In this document: positions 1 to 64,000 of the stretch, one piece after another
Layout: the number at the start of each line of letters is the position of its first letter
Position numbering within the stretch: the first letter of the stretch is position 1
NCBI GenBank assembly: GCA_047495785.1
Contig: JBLDXI010000029.1
Location: 3,472,001-3,536,000, forward strand
Direction of reading: 5' to 3'
DNA: 64,000 bases
DNA from: Lepidodermella squamata
Lineage: Eukaryota > Animalia > Gastrotricha
Translations under genes and position numbers: made by a program
The notes under the pieces: generated by a model
Databases searched by the model: none
Told to the model about the DNA's origin: nothing
The model's input: only the letters and a program-made list of their open reading frames with translations

Positions 1-1635
1 GCGATTCAAGAATTATTTCAAAGGGGGGCGCTAAATTAATAATTCCAGACAGGTATTCATCGAGATTGATCGGCTTCGAGAGTCTGAAAGAAAACTTTCG
101 CAAGATGGATACGAAGAACAGGAAATATTCGACCCGAGCTAGCCCTTCGCCCAGGCAGATTCTAGGCCCTGTGCCGAATGGCATGAAATGCGATGAATGA
201 CCCAGCAATTTGCCGGTGCTTTCATCGATCCAGCGTTCTGGAATAAACGCGTCTGGACTTTGCCAGTATCTCGGGTCGTGATGAACCCCTGCAACGTTGT
301 AGACGACCGCCGAATTCGGAGGCACGTCATAACCGGCGATTTTGGCGTGGCTGTCGAGGTTTGAGTGGTACAGAGCAAGCGGGGCGATGCTAACCTTACG
401 CAAAATTTCGCACATTACAGCATCCAGGTAGGGCAAATGAGGCCGATCAGCCACGCTAGGTTGCCTATCAGTGTCGTAGAATTCATCAACGCTGTCGTGA
501 CATTTCTTCTGGAATTCTGGATAAGTTGACAGGTGAAGAAGGGTCCAACTCAGCGCCGTTGCCGTAGTCTCAGTACCAGCGATAAACATGTCAACCATGA
601 CGAACGTGAAATCACGAATAGACAACTTTTCGTTCGGATCGTTCTCCATTTGGATGAATAGATCTGGAAAATCGCGTATGTTCTCCGCGTTGTAGTCAGC
701 CCTGTGGTCTTCGATGGCTTGGATCAGCATCTTCTCAACGTATTCGACTATTTCCAAATGACTAATTGTCTGTGATCGAGATTGGTATTGGAAACCTTTA
801 AAATGTAAATCATATTACTCATACCTCACGCGGTATTTTAAAATGGGCCAGTATTGGGAAAGCAAAAAACTTTTTCCTCTCGCCGGTAACATTGCGCAGT
901 GTTGCAGCAATATTGTGTAGCATTTTTTGAAAAACTGGATCACCGTACTCGAATCTGTTCAATAAGGTATTAATAACGCATCCACAGAGGTTCATCAAAG
1001 TAGCAGGTCACCTTTTGCCGAATACAAATTCGCAAATAACATTTGAAACAGCATTAGCGATAAGCTCTCGCGGGTCGAAAGGCTCGGTGGCATGCTTCGA
1101 CATTTCATCTATGAGCTGCTCGACTTCGAACAAAATTTTGCCCACCATCACATCCTTGCCCATTCCTAATAATAAAGAAGCAGTTTGAATTTCGACACCA
1201 TACAAATAATTTTGAATTACCGAAATCTCTCATGGCTTTCAGGCCGAAACGGCGGTGCTTTCGCCATTTATCATTACTGGTCGTGAGAATTCCATTGAGC
1301 AGCGGCCCGTATGACGGCATTTACTCTGTAGCTCTCCCGCTGAAAGTTTTCGACTGGTTTACGATAGCGTCGCGAATCAATTCGACATCGTTGAGAATGA
1401 TAACGCGAAATTGGCCCAAGTAGAACGTGCTTATTGGGCCGTACTGTTCGCCGAGGTCGCGGAAAAATTGCCAGATTTTCTTCGACTTTGGATTAGTCGC
1501 GTCAGGCATAAGCAAAGCATTGCCGAGGAAAGGCGCTGGTGTCGGGCCTGGAGGTAACTTGAACCTCTTGTCCAGAAAATATCGATAAGAGCCGTAAAGT
1601 ACAGCGGCGCTGGGAATTAGTGCCAAATACAGCAT
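1..1635 (-). pseudogene. Cytochrome P450, CYP2 clan; one in-frame TAA (pseudogene, null allele or sequence error); runs off the window edge
   Basis: N-terminal anchor + PPGPTPAPFLGN, WxxxRRF, AGTETT I-helix, EILR, PERW and the heme motif PFGTGPRICLG across GT-AG exons. TAA at 1321-1323 is in frame between FSGRATE and MPSYGPLLNGI. Confidence 0.88.
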
Positions 1636-2353
1636 TTTTTTCTTTCAAAATTATAATAGAGGTGGAGTTGTTTTTGCTTGTTCTATAGTAGATGATGTTA
1701 TTGTCAAAAAAACAGGATTTGTTACTGTCAACCTGTCTAAAGCATCCATTTGCATTGACGGCAATTGTCAATACATTTTTTTTACCTGAGCAAAAAAACT
1801 GGGTTTTTTCCTGTTCATGTTTTTTTCATCACGTATTTTGAACATTAGACGAACTACAGGCTTTGTAGCGCCCATTGCATTTACTCGAAAAAAATAACGA
1901 GCAAATAATAAAGAAATTTCATGTTAAAATAGCTGTGCCACCTTGGCCAATATTTAACGCGTAAAGGCACGGTGCATAGTCCAAAGATGAACATAAATTC
2001 CTCTCAATTGGAAAAACACTTCACTTCTGTGACGAGGCGCAATGAAATCACTATCTACTGAACTGTTTAGACCTTCTACAATATTTGCTAACTGTTGAAA
2101 ACAATTTGCAATAAAATGAGTATGAGAACAATTGAACTCGCAACATATACATCTTTAGCTGTTTGACGATGGTCGAGTCTACGTTTGGCGTGGGAAAGGT
2201 GAGCGGTTCCACCCCGAGTGCGCCATCCCCAAGTCCAATGCTCAAACTTCTATAATGGGGCGGGGTGCAATAGCAGCCGGTGGCCCTCTGCAAATACTGA
2301 AAGCCCACTCTCGACGCAGCTGACATCGAACAGTACACCCTCCTAGGACGATT

Positions 2354-2658
2354 TTCCAGCAGGATAACGCCGCTATTCACAGGGCGAAAGATGTGGCTGG
2401 AAAAGTGGCTGGACGAAAAGAACATCAATTTGCTGGCAAGTATAGCCCTGACCTTAGTCTAATCGAGAATGTTTGGTCCATTATCAAGAATCGAATCCGA
2501 AATACCGTTCCTCTACCTGCTAACGAAGAGCAATTGTGGGCTGTCTTCGAAGACGTCTGGGCGTCCCTCCCAACCATTTTTTTTTAAAACTTGTACGCCT
2601 CTATGCCCAAGCGGCTGAGGATGGATATTAAGGCTAAAGGGTTTCCTATCAACTACTA
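2354..2658 (+). mobile_element. Degenerate Tc1/mariner transposase C-terminal fragment
   Basis: FQQDNAAIH, SPDLSLIENVW and LYASMPKRL..IKAKG motifs, with frameshift and stop. Confidence 0.85.
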
Positions 2659-2829
2659 ACACTTCTACTAATCAACTGAAACACATTTGACGTCATACCT
2701 TGTTTGATTCACAATAAAACTTGAGAACTATATTTTTCAGCACATTCCAGTTTTTGAAAACCCTGAACTGTAAGATATCGTTGACAAAGTTTATGCTAAA
2801 TGAATTATTGCCAATTGCCATGTATTGTT

Positions 2830-3246
2830 TACCGTAATTTTCAGTATAAAGGCCGCTACCCGAATAAAGGCCGCACCGGAATAATCGCCGAAAAATCACC
2901 CTTAAACCTAACTTTAGGTGTTAATAAAGGCCGCACTCGTTTAATCACCGCATGAAGCGATTAGCTCTCAACGATATTAAGCCACCCGCTGATACCCTTG
3001 TTAGACTCTAGACACCCTCTCAAGTATTCTAGCAGATTAAATTCACCTTGAGTGAGTCGGAAAGTGACTTGATAACATGCAATCCCTGTTTAGTGTGTAC
3101 ACCTGCAAGCTATTTTTAGGGGAAATACCATGTTACCTATTAAAATCAAAGCTTAGGAAAAATAAAGACCGCACCCGATTAATCGCCGCATTTCTGGAAA
3201 AACACGAAAATCACTCGCCGCGGTCTTTATACTGAAATTTACAGTA
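2830..3246. mobile_element. MITE, Tc1/mariner (pogo-like) type
   Basis: ~27-bp TIRs taccgtaattttcagtataaaggccgc / gcggtctttatactgaaatttacagta, TA at both ends, internal subterminal repeats. Confidence 0.8.
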
Positions 3247-3595
3247 TTTATTAATCATTTGCTAAAATTGCACTTGCCAGACAGCGTACAACATACATCA
3301 TTGCCTTCGGTATTGTCTGCCAAATCGGCACGAAGTTTTTGTTATGAAAGATCACCAGGAACGTACATTTGCCGAAAAAGAGAGTTTATAAGACAGATAA
3401 GGAATATCATGAATTCTGTATGATAAGATAGCACATTCTACATAACATACTTGCATTTTTTGCGCTATAGTTTTTCTTTTACTCAAAATGGCCGCAATTC
3501 GTCCCGGGTATGCAGCTTCAAATTCTGTAGTTGATTCACTGCCCGCCACTCCCGATGATTTGAGATTTGTTGGTCAACGTGAGTTTGACCTAATA

Positions 3596-3943
3596 ATGGC
3601 CAGCAATTCCAACGAAACCAACCAAAACCAGGGCCGTAAAAGCAACGCAGAAGATTCTGACGCCTTAGCACCTATGACTTCTGAAGTTGCTGATGTCACT
3701 GGTGGTGGTAACACAGCACCAGTTGCAGCTGTGGCTCTAATCGCAATCGGCGTCATAGGACTCTCGGCTGCATTCGAATCAGTTGCCAAATCGAAAGAAA
3801 AAGCTGCTCAGATGGCAGTTCAGTTATCTGCCGAGACAGCGGCAAAGAATGCATGGAAGGTTACCAGTGCGGTTGTCGGCATTGGTAGCTGGGGAGTAGC
3901 TGCTGCTGCTGCTTACGTCATCCAGTCTGTCTTTAATGGTTGA
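3596..3943 (+). CDS. Small predicted two-TM membrane protein, unknown function (ORF open from 3488)
   Basis: Polar N-terminus followed by two Ala/Gly/Val-rich hydrophobic segments; no family recognised. Confidence 0.45.
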   Translation: MASNSNETNQNQGRKSNAEDSDALAPMTSEVADVTGGGNTAPVAAVALIAIGVIGLSAAFESVAKSKEKAAQMAVQLSAETAAKNAWKVTSAVVGIGSWGVAAAAAYVIQSVFNG

Positions 3944-4690
3944 TGACTTTACATCAAGTCGAATCAAAACAGCATTTTCCCACGGCCGATTTCAGACACC
4001 TTATTATCAGTTGATTTGAGAGCTCCTAACGTTTGAACTAAAAATCATTAAACTATGGTGATTTCCTATATATTGAATAGTTTTTTAGTTTCCATGGAGT
4101 TTGAATGGTTCTGAGTAGGATCCTCGGAGGGGGGGGGGGGGTATGTTGGGCATGTATAACCATATTCAAGAGATGCCGTGAGAAATGACGATGCATGGCT
4201 CGTCCATGTCTCACGCTATATGATTTAATGCAAAAGAAGTTGGACATTTTGGCCGACAATGAAAATGACGACGACTGCGTTATGACATAGGAACCAGTAT
4301 CACACATTGTACTTTGTAAGAATATTAAACTGGTTTCTATGAGAGGTCGGATAAATTGAATTGGATCTTAAATTCAGTTTGGCTTTTTGTTGAATCAAAT
4401 TGTGTGATCCTATCACTAGAGTCGCATTGTGTTGGAGTACCGAGAATGGAGAATTTATTTACAAAAATTCTCAAAAGCTGACCTATTGCATTAAAATTAA
4501 TCAATCATGAAATAACGGTTCACAGTCAGTTTCAAATTCTTTTTGTTGGTGAAAAGATGAGAGAGTAACTCAAACGTGCTATAAGCTGTGAAAACGAATA
4601 ACTAGGTGAATTGCGAAACTTGTAACTAGTAAAATGCATTCAAGTTATCATACTCAATCAATTGAATTTCAAATTTAAACGTTTTCAGTT

Positions 4691-6653
4691 TTAATTCCGA
4701 TCAAAATTAAAGATGCGCCATCGTATGTCGCCGCCGTTGTATAACCACTGATGCCATACATATTCCTGAAAAATTAACACAAATTTGTAACATGAAACAT
4801 GAATTAATCGAAAATGCTGAAATTTACGCTGCTGTACAGGTGAAGCATAATTGATTTGTTTGTTGACCGCTCGTCATCCAGCTGCCGCCGCCGTATGTAA
4901 CCGATCCAGCTGGTCTATCAGCAGTTATGAATCTCGTATAAAATGCATTGTTTCCGCTAGTTACGCCTGGCTCTAGAAAAGGCGTAGCGGCATATAAAGA
5001 GTCCGGCGTATATATCCTGTAGCCATTCTCCTCCGAGTCAATTAACGACCATTGAAAGGAAAAGCCTCCCATTCGTCCCTGCGAGAATTCCATCTGAAGC
5101 ATCGTATTCAAATAGCAAGCCCTGGGTAAAAACGCCTGGCCGAAGGTTGGGTTCAGAGTGATCTCGGCCGTCAGATTGCTCCCGCCAGTTCGCGCCCATC
5201 TTCTCGTGCCCAATGAAAATGGGGGCTGATAGGCTTCTTGGACGCGTTGTTCCGCAGTTAGGTATATGTATTTCCTGGATCCGATGTAGTTGCAGCCACA
5301 TGTGACGACGAAGTTCGATCCAGGATCCTGGCAAAGGCACGTTGATCGTCTTGCCAGTTTGAGCTTTCGGAACAAAGTTAATTTCATCGATGGGAAGAAT
5401 AAAGTAGGACCTTTCACACCAGTCATCAGCAATTCAAATCTAAGGACTCTCTTTTGGCAAATTTCAATATGGGAAATTCGAGAAAATTACTGAAATTTTC
5501 AATCAGAGCAAGATTTAAACGAGAATAATCAAAATTATCTTACAACGCCTTGCCGATAACGAAGTCTTACACAGTACGCCATAAGCACGTCGACATTCCG
5601 CATCACAAGGTAGTCAGTCGTATCATTCAGTTTATCCAGGTACGCACACACTCTGGGCGACGACGGGTCTATTAGGTGAAATTCATCGGTCATGCGACGG
5701 GCCCATTCGAGGCCGACCCAAACAGTTGAATTTGACGGGGAACGGAAACCTGGATTCAACAAGCAATATTACTTCCATGATACTTCACAATTTTCTAAAA
5801 ATTCACCCCATTTGTACTCATAGTAACTTTTGTTCGCATAGTTTATATCAGCTAGTCCTGATGGTAAAATATTTTGAAAAATTGAAAAAAATCTAACTGT
5901 TCCTTACTGGATCGCCGATGAAATACCATCACCACTAGATTCAATTGCGAGTTTATTAGTAATTATATCTTGACTGAGGTAACTAACATGTTGGATAGGG
6001 TTTCACAGGTCTGCCTCCACAGGTCGTGTTGCATACGGCTGCTGGCACATTGATGCATTCAGCCTGGAACTGTCTGCCGCCAATATCGTCTTGGAACGTG
6101 TACATACCCGGCCCGAGTCCAAGAGCATCCACCAGAGTGCAGTCTATCGAATAAGCAATAAATCGCACTTTGGGTGGAATAGAGCAAATGAGCATACCTT
6201 GGTAAACGCCTTTCTTGCATATGGGCACTTCGCCGTATGTTTCCTTAGTAAATCAAAAACTCAGAACTGATAAAATGACGTAATGGGCTCCTACCAAATG
6301 GTAATAGTACCAGCCTCGCGCGGCTTCCAAGCCCTCCCACAACTCGTTTGTATGGCCAACGTTGAGCCAGCACTCTTTTGAAGTTGGGTTATACGAAACC
6401 GATCGACATTTGAACGCTCCGGCTGCGATGCAAGCTTCGAAGCAACCACTGATTGCGACATTGTTCAGGGTCTGGAATCGATCAGAGGCAATTAGGCGGA
6501 AATTACGACCACAATTCGCGGGAGAATAGAATCGGGGCTGCCCTGAAAGTAATATTTTCAGAATAATTGGGCTGAAGAATAAACTTTTTCTGTTATTTCA
6601 CCTTGAGAAGCTACAAAATTCATAAAATTTATCAAAATCAGAAATTCGAACAT
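4691..6653 (-). CDS. Secreted multi-exon protein with a PAN/Apple domain and lectin-like Cys-rich modules
   Basis: Signal peptide MFEFLILINFMNFVASQ; PAN pattern C..AC......CRSVSY.....CWLN (6543-6300); later WVGL motif; GT-AG introns. Internal exon boundaries are approximate. Confidence 0.7.
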
Positions 6654-6974
6654 TTTCGCAGCCATGTGGATTCGCAAAAAAATTATTTAATGATTTAACG
6701 CCCAATTTATTAAGACGCAGTCAGAATTGATTAAGATCTGCTGACTGCGCTGTCAGTTTATTTGTTTTGATTAGCTGTTTTAGTGATAAACGAAAAATTT
6801 TCCTTTTCTTACATAGAAAAAAGACACGCACAGCATTTTTTTTATAACATAAACATGTATTGAGTGAAAGATTGATTGATAGCTGGTTGTTGCACCAACT
6901 GCTATCCGTAGGGCTTCTCAAACTTAGTTAGGTTCTTTCACGGAAAAATTTCAGACAATGAGAAGCCGTGTTGT

Positions 6975-7130
6975 CAGTGGGCCCGAAGTAGGATCCTCGA
7001 ACTAGGGGGTATTTTCGGACCGAAATTTCATGTCAAAAGGGTCCCCTCTGTGGTTTCTTTGCGGTTTTTCGGCTTTGGCCTTGCGAACTGGGGGTACGAT
7101 ACCCCCCATTCCCCCGTACTTCGCGCACTG
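6975..7130. mobile_element. hAT-like MITE (156 bp)
   Basis: Imperfect TIRs cagtgggcccgaagta / tacttcgcgcactg; 8-bp TSD cgtgttgt / cctgttgt. Confidence 0.7.
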
Positions 7131-7403
7131 CCTGTTGTAATATCTTACACTGTGGAAGCTAAATTGAAGCCGCAGATCATTTGGAAATTGGTAATCTCTA
7201 ACAAACTAGTTGTAAGCGATTGAGTCGATTGGTTTCGTGATCTTAACATACAGATACACGACCGTGTCTCTTCTTGCAAGGAGACGAAAATCTAAGTAGC
7301 TCCGTTCCACCTCCGCAGTGAATTATTTTATTACTAATTCACTAATTCGGGTTCATTTAATAAAATGTCATCATCAATGAAGTAGCCCGTGGCATCTTTC
7401 GAT

Positions 7404-10390
7404 CTAACCGCTGTTCATGATCGATTGATAGGCGTTATGAAGGAGTATGACAACATACAACAATCCTGTTGCGATCGACACGGAAGCCACGAGTGTCGAC
7501 AAAGCTTGGCCGTTTTTATTCAGCAAGACCGCAATCAGGATGGTTGCCGCGAATATTGTCACCTCGACGTAGACGAAATGGCCCCAGATCTTGTAACTAC
7601 TGAACCCATGACCTCTCTTTGACGTGCTGACTCTCCTCGCCCTCCCGATTTGCCATGACCTCTCTTCCTTCAACAACATTTTAAGCGATGACTTATAGGT
7701 GGCCACCAAACAGAGAACCTTCAGCTTCGCGACTATGAAAACTGAAACACCTGTCCCCAGCAACGCCATGGAAGCTCCGGATCTACCTATCGAGTTGAAA
7801 ACATCACATTCAAGCCGAGTGAACTGAAACAGCAAGCTCTCGTCGGTATCAGAAATATCGCTTCCTGCACTGACCGATCGTAACATAATCGGGGCGATAG
7901 TGATTGAAGCGATTAGAGTTGTAACAGAGATAACAGTTAGTAGAATCCACGTAAGGTCAAGCTTTTCCATGATTCTTGCATGACGTGTCTTCGTATCACA
8001 GAGCGTTGTTTTCATTAAGGTTTCAAGTTTCGCTTTCAACTGAAATCGATGCTCCTCGATGGTTGTATTGATGCTTTGGAATAGCAGCAAACAACCGGCT
8101 GTTACAGCATTCCAGCCACAGCAAACCAGGACGGTCATACTCGAGCATATTGCAGCCGAATTCGAGGAATTTACCAAGAAAATGTGTGTGACTAGGAAAG
8201 AGCATCCAGCTATCGTCAAGGCATATGCCTTCCATAGTTTCCTTCGGAGAGCAATTGTCACAGCTAGCACGATCAGTAGCGCTGCGTCAAGACCTGGAAA
8301 AGACAATATTTAGCCTGCATTACTTTATGGTTTAGTATAACATACCATAAACAATTATCATAGCAGAGATTGGTAATATTGAGATATAGAACTCTTGTAT
8401 CCTAACCTCGTCCTTCGGGGCAGTCTTTAGCCGAGTCCTCCAAACGAGCTTTTCGTAATAAATGACAAGAGGATCGAGAGGTGATCGATTCGACTTGTAA
8501 TAGCCCACCATCTTCATATGACTCGATTTTGAGGTTTCATTGATCCTAAGCTGAGAGAAAACTATCGGCATGCTCCCAGATGACCAGGAATTTTGACGAC
8601 TAAAAGAATACTCGCCCTTCAAGCCAGTCATATTCAAAGCATATATTTGATCACGAATTATATTTAGGATTTTTCCAGGATTTTCTCGGAATTTTTCCGT
8701 ATTGGTGAACCAGTCGGATAATGTCATGCTGTAATCTGAAATTAATTCATGAATGGCATATTTCGAGAGCAAAAACTTACTTCGATTGAGTTCCGTTTCA
8801 ATTCCGTTTAAAATCAATCCAATAGCGATGTACTTATCGTAAATTGCGGGGATCCAATAAGCAAACCCGTTTAAGTGTTCTGTGTTTTCGATCCTATTCG
8901 CCAATTTTTCGTAAAGACCGGCCAGGGTTAGTCCAGTCACATCCTGATGCTTTGGCCCATAGATGTCCGAGAGGGGTGCATCTCCAACGTATATTCCTCC
9001 TCTGAGAACGTCTAGTACCATGTTTTTCGTACACCAATCAGTCCGAATTGGGTCATTTTCGTCGAAATAATTCCACGTGAATATGAAGAGAACGTAATTA
9101 GGGCCGTACAGACCGAACTTGTGTAGATAGCACGCGACAGTAATGCTGTCGATAGCTAGTGATAGAATGATTCGAGGCTCTCGTTTCCTCAGCTCAGAAA
9201 AGGCCGACTCCAACTCATAGGAATCGGTTGTTAAGTACCTTAGTTTTGTCATGAAAGCCAGAGAGATGTTACGCTGATCTAGGTTGTTAATTAGCGAAGG
9301 TTCGAGCTACAAGGTTGAAGAGTATAGAGTTTCGCTAATTATCAGGTTTTTATGGATATATTTCTCAGAACTTTCAGAAAAATCCTGAAAACGATTGAAG
9401 TTCAAAGTCTATCCCGCATCCTATCACATTTTCAATATTTATCAGGGTTTATCAGGAATATTAAAAAACCAGTGGGTGAGGCACAGAGGGTACAGGGGGT
9501 CCGAGCTCGAGAGGTCAAGGCAAGAAACCCCGAAAAACCACAGGGGGACCCTTTGGTCCTATAAACTCGGAACTCAGGGTCAAAAATACCCAAAAATACC
9601 CAGCTCGAGTCCCACTTCATACACTGCAGAATGCCTACAGTGTTCTCTATTTATAATTTCTTCCATTATTTTCCCAATACATGGGCTGAAACTAGAATTC
9701 ATGAGGGTCACTTATCTTTATCTCAACAATAGAAACTCACAATGTTGTTGTAACTGTAGCTGTCGCTGATGACTGAAATCCGCTTCCAGCCCATCTTCGC
9801 AACGAATTCAGCTAACGCGATGAAGTAGTAATCTGGCCGCTCCCCGATGGCGAACGAATATCTGTCAGCTTTTCGATTTTTGAAAAAAGCAATGTCACCC
9901 GAAAAGGCGGATAATCCAACATAATTATACTGATGAATGATGACAGATGCAAGTTTTTGCCCGACTGGCGAGCAATCGGTTGAGGCGATCAGAGGAAACC
10001 TCGGCTTTGTCTGATATAACTTCTCTATCAATCCTTTCGTAACTTTGACTTCATCGCACTGAAATATCAAAATGGACAAATTCAAATCTTGAAACCTTAG
10101 GATGGATAACTTACATCATCTTGAACCATCTCAAATACGAGGTCGTATTCTGTCAACCAGTTTGGAAGGCCTCTGAGTTGCTCTAAAGCAATCTGAGCTG
10201 TCATTGTAGCTGCTGGTCCTAAATTGAACAAGCCATCGTACAAGGTGAGAGCTAAGACGTTGATACTCCGTCTTGTCGAATTCGATGATGAGTTCAACAT
10301 CACATACTCTTGCAAAGGCGCATCTGGTTTTATTTTGCTTTCAACCGGTAGTGTAATGACGCATAACCCTAGCATGAAGTGAGATAGCAT
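7404..10390 (-). CDS. Class C GPCR, GABA-B-like (Venus flytrap + 7TM), copy 1
   Basis: Signal peptide; flytrap motifs (MGWKRIS, PRII, CYLHKFGLYGPNYV, GLKGEYSF); seven hydrophobic segments with TM3 and ECL2 cysteines; multi-exon. Confidence 0.85.
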
Positions 10391-12330
10391 TTTATTTAGG
10401 CGTGAATAATCTCGCCTGGGCTAATACTGACTAGATCAAAGGGATACGTGTCATTTCTCCACGTTGAGAATGCGAAATCAATAGCTTTGATTCTCGAATT
10501 AACGCCATTCTGAGCTATTTTAATTGGCTGGTGACCGAAATAGGAAGAGAGGCAGGCTCAGAGATATTCTCAGATTGCGGAGCTTCGCAGTTTCTTACTT
10601 GTTACTTTGTGAAAGCCTCATTATGCTTTCTTCACCTGATGAAAGCTAGAATCTCAAGTATTCAAATCGTTTCTTGGCATAGTGCATTTACTGGGGGGGT
10701 TCAATATTCGAAAATTGGTTTTTTACTAGTAATGACTCATCGTAAACTTCGAGTCTCAAGATTTATGAAATTGTCTGATGGTTTCTAATTGTTCAATGCT
10801 TGGAATCCCTGAGCGACAATTTCGGGCTTTTTAACTGCCTAGATCAAAAAAACTAAATATGCAAATTAGCGAGAGTTTTTCTGTTGGCAGTATTCTGTCA
10901 AAAGTCTAGTTTTTTGCCGAGCTGGACAGTTTTCTGGGTGGTTTTCTGCGGTGAGAGTTTTTGTGGTGAGAGATGGTTTCTACTGCGCAGTCACTTGCTC
11001 GTTGCTAATTTCACTAGAACTTTCACTCAGGGCCATTTGTACTTCGCATTCACTATTAAAAATGCGGCTTTCACTCTGTTTCAAAAAAGACAGTTTTACC
11101 CTTCACGCAAATCCGTCGATGCAAGTATCATTTTATTCATCAAAACTGATCAATAAAAGAAAATTGAAAAATTGTCAAGTTAATAGTGAATGATATTTCA
11201 CGAGACGCTCGAACAACGGCTGTGACTGATGCAGAAACCGCCACTGGAGCAGGCCCGATAACCTGTAGATTATAATTGAAATTAATAATTGAAATTAATT
11301 GAACACTGAAATACCTTGTTAATTATTCATCGATACCGTTACGAATTGCTGACCGGCCCGTTAAGACTGGTTCGACTGCAAATTCGATTCGCAGGACAAA
11401 CCTTCAAAAGTTGCGGGTAAATTAAAGAAAACGGAATTAATTTCAAAATTACCTTGAAAATTGGATAAATATCTGACTCGTCCAAATTGCATGGTCGACA
11501 CACCTGGTAGCAAGGCAACGATGAAGCTCAGAATGCGAAATTGAGGCCGGACGAAAAATTCTTACTAAATAGGACATAGGGATGGATGTTTTGGAATTGA
11601 AAACAAAAATATGATGATTTGAAGGAACCAAAAAGCCATATTTTTGAAGCATGGCGTGATTACGCAACACCCCGAGGCCTGTGTGCACAACAATCGAGCG
11701 CCCCAATAACAATGATTTTGCCCTATTTCAGCTTTTATTTAGAGCGACAATTTTCAGTCATTAAAAATTTGGCTTTTAAGCAAAATCCAAATTATCGAAT
11801 TTTGCTGTCATTCTTATATTTTAGATGGTTCAGGCTGCAAAAAATAAAAATTCGGTAATTTTTAGGATCCAGGTAAATAATTAGGAAAAATTAGGTAAAA
11901 TCGAGAAAAACGAGAAATTTCATGATAAATAAAAACAGATTGATTCGGATAGGTAGAAGGCAGTTTTCGAGCCAGGGAATTTTCGGCAAAAAACTAGAGG
12001 CCGAGGCATCGAATTTCGTTCACTTTCGTTCACTATTTCTGACTTCGCAGTGAAAATAAAGAAAAATCGAAAGTTTTTAACGGCGGCGAAGAAATATTTT
12101 ACCTGGCAGTTAACTTCGGGTCGCAAAATGCCGAATTTCCCAAGTTTCATGAACAACTGTCAATTTCGCGAAGTTACTGCGGTTTCCAGCTTTTAACTTC
12201 CAGTTTTTTCCAAAAACTGCAGTAAGTTTTGAAAAAAGATGAAAAATGGCAGTAAACGGCGTTTTCAGGCAGTTTCTTGCAATTCCCACTGGAACTTGGC
12301 AGTATTTCGCAAAAAACGTGCACTTGCTGC

Positions 12331-15109
12331 TCAGGGATGAAAGATTCTCGACTCGCCGATAGAGCCTGCTCGATCTAATGACAGATTAGTCTCCATCTGA
12401 CCTTGACCTTCAATCAAAACAGATTTCTTTGGCGCCAGTTTCTGATAACCCAGCAAAGCTATGCTGCTTGAACTAATGAAAATCGCCAGTACAGAAACAA
12501 GAACAGTCAAAGCCTGTCCATTCTCAGCTACCAGATACCCGATGAGAATAGACGCTAGCAATAAGGTGACGCAGACATGGACGTAGTACGCCCAGGTTCT
12601 CGTTTCTATGAGGCTTCCATTAATCCGCCGGGATAAACCTGCCCTGACCTGAGCCATGAGTTGTTTCAAGGAACTTGAACACTTCAGCGAAAGAAAGATC
12701 AATCTTAGGATGGAAAGAGTTAACAGAATCACCCCTATCGTCAATAAGGCTGTCGCAATTTTAGATTCCGAAACAGCAGGACCACATTCCGACCTCACGA
12801 ATTCCAAAAGCAGACTCTCATCGGTCTCGGAAAACTTCCGTTCTATTAACTTAGATTTCGCTTTCAACGGTGAAGAGGCCAGTAGTGAGACGAATATTAA
12901 AGCTGATAACCCCGGAAGGAAAGCAGACAAAGCTTGGAATCTTTTCGATGACCTTCCTCTGTGACTGGATTTCGACATAACAATCACGCTATTGCCTGAA
13001 GTCTTCGAAGTTGATCGAGACCTGAACGAAGTTTTGATCCGTGAGTAAGGATTTACAACCCTGTTCCTTTGTTCGTAAACCAAACAAGAGGCAGCCATTT
13101 CAAATTTGACCAATAGACCGATCAGAGTGAAACAGAATCCTAACCATACAAGTTCAGCCATGAAAGAGCAGTAGATTCCAAGATTATTTGTGAAGCCTGA
13201 TGGAATAAGGAAAATGTGGCTCAGAATGACGATGCTGCCAAGCAAGATGAGGAGATCCTCGAAAATGAACCTTTGGCTGTTGACAGAATTCTCAGGTTTC
13301 TTCGATCGAATCAAAATGAGAACAATAATCAGGCCTACCAAAGGAATACTAGCTAAGCCTATGGATAAGGAAAACTTAATGATAAATGATAAATCTGGTC
13401 TAAAAAACTAACTTAGCAAGAGAATAAAGACCGGCATAGGAAGAATCGGTAAGTTGACTTGAAGCATGTTCACCGCATCTTTTGGCGGCAGTTTGTCATA
13501 GGTTCTCCAGACTAATTTACCCGGCACGACAACAAGAGTTTCCATTGGCTCGAGATTGGACTTGTAATACGCAACCATGTTCCTAGTACTGATCCTGGTG
13601 CTCGAATTTACGTTTTCAATGACATTTTGTTGGAACGTGATTGGCATACTCCCCGAGGACCAAGCTGATTTTTTGTCAAAGGAGTACTCCCCTTTTAGTC
13701 CCGTCATCTTGAAGTCATAGATTTTGTCTCGGAGTAAATTCACTATTTTCGATGGATTTGTTTGGAAATTGTTCCCATTGGTGAACCAGTCAGACAACGT
13801 TTCATTTTCTTTAACAAATATTGGAAAAATTTAGGACTGTTAGTTAGGCAAATGTGATATACCTTTGTTGAGATCAGATTCCGTACTGTTCAAGATCATA
13901 CCAATAGCTATGTATTTGTCGTAAAATGCCGGAATCCAATAATCCCAGCCAAGCACTTGATCCGGGTTCTCAACATCATCCCGAATCCTGTCAAAAAGCT
14001 CGTTCAAATTGCTACCAGTCACATCAGTATGGCCTGGCCCGAATATTTCTGAAAGTGGGGAATCGCCAGAAAAGAACGTCCCTCCTAAAATATCTAGCAG
14101 CATATCTGCTGTGCACCAATCAGCTAGATTGGGAGGCAATCCAGCGGTTTCGTCGAAATAATTCCAAGCAAATACAAAAAGCGCGAAACTTGGGCCGTAC
14201 ATTCCATACTTATGAAGATAGCATGCTGTTGTCAAACTATCCTGGTTCAATGATATTATGATTCTAGGTTGCCGTAGCATCAATTCCGTGAACATCGAGT
14301 CCAGCTCATATTGATCATCGGTGTAGGCTCGCAGCTTGCCAAGATACGCCAATGTCACATTGTTTTCGTCAAGATTTCCCAATAAACTCGGCTCAATCTG
14401 AGATTAAATAAACAAAAATTCGAGGGTTACAGAGCGAAAAGCTTAGAACTACCATATTGCTCCATATATAGGTATCGCTTATGACAGACACTCGCTTCCA
14501 ACCCATTTTTACGATAAATTTTACAATGGCAATGACGTAGTAGTCCGTTCTCTCGCCTAACGAAAAGTAATTTCTACCCATCCTCCGACTCTTGAAGAAT
14601 TTTACGTCGTTCGAAAACGCTGATAGTGATACAATGTTGTGGGGAGATGTCAACAAAGCTGAGAGAGATTGCGATGTCCCCGAGCATTCTGTTGATGCCA
14701 ACATTGGAAATCGACCTTCGACTTCGTTTTGCTCGTCAAGCTTCGATATCAGTCCCTGCGTTACTTTAACCTCGTCACACTGTTATAGGAAAAGGCTTGG
14801 AATTCCTAAGGCTTATGTTGAAATGCAACTTACATCATCTTGAATCATTTCGAAAACAAGGTCATAGTTCGGCAGCCAATTATCTAAGCTTCTCAGGCGT
14901 TCGAGGGCGAATCGGGCAACTACAGTTGCCATTGGACCCAGTGGGAATATTCCTTCGTAATAGGTTGATGCTAGTACCGTTATGATGCCCCTTTGACTGG
15001 TTGTATTGCTGGTATTCAGTGAGACAAATGGAGGCATCGGCTCATTTGTTCCAAACTTGCAGGCTGCAAGCCCGATGAGCGAGAGAACTGCCCAAAATGT
15101 AAGGAGCAT
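12331..15109 (-). CDS. Class C GPCR, GABA-B-like, copy 2
   Basis: Colinear paralog of copy 1 with the same intron positions (ORFs 14813-15109, 14393-14704, 13840-14382, 13408-13797, 12331-13341). Confidence 0.85.
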
Positions 15110-17829
15110 CGACGAATTCCGACTAAACTTGAAGAAATATTGTCCTTTATGGAAAAGCTAATTTCTTTGAGAGTAAAAATACTCAAACTGAAAATTTTAA
15201 CCACGCCATTCCCGCCGTAGGTTATTTGGCGGGAAAGCGCATATGTGACGCTGCTGCAATCATCATAATCAAGCCGTCACGCATCACGCAACGATCAGAC
15301 TGACCGAGTGCGGAACGATCCCGGTCATCCCGCACGTTCCGCGCAGGTTCGGGACGCAAAGTTATATTAAAAATAGCATAAGTCATTTATAAAATTAATT
15401 CAATTTGTTTCTGTTTCCATATCATAAGGACAGAAACTTTATTTTTGTTACTCGTTGCCTAAGCCCTGAAGAAGTTATCCCTTATCCCTTATAGAAAAAA
15501 GATGGGAAGGACACTTAGTCGGCGTGCACACACATATGGGTCAGGTTATTGAGACGATACTGTAGTAAATCAAGAATTTTGCACGTTTTATGCACATAAA
15601 CCTTGGATAAAAACGGGCAATATTTTTGAAATTTTACTTGCCCTTTATAGAGATACGTATGAATAATCCCGCCAATATGAATGTGGGCGATTTTGAACTA
15701 TAGGCAGGCCCCTAGAAATGGGAGATTGAGTTTAATGAAAAAAAACATCCAGATCAAATGGGGTGACAGGACGTTGAAATTGTGTCTTGTTCGAAAACAG
15801 CCACGTGTTTCATGATTCTAGTCGGAAATGCGTTACTCGCAAAACCGCGAACGAGCTGTTAATTTGTCATGAGAGGGTAAAATAAAAGGAGGAAGCTTTC
15901 AAAAATTCAACAATAAACAAGCCAAACTTCCTGCTCGCTCTCATAATTAAACGTCGGTGTTTTGTTCGTTTCCTGAAGTGACATTCAATAGATAAGGCGG
16001 CATCGAAAACTAAATTAGAGTATGAAAATAGGCAATCGGAGATCGAAATTTTAGCTTGATTTCTTTCCTCAAGAGATGGATTGAACGTTGAGAGAAAAAA
16101 CGCAAGGGCAATTTCACAGTGAATATTGAGAAGCTCGCAAGGTTATGAACAACTATGCTCATTTCACAACGTTCAAGTCAAATATTTGAGAACATTTTGA
16201 ATTGGTCACTTTAGTTCAGAATTGGAACTGATTTTGCGATTTGAAGGTTGGTAGTATTGTGTCAAATAGGCAGTGTATCGAAGATAAGCTCAGACCTCAG
16301 AAAATTAGAAGGCCGTTTTATTTCATCGTTATCTCTGAGTGATATAACAGTGTGCGACTTTCAGGGGGGATGGGGGGATCATCCCCCCAGCTCGGCCTGG
16401 CCAGACGACAAAACCAGAATTTATCCCACTGTTTTGTTCATTTTTGAAGGTTCTGGAGCGTATTTTAGTGGAAAATCTTCAACATTTTCTCGTTTCGCTC
16501 GGTTATTCGCCGAAATGACTATAGTAATTTTGGCATTCCTCTGACCTGTCCATACTCATAAGTTCAGCAGTTGTGTTTTTACTGTAATTTTTTACTGTCT
16601 TTTTTGACCACAATAGTGGCCGATTCTTGGATTCTGATGGCAACGGCCGATTCTTCGTTTACGTGAGAGCCACGGCTGAAAACGTAAGCTCTCCGGCCGA
16701 AGACTAAATTACCAAGGACAGAAGAGCAGCCTAGGCAAGCGTTGACGTGGCTTTGTTCGACGGATCAAGGGGGAAATGAGTCGGCACTTGAGCTAATTTG
16801 CTCGCTTTTCTCATTTTTTCGATGATTTATTTTGGCAATACAGCCTTTTCCTTCCTGGCAGTTGTGGGATCCAAGATCCCTGCTCAAATCATTTGGCTTG
16901 ATACGGCCTGTTCCGTCCGTGTAGAGCTGGCCGATGGGGATTATCAGTGTGCTCAATGTTAGGTATTTTATTAGCAATTAACACGAAATAAATAGATACA
17001 ACTCCATGAAACAAATAACGCCGGGCCAAACTAAATGTTTCTTGTTCTGGAGCATCAGTATTATACAGGATTAGAAGGGCACGCAGGCAGATAAGATTAC
17101 TTTTACAATACTATTTTTTTAGGTTCACACGGCAAATTTTATTTTTAAATGTGTCATTTTTACACCAACACGTAGACTATCAACAAAACTAAACGCGAAA
17201 TCAGACAGTCTGTTTCAAAAGTTAACGATACGATTAAGAGAGTAGTTTTTATAAATAGGTTTAGTCATATTTCATTTTTGATATTATAAATTGGAGATGT
17301 TTTCACTGATCCATTCATAATTTTTAACAAAAAACATAAGACATAGACCAAACGACGTTCCTCAAGATAGTTAAGTTTAAGCGTTTTGAGTCTTCGGCCA
17401 TAAAAGGGTCGGATAAAATCAATAAGAGAAGAGCCGATAGCTCATTTTGTAAAGTAATAGGCTTGAACGTTTTCAAGTAAAATCAATTAAAGTTTTCAAG
17501 TAGGATCACACACTAGTGCAATATTCTAAGAGAGGTCGGACGTAAGTATAATAAGCCCATTTTAAAGTTTCAGCAGATTGACCTATTAAGGCTCGAAGAA
17601 TGAGATTTGCTTTACATATGCATGAATTTATATGGGCCCCAAAGTTCAGCTTTTATCAACGATCAGACACAAGTATTTAGAGTTGTTAAACCTTTAGACT
17701 ACCTTGCCTTCTCGTAGATAAGAAGACATGGGGTTTTAGCTGCCACGCATTTATCCAGGTTAAGATTTTATCTAATGCTAGAAAGAGTCGATTAACTTAT
17801 TAGCAGCAACTTATTATTAGCTTAGTCTA

Positions 17830-20800
17830 TCATTTTTTCAATATTTCGAATAGACACAGACCACAGATGGCTGCGGTGATCGCAATCGAAATTGCCGAAA
17901 CAAGAGATGTCATGGCCTGGCCATCGTGATAAATCATCAGCGCTATCAGTAGGGTCGCAATAAATATCGTTAATTCCCCGTAGACGAACGCGCACCAGGC
18001 TTTAGAGACAGAATTCGTAACTGGCAGCTGGGGAAGGGGGATTGACGGTCTGGAGATGATAGCTGGATGAACGGCTGTATGATGAAATGGTCGATAAGAA
18101 ACAATTGCCAATTTCAAACAAGAGAATGTAAAGGTGAGAAGAGCTAGTGCCATGAAAGCTAATGAAGCTTTCGATTCAATGACAACGCTTGTGAGGTCAC
18201 ATTCATCGCGGAAAAACATATTCAAAACACCCTCGTCTTCCACTTTGCTAGCCAAGACCAGCTTCCCCGTAATAGGATGAACGGCTAGAGCTATGGCAAA
18301 GAGAATCGCCGAGGAAGAAGGAATCAAGTAATTGACACTCAGCTGCAGCCGACTTTGCGGATTGCTCTGCTTTGGACGTAAGCGTTCCTTAGTTCCCATT
18401 TGAGGCTTGGATTCCCTACGACTCATTCGAGGCTTGGATTCCCCACTATCACCAGAACTAGTGAACTTGGCCATTAATCCTAGCTGAATCAGGCACAAAC
18501 CCAACCAAACCAATGCAGCTGTAGTCGAGCATCTGACAGACGAATCTTCGATCGATATCAGAAAATTGTTCGACGTCAGCAGAAAACCCCCGAGATTCAG
18601 CATAAAGTCATCCGGCCTTTTCACAATCACCTTTCCAGTTTTTACCATGAAGAAAGAAGACGGAATCAAAAGCAAGAGTGCCGTTACTTCAAAAATCAAA
18701 CTTAGTTCTAATGAGTTCTAACAAAATTGACTTACCACCGAGGAACACTGTCGCCTCGATAGGTAGAATTCGCACTATATTCACTTGGCTCTGAATCGTA
18801 TCTTTCGGAAGCTTTCCGCCTTTTGTGCGCCACATGATCTTATTGCTGAAAACAACCATCGGATCATTCGGCCTTAGGTTGGATTTGTAATAGCCGATCA
18901 CTTCACGGCTTGACGTATTGTTGCCTATAATGACTTGTTTGAAAATAATTGGCATGCTGCCCGAGGACCACAACTTGTTTCGATCAAATGAATATTCGCC
19001 CCTGAGACCAGTCATCGAGAATGCATATATCTGGTTTTCTAGAATTGACAAGATTTCCGTCGGCTTTGTGCGGTAATTCTCAGAGTTTGTGAACCAGTCC
19101 GACAGCGTCATGTTTCCTAAAAAATTTCGGATTGAAAATCAGTCTGTAAACAAAGTTTTGCTCACGTTTGTTCAGGCGAGCTTCGGTTGAGTTGAGAAGT
19201 AGGCCGATTGCAATGTATTTGTCATAAAGCGCCGGAATCACGTAATCGTATCCTTCAACGCGACTGGGCATTTCGACTTCATTCCGGATCGCTATGTCTA
19301 AATCATTCAAAGTCGCACCAGTAACATCTCGATGATTAGGTCCGTAAATTTCAGCCAGAGTCGCATCTCCTGCGTAAAAAGCACCAGCCAACACTTCTAA
19401 AAGCATAGCCCGACTGCACCATCTGCTCAAATGAGGTGGTAATGCGTTGCTCTCATCGATTGAGTTCCACGCAAGCATAAAAATAACATAACCAGGTCCG
19501 TATAAGCCATATTTATGCAAGTAACAGGCGATTGTTGTACCGTCAGAGTTCATTGATAGGATTATTCGCGGGTCTCGTAGTTTTAGCTCAGAGAACGCGG
19601 AGTCGAGTTCATACTCATCTCGAGTAAACAACATCAGCTTAACCGCATACGCCAGGCTTACATTCATTTTATCCAGGTTTTGCAGTAAAGATGGTTCGAG
19701 CTGAAATGGTGATATTAAAACGATTATAGCGAGAAATTTAAGAACGTTTCTGAGAATGTTGAAATTCAGTATATTCCGAATTCGCGATTAAAGAATAAAT
19801 GATAGGAGGACTTGCGTATCTAAGCCAAAGCCAAACTCCAACCCAAACCCTAACCCCAACTCTAACCCAGCGGTTAACTCCCAAACTGTTTGTCTCGTAC
19901 GACACCGCGGTGTCCTAAGAGAATGGCTCGAAGGAAACCTTGGTAAAATCAGTGAAGTTTGGTTAGGAATTGGTGCAATTTTTTGGGGTAAGAATTGATC
20001 ATTTGTTCAAATTGGTTTTAGATGGCTGATGAAATCGAAACGGATGGCTCGAAACTGATGAAATCCCAGGTGAAATTCAAACAAAACTCGAGCGAAGCGA
20101 GGAAATTTTTCGAATTCGACACTAAAAAACGACTTATAACATCTTAAAAATGAGGCAATGCCTTGGGATTTTCCCAGAAATTCATGCTTTCGCCCTTGAT
20201 GATGAAATTAATTGTGTCGACAAGTAAAATCTGCAACGTACGCAAGTGAGGTACACCCACTAGAAAACATAATAGGCCAAAGAGTAGGCTTATGGTTATG
20301 GGTGGGCTTAGGGCTTAGGTTAGGGCTAGGATTAGGTTCTGGTTCAGTTAACCTGAACCTACCCCTAATCCTAACTAAGGTAGAGGTTGAGACTGAACCA
20401 AATCCTAACCCTAATCCCAATCCTAAACCTAACCTTAACTACAACTGAGGCTAGTGATAGAGGTTTGAGGTGGGGCTAGGGTAATGATTAGTATTGGAGT
20501 TAGGATTATCGGTTAAGGATGGATTGGGTTTGCGAGTTAATGGGGATTAGGGTTGCATAATTACCAGATCATTGTATCTCAGGTTGTCGGTGATTAGAGA
20601 TACTCTAGTCCACCCAAGTTTGCTAACCATACTCGCCAAGGCCACTGTGTAATAGTCTGTACTCTCGCCCATAAAGTAGTACGGTTGGTTCTCCTTCCGT
20701 TGCTTGTAAAATTTGCTATCGCTACAAAATGCCGAGAAGGCAATGACATTATTTGGTCGGCTAGAGTAAGCAGAAATCCGCTGAGCCACTGCTGAGCAAT

Positions 20801-21217
20801 CCGTTGAAGCGATAAGAGGAATTATGGCTTCAGATCGACCGAGTCGATCCAGTTTTTCCATCAAGCTTTTCGCCACAGTTACTGCGTCACACTGTACAAA
20901 AGTTGAGTAGAAACTATGATTCTTAGATAAATGCTCCTGCTTACGTTATCTCGAACCAGTTCAAACACAATGTTGTAATTTTCCAAGAAGTTTGGCATGG
21001 TATTGAGACGTTGAAGGGCAACTTTTGCTACAGCTGTGCTTGTCGGTCCAAGGTTGTACAAACCCGAGTAAATTGTATGCGCTAACATTCGAACGTCTTG
21101 CTTTTTCGGGCTTCTATCCCCGAGGCTTACAAATGGCGGCATTGGAGCGTTCATTTCCAATTTGCTGAATACTGTTGGAATAAGTGTCATTGTGAGAACA
21201 GCGAGAAAGGCAAACAT
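17830..21217 (-). CDS. Class C GPCR, GABA-B-like, copy 3
   Basis: Colinear paralog (ORFs 20879-21217, 20547-20876, 19080-19667, 18689-19111, 17830-18699). Confidence 0.85.
19820..20555. repeat. Degenerate TTAGGG/CCCTAA-like hexamer tracts in alternating orientation within intron 2 of GPCR copy 3
   Basis: C-rich 19820-19870, G-rich 20285-20350, C-rich 20351-20443, G-rich 20450-20555. Confidence 0.7.
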
Positions 21218-21231
21218 GATTTTTACACTGG

Positions 21232-22576
21232 CTGGCTGTTTTAAATTTTACGTGAGGATATATACAGATCTCTGAAAAGTACGCAGTATTCTTATGACTC
21301 AACTGCTAATTACTAACATTCTTGCACTCAGCGGCGATATCTCCCATGCTTCCTCGCAGCATGCAGCTGCTGTGATTTTTTAAACTTGCTAGCTGTTTTA
21401 AATGTTACGTGGCGATATTTGCAGATTTCAGAAATAACGCAGTATTTTTGTGACTAAACTGCTAATTACTCAACTTGCCCTCAACGGCGACTTCTGCCAT
21501 GCTTCCTCGCAGCATACAGCCGCTGTGATTGCCTCAATTAGGTGAAAGCGGGGTTGGTAAAGCGTCTTCAGTTTCATGTTGTAAGAACCGATGATTAAAG
21601 CGCCAAAATTCCTAAGTAACGATTGTCGAGAATGAGTACCGATTTTGGCATCTGGCCAAAATTCCAGGTGATTCCAATATAGATCTTTCTATGGACTATA
21701 TATTCGCGGCTTAGCGTGGCATTTGTAATGCGATACTCTTTGATGAGTCACTTGCACATTGTGTGACTTGTGACCACTTAAAAGTCCAATCCATTGCGCA
21801 CGCTGATTGGTCAATCGATCGTTGCTATGACTCCTGGATGAAACGTTCTGTCGTGCGATCCATAAGATTTGTTGCAACAAGTGTTTTTTGCCGCAGCAAT
21901 TTACCACAATTAATATGGTCAATGGAAACCGGGCAGAGGGTGTGGCAAGGTCATTTTGTTCATAAACATAGAATAATTTATTAGTGGATCGCACGACAGA
22001 AATGTTTCATTCCGGAGTCATTAGCAACGATAAATTGACCAATCAGCGTGCGCGCCAAGGTTCAACTTACCAGTGGTTCCACAATGCAATAAACTTAAAG
22101 TTGTCCCCTCTGTCTTTTTGCGCATACACTACAATGATTCACATACCCGATAGTCAATAGTGCAATCAGATTGGATATTTTCCTCATATTTTCCTCATTT
22201 AGGATTCAGGAAAGGATTGAAATCTCATGAAACCAAGCACTCGTTGGAACATATCATCGATAACTTTTAATTCCTGGTCAAAATTCAGTGCCGGAAGTGG
22301 TCCAGGTGGCGAGAGGGGGGGAGGGGGGGGGGGGGTCGAACCCCCTGTCGAAAGCTCTGTCAAAAAACGTAAGGGTCCCCTTTAGCTAGCTGTTGAGCTA
22401 AAAATGGCTCGATCAACTCCCCCTCCCCGTGAAGATTTTTGCAGATCTCTGACATCAGCTAATTACTAGCATTCTTGCCCTCAGCAACGATATCTCCCAT
22501 GCTCGCTGCATACAGCCGCTGTGATTGTCTCAATTAGGTGAAAGCGGGGTTGGTTAAGCGTCTTCAGTTTCATGCT
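21232..22576. repeat. Three copies of a ~150-200-bp module directly upstream of GPCR copy 3 (about 21232-21378, 21388-21578, 22436-22576)
   Basis: Shared ctgctaattact..ttgc(a/c)ctca..(g)cga..tc.ccatgct..cgc.gcat.cagc.gctgtgatt. Confidence 0.75.
21758..22087. repeat. Foldback repeat: ~100-bp inverted arms around a ~125-bp spacer; one arm recurs at ~57509-57609
   Basis: cgcacgctgattggtcaat..tcgtgcgatcc versus ggatcgcacga..attgaccaatcagcgtgcg. Confidence 0.7.
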
Positions 22577-24243
22577 GTACGTGCCGGTGATGAACGCGAT
22601 GGCTCTGCCAAAAATACAGGTGCGGAGTGTAACCGATAGTGTCTTTTCCACCCTCAAAACCTCAAAACAGACATTATGAGTTCTCGCTTTCGAAAATGAC
22701 GTATACGAAAGTTGTCGTTAGGTACGCGGCGGGTTATTACATCTCGGAATATTTCCATTATTCTGAAAGCGATCACGTGGAAATAGTCTTCATCATCGCG
22801 CTGGGGCCCACGCCTATCAGCGCGACCCTCGCCTCTGATTGTTGTTCAATTTTCGTAATGCAATAAAAAAACCAGAGCAAAAACAAAGCGCACACACACA
22901 TTCATCGCGATGGCAATAAAGAATACGCACATACACAAAGCCATCAATTTATTATGTAGAATAAGGCGCAATATACATGGCGCGCATATATTATTAGCAC
23001 TATTATTATTAGTAGTTAAATAAATGGCAATCGCTTTTGTCGGCCGCCGTCCTCTGCGTTTAGTGAAAACACAACACTCGCATGTATGTGTATGAAGGAG
23101 AGTGATTGCACGACTCAATCCGGAGTCACAAATCGATGCCGCCTATTGCTGTCACTCACTCAGTCACTCAGTCAGTCAGTCGCCACTCGAACAAAAATAT
23201 ATGTATGCAAAATAAATAAAGGCGCTATGTATATCTACATGCGCCATACGTAAAAACACTTGAAGCTATTCAGTAAATTTATGAAAGCCGCTTTGCCCAC
23301 TGAATTTAGCGGGTTGTATGCAGTTTCATTTTCATCCTTGACATCGTTAACTTGAATCAGGCTGATTTTTTTCGCATTTTTTATTGTTTTTTGAAAAAAC
23401 TGAATTTTTTTTTGAGCTGAATATGTTTTGCAAAATATGAATAATGCATAAAAATAGCGAGAATTTTCTAGGAATAGAAATCGGCATTTTCTAGGATAAT
23501 CCATGAAAGTTTTTTTTTTAATTAATTCATCTTTGATCGATTAACCAGCGGTGCGTATATAAAAAAGCAGCGCCGCTATGTGATGTGGAGCGAAGATTCA
23601 TTTGGTCTAAAAATGGCAAAAGGATTTTTTTTCTATGAAAATGATTTGCCACAAAAAAAACCAGTTCTTTGATATCGCCGAAAAAGCACATTTCTTTTCC
23701 TAAATTACGGTTTTAATTTTCCAATATTTAAAATTGCTTAGCGCCCTCTTTGAATATTCAAATTAGGTGCGCTAATTTGTCACCCCGGTTCCAGCACCAA
23801 AAATTGCCCAGGCCTCTGTTGCTCCTCAGCCTACAAAGCAGATATCGATTCCAAGTATCGATTTCAAAAATCAGTGATTTTTCCGATATCAGCGATTTCA
23901 GACATCAACTTTAAAAATTCTTTCTACTTACCAGGTAGATGGATAAAATTCCCGGGTTCATTAGGGCATCATCTTCGATTAATAAAGAAATTTGTCATAA
24001 ATCGAAAAAAATCGGGCAAATTCAGTGAAGCGTCTTCCATAAATCCTGAATCCATTTCCGAATTTTGCAAATTTTTATCTGTAATTAAAATTTTTTTATA
24101 ATAATCCTCGATTTCCCCAAAGACGATATTATTTTTTTAAGATCTAACAGTTTTCTCAATTCCCCATCTCACCTTCAACTATTTCCGTTAAATTTAATCT
24201 CATTCTGATATAGTCGATAGGTTATTTAGATTTAGTTTTCTAA

Positions 24244-25737
24244 ATGGATTTCAGCCAGATCCACTGGGACATTACGGGCAAGGTTTGCCTCGTAACCGGT
24301 GGAAACGCTGGCATAGGCCGCGAAACCGCGCTGGAACTTATAAAACGAGGCGCAGGTCGCGTCATAATCGCCTGTCGAAACATCGAAACCGGCGAGGAGG
24401 CCATTAAATACATTCGAGACGCGGCGAAAGTTACGGACGACGCTGAGGCTAGCCGGCGATTAGGCCTGCGCAAACTCGACCTCGGCTCGCTCGAGTCGGT
24501 TCGAGCGTGTGCCGAGGCGATCAATGACGAGGAGGCGAAACTGCACATTTTGATTAACAACGCTGGCGTGTATGCGCCGAGTGAGAAATCACTGACAGCT
24601 GATGGCTTCGAAATGAGCTTCGGAACGAATCATATCGGCCATTTTCTTCTCACCAAGCTCCTTATTCCACTTCTAAAAAGGTAATTCGAGGGATTTTCGA
24701 CTTTCTTCAGAAATTTGAATTTTTTATTAATTTCAATAATGGGATTTCAATAATAAAAAAATTAATTTCAATAATTTAAATCCAAGTATCGATTTTACAA
24801 ATCAGTGATTTTTCCGATATCGAAATTCTTGAAGGTCAATATGAAATGTGGATTTTCAATTTTCATGCATAATTTGTTCTCCTATTTTATTTGAACCCTT
24901 CCCAAATTCAGAAAATTATTCATAAATTTAAAAAAATTCGGAATCACTCCGAAAATCATTGAAATTCCTGAAAACTCAAATTTTTTACAAAAATTTCAGT
25001 TTTCAGGAATTTAATTTTTTTCATTTAATTTTTTCATTTCAGGAATTAATTTTTATTGAATTTAATTTTGTTTTGTATTTTTCTCGATTTTATTCAATTT
25101 TTTGCCTCGAATTATTGGAAAATTTAAATTTTAGAAGCCAATATTAAGTTCGTTTCGATTTAATCATGTCATTTAATTTCAATTTTTAGATCTGCCCCGT
25201 CTCGTATCATCATCGTAGCGTCGATAGCTTACAAATTTTGCTGGCCAACCGGTTTTCACATCGACGATCCGAACTACGAGAGCAGCTTCTATGAAGCTTG
25301 GATGGCGTACAGCCAGTCGAAACTAGCCAACATTTTGTTCGCTAAAATGCTAGACTACAAGCTGAATGGCAACGGGCTGTCGGGCGTGACCGTCTACAGC
25401 CTGCATCCTGGTGCTGTTAAAACTAATCTACTACTTCGAAACCGGGGCTGGCTGATGAAACTGCTCGTTCAACCCCTTCGATTTTTCTTCGTCACGCCAA
25501 CTGAGGGTTCGCAGACGTCGATTTACTGCGCCACAAAACCCGGAATCGAGCAATATTCCGGCCAATTTTTCGAGTAAAAAATTTCAAATTTTTCCGAATA
25601 AATTCACGAATTTTTTTGAATTTTTTTTTGAATTTAGCAACAGTCAGGTGTCCGAGCTATGGGAAATCGCTAGAGACGAAGATACAGCGCAGAAATTATG
25701 GGATCTGAGCGAAAGGCTGATCGAAGGAAAGTATTGA
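24244..25737 (+). CDS. Short-chain dehydrogenase/reductase, retinol dehydrogenase 11-14-like
   Basis: TGGNAGIG, INNAG, NHIGHF, YSQSK, LHPGAVKT, LWDLSE; exons ~24244-24680, 25190-25573, 25638-25737. Confidence 0.92.
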
Positions 25738-26010
25738 AGATATTCGAAGTTGATATATTTTCTCATCTTGGACTTGACAAATTTTAATTTTCTGTTCTAT
25801 CAAAACTGATTTTCATGCCGAAGCGAAAACTTTTGTTATTTATATCGTGTTACGATTTCAGTCTATTCAAATTGCCAGGTACATGTATTGATTGTCTCTG
25901 CAAATGGATGAAAGTAAAAAACTGCCATATTGCTTTCACCTTGAATTCAAGTGAATATATTTTTTTATTTATTATTTATTATTTATTATCTAAAAAATTG
26001 CAGGATTTAA

Positions 26011-27016
26011 TCAAAATTTATTCAAATTTTTAGGCGCGATTGTTCTCACTTTTCTAACTTTTTTATTGTCTTTTTCCTGAGCCGCAATTTTTCTGATGAC
26101 ATTATACCGATCCCCAGGCCAGCCGCCGCCATTACAATACGATGGCGTTAGTACAACAGTAGGCGTGTTTGTGATGAAATATCGATTAAGATGACCTTGT
26201 TCGTGGTATCGCGCCACGAGTTTCAAATCTAGGTCACTGCGTATCCACTGCGAGATGACGCGCCACAACTGGGTCACCTCGTCTGTCGTGCCGCCATAGA
26301 AAGCGCCGGTGTAATAAATGTGCGTGACCTCGTCGTCTGCAATATAAGCCGCTGATTGAGGTCGCCTTTCATACGGAAATTCGGCCGGGTCTGTTTTGAA
26401 ACGGCCTGGGGCTTGAGTGGCGACTCGATCGCTTAGAATTTCACGCCCGACGCGATCAACAAAATACATTTCAGCATCAAATGAGAAGAAGAAATCGAAG
26501 TCCTGAAAAAATAATGAAATAATTTTCTAAAAAAAATCATTAGGGTGGATTTTTTATATTTTTTAATTCAAGGAAAAACCTGGCGCAATAATAAATAAAT
26601 AAATAAATTTTAAGGTGGATTTTTTAATTATTCTACCAAAATGCAGATACCTTTTCGATCGATCGCCTTTGCGTAAAATTAAGGAAAATTTCCGGCCGAA
26701 AGATGCTGTCCCCAGGCCAGAATAGCCGCTTCTGAGGTATAAATTCGACATTTTCTCGTGAATTTTCCAGCCTTTCGTGATCAGTGAAAATGAACCAATG
26801 AACTCGAGCCCGATTTTTCAGCAGGTAAATATCAGCGGATTCCAGGAGTAATTTCGTAAAATTGAAGTAGTCACCAGTCGCCATGACGAAAAACGCAACT
26901 CGTGGTAAATGACCGCATTTCGGACAATTTGCCGGCTGCTTCCGCGAAATCAGTATCAAAATCGATCCAAACGTCAGAGTGAGCAATAAATTTTTTAAAT
27001 TTCTTGAAAATCGCAT
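26011..27016 (-). CDS. GT6 family (ABO/alpha3GT-like) glycosyltransferase, copy 1
   Basis: Type II anchor, ATGDY, FIFTD, PYERRPQSAAYI, YYTGAFYGG, HLNRYF; two exons. Confidence 0.88.
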
Positions 27017-27046
27017 AATCTATCAAAAATTATTCGAATTATTTTT

Positions 27047-28059
27047 TTATTTAATAATTCTCGTCCAAAATCGAAGTTTGTTAATATTTTTATCACGAAC
27101 AGCAATTTTTCTGATCAGATTGAAATCTCGGCCATGCCATGCCCACGCTTTTTGATCCGGGAAACAGTACGACGGTGTTAAAATCGTAGTCGGGGTATTT
27201 TCGAGAAAATACCTATTCAAATGGCCCTGTTCGTGGTATTTCGCCACAATTTTGTTCGAAATATCAATTTTAATATTCTCAGCCAGAGTTGACCACAATT
27301 TGATAACATTCTTCGCCAGACCGCCGTAGAAAGCTCCAGTGAAATAGATGTAAAGCGGGTCGCTAGGTGCGATGTAAGCTGTTGAGTTTGAGCGACGCTC
27401 GAATGGAAATCGTTCGGCTTTGTGTTTAAAACGACCAGGCGCCTGAGTTCCAACTAAATCGCTCAGAATTTCGCCGCCAACGCGGTCGACAAAATACATT
27501 TCAGCATCGAGAGAAAAGAAATAATCGTAAACCTGAAAATTCAAAATATTTGAAAATAAAATTTCGAAATCTTTGAATTTCAATTCTTGAAAATGTTCAT
27601 TAAAATAAAAAAATCCAATTAAAATCACTAACATTTTTTGAAAATTACCTCATCTAATTTCAGGTTTTTTGTTAAATTCAGGAAAATTTCCGGTCGAAAA
27701 ATTGAATCTCCAGGCCAGCCGTATCGTTTCTGTTTGAAATATCGAACATTCGGCAGCGGATTCCATGGGAATTTTTTATCGGTAAAAACGAAAAAATCGA
27801 CTTCAGCCTCATCTCGAAGGAGGTAATTATTAGCAGTTAGGAGTAGGTCATTGCTAAAATTAAGGTAGGCCCCAGTTGCCATGACGAAAAATGCCACTTT
27901 TGGCAACGCTTCACAGCCGCAAGATTCTGATGAGAATTGCGGGAAATTAATGAAATAATCGGCATTTCCATAGTTGACAAATCGATCGAATGCGAGGAAA
28001 GCTGCGATCAAGATTGCGACCAAGGCGAGAAATTTCTTCCTTCTATCACGGAGCTCCAT
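27047..28059 (-). CDS. GT6 family glycosyltransferase, copy 2
   Basis: ATGAY, FVFTD, FERRSNSTAYI, YFTGAFYGG, HLNRYF; two exons. Confidence 0.88.
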
Positions 28060-28203
28060 TGAATGAAATTTGTGAAATTCTCATAAAAGTGTTGAGCAAA
28101 AGAATTTTTGATAAATGAAACCTTTATTTTTTCACGAAACGATACAAGGCACGTGGCGACTTTCATTCACAAAAACATTTACGAGATTTTTTAAGTATTT
28201 TTT

Positions 28204-30027
28204 TCAATAGCGATTTGACATGATGTAGAGAAAGATGGCATCGCAAGCCAACGCCGTGGTGCCGAAAATGCCGGCCATATAAATGTCGAGAATTCGAATT
28301 TTCGATAAGCTCAGCAGGCCATGCTTGCCATTTCGGGTTGTCTTATCGACAGCTATTGGTAGAATTATAAGAGAATAAAGTGTTATGATGACGCCGCTGA
28401 TGAATTTTATAAGAACTATGTAGACCAGGTAGACGGGTTCCGAAGTTTTAGGAATTATCGAGAAAACCAGCGTGAGAAGGACTGAATTTCCCAATACGGC
28501 TGTGATTGCGAAAGAAGCTCTTAAAAAGGAGAAAACAAATGTTACAAGAAATAAAAAATCTTCCGAAAATTTGAGGAATCTGAATTTTAAATTTCCTATA
28601 AAAATTAAATAAAATCAATTTAAAATTTAAATTGAAACTCCAAATTTTGGGACTACTCCAAAACAAATGACGACATAAAAAATGAGGCCAAAAACTTGAC
28701 AATTAAGGCAATATGACGCGCGCACATGGTTTTTTCGATGAATATCAGTAAAAAACAGTAAAAAACCATTGTTAAACGTTAATTTTAACTTTGGCGGTTC
28801 TGGTATCACTTGTTTATTTTTTTACCTGTTTTGACGTTTTTGGCTTCTTTTGTTTTGTCTTGGCCGTTTTGGAGTAGTCCCCAAATTTTAAAATTTTAAA
28901 TGAAATTTCAAAATTTTAAATTTGTTAATTTTGTGTTGGCCATTATTGTGTTAGTGAAGTGAAAATTTGAAAATTGAATTTTTTTTAATTTTAATGAAAT
29001 TTCAAAAATCTCAATTGGAAATTGATTTTTTGAAATTAATTCGAAAAAAATAATTTCTTCTGAATTTTAATTGAAGGTTTCATTTTTTCAATTAAATTGA
29101 AATTTGATTTTTTCGATTTTAAAAATTTCATTAAAATTGATATATTTTTTATTTTAACCTGTCTGGCAGTTCTGGAGGCATGGCCAGGCTGAAAACTTGA
29201 AGCAGATACGTAGCCACTGTCGGTATCATAATATTCATAACATAGTAAACATATTTTCGCTTCAGGCTTATCGTAAACAGCAACTGAGTGTAATGAATGT
29301 CACTATCACTCGAGTAAGTTATTTTCTCGAAAGTTAAAGAATCATAAATCGAATCGGTAGCAAACCTCCAAACCTCTGAGTCGTCTAAAATACCGCCGTT
29401 TTTAATGATCATCGCCTCTATAGGGTGAAATTTGCGAGCTGAAAAATTGACGAAATCATTGCCCTGATTCGGCTCGAAAATCAGCGTGCAGTTCAACTTA
29501 TCGAAAGGAAATGTCTCGAATTTAAATGACAAACATTTGGTATCAATGCGCCGAATTCCAATGTACTGACCACGTGGTGGTGCTGCGATAGGAAATGGCG
29601 TTATCTTTATCTCATCGCCACCTTTTATATCGAAAGGTAGAGGATTCTCAACCGCGTTAAGGTGGCTTACGTAAGGATGCCAATAACGTTCAGCATCGAC
29701 GTAGAATGACATGTTTTCAAGCTTGTTGTAACTACATAATTTAGCAAGGCCGGCGTGATTTTCGGCTATTTGCCAGCAGTTCAAAACAGGGCACGGGTAG
29801 TACCAGCCGAATATGAAATAGACGAAAATTGACAGAGTTTTCGCGAGATCGTTGATTTCTAGTATTCGAACAAGTTGTAGGGTCACGTTGACTCTTAGCG
29901 GATCGCGAAAATCGTTAAGGGCTCCATTTTCAAAGAGCAAATTTAGGGCTCGAACGGGCGGGCAGGCATTTGCGAATGACTCTTCCAGGGCTTCAGAAAC
30001 AATTGCATTCATCGTGTTGAAAAACAA
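28204..30027 (-). CDS. Pentameric ligand-gated ion channel (Cys-loop receptor) subunit, copy 1; 5' end uncertain
   Basis: Cys loop C..FPFD..C, LKRK pre-M1, M1 IMIPT, four TMs; exons ~30027-29159 and 28519-28204. An in-frame TGA at 30028-30030 separates it from an upstream signal-peptide-like stretch. Confidence 0.82.
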
Positions 30028-30999
30028 TCACACAGCGGATTCGGTTTTATTTGAGTAGTGGAGAATCATGCTGCTAGGTTTTATGCAAATAAGCTCCACG
30101 GCAGTACAGGAAATGAGGAAAATGAGGTATTGAAAAAACTTGAATATGCATGTTTTTTGTAGATTTGATGAAAAATCATGATCGTCAATTACAGCAGCTT
30201 CCGCGAAGCAAAGCTAAGCTAAGCGGCGAACCCGTTCGTTGTCTTGTCCGCGAAGCCCCAGCATTTAGCAGAATAGCTAGCCGGAATGAGCTACAGCAGC
30301 TTCGCAACTGTCGAAAGAGGCGACACGGGATAGCAGCAGTGAAGGAAGTTGGATTATCACTGAAAGGGTGATGTCAAAAAACATTTCGATCGCTCCACTC
30401 GCGTATAGCTTTCGGCGCCCGTGCCTTTGACTAACAGGTTTCTGTTTGTTGACTTCAGCCAAGTGCCTACCCACTCACTCCACTTCTCATGTGAACATCT
30501 GAATATCTTAATACGCGAGCGAAGCGAGCTTTTAGCTCACGCTATTTTTCGGATTTTCTATTCAGAATGGTCAAGAATGTCGGCCTGTCTGAAGTCCGAA
30601 ATATGTCCCGTGTGGGTGAGCTGCAGCAAAGATAGAATAATAAAAGTTAGGAAATATTGGCCTTACGACCCCCTTCGTACGACATAAGATATGGAAGCAT
30701 AGAAGATATGGCAGAATGAGAATATTGTATGCCCATCAACCCTGGGCTACTATTGTTTAACAAGTGCTGTGGAATAAAGGAACTCTCTCCTAGCGGCTAT
30801 CGTAAAATTAGAGGCAAGTATCAGCCAGGAATGCAGAATATATATGAAAATCGATGTTTTTCTATAACGAAATTTGTTAACTCGGACCATCTGTTTAGGA
30901 TTACGATTACCTGTATAGAAGCGCGATGTTATCATTTCTTGGGGGCGCAACATTTCGCGAAGAGGGGGTAAACCCCCCTCACCTCCCCCCTCCCACTAC

Positions 31000-31360
31000 T
31001 TCCTACACTGGACAGTAGCCTGACGGTTTCGAGTTTCGATAAGTTCTTCACTGACCTCGGAAGCGGTACGATAAATGCCAGCTTCCACCTCTCCGACGAG
31101 TAGGCAATAATTGCGAAAATGACGCAGGTAACTCACAAAACAAAGGACCGCCCTTCTTGATGAGAATGCTCGAGATCTTATCACGCCCTGGAGCCTTGAG
31201 CTTCGAGCGCCGCACCGAGCTTCTCATCTCAGCCTTCGAGATTATGACTTTCTCGTCAATCTCCCTGGTTTCGATCGGGTTAAACAACTCCCGATCTTCT
31301 CGAACAACCTTCTCGATCTCGGCGTGATGTGCCTTGATCTCCGAATCGTTCTCGACCTTG
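31000..31360 (-). mobile_element. Non-LTR retrotransposon ORF2 fragment (region just upstream of the RT domain)
   Basis: ISKAEMRSSVRRSKLKAPGRDKISSILIK matches the KAPGxDxI motif of LINE ORF2. Confidence 0.65.
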
Positions 31361-32349
31361 GTTCAGTTTGCATGAAGTTTGCATGGACGTAGGTATAAGT
31401 TGTACCGGATTACGGTATTAACAATAGAAATTTCACGTTTGCAAAATATGCATTTCATAACTGGTGTAGCAGAGAAACAAGAAGTGAGCCGATGACGAAG
31501 GGGTTGATTTTTGCCGCGGTAGTGTACATATACGTCGTGCGATGGATGTTCTACGTCGTCCTCGTCGTCATGAAATTGCGCAGACACAGTGGTGCGAGTT
31601 GATAAGGCGCCGCTTTGATGCGGGAGCCGCCGGATCAGCAAGTGCTGCAGCGCTGCCGCTGGTAGCTAGAATCGGAGGCGTCGACGGTTGCGCACCCGCA
31701 GCACTGTAATGAGCATCGAAATGGGCGATCGAACAGGCAATAACAGCCTAGGCACTAGGAACTCTAGGGAAGCGGAAGGAAGTCCAACTCTTCGGCGTCC
31801 TCAAAGGCGTCATCGAGTGGCCCGTCACCAAATTCTCTACCCACTCCAAGCCATAGAGGAAATGGATGAAAGACTTGCCCTCGCTTCTGCTAATAGACGT
31901 GCATATTTCCAACAATGCATCACAACTTAAACCCTCCAGGATATCACGCAGCAGTTGACGATGGGCTGGTTTATGCTTTTGGCTGTTTCCGCCCTTGAAA
32001 AACTCGAAAAGCATCATCTCCGCATTCGAAATATTCCTTCTGTGAAGAAGGAACAATCTGTCTTTGTCATAAAGATCGACGTCATTTGACGTTCTTAGAC
32101 GAGGCAATAAGACCAGACATGGTAGACCTGGCAAGCTTGCAGTCAGGTTCAAGTAGAGAGCTTTTTTTAAACTCGACAACACTGTACTCAAAAGTGTTCA
32201 CCGGACAAATGAAGAACCACAAAGGACCCCCAACTTTTCTTGTTCCCCCCAACCACCGCACGAACTCCGTCACGAACTCCGCCAACCGCAGAGTGGAGGT
32301 CGTCGACATTTTTTAAATTAAAAAAAAATTCGAAAATTAAAAAAATGAC

Positions 32350-32727
32350 CTCATCTAATTTAAGAGTTTTTGTTAAATTCAGGAAAATTTCCGGTCGAAA
32401 AATTGAATCTCCAGGCCAACCGTATCGCTTTTGCTTGAAATACCGAACATTCGGCAGCGGATTCCACGGGAATTTTTTATCGGTAAATACGAAAAAATCT
32501 ACTTCGGCCTCATCTCGAAGGAGGTAATTATTAGCCGTTAGGAGGAGAACGTTGCTGAAATTCAAGTAGGCCCCAGTTGCCATGACGAAAAAAGCCACTT
32601 TTGGCAGCGCTTCACAGTCGCAAGATGACGAAAATTGCGGAAAAATAACGAAGAATTCGGTATTTCCATAGTTGACAAATCGATCGACAAAGGCGAGAAA
32701 TTTCCTTTTTCTATCACGAAACTCCAT
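32350..32727 (-). pseudogene. GT6 glycosyltransferase copy 3, exon 1 only
   Basis: Near-identical to copy 2 exon 1, but the signal anchor is largely deleted and exon 2 is replaced by unrelated DNA. Confidence 0.8.
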
Positions 32728-32876
32728 TAAATGTAAATGCTGAATTTCTCATGAGATTTTTAAATCATCAACCGAGCAACATATTCAGTTTTCCATAAAA
32801 ACAACTTTTATTTTTTCACGAGACGATACGAAGCCCGTGGCGAATTTTCGTTCAGAAAAATAAAAACGAATATTTT

Positions 32877-33754
32877 TCAATAGCGATTTGTCATGATGTA
32901 CAAATAGATGACATCGCAAACGAAAGCCGTAGTGCCGCAAATGCCCGCCATATAAATGTCGAGAATTCGAATTTTCGATAAACTTAAATGACCATACTTG
33001 CCGTTTCTGGTTTGCTTATCGACAGCTATCGGTAGAATTATGAGGGAATACAGTGTTAAGATGATGCCGCTGATGAATTTTATGACAACTATGTAGACCA
33101 GGTAGACGGGTTCCGAAGTGTGAGGAATTATTGAGAAAACAAGTGTTAGCAGGACTGAATTTCCCAATACGGCTGTGATTGCAAATGAAGCTCTAAAAAA
33201 AGAGAAAACAAGGAACATAAATAAAACATAACGAAACCTCCTCAAACTTATGAATGTTCATGGCATAATTTTTTAAAAATTGGCAAATTTATTGAAAAAT
33301 GATTAAAAATGAAGCTTCGATTTAAATACCTATCTGAATTTTGATTCGAAAATCAATTTATTTGATTTCACTTGAAAATTAAGGAGTAATTTTTAAAAAT
33401 TTTGATCATTTTTTAGGAATTTCAAATAAGTTTTTAGAATTGTATTTCAACCTATCTGGCAGTTCCGGAGGCATGGCCAGGCTGAAAACTTGAAGCAGAT
33501 ACGTAGCCATAGTTGGTATCAAAATATTAATGATGTAATACAAATATTTCCGCTTCAGACTTATCGTGAACTGCAACTGGGAGTATTGAATTCCGTTTTC
33601 ATTTGTGTATGTTATTTTCTCGAAATTCAACGAATCAGAAAGTTGATCATCCGCAAATTTCCAGATCTCTGAAGTGTCTAAAATTCCGCTTGAATTCATT
33701 GCTTCCAGCGGGCGGAAGCTGCGAGCTGAAAAATTGACCAAAATGTCAGCTTGA
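32877..33754 (-). pseudogene. Cys-loop receptor copy 2, 3' part (disrupted by the insertion)
   Basis: Paralog of 28204-29470; the frame continues at 63504 when 33755-63503 is removed. Confidence 0.9.
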
Positions 33755-34205
33755 TGATTGCGCGAGGACCACAGGTCCCCTTAGGGGACGGAGGCCCCCA
33801 TAGACAAGCCGCGCCAGCGCGTATGCTATACGCACCGAATGGTGAGAGAGGTTATACGAGAAACAAAATCATGTGCTATTTCACAAACTATGACAGATAG
33901 AAAAAAATAAAAAATACCAAAAAATCAGCCGCGGTTCCAAATGATAAACAAAGATTTTTCAGCTATACGGCATGAACAGCTGATTTTTAAAAAATAAATA
34001 ACGAAATAACGCGAATTGTTATGCAAATTTATTCATTACCTTGACCTTACGGCGCTAGGTCACGAGAACCACCGTGCGCGCGCGGCGACACTTACTGAGC
34101 TATTACGCCTGATTACGCTAGAAGGGCCGTATCGATAGCGCGCATTACATTTTAAAGACTTTGAATTTGCAGCCCACTTGCCTCCCTCCCCGGGGGGAGG
34201 GAGGC
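33755..34205 (+). other. 5' terminal module of element A with hairpins
   Basis: TGATTGCGCGA start; hairpins gtcccc-tta-ggggac (33775-33789), gcgtat-gct-atacgc, and a 12-bp GC stem at 34180-34205; homologous to 55828-56296. Confidence 0.8.
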
Positions 34206-34225
34206 TTCTGACATCTGCTCAGCGA

Positions 34226-36095
34226 AATCAGGCGTTGTCAGGCGAATCGAGTGCATTTTGAATGGTAACGCCATGACGTACAGCCGCGGAGATACACGTT
34301 AGAAACCAGTTTCGACGCACACACGCACCACAAAAGTGGTTCGGCTACGAACCATTTCTTTGGAAAATCACAGAAAAATCAATTTCGTTCCGATTTTTGC
34401 AAATCAAGTGTCATTTTAACAGGCGCAAAATTCCCTACAAACGCAGCCTGGTTTTCAGATGAACGCGAACGATAGCGTTGAGCGCGCTCATGAAAACGTT
34501 ATTTACAAGCCATTAAAAATACGCGAAGTAGTGCGCGCGCCTGTGTGTGCGAGCTTACGCCATGTAATACATTTTTTCTTTAATTATACGCACTCATAAA
34601 CAATAACCGCTGCTGAATCAGGCGTTGTCAGGCGAATCGAGTGCATTTTGAATGGTAACGCCATGACGTACAGCCGCGGAGATACACGTTAGAAACCAGT
34701 TTCGACGCACACACGCACCACAAAAGTGGTTCGGCTACGAACCATTTCTTTGGAAAATCACAGAAAAATCAATTTCGTTCCGATTTTTGCAAATCAAGTG
34801 TCATTTTAACAGGCGCAAAATTCCCTACAAACGCAGCCTGGTTTTCAGATGAACGCGAACGATAGCGTTGAGCGCGCTCATGAAAACGTTATTTACAAGC
34901 CATTAAAAATACGCGAAGTAGTGCGCGCGCCTGTGTGTGCGAGCTTACGCCATGTAATACATTTTTTCTTTAATTATACGCACTCATAAACAATAACCGC
35001 TGCTGAATCAGGCGTTGTCAGGCGAATCGAGTGCATTTTGAATGGTAACGCCATGACGTACAGCCGCGGAGATACACGTTAGAAACCAGTTTCGACGCAC
35101 ACACGCACCACAAAAGTGGTTCGGCTACGAACCATTTCTTTGGAAAATCACAGAAAAATCAATTTCGTTCCGATTTTTGCAAATCAAGTGTCATTTTAAC
35201 AGGCGCAAAATTCCCTACAAACGCAGCCTGGTTTTCAGATGAACGCGAACGATAGCGTTGAGCGCGCTCATGAAAACGTTATTTACAAGCCATTAAAAAT
35301 ACGCGAAGTAGTGCGCGCGCCTGTGTGTGCGAGCTTACGCCATGTAATACATTTTTTCTTTAATTATACGCACTCATAAACAATAACCGCTGCTGAATCA
35401 GGCGTTGTCAGGCGAATCGAGTGCATTTTGAATGGTAACGCCATGACGTACAGCCGCGGAGATACACGTTAGAAACCAGTTTTGACGCACACACGCACCA
35501 CAAAAGTGGTTCGGCTACGAACCATTTCTTTGGAAAATCACAGAAAAATCAATTTCGATCCGATTTTTGCAAATCAAGTGTCATTTTAACAGGCGCAAAA
35601 TTCCCTACAAACGCAGCCTGGTTTTCAGATGAACGCGAACGATAGCGTTGAGCGCGCTCATGAAAACGTTATTTACAAGCCATTAAAAATACGCGAAGTA
35701 GTGCGCGCGCCTGTGTGTGCGAGCTTACGCCATGTAATACATTTTTTCTTTAATTATACGCACTCATAAACAATAACCGCTGCTGAATCAGGCGTTGTCA
35801 GGCGAATCGAGTGCATTTTGAATGGTAACGCCATGACGTACAGCCGCGGAGATACACGTTAGAAACCAGTTTCGACGCACACACGCACCACAAAAGTGGT
35901 TCGGCTACGAACCATTTCTTTGGAAAATCACAGAAAAATCAATTTCGTTCCGATTTTTGCAAATCAAGTGTCATTTTAACAGGCGCAAAATTCCCTACAA
36001 ACGCAGCCTGGTTTTCAGATGAACGCGAACGATAGCGTTGAGCGCGCTCATGAAAACGTTATTTACAAGCCATTAAAAATACGCGAAGTTGTGCG
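34226..36095 (+). repeat. Tandem array 1, 390-bp unit, ~4.8 near-identical copies
   Basis: aatcaggcgttgtca recurs at 34226, 34616, 35006, 35396 and 35786. Confidence 0.97.
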
Positions 36096-36525
36096 CTTAC
36101 GGGAAGTAATAATTTTTACATTCGTTATCTATTTTCCCTCTTTCATCGTGTTGGATTTCTTTTATACGTTGTCTTGAGTACGTGTTGATTGTTTTTCATT
36201 TTTTTTGCTAGCATTGATGCTGAAATTCATGACATGACGTTATAATTGATGTTTCATCCGCTGACATTGCGTCACACCTGTATTCAAGGACAATACACCT
36301 GATAATTGATGAAGTCTTGTGTAATACAAGTCATCGATGTCGACCGGCGTATACTGACTCATGATGCAATTGTCGGCGGAGTGATCGTTTCTCGCCGTCT
36401 GGCGTTATATAAGCAGTTACTTTTACGCTCGATTTTCGTCTCCAAGTGCGGCGATTTCATTCAGCGAATCTTTTCTGAATTTTAAACGATTTAACACGAT
36501 TATCAACGTTTTAAACGACCATATC

Positions 36526-37695
36526 ATGTCGAAAACTGAAGAGTAAGTTTTTGTCCCTTAACGTTGTGCTTTCCTAATACGGTACATTTTTGATAACAGT
36601 TTCTCAATGGTGGGCATGTATTTGAAGTCGAACAAGCTACAGAAGGCTGCGGAAGAAGTCAATTTCGAATCGAAGCTGATAAGTATCGACGCTGTTTCTT
36701 CGGACCCCACTGACGGTCGGCGTATCGAAGGCGTGCTGCTTCACGCGAAGAAGCGAAACTGTGACACTTCGGGCAACCGTTTGAAGCCTTCAACGCCACA
36801 AACAAGCCGTGCAAATTCTCGCAGCGATGAGGCGTATTTACGCTTCTTGGTTTTCAGGTACGTAGCTTGAAATTCGTGCCTAGCAAATAACAATTTTATC
36901 CTTTTTAGTTGCGTCGATGATAGCAGCGAAGTTTTCGTTGTCGTTATCAAGGACAGTCCCGCGGGCCGACTTGCATTGTCGTTTGGAGATAGGTTAACAC
37001 CCGGTGCGCGTCTTTCAATCAGCAATCCTGTTTTCGTGAGCATCTGGAAATCAATGAAAATGATCAGCACTGACTGTCTTGTGCCAGCGATCTCGTCTGT
37101 CCCGCGCAACAAAGTCGAATTACCTGTTGAAGGCATCCCTCTTGCCGAGCGATTCCACGCTTTTCGCGTCGACATCGACCGCGTCGAGGTTCTGGAGGTG
37201 GCATTTTGCACTGCCTGTGGCCGAAGCTGCGACGGCCGTTACGGCACCGCTTGTACTTGTGTCGGAGGATTCCGCTTTGTCACTATCAAATCGCTTCCCG
37301 GCGTGCGTATCCGCGCAGCTGCCTTCAACGGACTCAGTTGTGCGCTGTATTACTCCGTGGATCTGATGCGGAGCATGTTCACCGATGAAATATTTCAAGG
37401 CGATTGCGATTATGGCGCTATCACCCGCCACATCCGTCGCTCTTTGGAAAATCATCTTGGCGGTTTCCGCGCAATTTTCTGGACAAAGCCATCGAAGGCT
37501 TCCGGCTCCGATGTTCCATCGTTTAACCGGGTTCACATCGCACGTTTAATTCCGTTAGGCGACCCGTTGCCAGTTTTCGTTGCAGCTGGAAACAGATCTG
37601 CTGCTGCCCGCGCTGACGCTTCCAATGCACTTGCTGCTGACAATCAATCCAATGGAAATGAGGAAAGCAGTGGTCCGGTCAACGGCGGAAACTAG
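36526..37695 (+). CDS. Putative RPA-like OB-fold ssDNA-binding protein with Zn ribbon (353 aa; exons 36526-36542, 36600-36857, 36909-37695)
   Basis: Phase-compatible GT-AG introns, poly(A) signal at ~37793, beta-strand pattern plus CTACGRSC..CTC. The OB-fold call is inference. Confidence 0.6.
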
Positions 37696-37889
37696 AACAG
37701 ACAAATCTCAGCTCGCATGTTGTTACTGCTTCCAATGATATCTTAAGACTAATCATATTGTTGTTTCATGATAATGACCTTGTGTTCTGTCAAATAAAAA
37801 CTCGAATTAGCCGAACTTTGTTCTTTTTAATTTATTACTATGAGTAATTTAAAAATTCGAAGCTTCCTATGGCAGAAGATAGCAATAGC

Positions 37890-38583
37890 GTCAGGCGAAT
37901 CGAGTGCATTTTGAATGGTAACGCCATGACGTACAGCCGCGGAGATACACGTTAGAAACCAGTTTCGACGCACACACGCACCACAAAAGTGGTTCGGCTA
38001 CGAACCATTTCTTTGGAAAATCACAGAAAAATCAATTTCGTTCCGATTTTTGCAAATCAAGTGTCATTTTAACAGGCGCAAAATTCCCTACAAACGCAGT
38101 CTGGTTGTCAAAGGAACCCCAGCGATAGCGTTGAGCGCGCTCAAACGAACGCTATTCACAAGCTAATAAAAATACGACAAGTTGCGCGCGCTAGTGTGTG
38201 CGAGATTTCGCCAAGTAATAATATTTTTTTTCAATTATTCGCACTCATAAACAATAACCGCTGCTGAATCAGGCGTTGTCAGGCGAATCAAGCGCATTTC
38301 GAATGGAAACGTTGTGATGTACAGCCGCGGAGATACACGTCAGAAACCAGTTTTGACGCACACACGCACCACAAAAGTGGTTCGGCTACGAACCATTTCT
38401 TTGGAAAATCACAGAAAAATCAATTTCGATCCGATTTTTGCAAATCAAGTGTCATTTTAACAGGCGCAAAATTCTCCACAAACGCAGTCTGGTTTTCAAA
38501 TAAACGCGAAAAAGAGCGATGAGCGCGCTCATATAAACGATATTTACAAGCCATTAAATCTTTGTGTGCCTGTGTGTGCGAGG
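37890..38583 (+). repeat. Tandem array 2, ~1.8 units, hybrid of the 390- and 398-bp variants
   Basis: First unit has the gtgcattttg..gttagaaacc variant; second has the gcgcatttcg..gtcagaaacc variant. Confidence 0.9.
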
Positions 38584-38917
38584 TTATTAGTACTGCCACG
38601 GATTTGCAGCCGATTCTCTCGCGGATGTCACATGCCTTTCATCATTCTATTACGCTGATCAGTTTCTGATTCAAGCGCTGAAGGTCACGCTGCCATTTGC
38701 GTCATCGGTCACCGTTTTTAAGTCTGATCATTACACGTAACTGTCGGCAGCTATGTCGGCAGCTCAATAATGGCGACCAATATAACGGACGCAACGGCAG
38801 TGTCGCATCGGCATCTAGAAGTGCAGTTATTAAGTGTTAATATTTCTGATTTCCGATGTCTTTCCTGTAATGGCCCATGTTTTCCTTAATAACTTTTAAC
38901 CTTTTTTTAGAAATTAA

Positions 38918-39115
38918 ATGCCTCAAGCTATTTATGATGTGGAAGTCGAATTTCCAGAAGGAATTTTCATCCTTCCAGCGTTAGCCGACCCGGTCTTACC
39001 CGGTATTTACTGGGTAATCGGAGAAAACATTCGCGTCATCTACCCAGAGGAGGCCGAAAGGGCAGCTGCCATTGCCGAGAAAAACAGTGAAGACGATCTA
39101 CCAATGCTGGAATGA
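38918..39115 (+). CDS. Small acidic 65-aa protein, unknown function
   Basis: Follows the acceptor ttttttag; its poly(A) region (~39285-39325) resembles the one after the RPA-like gene (~37792-37832). Confidence 0.5.
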   Translation: MPQAIYDVEVEFPEGIFILPALADPVLPGIYWVIGENIRVIYPEEAERAAAIAEKNSEDDLPMLE

Positions 39116-39496
39116 AGCTGGCACGCTTTGAAGTACGCTTTGAAGTATACCTGCAGCGTAATTACAAACTAAACTGCATTGTGCAATGAGATGTTGTTAT
39201 TTGCCACATTTGTTTTTGTGTGACTTCATTCAGTTCAGTAACACTCACATTGCGTCTTTTAAATCAATGACATCATGTTTTCTTAAATAAAACATTCAAT
39301 TAGACAAACTTGGTTCTTTTTCATTAAATCACTGCCGATGACGGCTGATGACGCAATGACGCAGGTGATAAGCTGGTTGAGCGAAGAATAAGCTCAGATG
39401 AGTACGTAATTAATATGTAGATATGTAGAAAAAAAACAATGGCTGAAACAAGCTCAAAATCAAAGCTCAGATGGAAGAACCAAGGCCGAAAACACC

Positions 39497-39816
39497 GAAA
39501 AACGGGCCACAAGAAAATTGGTGGGCCTGGAACGGACGTTTTTCATCAATTAGAAATGTAAAAAAGGCGATATCACCCCTTCCGTAGAGTTCCCCTCTGA
39601 AGAAGGGAACTTTACCGCCCCTCGTTCACGAAGTTCGAATACAATATAAACAAAGAAAGTATTTCATTCAACAGCACTTAAAAGTCGAACAAAAATGATG
39701 AGGGTGCATAAAAAGGAAGCACGGAGAAACTCGGCAGAAAAAATGGAGCCCTCGAACGGTTTGTGAGTGAGGCTGTAAAAAGCTGTTTGACAGTTGAAAC
39801 ATCGACAAATTGCTAA
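39497..39816 (-). repeat. Inverted internal copy of element A's 3' UTR/terminal module (pairs with 55501-55823)
   Basis: Reverse complement is alignable over ~320 bp including the gttccc..gggaac hairpin; the terminal CTGGA is not intact. Confidence 0.92.
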
Positions 39817-39824
39817 AGAGCAAT

Positions 39825-42800
39825 TCACTCGTGCGCAGGGCACGGCAGGTCATAAAAATCCCGATAGAAATCGGGCTCTGCGGCTTTCAGTTTCGTTAAC
39901 TGCGCCTTCAGCTTGTAAGCCTCATAGACAGGAAGGCCGCAGTCTAGAAATTTTTCCAGGCCGAGAAAGGCTCGGAACGTTGTGATTTTATTTTGTACAT
40001 ACTTCTTCTTGAACGTAAACCGTTCGTCGATATACTGGAAAAAATCTTTCTTCGATTTTATAAGCTTGTCAGCCTTAAGGCACTTGTAAATTTTTTCAAA
40101 TGCCTCGCCCATCAGCGATTCCTGTCTCAGGTGAAGTGATTTCAGATGAGCGGAAACCCGCTCCATGTTAGCGATGATCACAACTAAGCTTTCCGTGTCG
40201 TTGACGCCGTCGGAGTCCACGACGCCAACGTCGAAGGCCGTTTTAGTGGACCGGGTTTCCAGAAGAAGCCGTTTGAGTCCACTGATGGTACTGACATCGT
40301 ACTTCGTACCATTCGCCTGTCAAATCAAACACATGGTAATTATAATGAGGGTTTAAATACTGGGTTTAAATACCTCGAAGAAGTCAAGCGGCGTCCCCGC
40401 TTTTTTACGCGGTGTCTTGCTCGCCTTTTTGCCGTCTTCTTTCGTTTTAACGCTGTCAGAGTTAGCGCAATTCGCGGCCGCGCCGGCTTTTCTATGACCG
40501 ATTTTTCGACCGCCAGGAATGTCATGCTCCGTGACGAATTTGCGCACAGCCTCGATGAGGTTTTGCTGACGTTTGCTGCCGCTTTTAGGAAGATGGGAGC
40601 ACTCAGCAACGAATTGAACGGCTTTAGCCAGTACTTCAGGCGCATAACCGTCACCGACAGCTGGAAAGGAAAGTAAGTGGAACAGAAAATTCAAACTCGA
40701 TCCGATTTTTGCAAATCAAGTGTCATTTTAACAGGCGCAAAATTCTCCACAAACGCAGTCTGGTTGACAAATGAACCCCAACGATAGCGTTGAGCGCGCT
40801 CAAACGAACGCTATTCACAAGCTAATAATATTACGCAGAGTCGTGCGCGCGCTAGTGTGTGCGAGGTTACGTCTAGTAATGAAAATTTGTTAATTATTCG
40901 CATTTATTGGAGCCAGTTAACAATAACCGCTGCTGAATCAGGCGTTGTCAGGCGAATCGAGCGCATTTCGAATGGAAACGTTGTGATGTACAGCCGCGGA
41001 GATACACGTCAGAAACCAGTTTTGACGCACACACGCACCACAAAAGTGGTTCGGCTACGAACCATTTCTTTGGAAAATCACAGAAAAATCAATTTCGATC
41101 CGATTTTTGCAAATCAAGTGTCATTTTAACAGGCGCAAAATTCTCCACAAACGCAGTCTGGTTGACAAATGAACCCCAACGATAGCGTTGAGCGCGCTCA
41201 AACGAACGCTATTCACAAGCTAATAATATTACGCAGAGTCGTGCGCGCGCTAGTGTGTGCGAGGTTACGTCTAGTAATGAAAATGTGTTAATTATCCGCA
41301 TTTATTGGAGCCAGTTAACAATAACCGCTGCTGAATCAGGCGTTGTCAGGCGAATCGAGCGCATTTCGAATGGAAACGTTGTGATGTACAGCCGCGGAGA
41401 TACACGTCAGAAACCAGTTTTGACGCACACACGCACCACAAAAGTGGTTCGGCTACGAACCATTTCTTTGGAAAATCACAGAAAAATCAATTTCGATCCG
41501 ATTTTTGCAAATCAAGTGTCATTTTAACAGGCGCAAAATTCTCCACAAACGCAGTCTGGTTGACAAATGAACCCCAACGATAGCGTTGAGCGCGCTCAAA
41601 CGAACGCTATTCACAAGCTAATAATATTACGCAAAGTCGTGCGCGCGCTAGTGTGTGCGAGGTTACGTCTAGTAATGAAAATTTGTTAATTATCCGCATT
41701 TATTGGAGCCAGTTAACAATAACCGCTGCTGAATCAGGCGTTGTCAGGCGAATCGAGCGCATTTCGAATGGAAACGTTGTGATGTACAGCCGCGGAGATA
41801 CACGTCAGAAACCAGTTTTGACGCACACACGCACCACAAAAGTGGTTCGGCTACGAACCATTTCTTTGGAAAATCACAGAAAAATCAATTTCGATTTGAT
41901 TTTTGCAAATCAAGTGTCATTTTAACAGGCGCAAAATTCTCCACAAACGCAGTCTGGTTGACAAATGAACCCCAACGATAGCGTTGAGCGCGCTCAAACG
42001 AACGCTATTCACAAGCTAATAATATTACGCAGAGTCGTGCGCGCGCTAGTGTGTGCGAGGTTACGTCTAGTAATGAAAATGTGTTAATTATCCGCATTTA
42101 TTGGAGCCAGTTAACAATAACCGCTGCTGAATCAGGCGTTGTCAGGCGAATCGAGCGCATTTCGAATGGAAACGTTGTGATGTACAGCCGCGGAGATACA
42201 CGTCAGAAACCAGTTTTGACGCACACACGCACAACAAAAGTGGTTCGGCTACGAACCATTTCTTTGGAAAATCACAGAAAAATCAATTTCGATCCGATTT
42301 TTGCAAATCAAGTGTCATTTTAACAGGCGCAAAATTCTCCACAAACGCAGTCTGGTTGACAAATGAACCCCAACGATAGCGTTGAGCGCGCTCAAACGAA
42401 CGCTATTCACAAGCTAATAATATTACGCAAAGTCGTGCGCGCGCTAGTGTGTGCGAGGTTACGTCTAGTAATGAAAATTTGTTAATTATCCGCATTTATT
42501 GGAGCCAGTTAACAATAACCGCTGCTGAATCAGGCGTTGTCAGGCGAATCGAGCGCATTTCGAATGGAAACGTTGTGATGTACAGCCGCGGAGATACACG
42601 TCAGAAACCAGTTTTGACGCACACACGCACAACAAAAGTGGTTCGGCTACGAACCATTTCTTTGGAAAATCACAGAAAAATCAATTTCGATTTGATTTTT
42701 GCAAATCAAGTGTCATTTTAACAGGCGCAAAATTCTCCACAAACGCAGTCTGGTTGACAAATGAACCCCAACGATAGCGTTGAGCGCGCTCAAACGAACG

Positions 42801-44820
42801 CTATTCACAAGCTAATAATATTACGCAAAGTCGTGCGCGCGCTAGTGTGTGCGAGGTTACGTCTAGTAATGAAAATTTGTTAATTATCCGCATTTATTGG
42901 AGCCAGTTAACAATAACCGCTGCTGAATCAGGCGTTGTCAGGCGAATCGAGCGCATTTCGAATGGAAACGTTGTGATGTACAGCCGCGGAGATACACGTC
43001 AGAAACCAGTTTTGACGCACACACGCACCACAAAAGTGGTTCGGCTACGAACCATTTCTTTGGAAAATCACAGAAAAATCAATTTCGATCCGATTTTTGC
43101 AAATCAAGTGTCATTTTAACAGGCGCAAAATTCTCCACAAACGCAGTCTGGTTGACAAATGAACCCCAACGATAGCGTTGAGCGCGCTCAAACGAACGCT
43201 ATTCACAAGCTAATAATATTACGCAAAGTCGTGCGCGCGCTAGTGTGTGCGAGGTTACGTCTAGTAATGAAAATTTGTTAATTATCCGCATTTATTGGAG
43301 CCAGTTAACAATAACCGCTGCTGAATCAGGCGTTGTCAGGCGAATCGAGCGCATTTCGAATGGAAACGTTGTGATGTACAGCCGCGGAGATACACGTCAG
43401 AAACCAGTTTTGACGCACACACGCACCACAAAAGTGGTTCGGCTACGAACCATTTCTTTGGAAAATCACAGAAAAATCAATTTCGATTTGATTTTTGCAA
43501 ATCAAGTGTCATTTTAACAGGCGCAAAATTCTCCACAAACGCAGTCTGGTTGACAAATGAACCCCAACGATAGCGTTGAGCGCGCTCAAACGAACGCTAT
43601 TCACAAGCTAATAATATTACGCAGAGTCGTGCGCGCGCTAGTGTGTGCGAGGTTACGTCTAGTAATGAAAATTTGTTAATTATCCGCATTTATTGGAGCC
43701 AGTTAACAATAACCGCTGCTGAATCAGGCGTTGTCAGGCGAATCGAGCGCATTTCGAATGGAAACGTTGTGATGTACAGCCGCGGAGATACACGTCAGAA
43801 ACCAGTTTTGACGCACACACGCACCACAAAAGTGGTTCGGCTACGAACCATTTCTTTGGAAAATCACAGAAAAATCAATTTCGATCCGATTTTTGCAAAT
43901 CAAGTGTCATTTTAACAGGCGCAAAATTCTCCACAAACGCAGTCTGGTTGACAAATGAACCCCAACGATAGCGTTGAGCGCGCTCAAACGAACGCTATTC
44001 ACAAGCTAATAATATTACGCAGAGTCGTGCGCGCGCTAGTGTGTGCGAGGTTACGTCTAGTAATGAAAATTTGTTAATTATCCGCATTTATTGGAGCCAG
44101 TTAACAATAACCGCTGCTGAATCAGGCGTTGTCAGGCGAATCGAGCGCATTTCGAATGGAAACGTTGTGATGTACAGCCGCGGAGATACACGTCAGAAAC
44201 CAGTTTTGACGCACACACGCACAACAAAAGTGGTTCGGCTACGAACCATTTCTTTGGAAAATCACAGAAAAATCAATTTCGATCCGATTTTTGCAAATCA
44301 AGTGTCATTTTAACAGGCGCAAAATTCTCCACAAACGCAGTCTGGTTGACAAATGAACCCCAACGATAGCGTTGAGCGCGCTCAAACGAACGCTATTCAC
44401 AAGCTAATAATATTACGCAGAGTCGTGCGCGCGCTAGTGTGTGCGAGATTTCGCCAAGTAATAATATTTTTTTTCAATTATTCGCACTCATAAACAATAA
44501 CCGCAGCTGAATCAGGCGTTGTCACGCGAGTCAAGCGCATTTCGAATGGAAACGATGTGATGTACAGCCGCGGAGATACTCGTTAAAAAACCAGTTTCGA
44601 AGTGGCCAGGAACCATTCATGGCGTTTTTGGTGTTCATCATATTTTGTAACCCCATTAATAGAAATGAATTAACTAAGTTGAATCGTCACAGGAAACTAA
44701 CGTACCATTCGAAATTTCGCCATCTTCGACGGTGTTGGCCTCCGATCCTCCCGCCTCGCTGTCAGTCTCCATCATCACCTCATCATCACTTTCATAGTTT
44801 TCGGACATCGATTCGCTCAT
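39825..44820 (-). CDS. 297-aa accessory protein: acidic N-terminus, Lys-rich NLS-like middle, helical C-terminal domain (exons 44820-44706, 40660-40374, 40316-39825)
   Basis: Donors G|gtacgt and GAG|gtattt and acceptors ttccag and tgacag are phase-compatible, giving one open frame. Confidence 0.72.
40683..44600 (+). repeat. Tandem array 3, 398-bp unit, ~9.8 copies
   Basis: Equivalent positions at 40857, 41255, 41653 ... 44041 (period 398). Confidence 0.98.
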
Positions 44821-45792
44821 TTTCAAACTGCTCTATAATAGATTTAAATTATTTTATAAAATTGTTATTTAGTCGATAATGGACCAGTGAAACAACAAGT
44901 GAAACAACAGTAGAAATGCGCCAACAGAAAACGGTCATACAGTGCTGACTGCTACGTGTCTTTAATTTTCATCCTGTCGTGCAACAGCTGACTCTCAAAC
45001 AAATTTAATCTCAGCCCATATCAGCATGAACAGTCTTGCAGTCTTGTGGAACAGACTCAGCTGGCCCCAATTTTCCTGAGAGATTAGATGTCTGCAGTCC
45101 AGCTGTTGCTTTTGGTCCTAATTCTTTGCTCTAGTTCTTCTTGCTCGACTGGAGCATTCGTTACCTGTCCAGGGTGAAAGCCGGCGAAAGCTCTTTGTAG
45201 CTTTATAGCGAAGAAACAAACATGCTGCAAAGAAATAGCAAAAGGCTAAAAAATGCTTACACATGACACAACAGCCGTGATATATTAGAAAACAACATTT
45301 TTCTACATAATCGACATGAAGGCTGAATGAAGTACTGATTCCTGAAAGCATTTCCAGCTCCTGCAGATCGTTTATGCCTCCATCCAATTGTTAACTCTGT
45401 TCAACTGCCCTCCCTGACATATACAATATCAAGATATATCAATGTCTGGGCCTTTTAGATATTGTCGATTATAGACTGATCCTATTTGCTTACCATGCCT
45501 CCTGCGAAACTAAATGACCAAAATGCAAAACGCAATGCCTCGACGACTTCTGGTGCTCCTGTTGCCGATGCCACTACGAGTCAATCAACTTACTTGCACC
45601 CGGTACTTCGATTGCAAGACAATCGAATTTCACCCAAAAAACGCAACAAATTGTAGAAACAACGTTTCACAGATGGCAGCTACTATTCAGTATTCAGTTA
45701 CAAGCTTTCGCATCTTCAGCCATCATAAACTCAACTTGAGACTTGAGACTTACTGTTGTTCTCTTTGTTTTTAGATCTTAATTTCATCAATT

Positions 45793-46065
45793 ATGACGCA
45801 TTCCGCTGATGACTGCAATACAGATACTCCTACACCTACTACTGCTCGACCTATTCCACCAAAGCTGAACCATGATGACTCAGGAATAATGTATCTTAGA
45901 GGATTCCAGCACCTCAGTGAGCCTTACGACAGCTATCTCGTCAAGTATTGCTCCGGGAAAGAAACCAAATATATGCCTCTCTTGCACCACGTTTTTCTTG
46001 CCAGCACTGAGGTTTCGCCGTGGAAGCTTTTCTACACGACACACAGCCCCAAACCGAGTTCCTGA
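45793..46065 (+). other. Mini-ORF made of three scrambled Rep-derived peptides
   Basis: LNHDDSGIMYLRGFQHLSE, SYLVKYCSGKETKY and SPWKLFYT match the RepHel segments LNHNSSDMLYRRGFEHISE, SYLVKYCAGKEVRY and SPWQLFYT. Confidence 0.7.
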
Positions 46066-46278
46066 AGCTTTTTGTCTTTAATAAACTGGCTTAATAACTG
46101 GCTGTCATTAATAAACGTTACACTGTTCATCCCTGCGTGCTATAGTTTCAAATAAATATTCATCTAACTGATAAAATATATCCTAATGCTGATGACATTG
46201 TTATCTTCATCCATTGCCTTTGCATTTGCCTTTGTCCTTCAAATATAGATATATTTGATACAATATATAGATATAACA

Positions 46279-49200
46279 ATGTCTCGAAAAGACCCTTTCA
46301 AACCGCGTAAAGGCAATAGGACTTGCACTTGCAGCATCAAGGGATGTGGCCAAATTGGAGTCGATAGGCGGACACATTGCTATGTCTGTGAGAAGCATCA
46401 TGAAAAGCCGTTTTGTCGCATTTCTACACCCGTGTTGAACGATCAAACACCTGCCACGTCCGTTCCTCACGTTGAATCTACTCATTCATGTATTAACTTT
46501 ACAATCAGCCGTACATATTTGAATTTTTGTAGCTTTAGCTGCTACCGCGATCCCGCCAAGGAGATCATATGCTGAAGTGTTGACAGCACATCAATGCCCC
46601 GATAGTTCTCCAAGCGCTGAAAAACTCATGCGCCCTGATGGCCGCAACTCTGCATCATATCTAAATCCTGAAGATTCAAGTTACTTTCTGGCTTGCAGGA
46701 AATTCAAAGATACAACTTTATTTTTACTATTTTAGCCATTACCACTGCGCATTTCGATGATTGCGGCGAAGCCGTTCCTAATGAAGCGCTGCCGTCCTCA
46801 AGCTTTTCGTCCTCTTCTAACACGGAGTGGTTACGCGAAGCAGCAAGGCTCAACCATCTGCAGCTTGTCGACAATGTTGGCAGGGGTGATTGCCAGTTTT
46901 TATCCGTCAGTGATGCTGCAAGGCAGCATGGGTTCAAGTACTCCTTCCTTGAATTAAGGAAGCTGGCGCAACAGCAGCTGCTCACCCGCGCGTATGACTC
47001 TTTTATCGCGCCTGACCCGTTAGTCCTTCAACAAGCGAGAAATAATGGGCAGCCATTGCCTTCGACCACTCCTGATGAGCTCGTACGACGTATAGCTCTG
47101 CCTGCTGCCGAGAATGGAGACTGGGGTGACAACGTTTCCCTCCGGGCACTGGCGGATAGCTTAAATGTCACAATAGCATTATTCGACTCCGAAAACAGGT
47201 TTACATTGCAGCGCTTTGGCAGTGTTGGTCCGACTCTCTATATTGGTAGAGATCATTTGGCTTCGCATTATGTGGCTATGCTGAGAGACGAAACGCCCAT
47301 GTTTCAACTTTCTTCTTCCGTCGACAACCGATCAACAACTTCTGTGATAGACGAAGTTGGAAGAGATTCTACTAATAACATCTCTTGCTTCGAAGCGGGA
47401 ACTTCGTCAATTCAAACAACTGGCGCGGCCTCCTTTTCTGCTGGGCAGCCCATTAGCCCACCAAACTTAGGAATAAATTCTTCCAAAGTTACATGTCAGT
47501 CAAATGGAAATAGCAACCACAATCCTTCGCGTCATAAAAAATCAGGTCAGTTTCATATTTCGGCCTTTATTAATTCCTTCGTCAATGCACTTTTATAGAT
47601 GAAATTGCCGCAATTAATGAAGACCAAGATCTTCCTCCTTTGTCTCCTACTGAAATATCATCCACTTCACTCAGTCGCAGGCGCGCAGTCGCAGTCGCAG
47701 GCGCAGTCCAGTCTCAAACTAGAAAAGAAGTTGGCCCAACCAGATCAACAACTTCTTCAAAAATGAGTAACCAGGATCGTATTACTGCGGACACAACCAG
47801 TAAGTCTTCCACCTACTTAACAATGTCAATTTTTAGTTCAGTCGTTATTAATGCTCATAATAAAGCTACTTCAAAACAAGATGCTGCCTCTGATCAACCT
47901 CAGTGTTCTCTATGCAGAAGAAACGCTACTTCTTTTTATCCTCTGGCACTACAGATAATCTGTGAGGAAGTAACGGTGAAGAAGTACGGTGCACTAGCTC
48001 TGCGATCGAAACATCGAAACCTTGTTTTGTGCAACTGCTGCGAACTTCATTTGCTGAAAGAAAACAAAGCGCTGTCGTTCGAGGACGCGTGGCCTGCGGT
48101 ATTGTATTCTATTTTTTTCGACGACAAATATCGGGAGGTAGCTGAACACCTCAAGCACATTGTTCCTTCGACGATACGGCAATCTTGGGCTGTTGAAATT
48201 GGCAAAACAGGGCGCGATCTTATGACAGCAGAGGAGCCTTACTTCACTGATGTCAGCGATTACTATCACAACATGGAGGAGCGAGCTTACCGATCTGCTG
48301 GTATGAAAGCATTGCATCTTTATTTTTAAAAGCATATCCCTTTCATACAGGTGCGTTTCGACGTCAGATGGACGACTTTTGTTGCCCCCAGGTGAAGTGT
48401 GCTCTTGGGTGCTGGAACTGGCCTGAGTTTTGTCGCAAGATCCCGGTCAATCACCTAATTAACCACCTTACACGCTTGCGCATCGGCAACTCTAACCACC
48501 GGTTGCTAACAGCTGCCCGACGTGACTATCCGAATAAACCTAGCATATTTCGCGGCTGGAAAATTTCGCCTGCAATGGTCGTCGACAGATCACTCGGCTT
48601 ATGCTTTCTTGTATGTGATGGTCATAACGACGCTGAATTGAAGAAGCGATTTTTTCACATTCCGATAAATCCCGCTCACGACGACACTCTTCCACAACAG
48701 CTCGAAATCGTTGCACCGGTTGTTACAAGTCCGAACATTGTTAGAAAAGGCAGACTTGGTACGTACTCCTCATCAGTTCCAGTAGTTTCAGTCGTTGGCG
48801 GGTATCAAGGATTGAGTAGCTTTACTATGTCCCCGACGGTGAACACTCCACCGATCAGTGGCGATTCGATAGCACCGCAATTGATGGCTGCTTATCTACG
48901 TCCAGAGATTCAGCGAAGCTTTGCAGCAAAATGTGATATATTTCATGTTTCGACTCTATTGGCTGCCTTCCAATCCCAATATGACGCTCTGAAATCGCTA
49001 GCCGATGCGGCGCTGGAAGGAGCAACGTTTATGGATGTAGCGGATGCTTTTCATACGTGGGCCATAATCCGAAAGGACGCAGTCGGGCCTAGTGGCGCTG
49101 TTCCAAATAACAACAACGACTTGAATAAGCAGTCTATCAAAGAGCTTATTATTAACGCTGTCCACAACGCTGACGATTTCGGCATGAGACCCACGGCTGT

Positions 49201-52200
49201 AAAGCTCCGCTCTCCTAACGAAAGGGTTTCACTGTTTCAAAATATATTAAATGCATTGCTCCACTGTCGACCAGTGCATAGAAACGCGCTTTCACATCAT
49301 GTAACATCAAGCGGATTTCGAATCGGGAATTTGCCCTCCATCAAACTTCTATCTATGGCTTCGTATATTTCTGCCGATCAGCCGACAGCGATAAATGCAC
49401 GGGCCTTTAGCAACCAGCTCTGGCTGGCAAACGATGAACACAAAAATACCGTGGACAACACGCTAAATATCTTGACATCACTCTGTCCAAAAATAGTTGA
49501 TGACGAATTGAATCATACTGGCAGCGAAATCATCGACGTTCAACTGCGCATTGGGATAGACGAGTCTTCGCAACAACGCATTTCCAGGAGCACTTCCAGA
49601 CAAGGTACTATTCTACGTTTCATTGATATAGCGCCCTTTTCACGTCCATGCAACTTATTGATAGAATATTACTTTTCTGCATGCATACATCTCACCGTCT
49701 TTATTTCTCTCTCCGTCAGGTTCAAGCAGTCATCTGGTTGTCAACATCAATGATGAGGAGATCGCTTTGTCATCATACAAGCCAAACGCCGATATCACTT
49801 TCTGCAAGGCTGATTCTTCTCAAAAAATTTCTACTTCCAACTTTCCTCTTTACGTCAATGGTTCGCATCTTCTGTACTTACAAATCGAGTTACCTCGCTC
49901 TGATGGCGATCGTCCTGCAAGCAAGGTCCTGATGAGGTGGAACGGCGACTTTAATGGTTGGTGGTCGATCAACTGCAACGGTGATGTTACCAAAGAGACA
50001 CAACTATCCGCTGTTACTGGGAATGTTTTGTACGCGATTTATGCCACACCTGGCGACAGGTCTTTTGAGCACCGAGCAATACTGTCATCAATTGGTGGTC
50101 AACGAATTGCTGTCTGCAAATCTCATGTACTTAAACACGATGGCAACGGTTTTATCAAAGTGCCGCGACAACTAGCCGTTAAATGTTGCGCAATTTTGCG
50201 ACGCGGACGACGTCCTTTACAGTGTGGGAAAATGGCGTATCTCAGGTGTCCAGATGGTATTCAGCATGGCCTAACCTGCCAGTCAGGCATCTGCAACGAC
50301 TGCTATGGCAAATTATCTCGGGACAAGTCGCATCGAATAGGTCAGCCGTCAGCCGTCAGGGCTAAAAATTACCGTCAACGCCGTCGGCAATTGACGGACG
50401 ATGAAGACGGCGTTGATCCGAGCATTTCCATTGAAGAAGAAAGACGGCTGCGAGGCGAGCCGGAACTTGAAGACCCACTGCAAGTAGAACCTTTGCCGGT
50501 GGTTTGGAACGAAGATTGCCAAACGGATAACGATGTTTTGTTGAACGAAGTTATCGACCAAGAAGAAGCTCTTCCGTCCACAATGACGTTAACAAATCCC
50601 CATTCTAAGATTCCCAGTAAGTATCTGCTTACAAATTATTTTCGTATACTGGAGCGAAGGCGTGCTCCACATCAAAGTGCACGTTCTCATTTTCTGCTGC
50701 AACAAATCGTACGTGCGGGAAATGCACCCGCTTCATCACTGCTATTCCCGGAGGCTAACACTCTGCCATCGATATTTTACAATTCTTACAAAAAATCAGT
50801 CCCTGGAGCTTTACCTCACCACCTGTATTGTTCGCCGGATTCTAACAAATTTCGTGGTATTGCTAGCTTGAGTGCTCACAACAAAGTGCGAGTAGCTGAC
50901 GGTGATTTAGCATCGTCGAGAACTTGGCAATCTCTTCACTGGGCTTTTGACACTACCGTTGCTGAGAAACTCAATCACAACAGTTCCGATATGTTGTATC
51001 GTCGAGGATTCGAGCACATTAGCGAACGAGGCGGATTTGGTATCGATGCCGCTCAAACTGCCCTCGAGTATGATGATTTCGACTCGTCGCGCAAAATCAA
51101 GGAGCTTGCGGCGACTATGAAGGCGTCCCCCTGGCAACTGTTCTATACATTTACTGCCAACGACAGAGGCTCTCCGGGTTTGAGGCCATTCATCAATCGT
51201 TTGAAGATTGCTTCTCAGCTGACAACACCAGCCACTGCCGAAGACAGAACCAATTACACCTTGAAGCAGCGTGAAGTTGATGCCTTGGAAATAGATGACA
51301 AATTGTTCCAGCAGCTCTACGAGTCTAATTTCTTTCTTATCAACAGCATTTGGCGGCGAACTATCTATCACGCGATTCGGTTCATTGAAAAAAGCCCGTC
51401 TAAGTTGTTGGGAGAAATCGACTCGCATTTTTCTCGTATCGAATTCCAAAGTCAAGGATCGCTGGGGAACAAATGCCATGTACATGGTGGTGTGTCAGTA
51501 AAAAGCCGTGACGGCGACGAACCCGTATCTCATAAGATTTGCCTTGATCCTGATCTGTTCTTTTCCGAACAATTCGGCACTGATTACGATTCCTTGCTGA
51601 AGGATGGCCTCGTCGAGGACTATGACGACTTCGAAGATCTTCGAAAGTTTATGGCCGTTGTTACGCGTCACGTTTGCTCCAATGCTGGTGAAAGGTGCCT
51701 TAAGCAGCGAGGCGAGAACGGCGAGGAGATATGCAGAGTTCGAGCACACCCGAACAGCGAAGAATACTGGTACGAAGAAAAGCTCGACCTATATGAGGAA
51801 TCGGTGTATGAGAAACTTGAGTCTTGTGGTTTAGCTGAACGTATCCCTGACTCTGCTGAGGGTCATGTCAAATGGCGATTAAAGCATGACAAACTAAAAG
51901 CAGGCGTTCATCATTATCCTCTTCGCAACCAAGAATGCGGCGTTAAAATGTTGCCTACAATACCTCTTTTCGCCATCATGATGCGCTGTTCAAGCAACAT
52001 TCAAGCGTGTGACGAACGTTTCATGGTTAGCTACCTCGTCAAGTACTGTGCCGGAAAAGAAGTACGATACAACCCATCCGTAAAAGCTACCAAACACGTG
52101 AGTGAAGTTGTTATTGATTCGGCTAAAGCACCTTTGCCCAATCTAAAAATTACTGGCGTCGCTCTTAACGAAGAAAAGCGTCAAAAAGCGCTCACTAACG

Positions 52201-55200
52201 TCATTCAGACGAACATGATGGAGGTAGCTACAACGGAAATGCATTGGGTGGTTGCAGGCTTCCCGTATACATATACTAACGTCGACCACGTTCATGTTAA
52301 CACTCAACCGCCGGAACATCGATTGGCTTATAAATCTAGAGCCCCACGGACAAAGCTTCAACCAGGTAGGACTTCAGCTCTCACAAATAAAACTTGTCAA
52401 ATAATGTTATTTCAGGTGTCGATGCATCCTTCGATCCTAATGCCGCACGCTACAAACTCAACCAAATATGGCGTTTGTTTACAGTCGATCAAATACAGTT
52501 GGCACGAGAATACGTCATGTCAAAGTTGAGGCCAGGTGCTACTGAGCGGTTCAACATAAGACCGCCTGAGCTACTGATCTTTGACAACCTCGAGATTTTC
52601 CACCTCATATTCATTGCGTCAACTGAAACAGCTAAGCTTCCGCTGCATGAAACATTTCATCTTTCACCGTTCAAAGATGCGCTCAATCGATATTATCGAA
52701 TTCGCAGCAACAGTATACTGGCGGCAATTCAGTTCTTGCGAACGAGGCCTGCAGATCATCCTGCCCGACAGCTACTGCTTGACCTTTTCGAAAGGCTCTG
52801 TGAAGGCGATCAGGAACTCACAAAGCGATACGTACATCAAACAAACGCTGTTCGAACAGTTACTGTCCCGTCAAGTGTGACACCCTACAATCGTCAGAAA
52901 TTTTTGTATCACACGATTATGACTTTGGGCTCCATGGAGAATGAGTTGCAAACCTTTTCTTCGTCTAACTTCGCCGTCAACTTCACGAATGCGCGCCTCG
53001 TTACTCCTCCGGAGGAGTTCGACGGTGCGCTAGTTCAGCCATCTTTGCGTGCGGAGGTTGATGACATTTTTCGCCGTCTCATCATTGAGCAACTTGTTTG
53101 GTTACCCGTTTCCGCAAAGAGGCTCGGCAACTATATCACCAAAACTTGGGAAACTCTTCAAGACTACTTCTTTGGTTCGCACAGCAATGATCACGATGTG
53201 CCACCTATTTCCAGTTACGCTCTCAAGAGCCAAGCCAACAAGAAAATTTTCGACGCTGAGCGGATCTTTAAAGACAGCTTGCTTCAAACAAGCCATGCTC
53301 AACTGGCGCATAAAATGATCCTACCTTCTATAGACTTGTTTCGCAGTGCAATGCCTGAAAATCCTGTCGAATGGAAACCTGCTATTCTGCCTTCGACAGG
53401 CTTGTTTCCTTTAGCTTTTTAAATTCTATTTTTATGTTCACTGTTCACAGGTCAGTCTTCTGAATCATTGAAACAACAGCAGTTAGCCCTCAGCCATGGC
53501 TTGAACAAGATTGACGATCTGTTGTGCCATCGAAGTGCCTACAAGCATTCTGTTTTTGTCGGCCCACCAGGCGCTGGTAAAACCTTCTTGGCTCAAGTTG
53601 CTGCTCTGTACGCACTTGGCAAAGGCTTCAACGTTTGCCTCACGTCGCTCACATCGGAGAGAGCAAGATCGCTTGGAGGCCGTCATCTTCATCTTGTTTT
53701 TCCGATGCGTGTCCAGCAATCGTCCTACTCGCACGCCATGTTAGAGGCACAGGAATGCATCCGATCGCTCGGCAGAGACCCCGTTAAGGCAGAGTTACTA
53801 TACAGAACCGATGTGTTCGTGATCGAAGAAATCGGCTTGGTCTCCGCCGAGATGTATGCATTACTAGACGCTGTCATGAAATATGTCATGGGAAATGACT
53901 TAAAGTTTGGTGGCAAGCTGGTTATCGCTACCGGTGATCACGCTCAGCTGCAGCCAATCAATGGTAGGCCTTTCTGGCTGTCAACCAACTTGATGTTTTC
54001 TTTCGACGTCGTTGTGCTAACTCATTACGTTCGTTCCGCCGAAGACGAAAACCTCCAAGCAATCCTTCAAATCCTTCGACAGCCAATCATCGACGAGCGA
54101 CAGCGAAACGTTGTCTGTCACGTTTTGTCACAGAAGGCACGCTTTTTTCCTTCATGGGATAAGGTGCCTGAAGGCTTGATTCGTCTCGTTACAACTCGCA
54201 GCGCGGAGAAGAAAGTAATCGACGATTACCTCGAGAAAAAATCACAGCAAACCGATGTCATCAAATGTCTAGCTATCGACGAGTTTCAGAGAAGTTCGGA
54301 CAACTGGACGGAGACGACGAACAAGGCGCACATAAAGAAACTTGATCGTGTTTGCTTGGAGCCCAAAGAACTGGTGCTTTTTCTCGGGGAAATTGTCTGC
54401 ATGACTTACAATAACATCGCGTCAGATCCTGGTCAGACTTTCTCGCAGGGGCAGCTTGGTGTTATTGTTTGTCTACCTGAAGACATCGCCAACAAGAAAG
54501 CGACTGTTTCTGTTCGCCTGATTCCACCAGGTATTCGCCCGTCGCATGATGTTGACGAGAATTGGCCGGTTATCAAAGTGCAGCGACATCATGGAATACC
54601 CATTATCATCGGGTCAGACGCCATGCGAGCTCGACGGTTACAGTTCCCCTTCCGTTACTACATCTGCACCACGGTGCATCGGATAATGGGCGCAACCGTC
54701 GAGGAAGGTGTTGCCATACAAATATCGGACGTCGACAAACAGTTTCGAATGTGGGAGAAGGCTCAGTTTCTTGTGATGGTTTCTCGCTGCCGTTCGCTAA
54801 ATCTCATCGCCTTCGTGAGTGCTAGCAAAAACGACACCCTGAGAGCGATCAATGCCATCATGATGAAGGATAGCCCATATGAAAAGGCTGTTGTTGACCG
54901 GTTGTGTCGATTGGATATACTGTCTAATCGCGCAGAATCGGTTGACGTTGGCTCGCCGGTTTTTTATGTCACCAATTCAATCTCGCCCTCTGTTGTGAAC
55001 GGTGTAGTCTACCACATCGTTTCCCAAACAAGACCGTTCGCGTCTTACATCGGCGAAACAATGTTCTCAGCTGAAAAGAGACTCAGGCAACATAATTCTG
55101 GCGGTGGCGCTAATTTCACGCGTGGTGATACGTGGTTCCTTCTTGGTATCGTACATGGATTTTCTGATGCGCGAGCGCGAAAGACGTTTGAGAACAAGGT

Positions 55201-55477
55201 TCACAGGCGACTAACTCCACAGCTTTTCCCTTGGCAAGTCCGTCTCGTCATTCAGGAGCTTGTTGTTCAGCTGAACAAGTTGGTGCCTGCTTCACAGCAA
55301 CTGACCATCGTCAACTTCGGCCGGGTCGACGAATTGCAAGTTCGTGCGTTAGCGGCGAATCGCAACCAATCTGGACCTTTCGTTTTTATCAAACAGGTTT
55401 CTTCACTTTGCCTTACTTCTTCAGCTTCTTAATTTTTACTTACACTACAGGATGAAAGCGGCGAAGACGATTTATGA
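46279..55477 (+). CDS. RepHel transposase, ~2,900 aa: Cys/His-rich N-terminus, OTU protease, Cys-rich regions, HUH Rep, PIF1-family helicase, SLX1-like GIY-YIG nuclease
   Basis: OTU GRGDCQF..WGD..HY; Rep motifs LFYTFTAN, RIEFQ..G..HVHG, YLVKY; helicase GPPGAGKT, IEEIG, FGG..GDHAQLQP, TVHRIMG.T, QFLVMVSR; nuclease VY..YIGET..RLRQHN.G.GA..T..W..GF..FE. Phase-consistent exons 46736-47545, 47599-48300, 48351-49604, 49720-52365, 52416-53399 (GC donor), 53451-55396, 55451-55477; the first two exons are less certain. Confidence 0.92.
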
Positions 55478-55689
55478 GACGATTTTCTTTTACTATGTCA
55501 TTAGCAATTTGTCGGTGTTTCAACTGTCAAGCAGCTTTTTACAGCCTCACTTATGAAACGTTCGAGGGCTCATTTTTTTCTGACGAGTTGCTCCGTGCTT
55601 CCTTTTGATGCACCCTCATCATTTTTGTTCCACTTACAACTGCTGTTGAATAAAATACTTTCTTTCTTTATATTGTATTCGAACTTCGT

Positions 55690-55827
55690 GAGGGAGGGGC
55701 GGTTAAGTTCCCTTCTTCAGAGGGGAACTCTACGGAAGGGGTGATATCGACTTTTTTTTTACATTTGTTACTGATGAAAAACGTCCGTTCCAGGCCCACC
55801 AATTTTCTTGTGGCCCGTTTTTCTGGA
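55690..55827 (+). other. 3' terminal module of element A
   Basis: gggaggggcg, hairpin 55707-55728, aaggggtg..gacttt, a small subterminal hairpin, then CCGTTTTTCTGGA; homologous to 63343-63503. Confidence 0.8.
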
Positions 55828-58800
55828 TGATTGCGCGAACCGTGTAACGGTCCTGCGGCGGCAGCCGCGCGAACCGTGTAACGGTCCTGCGGCGGCAGCC
55901 GCGGCTTAGGCCTTTGGCTCGCGCCTCCGGCCGCTCGCCGGCCTAAAGTGAGGAAAAATGCACCGCAACCTGCCACTTTTAGAGGGCGCCCCCCCTTCCG
56001 CTCATCGTAAAAATACGGGAAAAATACCGGCGGATAGCGCTTCTCAAATAACCCCGAACAAAGATTTTCTGGACAAATCCATCGAACGGCTGATTTTTGG
56101 CGATTTTTTATTCATGAAAATTTATAATGAGCTCGCTTATTATTCATTGCCTTGACCGAACGGCACGAGGTCACGGCCGCCGGCGCGATGACCCATGTTA
56201 ATTACACCGCGGCGTTTATTGCGCGAGAAGAGGTCGATTTTCCTTGCAATTAATGTTATGGCGGGTTTGGCGCCCCTCCCCCGGGGGGAGGGGCGCATCA
56301 TATAATTTGCCTCAATATTTTCTATCGAACAGTCCAAACCCGGTGATTATCGGATAAACGGTTAATTTTATACGAATTTTCAAACATGAAAATGTCACAA
56401 AATGAGGCCCTCAAAAATCAGGTATAAATATTTCGACACGCGGGCAACACCCTTTCAGGTGCGGAATTTGTCGTGTTCGAAGTTGATTTCTAGCTACTCA
56501 GAAGCACGGCGGATTTTTTTGTACTAAAACCGCCGCAAGATTCGCAATTTTCCCTTTGACTATAGCGTTTGGCGCGCGATTGATTTTTAGTGAAAATAAA
56601 AATTTCAATTTTTCCGTCTTCCGTCAAATATTTTGACGCCTTTCCCCGATAGCGCTCATATTTGAATACACGTAAAATGTAGCGAATTTTCCGCTGAATT
56701 TTTAGAGACTAAGCACGTCATCATAGGCTTCATGGTTGTCGAACAATAAGAGTTGCGGCAAAATGCGTTTTTCAGGCGTTTTTTAGCGCACCTGCGGCGC
56801 TCACACTCGCAGTCGGCGACGATTTCTGTCAAATTAAAAACACATTTACCTGTTTTGAGTGCACATGACAATTATACTGTCTTGACGTAGAATTTCAAGA
56901 CGAATCGAACGAGACTAGTCCCATCGTCGTAGCACTCATAGTTTTTTAGCTATAAGAGGCGTGGTCGATCCACCTTAAAATTTCGAAATTTCGATGTTTT
57001 TGTGAATTTTTTACGACTATTTGGAATATTCTCGGTGTGATATAATAAGCGTGTCTGGTGCAACATTTGACGGGCTTTCGAATGGTGAAAACCGCATGTC
57101 CATAACTTACAGCGTTTTCAGCCAGTAATCCGCGCGGTAAAAACTGTGATAAAAACCAAACCAAATTATTTTATAAAATTTCAATTAATTATTCCGGATA
57201 ATATTTAACTGCGACTGCAGTGGCAAGTATTAATGTCCAGTAGGTAACTCGACGCACTCTATTGAATGGTATCGGCCCTACTTTCACAGGACGCACCCAT
57301 TTGACGCCACACCTCTTGTCGATGTCAAATTTTTCAAATCTTTTGACCAAGTTTGCACTCTCATTTTGATTGTTTAGTGGACTTGCACTCATTGAATGAT
57401 GATTTTAACGCTAAAAGCATAGTCGGCCGGTCACTTTGAGACCTGACTCGTTGTTGTAGCCCTCGTACTTCTGATACTATTCTGATAAAATAAAATAATT
57501 TATAAAAGGGATCGGACGACTGAAATGTTTCATTCCTGAGTCATAGCAACGATCAATTGACCAATCAGCGTGCGCGCCAAAGTTACAACTTTTTAGTGGT
57601 TCCACAATGAAAGCGTCCAGTGAAAATATAACCACCTATCCCAGTGCAGAACTTCACGGGCTATCTAACGGTCAAAACCCAAATTTCATAGCTCCCACCG
57701 TTTTTTGCGACAAATCCACGCGGTAAAAACTGAGATGAAAACAAACCAATAAATTTTTGAATTTCGATTTATTAATTCCCGATAACATTTAACTGCGACT
57801 GCAGTGACAAACGTTACTGCCCAGTAGGTAACTCAGGTAGAGTTACATTCTTAGTGTGCGCACTCTTACTTTTGTCATTTCAAGCGCAATGTTTTACCGC
57901 CTCCCTTTTTTGTGCACAAATTATTCTGCGTTCACTATACGCGGAAATTTACCAGGAATCGAATGAGACTAAGCACGACGTGCCAGCTATCACGGCTGTG
58001 GAGATATTTCGGGCACAACAGTTCAAAAAAATCAGGAAGAGTCCGCCTTAAAACTTGAAAATTTCGAAATTTTGCAAATTTCTTAATTATTATCGCGGCA
58101 ATCTGGAAGCGAGGCACCCTATAAAATTGCCTAGCTCCCATTTTCACAGGACGCACTCATTTGACAGGGCAAACCCTTGTCGAGTCAAACTTTTTTAATC
58201 ATGATGAATTTTCACCAGCAATTTGAGGAGAAATTATTATAATTTGAAGGAAATTATTTGAAAGATTTTAAGAAATTTTTTCTTAATTTACAATTTACAA
58301 TAATTTTCAAAAAAATTCGATTATTCAAATCAACTATCGAGCATATTTAGCAATTTGTTATTTATTCATTTTTGGAATTTACCAATTGCGAATCGCCACG
58401 ATTAACAATCCTGTGTACAGTTTGACCAAACATTAACTAATCATTGTTTTTCTTTACAGCTGAGCTATGAACACGGATGAATGGCTCTTAAATAGATAAA
58501 ATTAATTAAAATTAATTCATTAGGCGTTGGAATAAAAATTTTTGAAAAATTGAAAAATTCAGCTACCGATTCAGCTTCCGAAGGCACCGTTGCAGCCAAC
58601 AGCCAGAGCTTTTTTCTGACGCAATATGCACAATATTTATATTTTATTGTCATGTCTCCTTACCCGTTGGAGCTTAGTTTGAGAGTGTGAAAATAAGTTA
58701 TTATTTGGGGGCCAGGAGATTTTTATTGAGGGTAATTAAGGTTTGCGCCGTCGCCGCTAACTGGGTCATGACCCAGAATATGAGAGGTAAAGCAATAATT

Positions 58801-59918
58801 TATTACGATAGACGATATATCGACCTTGCAGACAGTCTCGCTCGGAAGGGCTTATTTTCAAGCTTGTGACCCTCAAAAACCAAATAAAAAACCCAAGCTG
58901 TCGTCAAATTTTTCGACACCTTACCGCGATAGCGCTCCTATGTGACTACACGTAAAATGTAGCAATTTTTTAGAGACTAAGCACGTCATTATAGGCTTTA
59001 TAGTTGTTGAACTATATGAGGCGCGGCAAAACGCGTTTTTCGTCATATTTCATGAAAAGGTTATAAAGCAATTTTCAGAGAAATTATTTTCATTTGAAGG
59101 AAATTTCTTTCCAATTCCTGCCTTGGCCGCAGAGATAATTTATCGGCCCATTATTTATCTGAATTACCAATCCAAATTTACCAATGGAAAAGCGTTCCGA
59201 ATAAAATTGATAGTTAAAATTCAAGAAATTTAAAAAAATTATGCAAATCATTTTGAAATTTTGAAATTTTGAAAAATCAAGCAAAAAATAATGTGGTCTG
59301 GCCAGCTCTCCTTCTAAAGCCAATCGCCTGCAGTATAGCAGCGACACATTGAACGTAGTTTTTTCTCCATTTTCGAAAGATAAAGTATGTATGGTAATTT
59401 TTTTGCCTCGAATTTTATTAATAACTCCGTAACCATGAGACATTGTTTTGAGCGGGTTTTACCAGTCGATAGATCTAGTCTGTTGTAAACTTTTCCTAAA
59501 TTCTTGTTAAATTTGGATGAAATGTGAGCAATTCATGACGAAAATGCTTCTTGGGATTTTTGGTGAAAAAGTTCGGTACGGTTATAGCCGCTACTTAATT
59601 ATCATGCCTCGCGCCCGCCGCTCTCGGCGTTACAATGAGGAAAAATCGTATGCACTTGAGCGTTTCTCCGAGTTAGTTAATAGGATATCCTCGGAAAAAA
59701 TTATAAAAAATACCATCGTGTAGAGCATACCCGAAACCCTTATGGGCAAAGATTTTTCAGAAAGATCGGCCAGAAGGCTGACTTTTGGCGATTAGCCCTC
59801 TTATCTTCGGCGTTATTAGCTGCGCGGTAAAACCAAGTATAGGCAACATTTGCCATTTTAACCGCAATTTATTAACGCTTCCCGCTTTTTGTGCGCAAAT
59901 TATCCTGCGTCCACTATA

Positions 59919-61018
59919 TCGTCGGTACAGCGGTTAAAAGTGACAAATACAGAATTTTTCAAAAATGAGATTTTTAATGTTTCTAGCTTAATTTCATAAG
60001 GCCGACATAATGGCGTGGTCAAATTTTACAAGCTCGGCAAAATTCTCGAAAGTGCCAAGTTTTATGAGATTTCCTAGCGCGATTAAACATGCATGGCATG
60101 TTTACTGAAAAACCCCATGTTTATTCGTCCGCTACATTGTGCTATGTTATTACATCTCTTTTCCAAAAAACAGAGAAAATCTCTAATATTGCTGAGTGGA
60201 AACGTCATTTTGAAGACAATTTTATGGTACCTTGTTATCGTAGAGGTTGATAGCCGTTTAGGCTTTTCTGTTAATCCTAATTGGGTTAATCGGCTGGGCA
60301 TCATGATTAATATTATTCAAGGATTGATAGTTGTTCCTGCCGCCTATGTATGTAATGTCAGATCAGTAAACATATAACTTGAAATCTTCTTTGAAAATCT
60401 TAATTCTTAGAGATTTAGGACCACAATCCTAGGACCACAAATTTTGTGAAAGTTCGAGTGACGGTGTAGATTGAGCAAATCCGGAGCTAAGAATCGAAAT
60501 TTTCAGATGTTTTTCATAACGACGTGTGATTACCTCCCAGCAAATGTTCAACCCTGTTAATGGAAACAATGGCCTGATTCGTCATTCCAAACAAGTGAGA
60601 TAATGCTTTAACAATTTCGTAAGGAGAAGCGTTGCAAATCAGCAATGCTTAAAGTTCGGATGTTCCAATATTTCACTACCTGAATTCCTTGCTTTCTAAA
60701 CAATTTGCGAAAAAGGTCAAAAAAATATATAGATTTTCTTTTTCCATAGCGAAAATAAATAAATAAAAATAATAAAGCGAAATATCGATTTCTTCAAGTC
60801 ACACTTTTGCCTTGAAATCGCGAGTAAAAGTGCCATGTCTCAGGTAAGATGACAGGTGCGCATTTTCGTTCAAATCCGAGTGCGCCATAATGTTAGTCGG
60901 TTATTATTACCCTAGAAAATTCCGAAATGAATGAAAAATAATAATTATATAATTGAAAAATTATATCCTGTAACATTTTGAAAATCGCACTTTGCACTTT
61001 AGACCGCTGTACCGACGA
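59919..61018. mobile_element. Degenerate Tc1/mariner-type element nested in element B
   Basis: TIRs tcgtcggtacagcggt / accgctgtaccgacga with TA TSD; it splits a repeat that is intact at ~57930 (cactata|cgcggaaatttacc). Confidence 0.85.
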
Positions 61019-61882
61019 TATGCAGGAAATTTACCACGAATCGAATGAGACTAAGCTAGTTGCTAGCTATCACGGTTGTGGTGTTATTGCGGGCGCAAAA
61101 GTCCAAAAAAATCAGGAATAGTCCACTTTAATACTTGAAAATTAAGAAATTACGCAGTTTTTGTAATTTATCTTGCGGCAACCTGGAAGCGTTCTGGCAT
61201 GATTAAATCACAGTTTTTTACGGGCTTTCTAACGGTGATATCCGCAAGTTCATAGCTACGGTCTTCTGCCAATAAGCCACCCGATAAAATCTGAGATTAA
61301 AAAACAAACGAAGGAGTTTTTGACAATTTAATCTTTCAATTCCGGGAATTTTTGCCTGTGTCTTGAATGAAAAAGTCATGTTGAATAACTTTTGAAGTTT
61401 CATGAAAAGGTGATAAAGCAATATTCAAAGAATTATTTTTATTTGAACAAAATTTCTGAAGAGCAATCTGCCATGGCCAGGGATAATTTATCGGCCCATT
61501 TTTTATCTGAATTCAAAATTATTTCCAATTTTATTTCCATTAGTCCTATGAATCATCGAGCATTCAGTTCCTCAACAGAATTGTTCCTTCTTCCTTAACA
61601 TTTACCAATTGAAAATCGTTACGAATAATCGTACGGCTGGCTGATGGTGTCGCGTGTTTTAGTTCGTAAGAAAAAAACATCACTTACATCAATATCTAGC
61701 CATATTCACTTTGAGCCTACCCATAACCAACATTATTTCTATTTTACAGCCCTGCGAAAACGCTTGACAACCGTGTTGCCGGTATTGAGCGTGCTGTCTT
61801 GGGGAAAATTCAATTCAATTTTTCAATTTCATTTCATTTTATTTTCGAGGTACTTTTCACTATTAATATTGTCATCGTCGTT

Positions 61883-62242
61883 ATGCGAGACCTCGCACCT
61901 ATCAAACCTCGAGAGGGCAAAAGTAGCACGTGCAATGTTGCTGGGTGTAATGTAGATGGCGACTTGGCTACATCTCATTATTGGGACGCTGTCAACTTAG
62001 CCTTCGATATCTCTTCTAATGAACGCCTGAACCACAACAGCGCTGACATGTTGTATCGACGAGGGTACGAATCTATAAGTGAAGAAGGTGGCTTTGGGGT
62101 CGATGGTGCCCAGAGAACATTGGAATATTATGACGATTACGGCTCATCGCAGAAAATAAAGGAGCTGGCGGCTTCAATGAAAAGTGCTCAAATCTCTCTT
62201 TTCTACACGTTTACGGCTGAGGAAAGTGGATCCCCTGGGTAA
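61883..62242 (+). pseudogene. Internally deleted RepHel remnant of element B
   Basis: PIKPREGKSSTCNVAGC (compare PFKPRKGNRTCTCSIKGC) fused in frame to DGDLA..LNHNSADMLYRRG..LFYTFTA..GSPG. Confidence 0.85.
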
Positions 62243-63503
62243 CACCACTCAAATTAGCCGGCCAATTATGAGTACCGAGTCCGGATCCTTCAAAGGTTAC
62301 GAGTGAATAACGAGTCGAGCCACCGATCGAATCGTCTTTTCTGTTTATGCAAGATGCCATTAAATTTTTTGCTTCGGAAAATCATTGTTATATGTCGAAT
62401 TCGGGGACGATGTCTAAATAAAAATGTCCACCACGTTTCCTGATAATTTAATTTGTGTAATTATTTATCTCGACTTATTTTGTTTCGTCCCCAGACCGGC
62501 ACGAAATAAGCTGAAATGTGCTGGTTTCATCAGCTGAAATACGTTGTAATAAGGCATGGCTAGTTCGTCGCCGCTGAAATACGCTGGAGCCGATTTCTGG
62601 GATGCGCACTTTTCAGCCGATTTTCGTCAAGCGATGTTGATTTTCTATCCATCAACTCACTGCGCTGAAATACGCTGAAAAAAGCACGTGGCGACATCGA
62701 CAAGCTAAAATACGCTCATATCCGTAAGACGCATTGCGCGAAATTCAAATCGGTTTTCCAGGACTTGGCAGTTGGCAGACGCTGAGTTTCAGTTTATTTT
62801 CCGTACAATTTCAGCTTGATTAATTTTTAGCTGGAAATTGCTGGAGTTTTACGCTAACGCAGTAGCTCTCAAACTATCTTCGCTCGCGGTCAAAAATGGC
62901 GGCCGGCTGACGACCTTCCCGGCCGCATTGCCTCTTGAACCCTCAACCGGCTGCTTGATAATGATAAAATAGGACCTTCCCGGCCGCACGCCTGTATAAT
63001 CGAGGATCGAGGATTGAAGTTTTCGAGTGCGCTTTTGAGCGGATTGGTTATTAAATTAGTAGCATCAGTAGCATCAGCATCAGCAGCATTTTTATCTTTT
63101 GTTTTTTATGGCTCTCTGCCGATTCATCCTTCTATGTGCTCATTAAACGCGAACGCACGGATTATTATGTTTGCGCCTGAAGATTTTTATTGGGGGTAAT
63201 TAAGGTGCGCGCCGTCGCCGTTAACTGGGTCACTCGACCCAGAAGATGAGAACTAAAGCAATAATTTAAAACGATATCGACAGTGAATATTCTCGCTCGC
63301 AAATTAATTTTTTTCAGAATATTTCACATGTATTTATTTTTGGGGAGGGGCGATTGAATGTTCCCCTTGAAGATGACCCACAAGGGGAACTGCAAGGGGT
63401 GGTTGACTTTGAACCCTTGTGGAACATTTCTATTGGGCCCAGCGCCAAGCTGCCAGATACTAAAAAAATTCACGCAAGATTTCCTTGCATCCGTTTTCCT
63501 GGA

Positions 63504-64000
63504 TTCGGCTCGAAAATCAGCGTGCAGTCAAGCTTATCGAAAGGAAACATCTCAAATTTGAACGACTGGCATTTGGTGTCAATGCGCCGAATTCCTACGT
63601 ACAGACCACGTGGCGGTGTCGAGATAGAAAATGGTGTTATCGTTATCTCATCGCCGCCTTCGATATCGAAAGGCAGAGGATTCTTCACCGCGTTAAGGTG
63701 GCTCAGGTAAGGATGCCAGTAACTTTTAGCTTCAACGTAAAATTGAACTTTATCGAGACCATATTTATAGTTGCATAATTTAGCGAGTTCCGGGTGATTT
63801 TCGGCCATTTGCCAGCAGTTCATAACGGGGCATGGGTAGTTCCATGAGAATATGAAATAGACAAAAATTGACAGCGTTTTCGCGAGATCGTTGATTTCGA
63901 GTATTCGAACAAGTAGTAGGGTCAAGTCTATTTTAAATGGATCACGAAATTCGTTGAGAACTCCATTTTCAAAGGGCAAATTAAGGACTCGAACGGGTGG
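63504..64000 (-). pseudogene. Cys-loop receptor copy 2, 5' part (extracellular domain; continues beyond the window)
   Basis: High identity to 29470-29960; contains CQSFKFEMFPFDKLDC. Confidence 0.9.

What the first reader, a model, noticed from the sequence alone, without database searches (positions are those of the whole stretch)
33755..55827. A 22-kb multi-gene rolling-circle element that fits neither the Helitron nor the Helentron template
Seen: a defined 22,073-bp element with an uninterrupted spliced RepHel, at least three further gene candidates, three arrays of a hairpin-rich repeat and distinctive terminal modules. Known: canonical Helitrons have TC...CTRR ends and some carry RPA-like genes; Helentrons carry OTU plus an apurinic endonuclease and have subterminal inverted repeats. 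This element combines OTU, a separate RPA-like gene and a GIY-YIG nuclease in place of APE, with TGATTG...CTGGA ends. Inference: a distinct, possibly recently active lineage organised more like a small episome or virus than a simple transposon.
Basis: partly seen in the sequence, partly recalled or inferred. Interest (0 to 1): 0.93.

Follow-up and report, generated by a model that had tools for sequence, protein, structure and literature searches.

The report
Giant Helitron-like transposon with GIY-YIG nuclease
This is a real, apparently intact 22-kb rolling-circle (Helitron-like) transposon sitting head-to-tail with an older decayed relative inside a host receptor exon. It belongs to a widespread but barely described branch whose transposase ends in an SLX1-like GIY-YIG nuclease instead of the AP endonuclease of Helentrons.

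Summary
Window 33755-55827 (E1) is a bounded 22,073-bp element. Its left end is fixed by a paralogous empty site. Its right end abuts a second, decayed relative (E2, 55828-63503) with the same ends (5' TGATTGCGCGA, 3' hairpin then CCGTTTTYCTGGA). Deleting 33755-63503 restores a continuous host ion-channel exon, with no target duplication.

E1 encodes a 2,911-aa, 8-exon protein with no internal stop: zinc finger, OTU, HUH/two-tyrosine Rep, Pif1 helicase and a C-terminal SLX1-type GIY-YIG. It also carries one comparatively supported accessory gene (a Cys-cluster protein with a weak RPA70-C-like OB-fold signal) and three arrays of one 390-398-nt repeat.

- The insertion is an E1+E2 tandem of 29.7 kb.
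- An inverted copy of E1's last 327 nt lies at 39497-39819.
- The GIY-YIG fusion is not unique. At least 44 divergent RepHel proteins (ostracod, tunicate, environmental eukaryotes) carry it, and none of 45 scanned has an AP endonuclease or DUF6570.

A distant relative moves as a 25.7-kb unit with the same layout and the same head-to-tail chaining. Nothing supports a virus or episome. Placement relative to HLE1 and HLE2 could not be tested here. Verdict: a new variant of a known kind, of moderate interest.

The parts
33755..55827 (+).
   Evidence: The left end comes from the paralogous empty site and ORF restoration. The right end is the junction with E2, which has the same ends.
33755..34225 (+). 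5' terminal module. It starts TGATTGCGCGA and has a 5' hairpin GGACC-ACA-GGTCC at 33766-33778.
   Evidence: It is homologous to the start of E2. The hairpin is kept in E2 with a different stem sequence, ACCGT-GTA-ACGGT.
34180..34208 (.). Perfect G/C palindrome with core CCCTCCCC-GG-GGGGAGGG
   Evidence: It occurs once in E1 and once in E2 (56274) at equivalent positions, where 0 are expected by chance. It also occurs in the Cyprideis loci L001 and L002.
34226..36096 (+). Repeat array 1 (390 nt x 4.8, 99-100% identity within the array)
36607..37695 (+). Accessory gene, 345 aa. Exons 36607-36857 and 36909-37695, with a 51-nt GT-AG intron. Cys cluster C-x2-C-G-x2-CDG...C-x-C and a KPSK motif. Candidate OB-fold ssDNA-binding protein.
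   Evidence: It is homologous (E 5e-09) to the gene next to RepHel-GIY-YIG in L004/L005. The fold evidence is weak but consistent, pointing to RPA70 DBD-C-type folds. It has no Pfam or PDB sequence hit.
37879..38655 (+). Repeat array 2 (about 2 units, a mosaic of the array 1 and array 3 variants)
39497..39819 (-). Inverted copy of E1's 3' module (92-96% identity to 55498-55823). It lacks the final CTGGA.
   Evidence: No 5' end for a minus-strand element was found.
39828..40715 (-). Two minus-strand ORFs (164 and 120 codons stop-to-stop) that run into the inverted 3' module. Function unknown, with no homologue found.
40682..44597 (+). Repeat array 3 (398 nt x 9.9, 98% identity)
45775..46062 (+). 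Short Rep-like fragment upstream of the gene (motifs YLVKYCSGKE and PWKLFYT)
   Evidence: (D14)
46279..55432 (+). RepHel gene: 8 exons, 2,911 aa. Introns at 46490-46532, 46680-46735, 47546-47598, 48301-48350, 49605-49719, 52366-52415 and 53400-53450 (GC-AG).
46879..47277 (+). OTU cysteine-protease domain (Cys box GRGDCQF, His box ASHYVA)
   Evidence: Pfam OTU E 7.7e-05. The OTU region is shared with P0009, P0012 and P0014.
51132..52061 (+). Rep core: motif 1 WQLFYTFTAND, HUH motif CHVHGG (51474-51491), two-tyrosine motif YLVKYCAGKE (52032-52061)
53561..54900 (+). Pif1-like helicase (Walker A GPPGAGKT at 53561-53584)
   Evidence: Pfam PIF1 E 6e-12. The best PDB sequence match is Helraiser 7lcc.
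55001..55207 (+). C-terminal GIY-YIG nuclease domain (VVYHIV, SYIGET, KRLRQHN, TFENK)
   Evidence: Pfam E 3.4e-07. The family profile matches SLX1 at 3e-09. The motifs are conserved in 47 relatives.
55433..55827 (+). 3' terminal module. Terminal hairpin GGCCCAC...GTGGCC at 55793-55815, then CGTTTTTCTGGA.
   Evidence: E2 has a hairpin of different sequence (GCAAG...CTTGC) at the same place.
55828..63503 (+). E2: a decayed 7.7-kb relative in head-to-tail tandem with E1. It has the same 5' and 3' ends, a 34-nt duplication at its start, and a Rep remnant at 61727-62239.
33406..33754 (-). Host Cys-loop receptor exon, one half. The other half is at 63504-63979.

Best explanation
E1 is an autonomous Helitron-like rolling-circle transposon. 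It belongs to a deep, widespread lineage whose transposase is a zinc finger-(OTU)-Rep-Pif1 helicase-GIY-YIG fusion. It lies directly upstream of an older, decayed relative (E2), and the pair interrupts a coding exon of a host ligand-gated ion-channel paralog.

**Shown**
- The ends are exact and there is no target duplication.
- The coding capacity is intact.
- The HUH, two-tyrosine, Walker A, OTU and GIY-YIG motifs are conserved.
- The end structure is shared with E2, with stem sequences that differ.
- A distant relative moves as a whole 25.7-kb unit and is chained head-to-tail in the same way.

**Inferred mechanism**
1. Rep nicks at the 5' end (A|TGATTG) and attaches through a tyrosine.
2. 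The helicase unwinds 5' to 3' until it reaches the 3' hairpin and CCGTTTTYCTGGA.
3. The second tyrosine cleaves, and the ends join into a circle with a CTGGA|TGATTG junction.
4. The element integrates at ...KGA|T sites. It prefers the end of a resident relative, which mimics that junction, and this builds tandems.

**Inferred roles of the other parts**
- The SLX1-like GIY-YIG supplies the extra nick or branch-resolving cut that AP endonuclease is thought to supply in Helentrons.
- The Cys-cluster/OB protein coats the single-stranded intermediate.
For: - **Ends and empty site:**
- **E2 shares the ends:** it has the same terminal words, 5' hairpin, palindrome and 3' hairpin.
- **Gene model and motifs:**
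- **Family size:** 451 Rep homologues at E<=1e-3. A C-terminal GIY-YIG occurs in 49 proteins, and in 44 of 65 rows spread over the whole tree, with E1 sister to the ostracod Cyprideis torosa.
- **Domain content of relatives:** Pfam on 45 long relatives finds PIF1, Helitron_like_N and GIY-YIG, and never Exo_endo_phos or DUF6570.
- **Type of GIY-YIG:** the family profile matches SLX1 and UPF0213.
- **Accessory gene:** it is conserved next to RepHel in L004/L005.
- **Distant relative:** the L004/L005/L006 copies are 98.9-99.5% identical over 25.7 kb. Each is followed by a diverged 5' module and preceded by a 3'-end-like word.
Against: - Only one full copy is visible, and no copy with a different host flank could be fetched from the same genome.
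- There is no transcript evidence for the introns. One intron needs a GC donor to remove an in-frame TAA.
- The Pfam Rep hit in the window itself is below threshold (E 0.014), and neither the window ORF nor the family profile matches the Rep domain of Helraiser.
- The nuclease and OB-protein roles are inferred by analogy only.
- The E1+E2 tandem could equally have arisen by 3'-end bypass and moved as one piece.
- The internal inverted copy of the 3' module is unexplained.
Confidence: 0.8

Rival explanations
1. E1 is simply a member of the known HLE2 group (Helitron2/Helentron) that captured a GIY-YIG domain. On a proper tree its Rep and helicase would nest inside a described HLE2 subgroup, and its ends would fall within known HLE2 variation.
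For: - HELIANO classed a GIY-YIG-bearing moss family (HelenSM92) as HLE2.
- OTU, RPA upstream of RepHel, hairpins at both ends, a 5' T and internal satellite arrays are all HLE2/Helentron traits.
- Proto-Helentron and HLE2-reverse show that odd end layouts exist within HLE2.
Against: - DUF6570, reported as the HLE2 marker and present even in proto-Helentron, was found in 0 of 45 relatives and not in E1.
- There are no asymmetric terminal inverted repeats in E1 or E2.
- The target is A|T, not T|T.
- None of the 45 longest of the 150 best Rep matches that were scanned carries an AP endonuclease.
Confidence: 0.35
2. The 22 kb is not one mobile unit. It is a pile-up of a smaller RepHel element plus satellite DNA, an unrelated gene cassette and a fragment of an inverted copy, which only look like one element.
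For: - The inverted copy of the 3' module at 39497-39819 and the repeat-cassette-repeat-cassette-repeat layout suggest internal rearrangement.
- There is a Rep-like fragment at 45775-46062.
- Only one full copy was seen.
Against: - Both outer ends match those of E2, and the whole block excises cleanly from the host exon.
- No 5' end for a minus-strand element exists inside E1.
- The accessory gene is conserved beside RepHel in a distant family.
- That distant family's 25.7-kb unit, with arrays and the accessory gene, is 98.9-99.5% identical in three loci with different flanks. Units of this size and layout therefore do move whole.
Confidence: 0.12
3. E1 is an integrated episome or virus-like replicon rather than a transposon.
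For: It is large, has several genes, encodes a Rep protein of the kind also used by ssDNA viruses and plasmids, and has repeated arrays that could be iteron-like.
Against: - No capsid, polymerase, packaging or other virus-type domain appears in any ORF.
- The integration is exact and TSD-less, with Helitron-type ends.
- The Rep is fused to a Pif1 helicase, as in Helitrons.
- Relatives are chromosomal and multi-copy on contigs of up to 1.4 Mb.
Confidence: 0.03

Closest known systems
Helentron / Helitron2 (HLE2 group of Helitron-like elements)
   Same: - The RepHel transposase has an N-terminal zinc finger and OTU domain and an extra nuclease at the C-terminus.
- An ssDNA-binding-type accessory gene lies upstream of RepHel.
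- There are hairpins near both ends and a 5' T.
- There are internal satellite-like arrays, as in oyster and Drosophila Helentron derivatives (PMC7492417).
- Insertion leaves no target duplication.
   Different: - The nuclease is an SLX1-type GIY-YIG, not an apurinic/apyrimidinic endonuclease.
- No DUF6570 is detectable.
- There are no 8-16-nt asymmetric terminal inverted repeats.
- Insertion is at A|T rather than T|T.
- The ends are TGATTG...CTGGA.
- The size is 22 kb.
Canonical Helitron (HLE1; for example Helraiser, PDB 7lcc)
   Same: - It uses a rolling-circle Rep plus Pif1 helicase.
- The helicase's best PDB sequence match is Helraiser.
- Insertion is between A and T without duplication.
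- A 3' hairpin lies about 12 nt before an end reading CTGG(A), close to CTRR.
   Different: - The 5' end is TG, not TC.
- There is an additional 5' hairpin.
- It has OTU and GIY-YIG domains.
- The Rep domain is not detectably similar to Helraiser Rep by sequence or by profile.
HelenSM92 of Sphagnum magellanicum (HELIANO, PMC11417382)
   Same: It is the only published Helitron-like family found in the searchable literature that carries a GIY-YIG domain with RepHel.
   Different: It was reported with short terminal inverted repeats and TT insertion sites, and was described as a domain capture in one family.
Proto-Helentron / HLE2-reverse (Phytophthora, Fusarium)
   Same: The end layout is unusual. 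There is a stem-loop at the true 5' end, and the left copy of an inverted repeat lies kilobases inside the element (3.6 kb there; 5.7 kb in E1).
   Different: Their repeat is about 12 nt and they carry DUF6570. E1's repeat is 327 nt, is absent from E2, and looks like a duplicated 3' UTR/terminal module.
IS91/ISCR and IS200/IS605 bacterial HUH transposons
   Same: HUH-nuclease elements whose target resembles their own end. Here the host flank CTTGA resembles the element end CTGGA, and insertion occurs at the ends of resident copies.
   Different: They are prokaryotic and have no fused helicase or GIY-YIG domain. The target rule here rests on very few junctions.

Membership tests
Helitron-like elements (eukaryotic rolling-circle transposons, any group) | Rep domain with an HUH motif and two catalytic tyrosines | tested here: met
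   CHVHGG lies at 51474-51491 and YLVKYCAGKE at 52032-52061. Helitron_like_N is weak in the window (E 0.014) but is hit in 35 of 45 relatives.
Helitron-like elements (eukaryotic rolling-circle transposons, any group) | Pif1-family helicase fused downstream of Rep in one protein | tested here: met
   PIF1 has E 6e-12. Helraiser is the top PDB match. A single 2,911-aa model spans both domains.
Helitron-like elements (eukaryotic rolling-circle transposons, any group) | No target-site duplication, and a subterminal 3' hairpin | tested here: met
   Exact excision restores the host ORF. The hairpin at 55793-55815 lies 12 nt from the end.
Canonical Helitron (HLE1) | 5' TC and 3' CTRR termini | tested here: not met
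   The 5' end is TG (TGATTG). The 3' end is CTGGA, which reads CTGG only if the boundary is shifted by 1 nt.
Canonical Helitron (HLE1) | Insertion between A and T | tested here: met
   The host site is ...TTGA|TTCGG by comparison with paralog A. This rests on one site, or two if the E1|E2 junction is counted.
Canonical Helitron (HLE1) | Only one (3') hairpin | tested here: not met
   A 5' hairpin at nt 12-24 is present in both E1 and E2, with different stem sequences.
Helitron2 / HLE2 | Short (8-16 nt) asymmetric terminal inverted repeats: the 5' end complementary to sequence just upstream of the 3' hairpin (PMC3627910) | tested here: not met
   No complementary word longer than 6 nt exists between the first 40 nt and the last 100 nt of E1 or E2.
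Helitron2 / HLE2 | Hairpins at both ends and a 5' T | tested here: met
Helitron2 / HLE2 | Insertion between T and T (or T and C) | tested here: not met
   The site is A|T. The alternative registers give G|A or T|G, never T|T.
Helitron2 / HLE2 | DUF6570 domain, proposed as the HLE2 marker (PMC11417382) | tested here: not met
   It was not found in E1's ORFs or in 45 long relatives at E<=1e-3. A very diverged version cannot be excluded.
Helitron2 / HLE2 | Rep and helicase nest in the HLE2 clade on a tree with references | not testable with these tools
   No HLE1/HLE2 reference sequences could be obtained. All 150 best matches appear to belong to E1's own clade.
Helentron | Apurinic/apyrimidinic endonuclease (Exo_endo_phos) domain in the transposase | tested here: not met
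   It is absent from E1 and from 45 relatives. A GIY-YIG occupies the C-terminus instead.
Helentron | OTU cysteine protease upstream of Rep | tested here: met
   Pfam OTU scores 23.6 bits against a cut-off of 23.3. The Cys and His boxes are present. The domain is shared with P0009, P0012 and P0014.
RepHel-GIY-YIG lineage (not formally described; defined here) | SLX1/UPF0213-type GIY-YIG domain at the C-terminus of the RepHel protein | tested here: met
   It spans residues 2758-2844 of 2,911. 44 of 65 tree rows carry it. The profile matches SLX1 at 3e-09.
RepHel-GIY-YIG lineage (not formally described; defined here) | Cys-cluster/KPSK accessory gene beside RepHel, internal satellite arrays, and head-to-tail chaining with relatives | tested here: met
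   These are seen in E1/E2 and in the distant L004/L005/L006 family. Only two families were examined, so generality is unknown.

The most novel reading that the evidence does not exclude
RepHel-GIY-YIG elements may form a third deep lineage of eukaryotic rolling-circle transposons, alongside HLE1 and HLE2. This lineage would have these properties:
- It is present in animals and many environmental eukaryotes.
- An SLX1-like structure-specific nuclease took the place of the AP endonuclease.
- It has its own end rules: a 5' hairpin without asymmetric inverted repeats, and A|T targets or targets that mimic its own junction.
- Its elements are giant (22-26 kb), satellite-bearing, multi-gene units that chain head-to-tail.
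Probability: 0.3. Interest if true: 0.75.

Novelty: new variant of a known kind. Interest (0 to 1): 0.55.

Why it matters
Helitron-like elements are currently sorted into two groups, HLE1 and HLE2, plus a recently reported Paramecium clade. The only extra nuclease discussed for them is the AP endonuclease of Helentrons.

This window gives a cleanly bounded, apparently intact example of a different solution: an SLX1-type GIY-YIG fused to the helicase. The database searches show this fusion is conserved across a large, old and taxonomically wide set of transposases that annotation pipelines label only as 'GIY-YIG endonuclease'.

Three consequences follow:
- It offers a natural comparison for asking what the accessory nuclease does in rolling-circle transposition.
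- It gives termini that Helitron finders built on TC...CTRR ends or ATIRs would probably miss.
- It is an example of how such elements build tandems and carry satellite arrays.

Tried and rejected
- **ATIR search.** A search for asymmetric terminal inverted repeats between the two ends of E1 and of E2 found nothing longer than 6 nt.
- **Minus-strand nested element.** I searched for a reverse-complement 5' end inside E1 that would make the inverted 3' module part of a nested minus-strand element. None was found.
- **Rfam.** A scan of the whole window gave no match, so the repeats are not a known RNA family.
- **Repeat-unit folding.** The z-score was only -1.69, so 'hairpin-rich' is not established.
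- **Word-indexed homologue search.** With the Rep ORF it returned 1 hit, against 451 hits by full HMMER. It is insensitive for this family, and its near-blank result should not be read as rarity.
- **Exact-protein look-up.** The window's helicase ORF is not on record, so other copies in the same genome could not be fetched.
- **PDB searches.** The Rep ORF and the accessory ORF gave nothing by sequence.
- **AlphaFold of the window's own accessory protein.** Mean pLDDT was 36, so the model is unusable. The model of the L004 homologue is only locally confident, so the RPA-like call stays tentative.
- **Cross-family terminal sequences.** BLASTN and terminal-motif searches in related loci found no shared terminal words. 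Only the G/C palindrome is shared with the Cyprideis loci.
- **Bacterial promoter/terminator scan of the 3' module.** This was irrelevant for a eukaryote.
- **Virus/episome reading.** Considered and rejected.
- **Supplementary files.** The HELIANO supplements are not held, so HelenSM92 could not be compared.


Full report
**What is there**

The window is eukaryotic, about 42% G+C, with roughly 50-nt introns and tandem Cys-loop receptor genes on the minus strand.

A self-comparison shows that one receptor paralog (A, 27641-29961) is colinear with a second paralog (B). Paralog B is split into 32342-33742 and 63502-64000, so about 29.7 kb has been inserted into B.

The junctions read as follows:
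- left: host ...GCTTGA | TGATTGCGCGAGG...
- right: ...CCGTTTTCCTGGA | TTCGGCTCG host
- uninterrupted paralog A: ...CCCTGA|TTCGGCTCG

Joining 33754 to 63504 restores a continuous 281-aa reading frame colinear with paralog A's ligand-binding-domain exon. Shifting the join by 1 or 2 nt destroys it. The insertion is therefore exact, leaves no target duplication, and hit a coding exon.

**Two elements, not one**

At 55827|55828 the sequence reads ...CCCGTTTTTCTGGA | TGATTGCGCGAACC.... That is the same 3' end as at 63503, followed by the same 5' start as at 33755.

Alignments show that 55828-56340 is a diverged homologue of 33755-34240, and that 63160-63503 is a diverged homologue of 55480-55827.

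The insert is therefore a head-to-tail pair:
- **E2** (55828-63503, 7.7 kb) is riddled with small repeats. It retains only a Rep remnant at 61727-62239.

**Ends**

Both elements share these features:
- They start with TGATTGCGCGA.
- They have a hairpin at nt 12-24. The stems differ (GGACC/GGTCC in E1, ACCGT/ACGGT in E2), so the structure is conserved but the sequence is not.
- They carry a perfect G/C palindrome about 430-450 nt in. It occurs once in each element where none is expected by chance, and it also occurs in two Cyprideis torosa loci.
- They end with a hairpin followed by CCGTTTT(T/C)CTGGA. Here too the stems differ (GGCCCAC/GTGGCC versus GCAAG/CTTGC).

No complementary word longer than 6 nt links the first 40 nt to the last 100 nt in either element. 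The asymmetric terminal inverted repeats that define Helitron2/HLE2 (PMC3627910) are therefore absent.

The target is A|T, with a 2-nt GA ambiguity. It is never T|T.

**Transposase**

The seven large plus-strand ORFs between 46.2 and 55.4 kb are colinear with full-length relatives by tblastn.

They can be joined by seven short introns with good splice signals: 43, 56, 53, 50, 115, 50 and 51 nt. The last of these (53400-53450) has a GC donor and removes an in-frame TAA. The homologous motif ...W.P......QS..S..EQ..AL is restored exactly.

The model starts at ATG 46279, has its stop codon at 55430-55432, and encodes 2,911 aa with no internal stop. Its parts are:
- an N-terminal Cys/His cluster;
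- an OTU domain, with Pfam E 7.7e-05 and Cys and His boxes present;
- two conserved N-terminal regions shared with relatives;
- a Rep core with CHVHGG and YLVKYCAGKE;
- a Pif1 helicase, with Pfam E 6e-12 and Helraiser as its best PDB sequence match (E 7e-07);
- a C-terminal GIY-YIG, with Pfam E 3.4e-07.

The Rep domain is remote from canonical Helitrons. Pfam Helitron_like_N reaches only E 0.014. Neither the ORF nor a 22-sequence family profile matches the Rep domain of Helraiser.

**The GIY-YIG is a lineage trait**

A full HMMER scan of 1.8 billion representative proteins with the Rep ORF found 451 homologues at E<=1e-3 and 77 at E<=1e-30.

A local profile of the GIY-YIG region finds the domain at the C-terminus of 49 of the fetched proteins. 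The Tyr, Tyr/Gly, Arg-x-x-His-Asn and Phe-Glu positions are conserved.

The family profile matches SLX1 (E 3e-09) and UPF0213 structures.

Pfam scans of 45 long relatives find:
- PIF1 in 34;
- Helitron_like_N in 35;
- GIY-YIG in 10 at E<=1e-3;
- OTU in 1;
- Exo_endo_phos (AP endonuclease) and DUF6570 in none.

On a FastTree of the Rep+helicase core (65 rows, unrooted), GIY-YIG-bearing proteins occur in every major branch (44 of 65). E1 is sister to a Cyprideis torosa (ostracod) protein with 100% local support. Next come an environmental protein, two Styela clava-type (tunicate) proteins and others. Rows without the domain are scattered and are often short gene models.

**Literature**

In the searchable literature, GIY-YIG together with RepHel is mentioned only once. 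HELIANO describes it as a capture in the moss family HelenSM92, which it classed as HLE2.

**Accessory genes**

Only one accessory gene has comparative support.
- It runs from 36607 to 37695 on the plus strand, in two exons joined by a 51-nt GT-AG intron that removes an in-frame stop. It encodes 345 aa.
- It aligns over about 300 residues (E 5e-09) with a 464-aa gene that lies immediately downstream of RepHel-GIY-YIG in a distant relative (L004/L005). They share a C-x2-(C)G-x2-CDG...C-x-C cluster and a W-x-KPSK motif.
- It has no Pfam or PDB sequence match.
- An AlphaFold model of the L004 protein is poor overall (pLDDT 44.5), but its core reaches 70-89. That core retrieves almost exclusively RPA70 DBD-C-type OB folds (Teb1-C, RMI1-C, RPA70-C, CST, MCM) at weak E-values of 5e-3 to 0.1.
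- The model of the window's own protein was unusable.

'RPA-like' is therefore plausible but not shown.

The two minus-strand ORFs at 39828-40715 have no homologues or domains. They run into an inverted copy (39497-39819, 92-96% identity) of E1's last 327 nt that lacks the final CTGGA. No matching 5' end exists for a nested minus-strand element. I read this copy as a duplicated 3' UTR/terminal module, but it remains unexplained.

**Repeat arrays**

The three arrays are one repeat family:
- 34226-36096, 390 nt x 4.8;
- 37879-38655, about 2 units;
- 40682-44597, 398 nt x 9.9.

All lie in the same orientation. Identity is 98% or more within arrays 1 and 3 and about 90% between the arrays.

The unit contains a few short hairpins, but it folds only marginally better than shuffled sequence (z -1.69). 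It matches no Rfam family.

Internal satellite-like arrays are a known Helentron trait (PMC7492417).

**A distant relative behaves the same way**

Three loci from one environmental eukaryote assembly (L004, L005, L006) carry a RepHel about 27-30% identical to E1's. They share a unit of about 25.7 kb (L005 755-26503) at 98.9-99.5% identity. This unit has satellite arrays in its 5' part, RepHel-GIY-YIG in the middle and the Cys-cluster gene downstream.

In all three loci, identity stops at the same base after ...CGCTAGGTGGTC. The sequence that follows differs between loci, yet in each locus it is homologous to the element's own 5' module.

In L005 and L006 the element is preceded by a 3'-end-like CGCT(A/G)GGTGGTC.

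Two conclusions follow:
- Giant multi-gene units of this lineage move as a whole.
- They repeatedly land at the ends of resident relatives, as E1 does next to E2.

**Mechanism (inferred)**

The proposed sequence of events is:
1. The HUH/two-tyrosine Rep nicks at A|TGATTG.
2. The Pif1 helicase unwinds 5' to 3'.
3. The 3' hairpin plus CCGTTTTYCTGGA terminates the process, and the ends join as CTGGA|TGATTG.
4. Integration occurs at ...KGA|T. The host flank CTTGA resembles the element's own end CTGGA. A resident copy's end reproduces the circle junction, which would explain the chaining.

The SLX1-like GIY-YIG most likely provides the additional nick or branch-resolving cut for which Helentrons are thought to use an AP endonuclease. 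The OB-type protein would coat the single strand. The OTU domain may act on ubiquitin or process the protein. None of these roles was tested.

The E1+E2 pair could instead have arisen by bypass of E1's terminator and moved as one piece.

**Classification and novelty**

E1 is clearly a Helitron-like element, but it fails defining features of each named group.
- HLE1: the 5' end is not TC, and there is a 5' hairpin.
- Helitron2/HLE2: there is no ATIR, no T|T target and no DUF6570.
- Helentron: there is no AP endonuclease.

Whether its clade lies inside or outside HLE2 on a tree could not be tested, because no reference sequences were obtainable here.

Nothing supports an episome or virus.

I rate it a new variant of a known kind. 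The anatomy is well documented, the lineage is broad but essentially undescribed, and the finding is of moderate interest.

Noticed in passing
Its 5' end carries an exact 34-nt tandem duplication (55833-55900). Its interior is filled with small repeats that also occur at 21.2-22.6 kb of the window.
   Followed up: yes
window 39497-39819 (and 55498-55823): A 327-nt inverted copy of E1's 3' module lies 5.7 kb inside the element, directly after two minus-strand ORFs. It lacks the final CTGGA, and E2 has no equivalent. It might be a duplicated 3' UTR. In a single-stranded intermediate it would pair with the 3' end.
   Followed up: partly
window 34184-34201 and 56274-56292; L001 4031-4051; L002 26991-27011 and 28027-28047: A G/C palindrome (CCCTCCCC...GGGGAGGG, with flanking arms changed on both sides in a way that keeps pairing in E2) is conserved at the same place in E1 and E2 and near RepHel genes of the ostracod Cyprideis torosa. 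It is a candidate cis-acting site.
   Followed up: partly
window 27641-33742 and 63502-64000: The window holds tandem paralogs of a Cys-loop ligand-gated ion-channel gene. The E1+E2 insertion split a coding exon of paralog B, and that exon is otherwise still open. Further tandem paralogous ORFs without Pfam hits lie at 7.4-19.7 kb.
   Followed up: partly
window 27047-27634 (-): This ORF has a strong glycosyltransferase family 6 match (E 1.2e-33), next to the receptor paralogs.
   Followed up: no
window 45775-46062 (+): A short Rep-like fragment sits just upstream of the RepHel start. Its two Rep motifs are in the wrong order (the two-tyrosine motif before motif 1), and it is 85% identical over 33 nt to 52029-52061.
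   Followed up: no
L005 755-26503 (also L004, L006; ENA ERZ25074608): A 25.7-kb RepHel-GIY-YIG element occurs in near-identical copies in an environmental eukaryote. It has its own satellite arrays (about 355-nt units at 1215-2750 and 4988-5512), the Cys-cluster gene, and a small ORF with a weak GDSL-lipase hit. Its ends are GGGGCGC...CGCTAGGTGGTC.
   Followed up: partly
L001 (Cyprideis torosa contig): The helicase-GIY-YIG part lies on the plus strand (76-8129), while the zinc finger/OTU/N-terminal parts lie on the minus strand (8224-10296). This could be two elements tail-to-tail or an assembly rearrangement.
   Followed up: no

Follow-up and report, generated by a model that had tools for sequence, protein, structure and literature searches.

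The whole stretch of DNA analysed here (the window, 64,000 nt) contains on its forward strand a gene model in which five candidate introns of 50 to 115 nt unite six ORFs into 2,806 codons with zero internal stops. The model starts at 46693, with no assigned start codon and possibly a further exon on its 5' side. Three upstream exons (46693-47545, 47599-48300 and 48351-49604; 46693-49604 overall, + strand) are colinear with relatives that have a single ORF (P0159 and P0031). They contain an OTU protease at 46882-47238 (PF02338, E 7.7e-5), and an intron scan placed proposed GT-AG introns at 47546-47598, 48301-48350 and 49605-49719. The next exon (49720-52365, +) encodes a zinc-finger region and a HUH Rep, recognised by its motifs, a Rep family profile and Pfam. 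Rep motif 1 (FYTFTANDR) lies at 51141-51167, the HUH motif (CHVHG) at 51471-51497 and the two-Tyr motif (SYLVKYCAG) at 52026-52061. The Rep ORF of the window alone had no match in the PDB, and Pfam Helitron_like_N was weak in the window (E 0.014) but passed in 8 of 18 full-length relatives. A Rep family profile of 19 sequences had Helraiser as its sole PDB match (E 3e-4), aligned at HUH and YxxxY.

A 50-nt GT-AG intron in phase 1 (52366-52415, +; CAG/GTAGGA ... TTATTTCAG/GT), found by a frame-joining scan, is followed by an exon at 52416-53399 (+) that encodes the conserved linker from Rep to helicase (the WRxFT ... RPPEL region) and is colinear in tblastn with three relatives (P0037, P0017 and P0023). 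The proposed last exon (53451-55432, +), based on the ORF list and the intron model, carries the helicase and a GIY-YIG domain in one frame. The PIF1-type SF1 helicase occupies 53552-54697 (+), with Walker A (GPPGAGKT) at 53561-53584, EEIG at 53819-53845, GDxxQLxP at 53933-53956, SQGQ at 54440-54463 and TVHR at 54671-54697. Pfam PIF1 (PF05970) matched aa 29-165 with E 6e-12, and by sequence the helicase was best matched in the PDB by Helraiser, a Helitron transposase from a bat (7lcc, E 4e-7). Rep and helicase, linked across two short introns in the window, are encoded by a single ORF in the relatives.

The fifth intron (53400-53450, +; 51 nt, GC-AG), proposed from the frame-joining scan and from comparison with homologues, encloses an in-frame TAA at 53420, and its removal unites two ORFs of the same frame. 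Its donor, GC instead of GT, may be a mutated one. Because of this donor and the enclosed stop codon the window copy might be defective, a point against the accessory role proposed below. The same two features, the undefined start codon and the presence of one full copy plus one 3' fragment in the window would fit a dead relic whose open frames are those of a young pseudogene. However, homologues are without exactly the ~16 residues of this candidate intron, the six ORFs are joined without a stop, and the catalytic motifs of Rep, helicase and nuclease are all intact in the window copy; we regard a dead relic as improbable. The gene of ~2,806 codons, with OTU, HUH Rep, PIF1 helicase and, as its last domain, GIY-YIG, is apparently intact. 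Because of this domain order, the best explanation is that it encodes the transposase of an autonomous Helitron-like rolling-circle element, as one polyprotein of ~2,800 aa.

The 3' terminal region of the element (55498-55823, +) is a 326-nt stretch that has 91-96% identity with an inverted second copy at 39497-39819 (- strand), which includes no coding region and sits between arrays of a 390/398-bp satellite. This copy is probably a non-autonomous relative of the element. The similarity between the two 3' ends stops sharply at 55823 and 39497. A hairpin at about 55776-55823 is followed by the terminus ...GTGGCCCGTTTTTC, and the 3' end reads ...GTTTTTC; the hairpin ends 8 nt before the similarity break, and its predicted fold (-8.4 kcal/mol) has a z-score of only -2.0 with two 3' ends compared. 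Canonical Helitrons (HLE1) have 5'-TC ... CTRR-3' termini and insert between A and T; CTRR is absent at this 3' end. An inverted-repeat scan of 44300-46800 did not find the 5' end, and the 3' region had no inverted counterpart upstream. Terminal inverted repeats were found neither as exact 10-mers nor as 13-mers with one mismatch against 20000-47000.

The GIY-YIG domain and its nearest relatives

The original prediction was a GIY-YIG nuclease of the SLX1 type, fused to the C-terminus of the PIF1 helicase and having the expected Tyr, Arg and Glu. The peptide on which it rested, GVVYHIVS ... KTFE, is encoded at 55001-55192 (aa 512-575) in the frame of the ORF at 53468-55432 (+, 654 aa), which encodes the PIF1 helicase and then GIY-YIG. 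The start coordinate first given for the domain, 54990, is out of frame, and for that reason alone a translation begun there meets stops; the peptide falls within 54990-55260. Between the helicase motifs, from Walker A on, and the nuclease motifs there is no stop or frame change, and with Pfam matches to both domains in one uninterrupted ORF the fusion was borne out.

The catalytic core lies at 55001-55207 (+; aa 512-580 of the last exon's ORF) and contains the motifs GVVY, YIGET, RLRQHN, GGANFT, W, VHGF and FE. In the Pfam search of the window ORFs, PF01541 matched aa 512-580 (E 3.4e-7); its 30.9 bits exceed the curated threshold of 22.6, so that the domain does score as GIY-YIG, as it also does, far beyond chance, through the family profile described below. 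The Tyr, Arg and Glu were all found, together with a His. Their codons lie in a span aligned to Slx1 (55010-55192, +): Tyr515 at 55010-55012, Tyr527 at 55046-55048, Arg538 at 55079-55081, His542 at 55091-55093 and Glu575 at 55190-55192. With Gly529 beside Tyr527, the GIY-YIG constellation is complete. In the alignment their counterparts in Candida glabrata Slx1 are Y14, Y26, R36, H40 and position 79, where 4xlg has Gln and yeast 7cq2 has Glu. The domain is in frame and, judged by its residues, catalytically complete.

The whole C-terminal module (54932-55432, +; aa 489-654 plus the stop), delimited with AlphaFold, Foldseek and a count of Cys and His, begins with a conserved lead-in rich in P; the GIY-YIG core comes next, then an extension made of helix, beta-hairpin and helix, and last a disordered tail. 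A zinc finger is absent. Two AlphaFold models of the module had pLDDT values of 78 and 88. The latter has an alpha/beta fold with strands at 25-31, 37-43 and 68-75 and helices at 47-55 and 80-93. With both models Foldseek gave a probability of 1.0 to GIY-YIG structures, and the top 11 PDB matches were all SLX1 or At-HIGLE; structure prediction, the check that had been proposed for the module, thus gave SLX1/HIGLE as the best PDB matches.

Sequence profiles agree with this placement. When a family profile of 61 GIY-YIG sequences was compared with the PDB, it matched SLX1 structures with E 8.9e-17 to 1.4e-12 (64, 60 and 51 bits), At-HIGLE with E 1.9e-13 (54 bits) and bacterial UPF0213 with E 5e-7 (33 and 31 bits); the next GIY-YIG protein after UPF0213, T4 EndoII, was non-significant (E 0.33, 14 bits). 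An earlier profile of five sequences had matched SLX1 4xlg with E 2e-6. The window domain alone gave only marginal UPF0213 matches in the PDB, and its subfamily is ambiguous from the single sequence. The family profile and Foldseek support the SLX1/UPF0213-type identity, with eukaryotic SLX1 (64 bits) scoring above UPF0213 (33 bits), and place the window nuclease in the SLX1/UPF0213 branch, clearly nearer SLX1 at the family level. UPF0213/YhbQ-type proteins (PDB 1zg2 and 1ywl) belong to the same sub-branch and, like the window domain, consist of the nuclease domain with the RING finger absent, but they are stand-alone proteins of about 100 aa and fall ~30 bits below SLX1 by the family profile.

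SLX1 (4xlg, 7cq2 and 6sei) and At-HIGLE (7wme), the best profile and fold matches, have Y..YIG.T, RRLRQHN, G..T, PW, GF and FE.W in common with the window domain, and the catalytic Tyr, Arg, His and Glu align, at about 20-26% identity in structural alignments. SLX1 is described as a promiscuous structure-selective endonuclease (PMC9071465). It is a free repair protein, whereas the window domain is fused to a transposase and is without the C-terminal RING/PHD finger: the 79 residues after Glu575 hold one Cys and one His, the family consensus has no conserved Cys/His pattern after the core, and the AlphaFold model has a helix, hairpin and helix there. The window domain therefore has no evident SLX4-binding surface. 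The label 'SLX1-type' consequently holds for the nuclease domain and fails for the whole protein. SLX4 is required for SLX1 activity in fungi and animals and is bound through the RING finger, while At-HIGLE is an SLX1-lineage nuclease that is active without SLX4. These comparisons suggest that the domain originated from a host SLX1 nuclease domain minus its regulatory RING finger. A bona fide SLX1 gene was rejected because the RING finger is missing and the domain is fused to the Rep/helicase (RepHel). A Penelope-type nuclease was rejected because the CCHH motif is absent; the stretch from GIY to YIG, HIVSQTRPFAS, is without Cys.

A family of related fusions

An exhaustive profile search found 1,159 proteins that match the GIY-YIG profile at E<=1e-3, of which 249 reach <=1e-10. 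RepHel proteins of 1,800-3,600 aa with GIY-YIG at the extreme C-terminus are numerous among the matches; among genuine matches of >=450 aa it lies <=60 aa from the C-terminus in 71 of 75. Carriers include Styela clava, Cyprideis torosa and many metagenomes, and the databases label such transposases 'predicted GIY-YIG superfamily endonuclease' or 'uncharacterized protein'. A word-indexed search with aa 480-654 alone found no relatives, which were found with the whole ORF and by the exhaustive profile search; a scan of viral contigs found no relative. Among the 18 full-length relatives GIY-YIG was detected in 18, PIF1 in 16, Helitron_like_N in 8 and OTU in 3. In the intron-less relatives GIY-YIG lies in the same uninterrupted ORF, which speaks against its removal by splicing, and the loci that were retrieved with a helicase-only motif and reach far enough both encode it. 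At loci L008 and L009 tblastn with the domain alone missed GIY-YIG, which direct translation shows.

That the domain is a passenger, a captured host gene fragment with no part in transposition, would agree with the frequent capture of host gene fragments by Helitron-like elements, with host SLX1 proteins being its nearest structural relatives, and with the word 'captured' that HELIANO applies to a GIY-YIG domain in Sphagnum (PMC11417382). Captured fragments are normally lineage-specific and decaying, however, whereas here the domain is always in frame and at the same position. The catalytic residues are kept in 16 to 18 of the 18 full-length relatives (Tyr, Tyr, Arg and His nearly invariant, Glu in 16), across lineages with just 21-33% identity. 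The domain also diverges together with the helicase and no faster: pairwise distances of helicase and nuclease are correlated (Mantel r 0.66, reached in 0 of 2,000 permutations), and the mean divergence is similar (0.67 for the helicase and 0.69 for the nuclease). By these comparisons, helicase and GIY-YIG have been passed on as a pair in a family that is large and has diverged deeply. Because the catalytic residues are conserved and the distances co-vary, the evidence points to an old, selected fusion, and a passenger is very unlikely.

The window protein carries a cysteine protease module together with its nuclease (OTU), as do 3 of the 18 relatives, and Ulp1 directly follows GIY-YIG in P0063 and P0103. 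This company would suit a functional domain with another purpose, such as the processing of circular intermediates, cleavage of host DNA or of competing DNA, or an interplay with repair that is regulated by ubiquitin or SUMO. For a nuclease attached to a transposase, DNA breakage and joining is nonetheless the simplest assignment, and we consider such other purposes unlikely, if somewhat less so than a passenger.

Four copies of a related family, 98.6-99.5% identical over ~25.8 kb, were found in one assembly. The boundaries of this family are ambiguous because the flanks resemble the ends of related elements. The loci L003 and L004 of the relatives are one locus, and the pair gave no element boundaries.

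Proposed role and comparison with known systems

We consider that the best explanation overall, with a probability of about 0.5, is that the GIY-YIG domain serves as an accessory nuclease for transposition in an autonomous Helitron-like transposase. The HUH Rep is limited to cleaving single-stranded DNA at the ends of the element. GIY-YIG, as a tethered domain, would ride on a 5'-3' helicase that makes forks and displaced strands, and would nick a strand or branch point beyond the reach of Rep, either a fork or flap at the donor or the junction where the single-stranded copy joins one target strand. Nicking there would supply the 3'-OH from which the complementary strand is made and would also resolve the intermediate, a job that would be the one presumed for APE at the same position in Helentrons. 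Because the RING finger is absent, the domain would presumably work without SLX4. Cutting of branched transposition intermediates, as the original prediction had it, is in this sense plausible.

Several observations count for this role: the identity of the domain, the shared ORF with the helicase, the recurrent fusion, selection on the catalytic residues and the position held in common with Helentron APE. The intact 2,806-codon frame, the near-identical copies in one assembly and the non-autonomous relative speak for activity of such elements. Against it, the domain lacks the RING finger by which SLX4 is bound, so that its activity or regulation may differ from that of SLX1. Helraiser and other canonical Helitrons manage transposition with no extra nuclease. 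To our knowledge, the function of the Helentron APE domain has never been established, so the analogy with APE explains little.

The nuclease might instead nick intact duplex target DNA, perhaps preferring certain sequences or sites, in the manner of GIY-YIG in Penelope-like elements and of APE in LINEs; it would then give Rep access to the target or prime synthesis of the second strand, and would not recognise branches. In Penelope-like elements it is the GIY-YIG endonuclease that makes integration within chromosomes possible (PMC8557442), and the window domain lies at the same C-terminal place as Helentron APE (PMC4067079). Copies of the related 25.8-kb family adjoin the repeated context CGCTAGGTGGTC at both boundaries, which could reflect a site preference. 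The domain, however, is of the SLX1 lineage and not of the homing or Penelope lineage, the CCHH motif that Penelope-like elements have between GIY and YIG (PMC8557442) is absent, and no DNA-binding module follows the nuclease. The flanks of the two 3' junctions in the window begin TGG and GGT, with no common target seen. Target nicking is thus a possible reading, held with about half the confidence that we place in the accessory nuclease.

A tentative wider view, less likely than not, is that RepHel with an SLX1-derived GIY-YIG tail could form an ancient and widespread third architectural lineage of eukaryotic rolling-circle transposons, beside the nuclease-less Helitrons and the APE-bearing Helentrons. 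Two or more independent events would then have brought an accessory nuclease, cutting strands or branches, to this one position. Such a nuclease would be a mechanistic requirement of this mode of transposition, and the domain here would be structure-selective, self-sufficient and SLX4-independent. Hundreds of diverged elements have retained under selection, at exactly the site of Helentron APE, a second nuclease of unrelated fold, which is an argument that the activity is what counts and not the particular domain. Retrotransposons use APE, restriction-like or GIY-YIG nucleases interchangeably, and the choice of nuclease by RepHel mirrors this interchange. The catalytic domain is small and well understood, and point mutants of its Tyr, Arg and Glu suit a transposition assay. 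Transposon annotation, both of animal genomes and of eukaryotic metagenome bins, would gain if this architecture were recognised.

Literature searches on Helitron together with SLX1 found nothing relevant. The only published precedent that we found for GIY-YIG in a Helitron-like element comes from a moss, Sphagnum magellanicum: the accessible part of the HELIANO paper gives its HLE2 family HelenSM92 one sentence, on a 'captured' GIY-YIG domain (2024, PMC11417382). The likeness, a Helitron-like element with GIY-YIG beside RepHel, is by description only; that part of the source (PMC11417382) says nothing of the GIY-YIG subtype, of a fusion to the helicase or of how far the domain is conserved. 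The suggestion of GIY-YIG Helitrons in algae was not confirmed: we found no algal report, and in a paper on Chlamydomonas the GIY-YIG label belongs to Penelope-like elements.

Penelope-like elements offer a parallel in nuclease modularity. Like the window element, they have GIY-YIG fused, usually C-terminally, to the replication enzyme of a mobile element, but the partner there is a reverse transcriptase and here RepHel. Their endonucleases are marked by CCHH, its two Cys lying between GIY and YIG, and group with the homing endonucleases (PMC8557442), whereas the corresponding stretch here is Cys-less.

Among the closest known systems are Helentrons (HLE2), which have APE attached C-terminally to Rep/Helicase (PMC4067079). 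The window element likewise has RepHel with an extra endonuclease on the helicase C-terminus, as the original prediction had noted in placing GIY-YIG where Helentrons have APE. It also resembles them in OTU protease coding capacity, in a candidate palindrome close to the 3' terminus, and in a probable non-autonomous partner with tandem repeats, comparable to HINE/DINE-1 (PMC4067079). It differs in that no subterminal inverted repeats were detected with the 5' end undefined (HLE2 elements have short ones and insert in TT), and in that DUF6570, proposed upstream of Rep as an HLE2 marker (PMC11417382), was not found in the window ORFs (E<=0.1) or in 18 relatives (E<=0.01), where a very divergent version is conceivable. 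The main difference is the nuclease itself, APE (Exo_endo_phos) in Helentrons and an SLX1-type GIY-YIG of unrelated fold here; Exo_endo_phos was not found in the window ORFs or in the 18 relatives, which have GIY-YIG at that position. A convergent swap of APE and GIY-YIG is plausible, and the fusion is a real, barely described variant of a known transposon type.

The transposase gene and its C-terminal nuclease

The original prediction had placed a GIY-YIG nuclease at the C-terminus of the PIF1 helicase, and this feature was confirmed as real and correctly identified. The peptide it quoted was found at nt 55001-55192, within a 654-aa ORF at 53468-55432 (+). Pfam assigned aa 29-165 of this ORF to a PIF1 helicase (E 6e-12) and aa 512-580 to a GIY-YIG catalytic domain (E 3.4e-7), whose 30.9 bits exceed the curated threshold of 22.6. 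Translation from 54990, where the domain had been said to begin, yields stops because that position is out of frame. The two domains share a single uninterrupted frame and both lie in the last exon, so that the term "helicase exon" was apt. The residues of an active-type GIY-YIG nuclease are complete (Tyr515, Tyr527/Gly529, Arg538, His542 and Glu575, numbered in the ORF), including the Tyr (515/527), Arg and Glu that had been predicted.

Six plus-strand ORFs follow one another almost without gaps between 46693 and 55432 and align colinearly with relatives of 2,400-2,800 aa that are encoded in one ORF. The first carries an OTU protease domain (E 7.7e-5), and the fourth carries, at 51141-52061, the Rep motifs FYTFTANDR, CHVHG (the HUH motif) and SYLVKYCAG (the two-tyrosine motif). 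When a 19-sequence Rep profile was compared with the whole PDB, the sole match was the bat Helitron transposase Helraiser, aligned at HUH and YxxxY; Helraiser was likewise the top PDB match of the helicase. A scan for frame-joining introns gave one good candidate per ORF junction on the plus strand: 47546-47598 (53 nt, CAG/GTCAGT ... TTTTATAG), 48301-48350 (50 nt, GT-AG), 49605-49719 (115 nt, GT-AG), 52366-52415 (50 nt, CAG/GTAGGA ... TTATTTCAG) and 53400-53450 (51 nt, GC-AG). The only in-frame stop, TAA 53420, falls inside the last candidate, and homologues lack exactly its ~16 residues. Removal of the five candidates leaves 2,806 codons with zero internal stops, so that the window copy looks intact at the sequence level, with the GC donor at 53400-53450 and an undefined start codon as caveats. 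That this copy is dead, which would be compatible with the other readings considered here, appears improbable.

SLX1-type affinity of the nuclease domain

The designation SLX1-type is correct, as judged from profiles and predicted structures, for the nuclease domain but not for a whole SLX1 protein. Alone, the window domain matched only two PDB entries, each a bacterial UPF0213 protein, at marginal E values of 0.05-0.14. Family profiles were built from relatives retrieved with the whole ORF as query. A 5-sequence profile matched C. glabrata Slx1 in the PDB at E 2.3e-6, with UPF0213 ranked behind, and a 61-sequence profile matched SLX1 structures at E 8.9e-17, 2.2e-15 and 1.4e-12, the plant SLX1-lineage nuclease At-HIGLE at E 1.9e-13, and UPF0213 at E 5e-7 and 2.5e-6. 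Next among GIY-YIG enzymes for the larger profile came T4 endonuclease II, which was not significant (E 0.33); UvrC and I-TevI were absent among the PDB matches of that profile.

Structure prediction, which had been proposed as a check, pointed to the same lineage. Two AlphaFold models (pLDDT 78 from 5 sequences, pLDDT 88 from 61) reproduced the sheet and helices of the GIY-YIG fold, together with a helix/hairpin/helix extension predicted with confidence. With both models, the best 11 Foldseek matches in the PDB were all SLX1 or HIGLE chains (probability 1.0), at TM-scores of only ~0.5 because these targets contain an additional RING domain. Hpy188I and a 5hmC-specific restriction enzyme appeared in the Foldseek lists only, at a non-significant E of ~1-3, and the best matches among viral models were giant-virus GIY-YIG or "structure-specific endonuclease subunit" proteins. 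In the alignment, Tyr515, Tyr527, Arg538 and His542 correspond to Slx1 Y14, Y26, R36 and H40, and Glu575 falls at Slx1 position 79, which is Glu in yeast 7cq2 and Gln in the 4xlg chain, the E79Q catalytic mutant.

The 79 residues downstream of Glu575 contain one Cys and one His, and no conserved Cys/His pattern follows Glu575 across the family. The SLX4-binding RING finger is therefore missing, and identity with the SLX1 protein itself was rejected. A Penelope-type nuclease was also rejected: in Penelope endonucleases the stretch from GIY to YIG contains two Cys (PMC8557442), and the corresponding stretch here has none.

Family, descent and possible role of the nuclease

An exhaustive profile search over 1.84 billion cluster representatives retrieved 1,159 proteins with a window-type GIY-YIG domain at E<=1e-3, of which 249 reach E<=1e-10. 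Many of the 1,159 are 1,800-3,600 aa long with GIY-YIG at the extreme end, and in 71 of the 75 genuine matches of at least 450 aa it lies no more than 60 residues from the C-terminus. All 18 full-length relatives examined carry GIY-YIG, together with PIF1 (16/18), Helitron_like_N (8/18), OTU (3/18) or Ulp1 (1/18); APE was found in none of the 18. A search with a helicase motif only gave three metagenomic loci, and the nuclease directly follows the helicase in both of the two that reach far enough. No relatives were found among 2.9 million viral contigs.

Two members come from named species: XP_039257388.1 (2,532 aa), from the tunicate Styela clava, is annotated as an "uncharacterized protein", and that from the ostracod Cyprideis torosa as an "unnamed protein product". 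On contig CAJPEW010004914.1 (1299-3000 and 9819-8224), the Cyprideis gene model truncates the GIY-YIG domain, its second half being swapped for a low-complexity repeat; the genomic DNA encodes a complete core. This contig also holds, in opposite orientation, the stretch from OTU to zinc finger of a second copy. Remaining members come from metagenome or run assemblies, several labelled merely "predicted GIY-YIG superfamily endonuclease", and some lie on 0.3-1.4 Mb contigs on which few genes are called, as eukaryotic DNA would lead one to expect. One assembly (ENA ERZ25074608) has at least four copies, 98.6-99.5% identical across ~25.8 kb, a similarity that indicates recent amplification. These copies (L002, 717-26503; L005, L006 and L007) encode a 2,455-aa single-ORF RepHel-GIY-YIG protein (RepHel, Rep plus helicase); CGCTAGGTGGTC marks each boundary of the similarity, and the flanking sequences look like ends of related elements, which points to insertions that are tandem or nested, or else to a target that recurs. 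Some lineages have, after GIY-YIG, a cysteine protease of the Ulp1 type (Peptidase_C48) in place of the N-terminal OTU (proteins P0063, aa 434-601; P0103, aa about 2480-2660; and P0160). The nuclease thus seems to be accompanied repeatedly by a protease of ubiquitin/SUMO type.

Across lineages with only 21-33% overall identity there is little or no variation at the catalytic Tyr, Tyr, Arg and His, and the catalytic Glu is retained in 16 of the 18 full-length relatives. Among 43 non-redundant proteins, helicase and nuclease have similar mean divergence (0.67 and 0.69), and their pairwise distances correlate (Mantel r 0.66, 0/2,000 permutations), a correlation that relatedness alone inflates, relatedness itself being the point under test. 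One old fusion with joint descent under purifying selection would predict this pattern; repeated capture and decay would be expected to leave a different one. With the catalytic residues kept and the nuclease diverging together with the helicase, a functionless passenger is highly improbable.

The transposase is an HUH enzyme whose 5'-3' helicase, of PIF1 type, has an intact SLX1-lineage nuclease domain permanently attached at its C-terminus. HUH Rep enzymes cut and join only single-stranded DNA. In Helitron transposition one strand is nicked and unwound, and a single-stranded or circular copy is then inserted. SLX1 nucleases cleave flaps, forks and junctions close to their branch points (PMC9071465). 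We propose, with a probability of about 0.5 and by analogy, that GIY-YIG supplies the cut beyond the reach of Rep. At the donor it might cut the complementary strand or a helicase-made branch; at the target it might cut the three-way junction formed after a single-stranded copy has been ligated into one target strand, which would provide a primer for second-strand synthesis and resolve the intermediate. The earlier reading, that the element resolves its own branched integration intermediates, is best taken as a sensible hypothesis, not a result. The main rival, plain nicking of the target duplex as in Penelope-like elements, is possible though doubtful, and a role outside integration, perhaps linked to the accompanying OTU/Ulp1 protease, is unlikely.

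Precedents, element ends and relation to Helentrons

Helitron-like elements with a helicase-fused accessory nuclease are already known. HELIANO (PMC11417382; preprint 10.1101/2024.02.08.579435) states that GIY-YIG was "captured" by the HLE2 family HelenSM92 of the moss Sphagnum magellanicum; its list of recurrent accessory domains does not include GIY-YIG. Across the full texts searched, outside Repbase and subscription journals, for Helitrons or Helentrons with GIY-YIG or SLX1, this was the sole relevant statement: one precedent for the domain, in a moss, and no report from animals. The major Helitron literature covered has RPA, OTU and APE only as accessory domains, and the term GIY-YIG is absent from an evolutionary study of Helitron helicases (PMC8788227). 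The algal GIY-YIG Helitrons mentioned in the original prediction were not confirmed: in the Chlamydomonas paper the label refers to Penelope-like elements. What appears to be new is that the domain is SLX1-type, that it is fused in frame and occurs in animals, and how large, old and conserved the lineage is.

Host-type genes occur as local duplicates at 26011-33700 and 63470-64000, indicating an animal genome. Repeats of a Glyco_transf_6 ORF (27047-27634, E 1e-33) are spaced ~4.7 kb and share 80-92% identity, and an ORF for a neurotransmitter-gated channel ligand-binding domain (29149-30027) is repeated at 63495-64000 (84%). Three minus-strand ORF sets (7404-9252, 12331-14382 and 17830-19667), spaced ~5.1-5.3 kb apart, share a 79-nt conserved block and gave no Pfam matches; they are a tandemly duplicated gene family. 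A second Rep-like fragment at 61955-62353 (+), 34-38% identical to the Rep region of the related proteins P0037 and P0023, points to a further Helitron-like copy that has degraded. A short ORF immediately upstream of the element (45793-46065, +) has Rep-like motifs out of order (YLVKYCSGKE before SPWKLFYT), perhaps left over from a related copy that was rearranged.

The 326 nt at 55498-55823 are repeated inverted at 39497-39819 with 91-96% identity. Similarity between the two copies ends at the identical base, after a predicted hairpin and ...GTGGCCCGTTTTTC, and this base is taken to be the putative 3' terminus of the element. Searches for the 5' end and terminal inverted repeats, among them inverted-repeat scans of 44300-46800 and short-word matching against 20000-47000, found neither. 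The inverted copy lacks a coding region and lies between tandem 390/398-bp satellite arrays (34226-36229, 37879-38566 and 40682-44563), in which two variants are ~90% alike and copies within one array are 98-100% identical.

Unlike canonical Helitrons, the element has no CTRR at its 3' end, and DUF6570, the HLE2 marker, was not detectable in the window ORFs or in any of the 18 full-length relatives. The satellite-flanked inverted copy resembles the tandem-repeat-bearing non-autonomous partners of Helentrons (HINEs, DINE-1; PMC4067079), and GIY-YIG sits, as had been predicted, at the C-terminal position that the APE nuclease holds in Helentrons (PMC4067079). On account of its OTU, C-terminal nuclease, putative 3' palindrome and probable satellite-bearing partner, the window element is therefore a divergent Helitron-like element with Helentron-like traits.

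Follow-up and report, generated by a model that had tools for sequence, protein, structure and literature searches.

How do two diverged mobile elements come to lie head-to-tail without a single base between them? A stretch of 64,000 nt from the gastrotrich Lepidodermella squamata (hereafter the window) raises this question, as two elements, A and B, meet there end to start. The outer limits of the pair are given by a comparison with a paralogous empty site: positions 33756-63504 (29.7 kb) are a single insertion, which splits a coding exon of a gene for a Cys-loop receptor. The paralogous stretch 27641-29958 aligns to 32342-33742 plus 63498-63997, and both a three-way alignment and direct reading put the break of the empty site, ...CCCTGAT^TCGGCTCG..., at 29468/29469. 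At the filled site, ...CTTGAT is followed by the block, with its first bases GATTGCGCGA, its 29.7 kb and its last bases CGTTTTCCTGGAT, and then by TCGGCTCG. Since GAT closes the host flank as well as the elements, all boundaries may be shifted jointly by as much as 3 nt; a 3-nt spacer at the junction would follow only if GAT were a 3-bp target duplication. The exon was hit recently and the decay of B is old: both exon halves are open, with a dN/dS of about 0.2 against the paralogue, B is devoid of long ORFs and its internal repeats are only 77-86% alike, so that B was already decayed when the exon was interrupted. The ORF of the upstream exon half extends 35 nt inside B before reaching a stop.

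Inside the block, the junction is located by the same signals that stand at its outer limits. The start motif GATTGCGCGA occurs exactly twice in the window, at 33756 and 55829, and the end motif CGTTTTYCTGGAT also exactly twice, ending at 55828 and 63504; position 55828 is thus a 3' end and 55829 a 5' start, with no spacer. Nor are these matches due to chance: 55692-55828 and 63343-63504 are the only places that fit a gapped 31-base pattern drawn from the 3' module (none expected in shuffled sequence), and a 30-base block taken from the 5' module recurs solely at 34029 and 56140 (none expected). The termini of A and B at the junction are the same 3' end and 5' start as those limiting the block. 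The original prediction that the last base of A adjoins the first of B is therefore borne out by the empty site and by the end motifs occurring twice. Its description of two diverged rolling-circle elements, head-to-tail and in one orientation, holds as well: the Rep-bearing and end-module pieces of A and B all lie on the same strand, except for an inverted partial copy at 39497-39819. It had also stated that the terminal modules have only short blocks in common; indeed, both the 5' and the 3' modules align in islands, and blastn yields one 36-nt match. The simple concatemer of one copy that it discounted is ruled out, the Rep remnant of B having only 64% protein identity to the Rep of A. Coordinates are collected in Table 1.

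Table 1. Features of the 29.7-kb insertion and of its host exon, in window coordinates.
Feature	Position	Strand	Evidence or detail
Uninterrupted paralogous exon (empty site)	29149..30027	-	paralogue comparison; empty site at 29468/29469
Interrupted host exon, downstream half (Cys-loop receptor)	33406..33741	-	71% aa identity to paralogue; still open
Element A, 22,073 bp, Helitron-like, 5' module to 3' module	33756..55828	+	empty site, end motifs
5' module of A	33756..34226	+	leader GATTGCGCGA 33756-33765; hairpin; conserved inner blocks, e.g. 34029-34064
390-bp satellite, 4.8 copies, 99% alike	34226..36096	+	two further units at 37879-38566
Inverted copy of the 3' module of A (55498-55823), 91%	39497..39819	-	
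398-bp satellite, 9.9 copies, 98% alike, related to the 390-bp unit	40682..44597	+	
90-aa ORF, mosaic of Rep pieces including two-tyrosine motif SYLVKYCSGKE	45793..46065	+	
ORF with OTU-like cysteine protease domain	46693..47598	+	PF02338, E 7.7e-5, just above the Pfam cut-off
Transposase gene, several exons	48368..55432	+	N-terminal part, Rep, Pif1-like helicase, GIY-YIG nuclease
3' module of A	55433..55828	+	GGGAGGGGCG at 55692; hairpin GTTCCC/GGGAAC; terminal hairpin 55793-55815; tail CGTTTTTCTGGAT 55816-55828
Junction: last base of A, T (55828), then first base of B, G (55829)	55828..55829	+	repeated end motifs, direct reading
Element B, 7,676 bp, no ORF over 147 aa	55829..63504	+	decayed non-autonomous relative
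5' module of B	55829..56340	+	leader GATTGCGCGA 55829-55838; hairpin; 34-bp repeat
Third 5'-module-like stretch, inside B, without leader and first hairpin	59586..59794	+	nhmmer E 1.2e-10
Rep remnant in B	61955..62239	+	64% identical to Rep residues 378-471 of A
3' module of B	63343..63504	+	GGGAGGGGCG; 10-bp hairpin; terminal hairpin GCAAG/CTTGC 63474-63488; tail ending CGTTTTCCTGGAT 63492-63504
Interrupted host exon, upstream half	63470..63979	-	76% aa identity to paralogue; still open

Element A is apparently intact. Its predicted transposase gene comprises an N-terminal part (48368-49753), a Rep region (49767-52365, in an ORF spanning 49767-52529) with the HUH motif CHVHGG and the Y2 motif SYLVKYCAGKE, and, downstream of Rep in the same gene, a Pif1-like SF1 helicase (PF05970, E 6e-12) followed by a GIY-YIG nuclease (PF01541, E 3.4e-7), both within 53451-55432. 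The exons are linked by two short introns, one of 50 nt (52366-52415, GT-AG) and one of 51 nt with a TAA inside (53400-53450, GC-AG), and the spliced Rep/Pif1/GIY-YIG gene looks intact as read from the DNA. In searches run on single ORFs or exons, the best match of the helicase among solved structures (PDB) is Helraiser, and neither the Rep ORF alone nor a four-sequence Rep profile matches any solved structure. The inverted copy of the 3' module stops before the final 5 nt, TGGAT, and lies directly next to unassigned minus-strand ORFs (39825-40694). Given the small ORF made of a mosaic of Rep pieces, A may itself be a fusion. Element B is a fusion of at least two decayed units, with the third 5'-module-like stretch marking a decayed internal junction between two of them; a 34-bp unit is repeated 2.1 times in its 5' module (55833-55903).

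What the ends of A and B have in common is limited to a leader of 10 nt, a tail of 13-14 nt and hairpins that are alike in geometry and unlike in sequence. Shared terminal signals are, at the start, GATTGCGCGA followed by a 5-bp hairpin and, at the end, a hairpin followed by CCGTTTTYCTGGAT, in a 3' module laid out as GGGAGGGGCG ... GGGGAACT ... CCGTTTTYCTGGAT. The 5' hairpins, GGACC/GGTCC in A (33766-33778) and ACCGT/ACGGT in B (55839-55851), each with a 3-nt loop, occupy the same place with all five pairs changed on both sides. Likewise, the 3' terminal stems (55793-55815 in A, 63474-63488 in B) differ in sequence and are followed by tails of 13 and 16 nt, respectively. As the terminal recognition sequences are the same, the Rep of an A-type element could act on both A and B. 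The target site resembles these ends: the host hexamer preceding A, CTTGAT, matches the element end CTGGAT at 5/6 positions (for a fixed position, such a match has a probability of about 0.005 by chance, three of those bases being the ambiguous GAT). Moreover, the right junction of A rebuilds the site, since the empty site is GAT^T and the end of A gives GGAT followed by the same host T. The earlier claim that the junction recreates a preferred site thus has indirect support only: the last T of A and the host T give T^T, and CTTGAT is close to CTGGAT, in a comparison that bears on a single locus with one host target. That the termini of relatives serve as targets is plausible from these sequences.

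To which known elements is this pair related? Judged by their sequence, A and B are non-canonical Helitron-like elements. Many of their traits are found in the HLE2 group (Helentron, Helitron2 and their HINE/DINE-1 derivatives): Rep with a Pif1-like helicase, a nuclease after the helicase and OTU upstream, a hairpin near the 3' end, palindromes near both ends, internal satellite arrays, and decayed non-autonomous partners with the same ends (PMC11417382, PMC4067079, PMC7492417). The T-T insertion of HLE2 is compatible with the single empty site, GAT^TCGG, T^T being one of the four registers that GAT allows. However, HLE2 elements carry terminal or subterminal inverted repeats of 12-16 nt, and A and B do not: the first 120 nt compared with the reverse complement of the last 200 nt aligned no better than shuffles in either element. 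Where Helentrons have an AP endonuclease after the helicase, A has GIY-YIG, and neither Exo_endo_phos nor DUF6570, a marker of the HLE2 group, was found in the ORFs of the window or in the relatives. The target here is not T-rich either, and Rep is highly diverged: that of A reaches only E 0.014 against Pfam Helitron_like_N, and aligns at 6e-81 to the Rep of a related locus (L001) that passes the cut-off of this family (PF14214).

Canonical Helitrons (HLE1: Helraiser/Helibat, maize helA) resemble the pair in lacking inverted repeats, in a 3' hairpin located 13-16 nt from the end and in the Helraiser helicase being the best structural match; they are also known to form tandem arrays, end-bypass products, multi-terminus composites and directly adjacent diverged elements (PMC4067079 section 15, PMC3288121, PMC5148889). 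In contrast, the canonical 5'-TC and CTRR-3' ends with A-T insertion appear in none of the four registers here (the A^T register gives TGATT...CTGGA), there is no RPA, and Rep has no detectable sequence likeness to that of Helraiser. The sole published Helitron-like family with GIY-YIG that we found is HelenSM92 of Sphagnum magellanicum, an HLE2 member (PMC11417382). This family, likened here by its published description, differs in coming from a plant and in having clear short inverted repeats. Bacterial IS91/ISCR elements use an HUH two-tyrosine transposase, as A does; when their end signal is read through, the DNA downstream is taken along and tandem structures result, and a short sequence bordering one end serves as their target. 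Unlike A, they are bacterial and have no fused helicase or nuclease.

Three other identities were considered and rejected. A Polinton/Maverick, suggested by 326-nt inverted repeats lying 15.7 kb apart, lacks support from any protein-primed PolB or retroviral-type integrase domain, and the repeat is not terminal, stopping 5 nt short of the end of A with its other copy 5.7 kb inside A. A Penelope-like retroelement, considered for the GIY-YIG domain, would bring an RT domain, and there is none; no Rfam family (hammerhead) was detected anywhere in the window. A bacterial reading is ruled out by animal domains (Cys-loop receptor, GT6), 50-nt introns and Helitron-type proteins; a sigma-70/terminator scan found no terminator.

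As for the origin of the junction, our preferred explanation, to which we give an even chance, is that A and B are diverged members of one non-canonical Helitron-like lineage, that the transposase made the zero-spacer junction, and that the pair was then copied as a unit. Rep would nick precisely at the last base of an element, whose final T would form, with the host T, a rebuilt T^T bond, that is, the insertion site. The 5' end of B would then be joined to the 3'-OH at the end of its resident relative; the mirror case, A being joined in front of the start of B, is equally possible. From then on the pair would behave as a unit running from the start of A to the end of B, copied whole upon read-through of the end signal of A, and the 29.7-kb block probably reached the receptor exon by such copying, in one event. 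The boundaries, the identity of the elements, the ends they share and the recent date of the insertion relative to the decay of B are shown by the sequence, and the joining chemistry, the order of events and the arrival in one event are what we infer. Read-through, put forward by the original prediction as an alternative, accounts for the pair reaching the exon in one event, but alone leaves the origin of the zero-spacer junction unexplained. Its notion of an array growing at one locus is also partly retained: the third, truncated 5' module held by B makes the locus look like an accretion of same-strand relatives, but because the exon insertion is recent and the decay of B old, the arrival of a ready-made composite is at least as likely as growth in place. 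B is a fused multi-unit element, able to move only as a whole. As to the order of joining, an arrangement in which B came first would put A into a T^G bond and not T^T, which counts against the preferred explanation.

A bolder extension, which we find unlikely and propose by analogy, is that the lineage picks its target by sequence, inserting after CTKGAT, and that relatives with only 10-14 nt of terminal likeness may stack head-to-tail and later move as composites. As every element ends in CTGGAT, each resident copy would then be a ready-made target at its own 3' end. Target choice by sequence is known from IS91 and IS200/IS605-type HUH elements. In favour of the preferred explanation, end bypass, circular intermediates, tandem arrays and directly adjacent diverged elements are on record for Helitrons (PMC4067079, PMC5148889, PMC3288121, PMC6431247).

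The documented circles underlie the strongest competing account, which we consider unlikely: the junction would be the fossil circle junction of a permuted composite. In a donor where B preceded A in the same orientation and host DNA separated the two, copying would run from the start of B through its end to the end of A, the circle would join the end of A to the start of B, and a later round would open at the start of A and close at the end of B, losing the spacer, all without terminus targeting. Both Helitrons and Helitron2-like elements are indeed documented to undergo end bypass and to form exactly joined circles (PMC5148889, PMC6431247); the end signals that one Rep would need are common to A and B, and B itself is a fused composite. 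However, this scheme requires read-through in two successive rounds as well as the use of internal ends, the window bears no sign of an earlier B-spacer-A arrangement, and the likeness of CTTGAT to CTGGAT is left unused.

Less likely still are two or more separate recent insertions at a strong host hot spot, CTKGAT^T, without any recognition of the resident element, the array having grown in the exon. GAT with a T after it is found at the empty site and at both element ends, and HLE2 insertion between T and T is on record (PMC11417382, PMC4067079); yet with exon halves still open, every insertion would need to be recent and at the same bond, and a hexamer-like target is present thousands of times per animal genome, so that a double hit on one copy needs more than the hot spot. 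It is improbable that a 3-bp target duplication is involved, that is, that the junction has a 3-nt spacer and B inserted into a duplicated GAT flanking A. GAT does stand before the start of A, between A and B and before the right host flank; at the one site checked, GAT stands both before the T of the empty site (GAT^T) and at the element's own end, so that duplications of 0 or 3 bp both fit, and a GIY-YIG nuclease might in principle make a staggered nick in the second strand. But CT before GAT is common to both 3' ends, so that GAT reads as a conserved tail, and HUH rolling-circle elements, including endonuclease-bearing Helentrons, are reported to insert without target duplication (PMC4067079). 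Finally, an assembly artefact joining elements from different loci through short shared sequence is barely credible even in a repeat-rich region whose junction is known from the assembly alone, since the end of A and the start of B have no sequence in common by which an assembler could be misled, the join coincides exactly with both termini, and the flanks of the block correspond to the two parts of a single host exon.

Tandem and adjacent Helitrons have been described before; the present pair belongs to an animal lineage that has been little described and has a GIY-YIG nuclease. Exact-pattern scans with the 3' module and the 5' block had zero matches in metagenome (two scans), genome (one) and viral (one) contigs, so that no other copy of either element came up in the collections searched; a word-based search with the receptor exon had no hit either, and the end motifs showed nothing conserved at the DNA level in five related loci: two from Cyprideis torosa (L002, L004), two from ENA assembly ERZ26222911 (L001, L003) and one from a JGI metagenome (L005). 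The exact end-to-start junction of diverged rolling-circle elements shows where the transposase cuts, and that conservation between relatives is limited to about 10-14 terminal bases and the shape of a hairpin. Should the end of a resident element itself be the preferred target, this would provide a simple mechanism for the clustering of Helitron-like elements, for elements with several termini and for large composites carrying satellites and gene pieces. The locus also documents an animal Helitron-like lineage with a GIY-YIG nuclease, end sequences of its own and a spliced, seemingly intact transposase gene. This transposase would be a candidate for biochemical study; a word-based search for relatives returned seven for its helicase and one for its Rep.

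The window holds a junction at which two diverged, non-canonical Helitron-like elements meet exactly, end to start; our analysis confirms it as real. Read directly, the sequence runs ...GTGGCCCGTTTTTCTGGAT up to 55828 and GATTGCGCGAACCGTGTAACGG... from 55829, the boundary between the upstream element A and the downstream element B. The start motif GATTGCGCGA matches exactly at 33756 and 55829, and exact matches of the end motif CGTTTTYCTGGAT end at 55828 and 63504; longer patterns for the 5' and 3' modules (the start and end regions of an element) match at the same places only, none being expected by chance. These repeated motifs thus delimit A and B with their terminal bases touching, and the abutment without spacer that the original prediction had claimed is borne out. 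Its junction 15-mer has a single exact match in the window (55823-55837) and a one-mismatch match at 33750. Since GAT closes the host left flank and both elements, all boundaries can slide jointly by up to 3 nt, leaving four possible registers (T^G, G^A, A^T, T^T); a spacer would exist only under a 3-bp duplication model. No further copies of the element patterns turned up when metagenome, genome and viral contigs were scanned for exact matches.

The two elements share the architecture of their ends. Both starts carry a 10-nt leader and, at equal spacing after it, a 5-bp hairpin stem closing a loop of 3 nt; A has GGACC/GGTCC here and B has ACCGT/ACGGT, with both sides changed in every pair. 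Common to both ends are GGGAGGGGCG and a GTTCCC/GGGAAC hairpin; the terminal hairpins are unrelated in sequence, with the end ...CCGTTTTYCTGGAT lying 13-16 nt beyond. Neither element has inverted repeats between its own start and end.

Coordinates of the two elements, their main features and the interrupted host exon
Feature	Window position	Strand	Remark
Element A	33756-55828	plus	Helitron-like
Satellite arrays within A	34226-36096, 37879-38566, 40682-44597		98-99% uniform per array
OTU-like protease ORF (A)	46693-47598	plus	domain match
Transposase gene, long (A)	48368-55432	plus	domain matches
Element B	55829-63504	plus	Helitron-like
Host exon half flanking insert	33406-33741	minus	71% aa identity to paralogue, open
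Host exon half flanking insert	63470-63979	minus	76% aa identity to paralogue, open

The transposase of A was searched as single ORFs or exons. Its 920-aa Rep ORF carries an HUH motif (CHVHGG) and two tyrosines (SYLVKYCAGKE); by itself it reaches only E 0.014 against Helitron_like_N, and it aligns at 6e-81 with a 1562-aa protein from a locus of ENA assembly ERZ26222911 that is above the Pfam cut-off for this family. Two further domains are encoded by the last exon. One is a Pif1-like helicase in which Walker A and B motifs are present and which, among solved structures, best matches the Helitron transposase Helraiser; the other is a GIY-YIG domain, its key motifs in place. The seeming frameshift and stop of the gene are introns: a 50-nt GT-AG intron (52366-52415) connects the reading frames, and a 51-nt GC-AG intron (53400-53450) contains the TAA and coincides exactly with a gap of 16-17 residues in three homologues. 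With both defects so explained, the gene looks intact.

A and B are Helitron-like without fully fitting either described group. Unlike canonical Helitrons (HLE1), they have neither 5'-TC nor CTRR-3', and the short inverted repeats, AP endonuclease and DUF6570 marker of the Helentron/Helitron2 group (HLE2) are all absent, although they resemble the latter in the upstream OTU, the nuclease after the helicase, the internal satellites and a T^T-compatible site (PMC11417382, PMC4067079, PMC7492417). GIY-YIG within a Helitron-like element has been reported once, from a moss (PMC11417382). A word-based protein search returned only seven helicase relatives (35-43% identity) and one Rep relative (48%), the closest named ones being from the ostracod Cyprideis torosa. 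Gene order at the relatives' loci is as in A, Rep and then Pif1+GIY-YIG; no conserved end sequences were found there. At another locus of ERZ26222911 (L003, 1-2625(-) and 10001-14030(+)), a Pif1 + GIY-YIG relative lies amid retrotransposon genes on a 498-kb contig, which places the lineage in another eukaryotic genome too.

To judge from its left 12 kb, A may itself be an old fusion, which leaves the A/B junction unaffected. Two arrays of satellite repeats (390 bp x4.8 and 398 bp x9.9) occur in this part, and the arrays are about 90% alike over 300 nt. The 3' module of A is duplicated in inverse orientation at 39497-39819(-) (91%, last 5 nt missing), which may be the remnant of a reverse-inserted relative or a 3' untranslated region that has been reused. 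A 90-aa mosaic ORF (45793-46065(+)), located upstream of the OTU ORF, joins three separate Rep pieces: residues ~398-418, the two-tyrosine motif and 449-461. Each 398-bp satellite unit contains a 90-aa ORF, and the inverted module forms the tail of minus-strand ORFs (39825-40220, 40340-40694) in which no known domains were found.

B is a decayed relative, its longest ORF not exceeding 147 aa. Its Rep remnant (61955-62239) is 64% identical to residues 378-471 of A's Rep, which makes B a descendant of another branch of A's lineage; this region is also that of A's mosaic ORF. A third 5'-module-like stretch without leader (59586-59794, nhmmer E 1.2e-10), a duplicated piece from directly upstream of the 3' module (58698-58810 versus 63162-63276) and several internal repeats only 77-86% alike show B to be a fusion of at least two decayed same-strand units. 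From 4 nt past the junction, a 34-bp unit covering the first hairpin region of B is perfectly repeated in tandem (55833-55903, 2.1 copies), giving B a second, leaderless start copy.

Self-comparison of the window also provided an empty site: the stretch 27641-29958 is paralogous to 32342-33742 together with 63498-63997, and reads ...CCCTGAT^TCGGCTCG... without interruption between 29468 and 29469. At the filled site, 29.7 kb (33756-63504) are inserted, the sequence passing from ...CTTGAT into GATTGCGCGA ... CGTTTTCCTGGAT and back into TCGGCTCG... The insertion point falls within protein-coding sequence, in an exon of a Cys-loop receptor paralogue; the intact counterpart of this exon is one ORF (29149-30027, minus strand). 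Both halves being open, with dN/dS ~0.2 against this counterpart, the receptor copy was constrained through most of its history and has been interrupted recently; the 29.7-kb block probably knocked the gene out. The decay of B is far older than this insertion.

The best-supported origin of the junction is the action of the transposase. Rep would nick exactly at the last base of an element, A's last T and the host T rebuild the GAT^T site, and a newly arriving relative whose ends this Rep also recognises could be joined there. The host hexamer ahead of A, CTTGAT, agrees with the element end CTGGAT in 5 of 6 positions. This is a hint that the target resembles the element's own end, but it comes from a single site, and the ambiguous GAT makes up three of the bases; end targeting is plausible but unproven. 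Given that the exon insertion is recent and the decay of B old, a ready-made composite that arrived in one event is no less probable than array growth in place. A separate rival requires no targeting: a permuted composite would have left a fossil circle junction. Terminator read-through, also put forward in the original prediction, accounts for how the pair could have moved together but cannot alone yield a junction without spacer. Two independent insertions at one phosphodiester bond by chance are excluded. Arrangements of this kind are known already: Helitrons have been described in tandem arrays, inserted beside or into one another, as composites with several termini, and as diverged elements directly adjoining each other (PMC4067079, PMC3288121, PMC5148889). 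The lineage and its ends add a new variant.

The window is of animal rather than bacterial origin. Its ORFs include neurotransmitter-gated ion-channel ligand-binding and glycosyltransferase family 6 domains, the latter in two exons at 26011-27634(-). A local segmental duplication of ~2.3 kb (27641-29958 versus 32342-33742) bears the receptor paralogues. Introns of window genes are ~50 nt, and no Rfam family reached threshold across the whole window. A small element of ~258 bp (21796-22053) is bounded by inverted repeats of 32 nt that are 94% complementary; copies related to it lie at 21962-22086 and, within B, at 57485-57609. Three minus-strand clusters of long ORFs, ~5 kb apart (7404-9252, 12331-14382, 17830-19667) and without Pfam domains, have in common a conserved 79-nt stretch (at 9057, 14148 and 19451).
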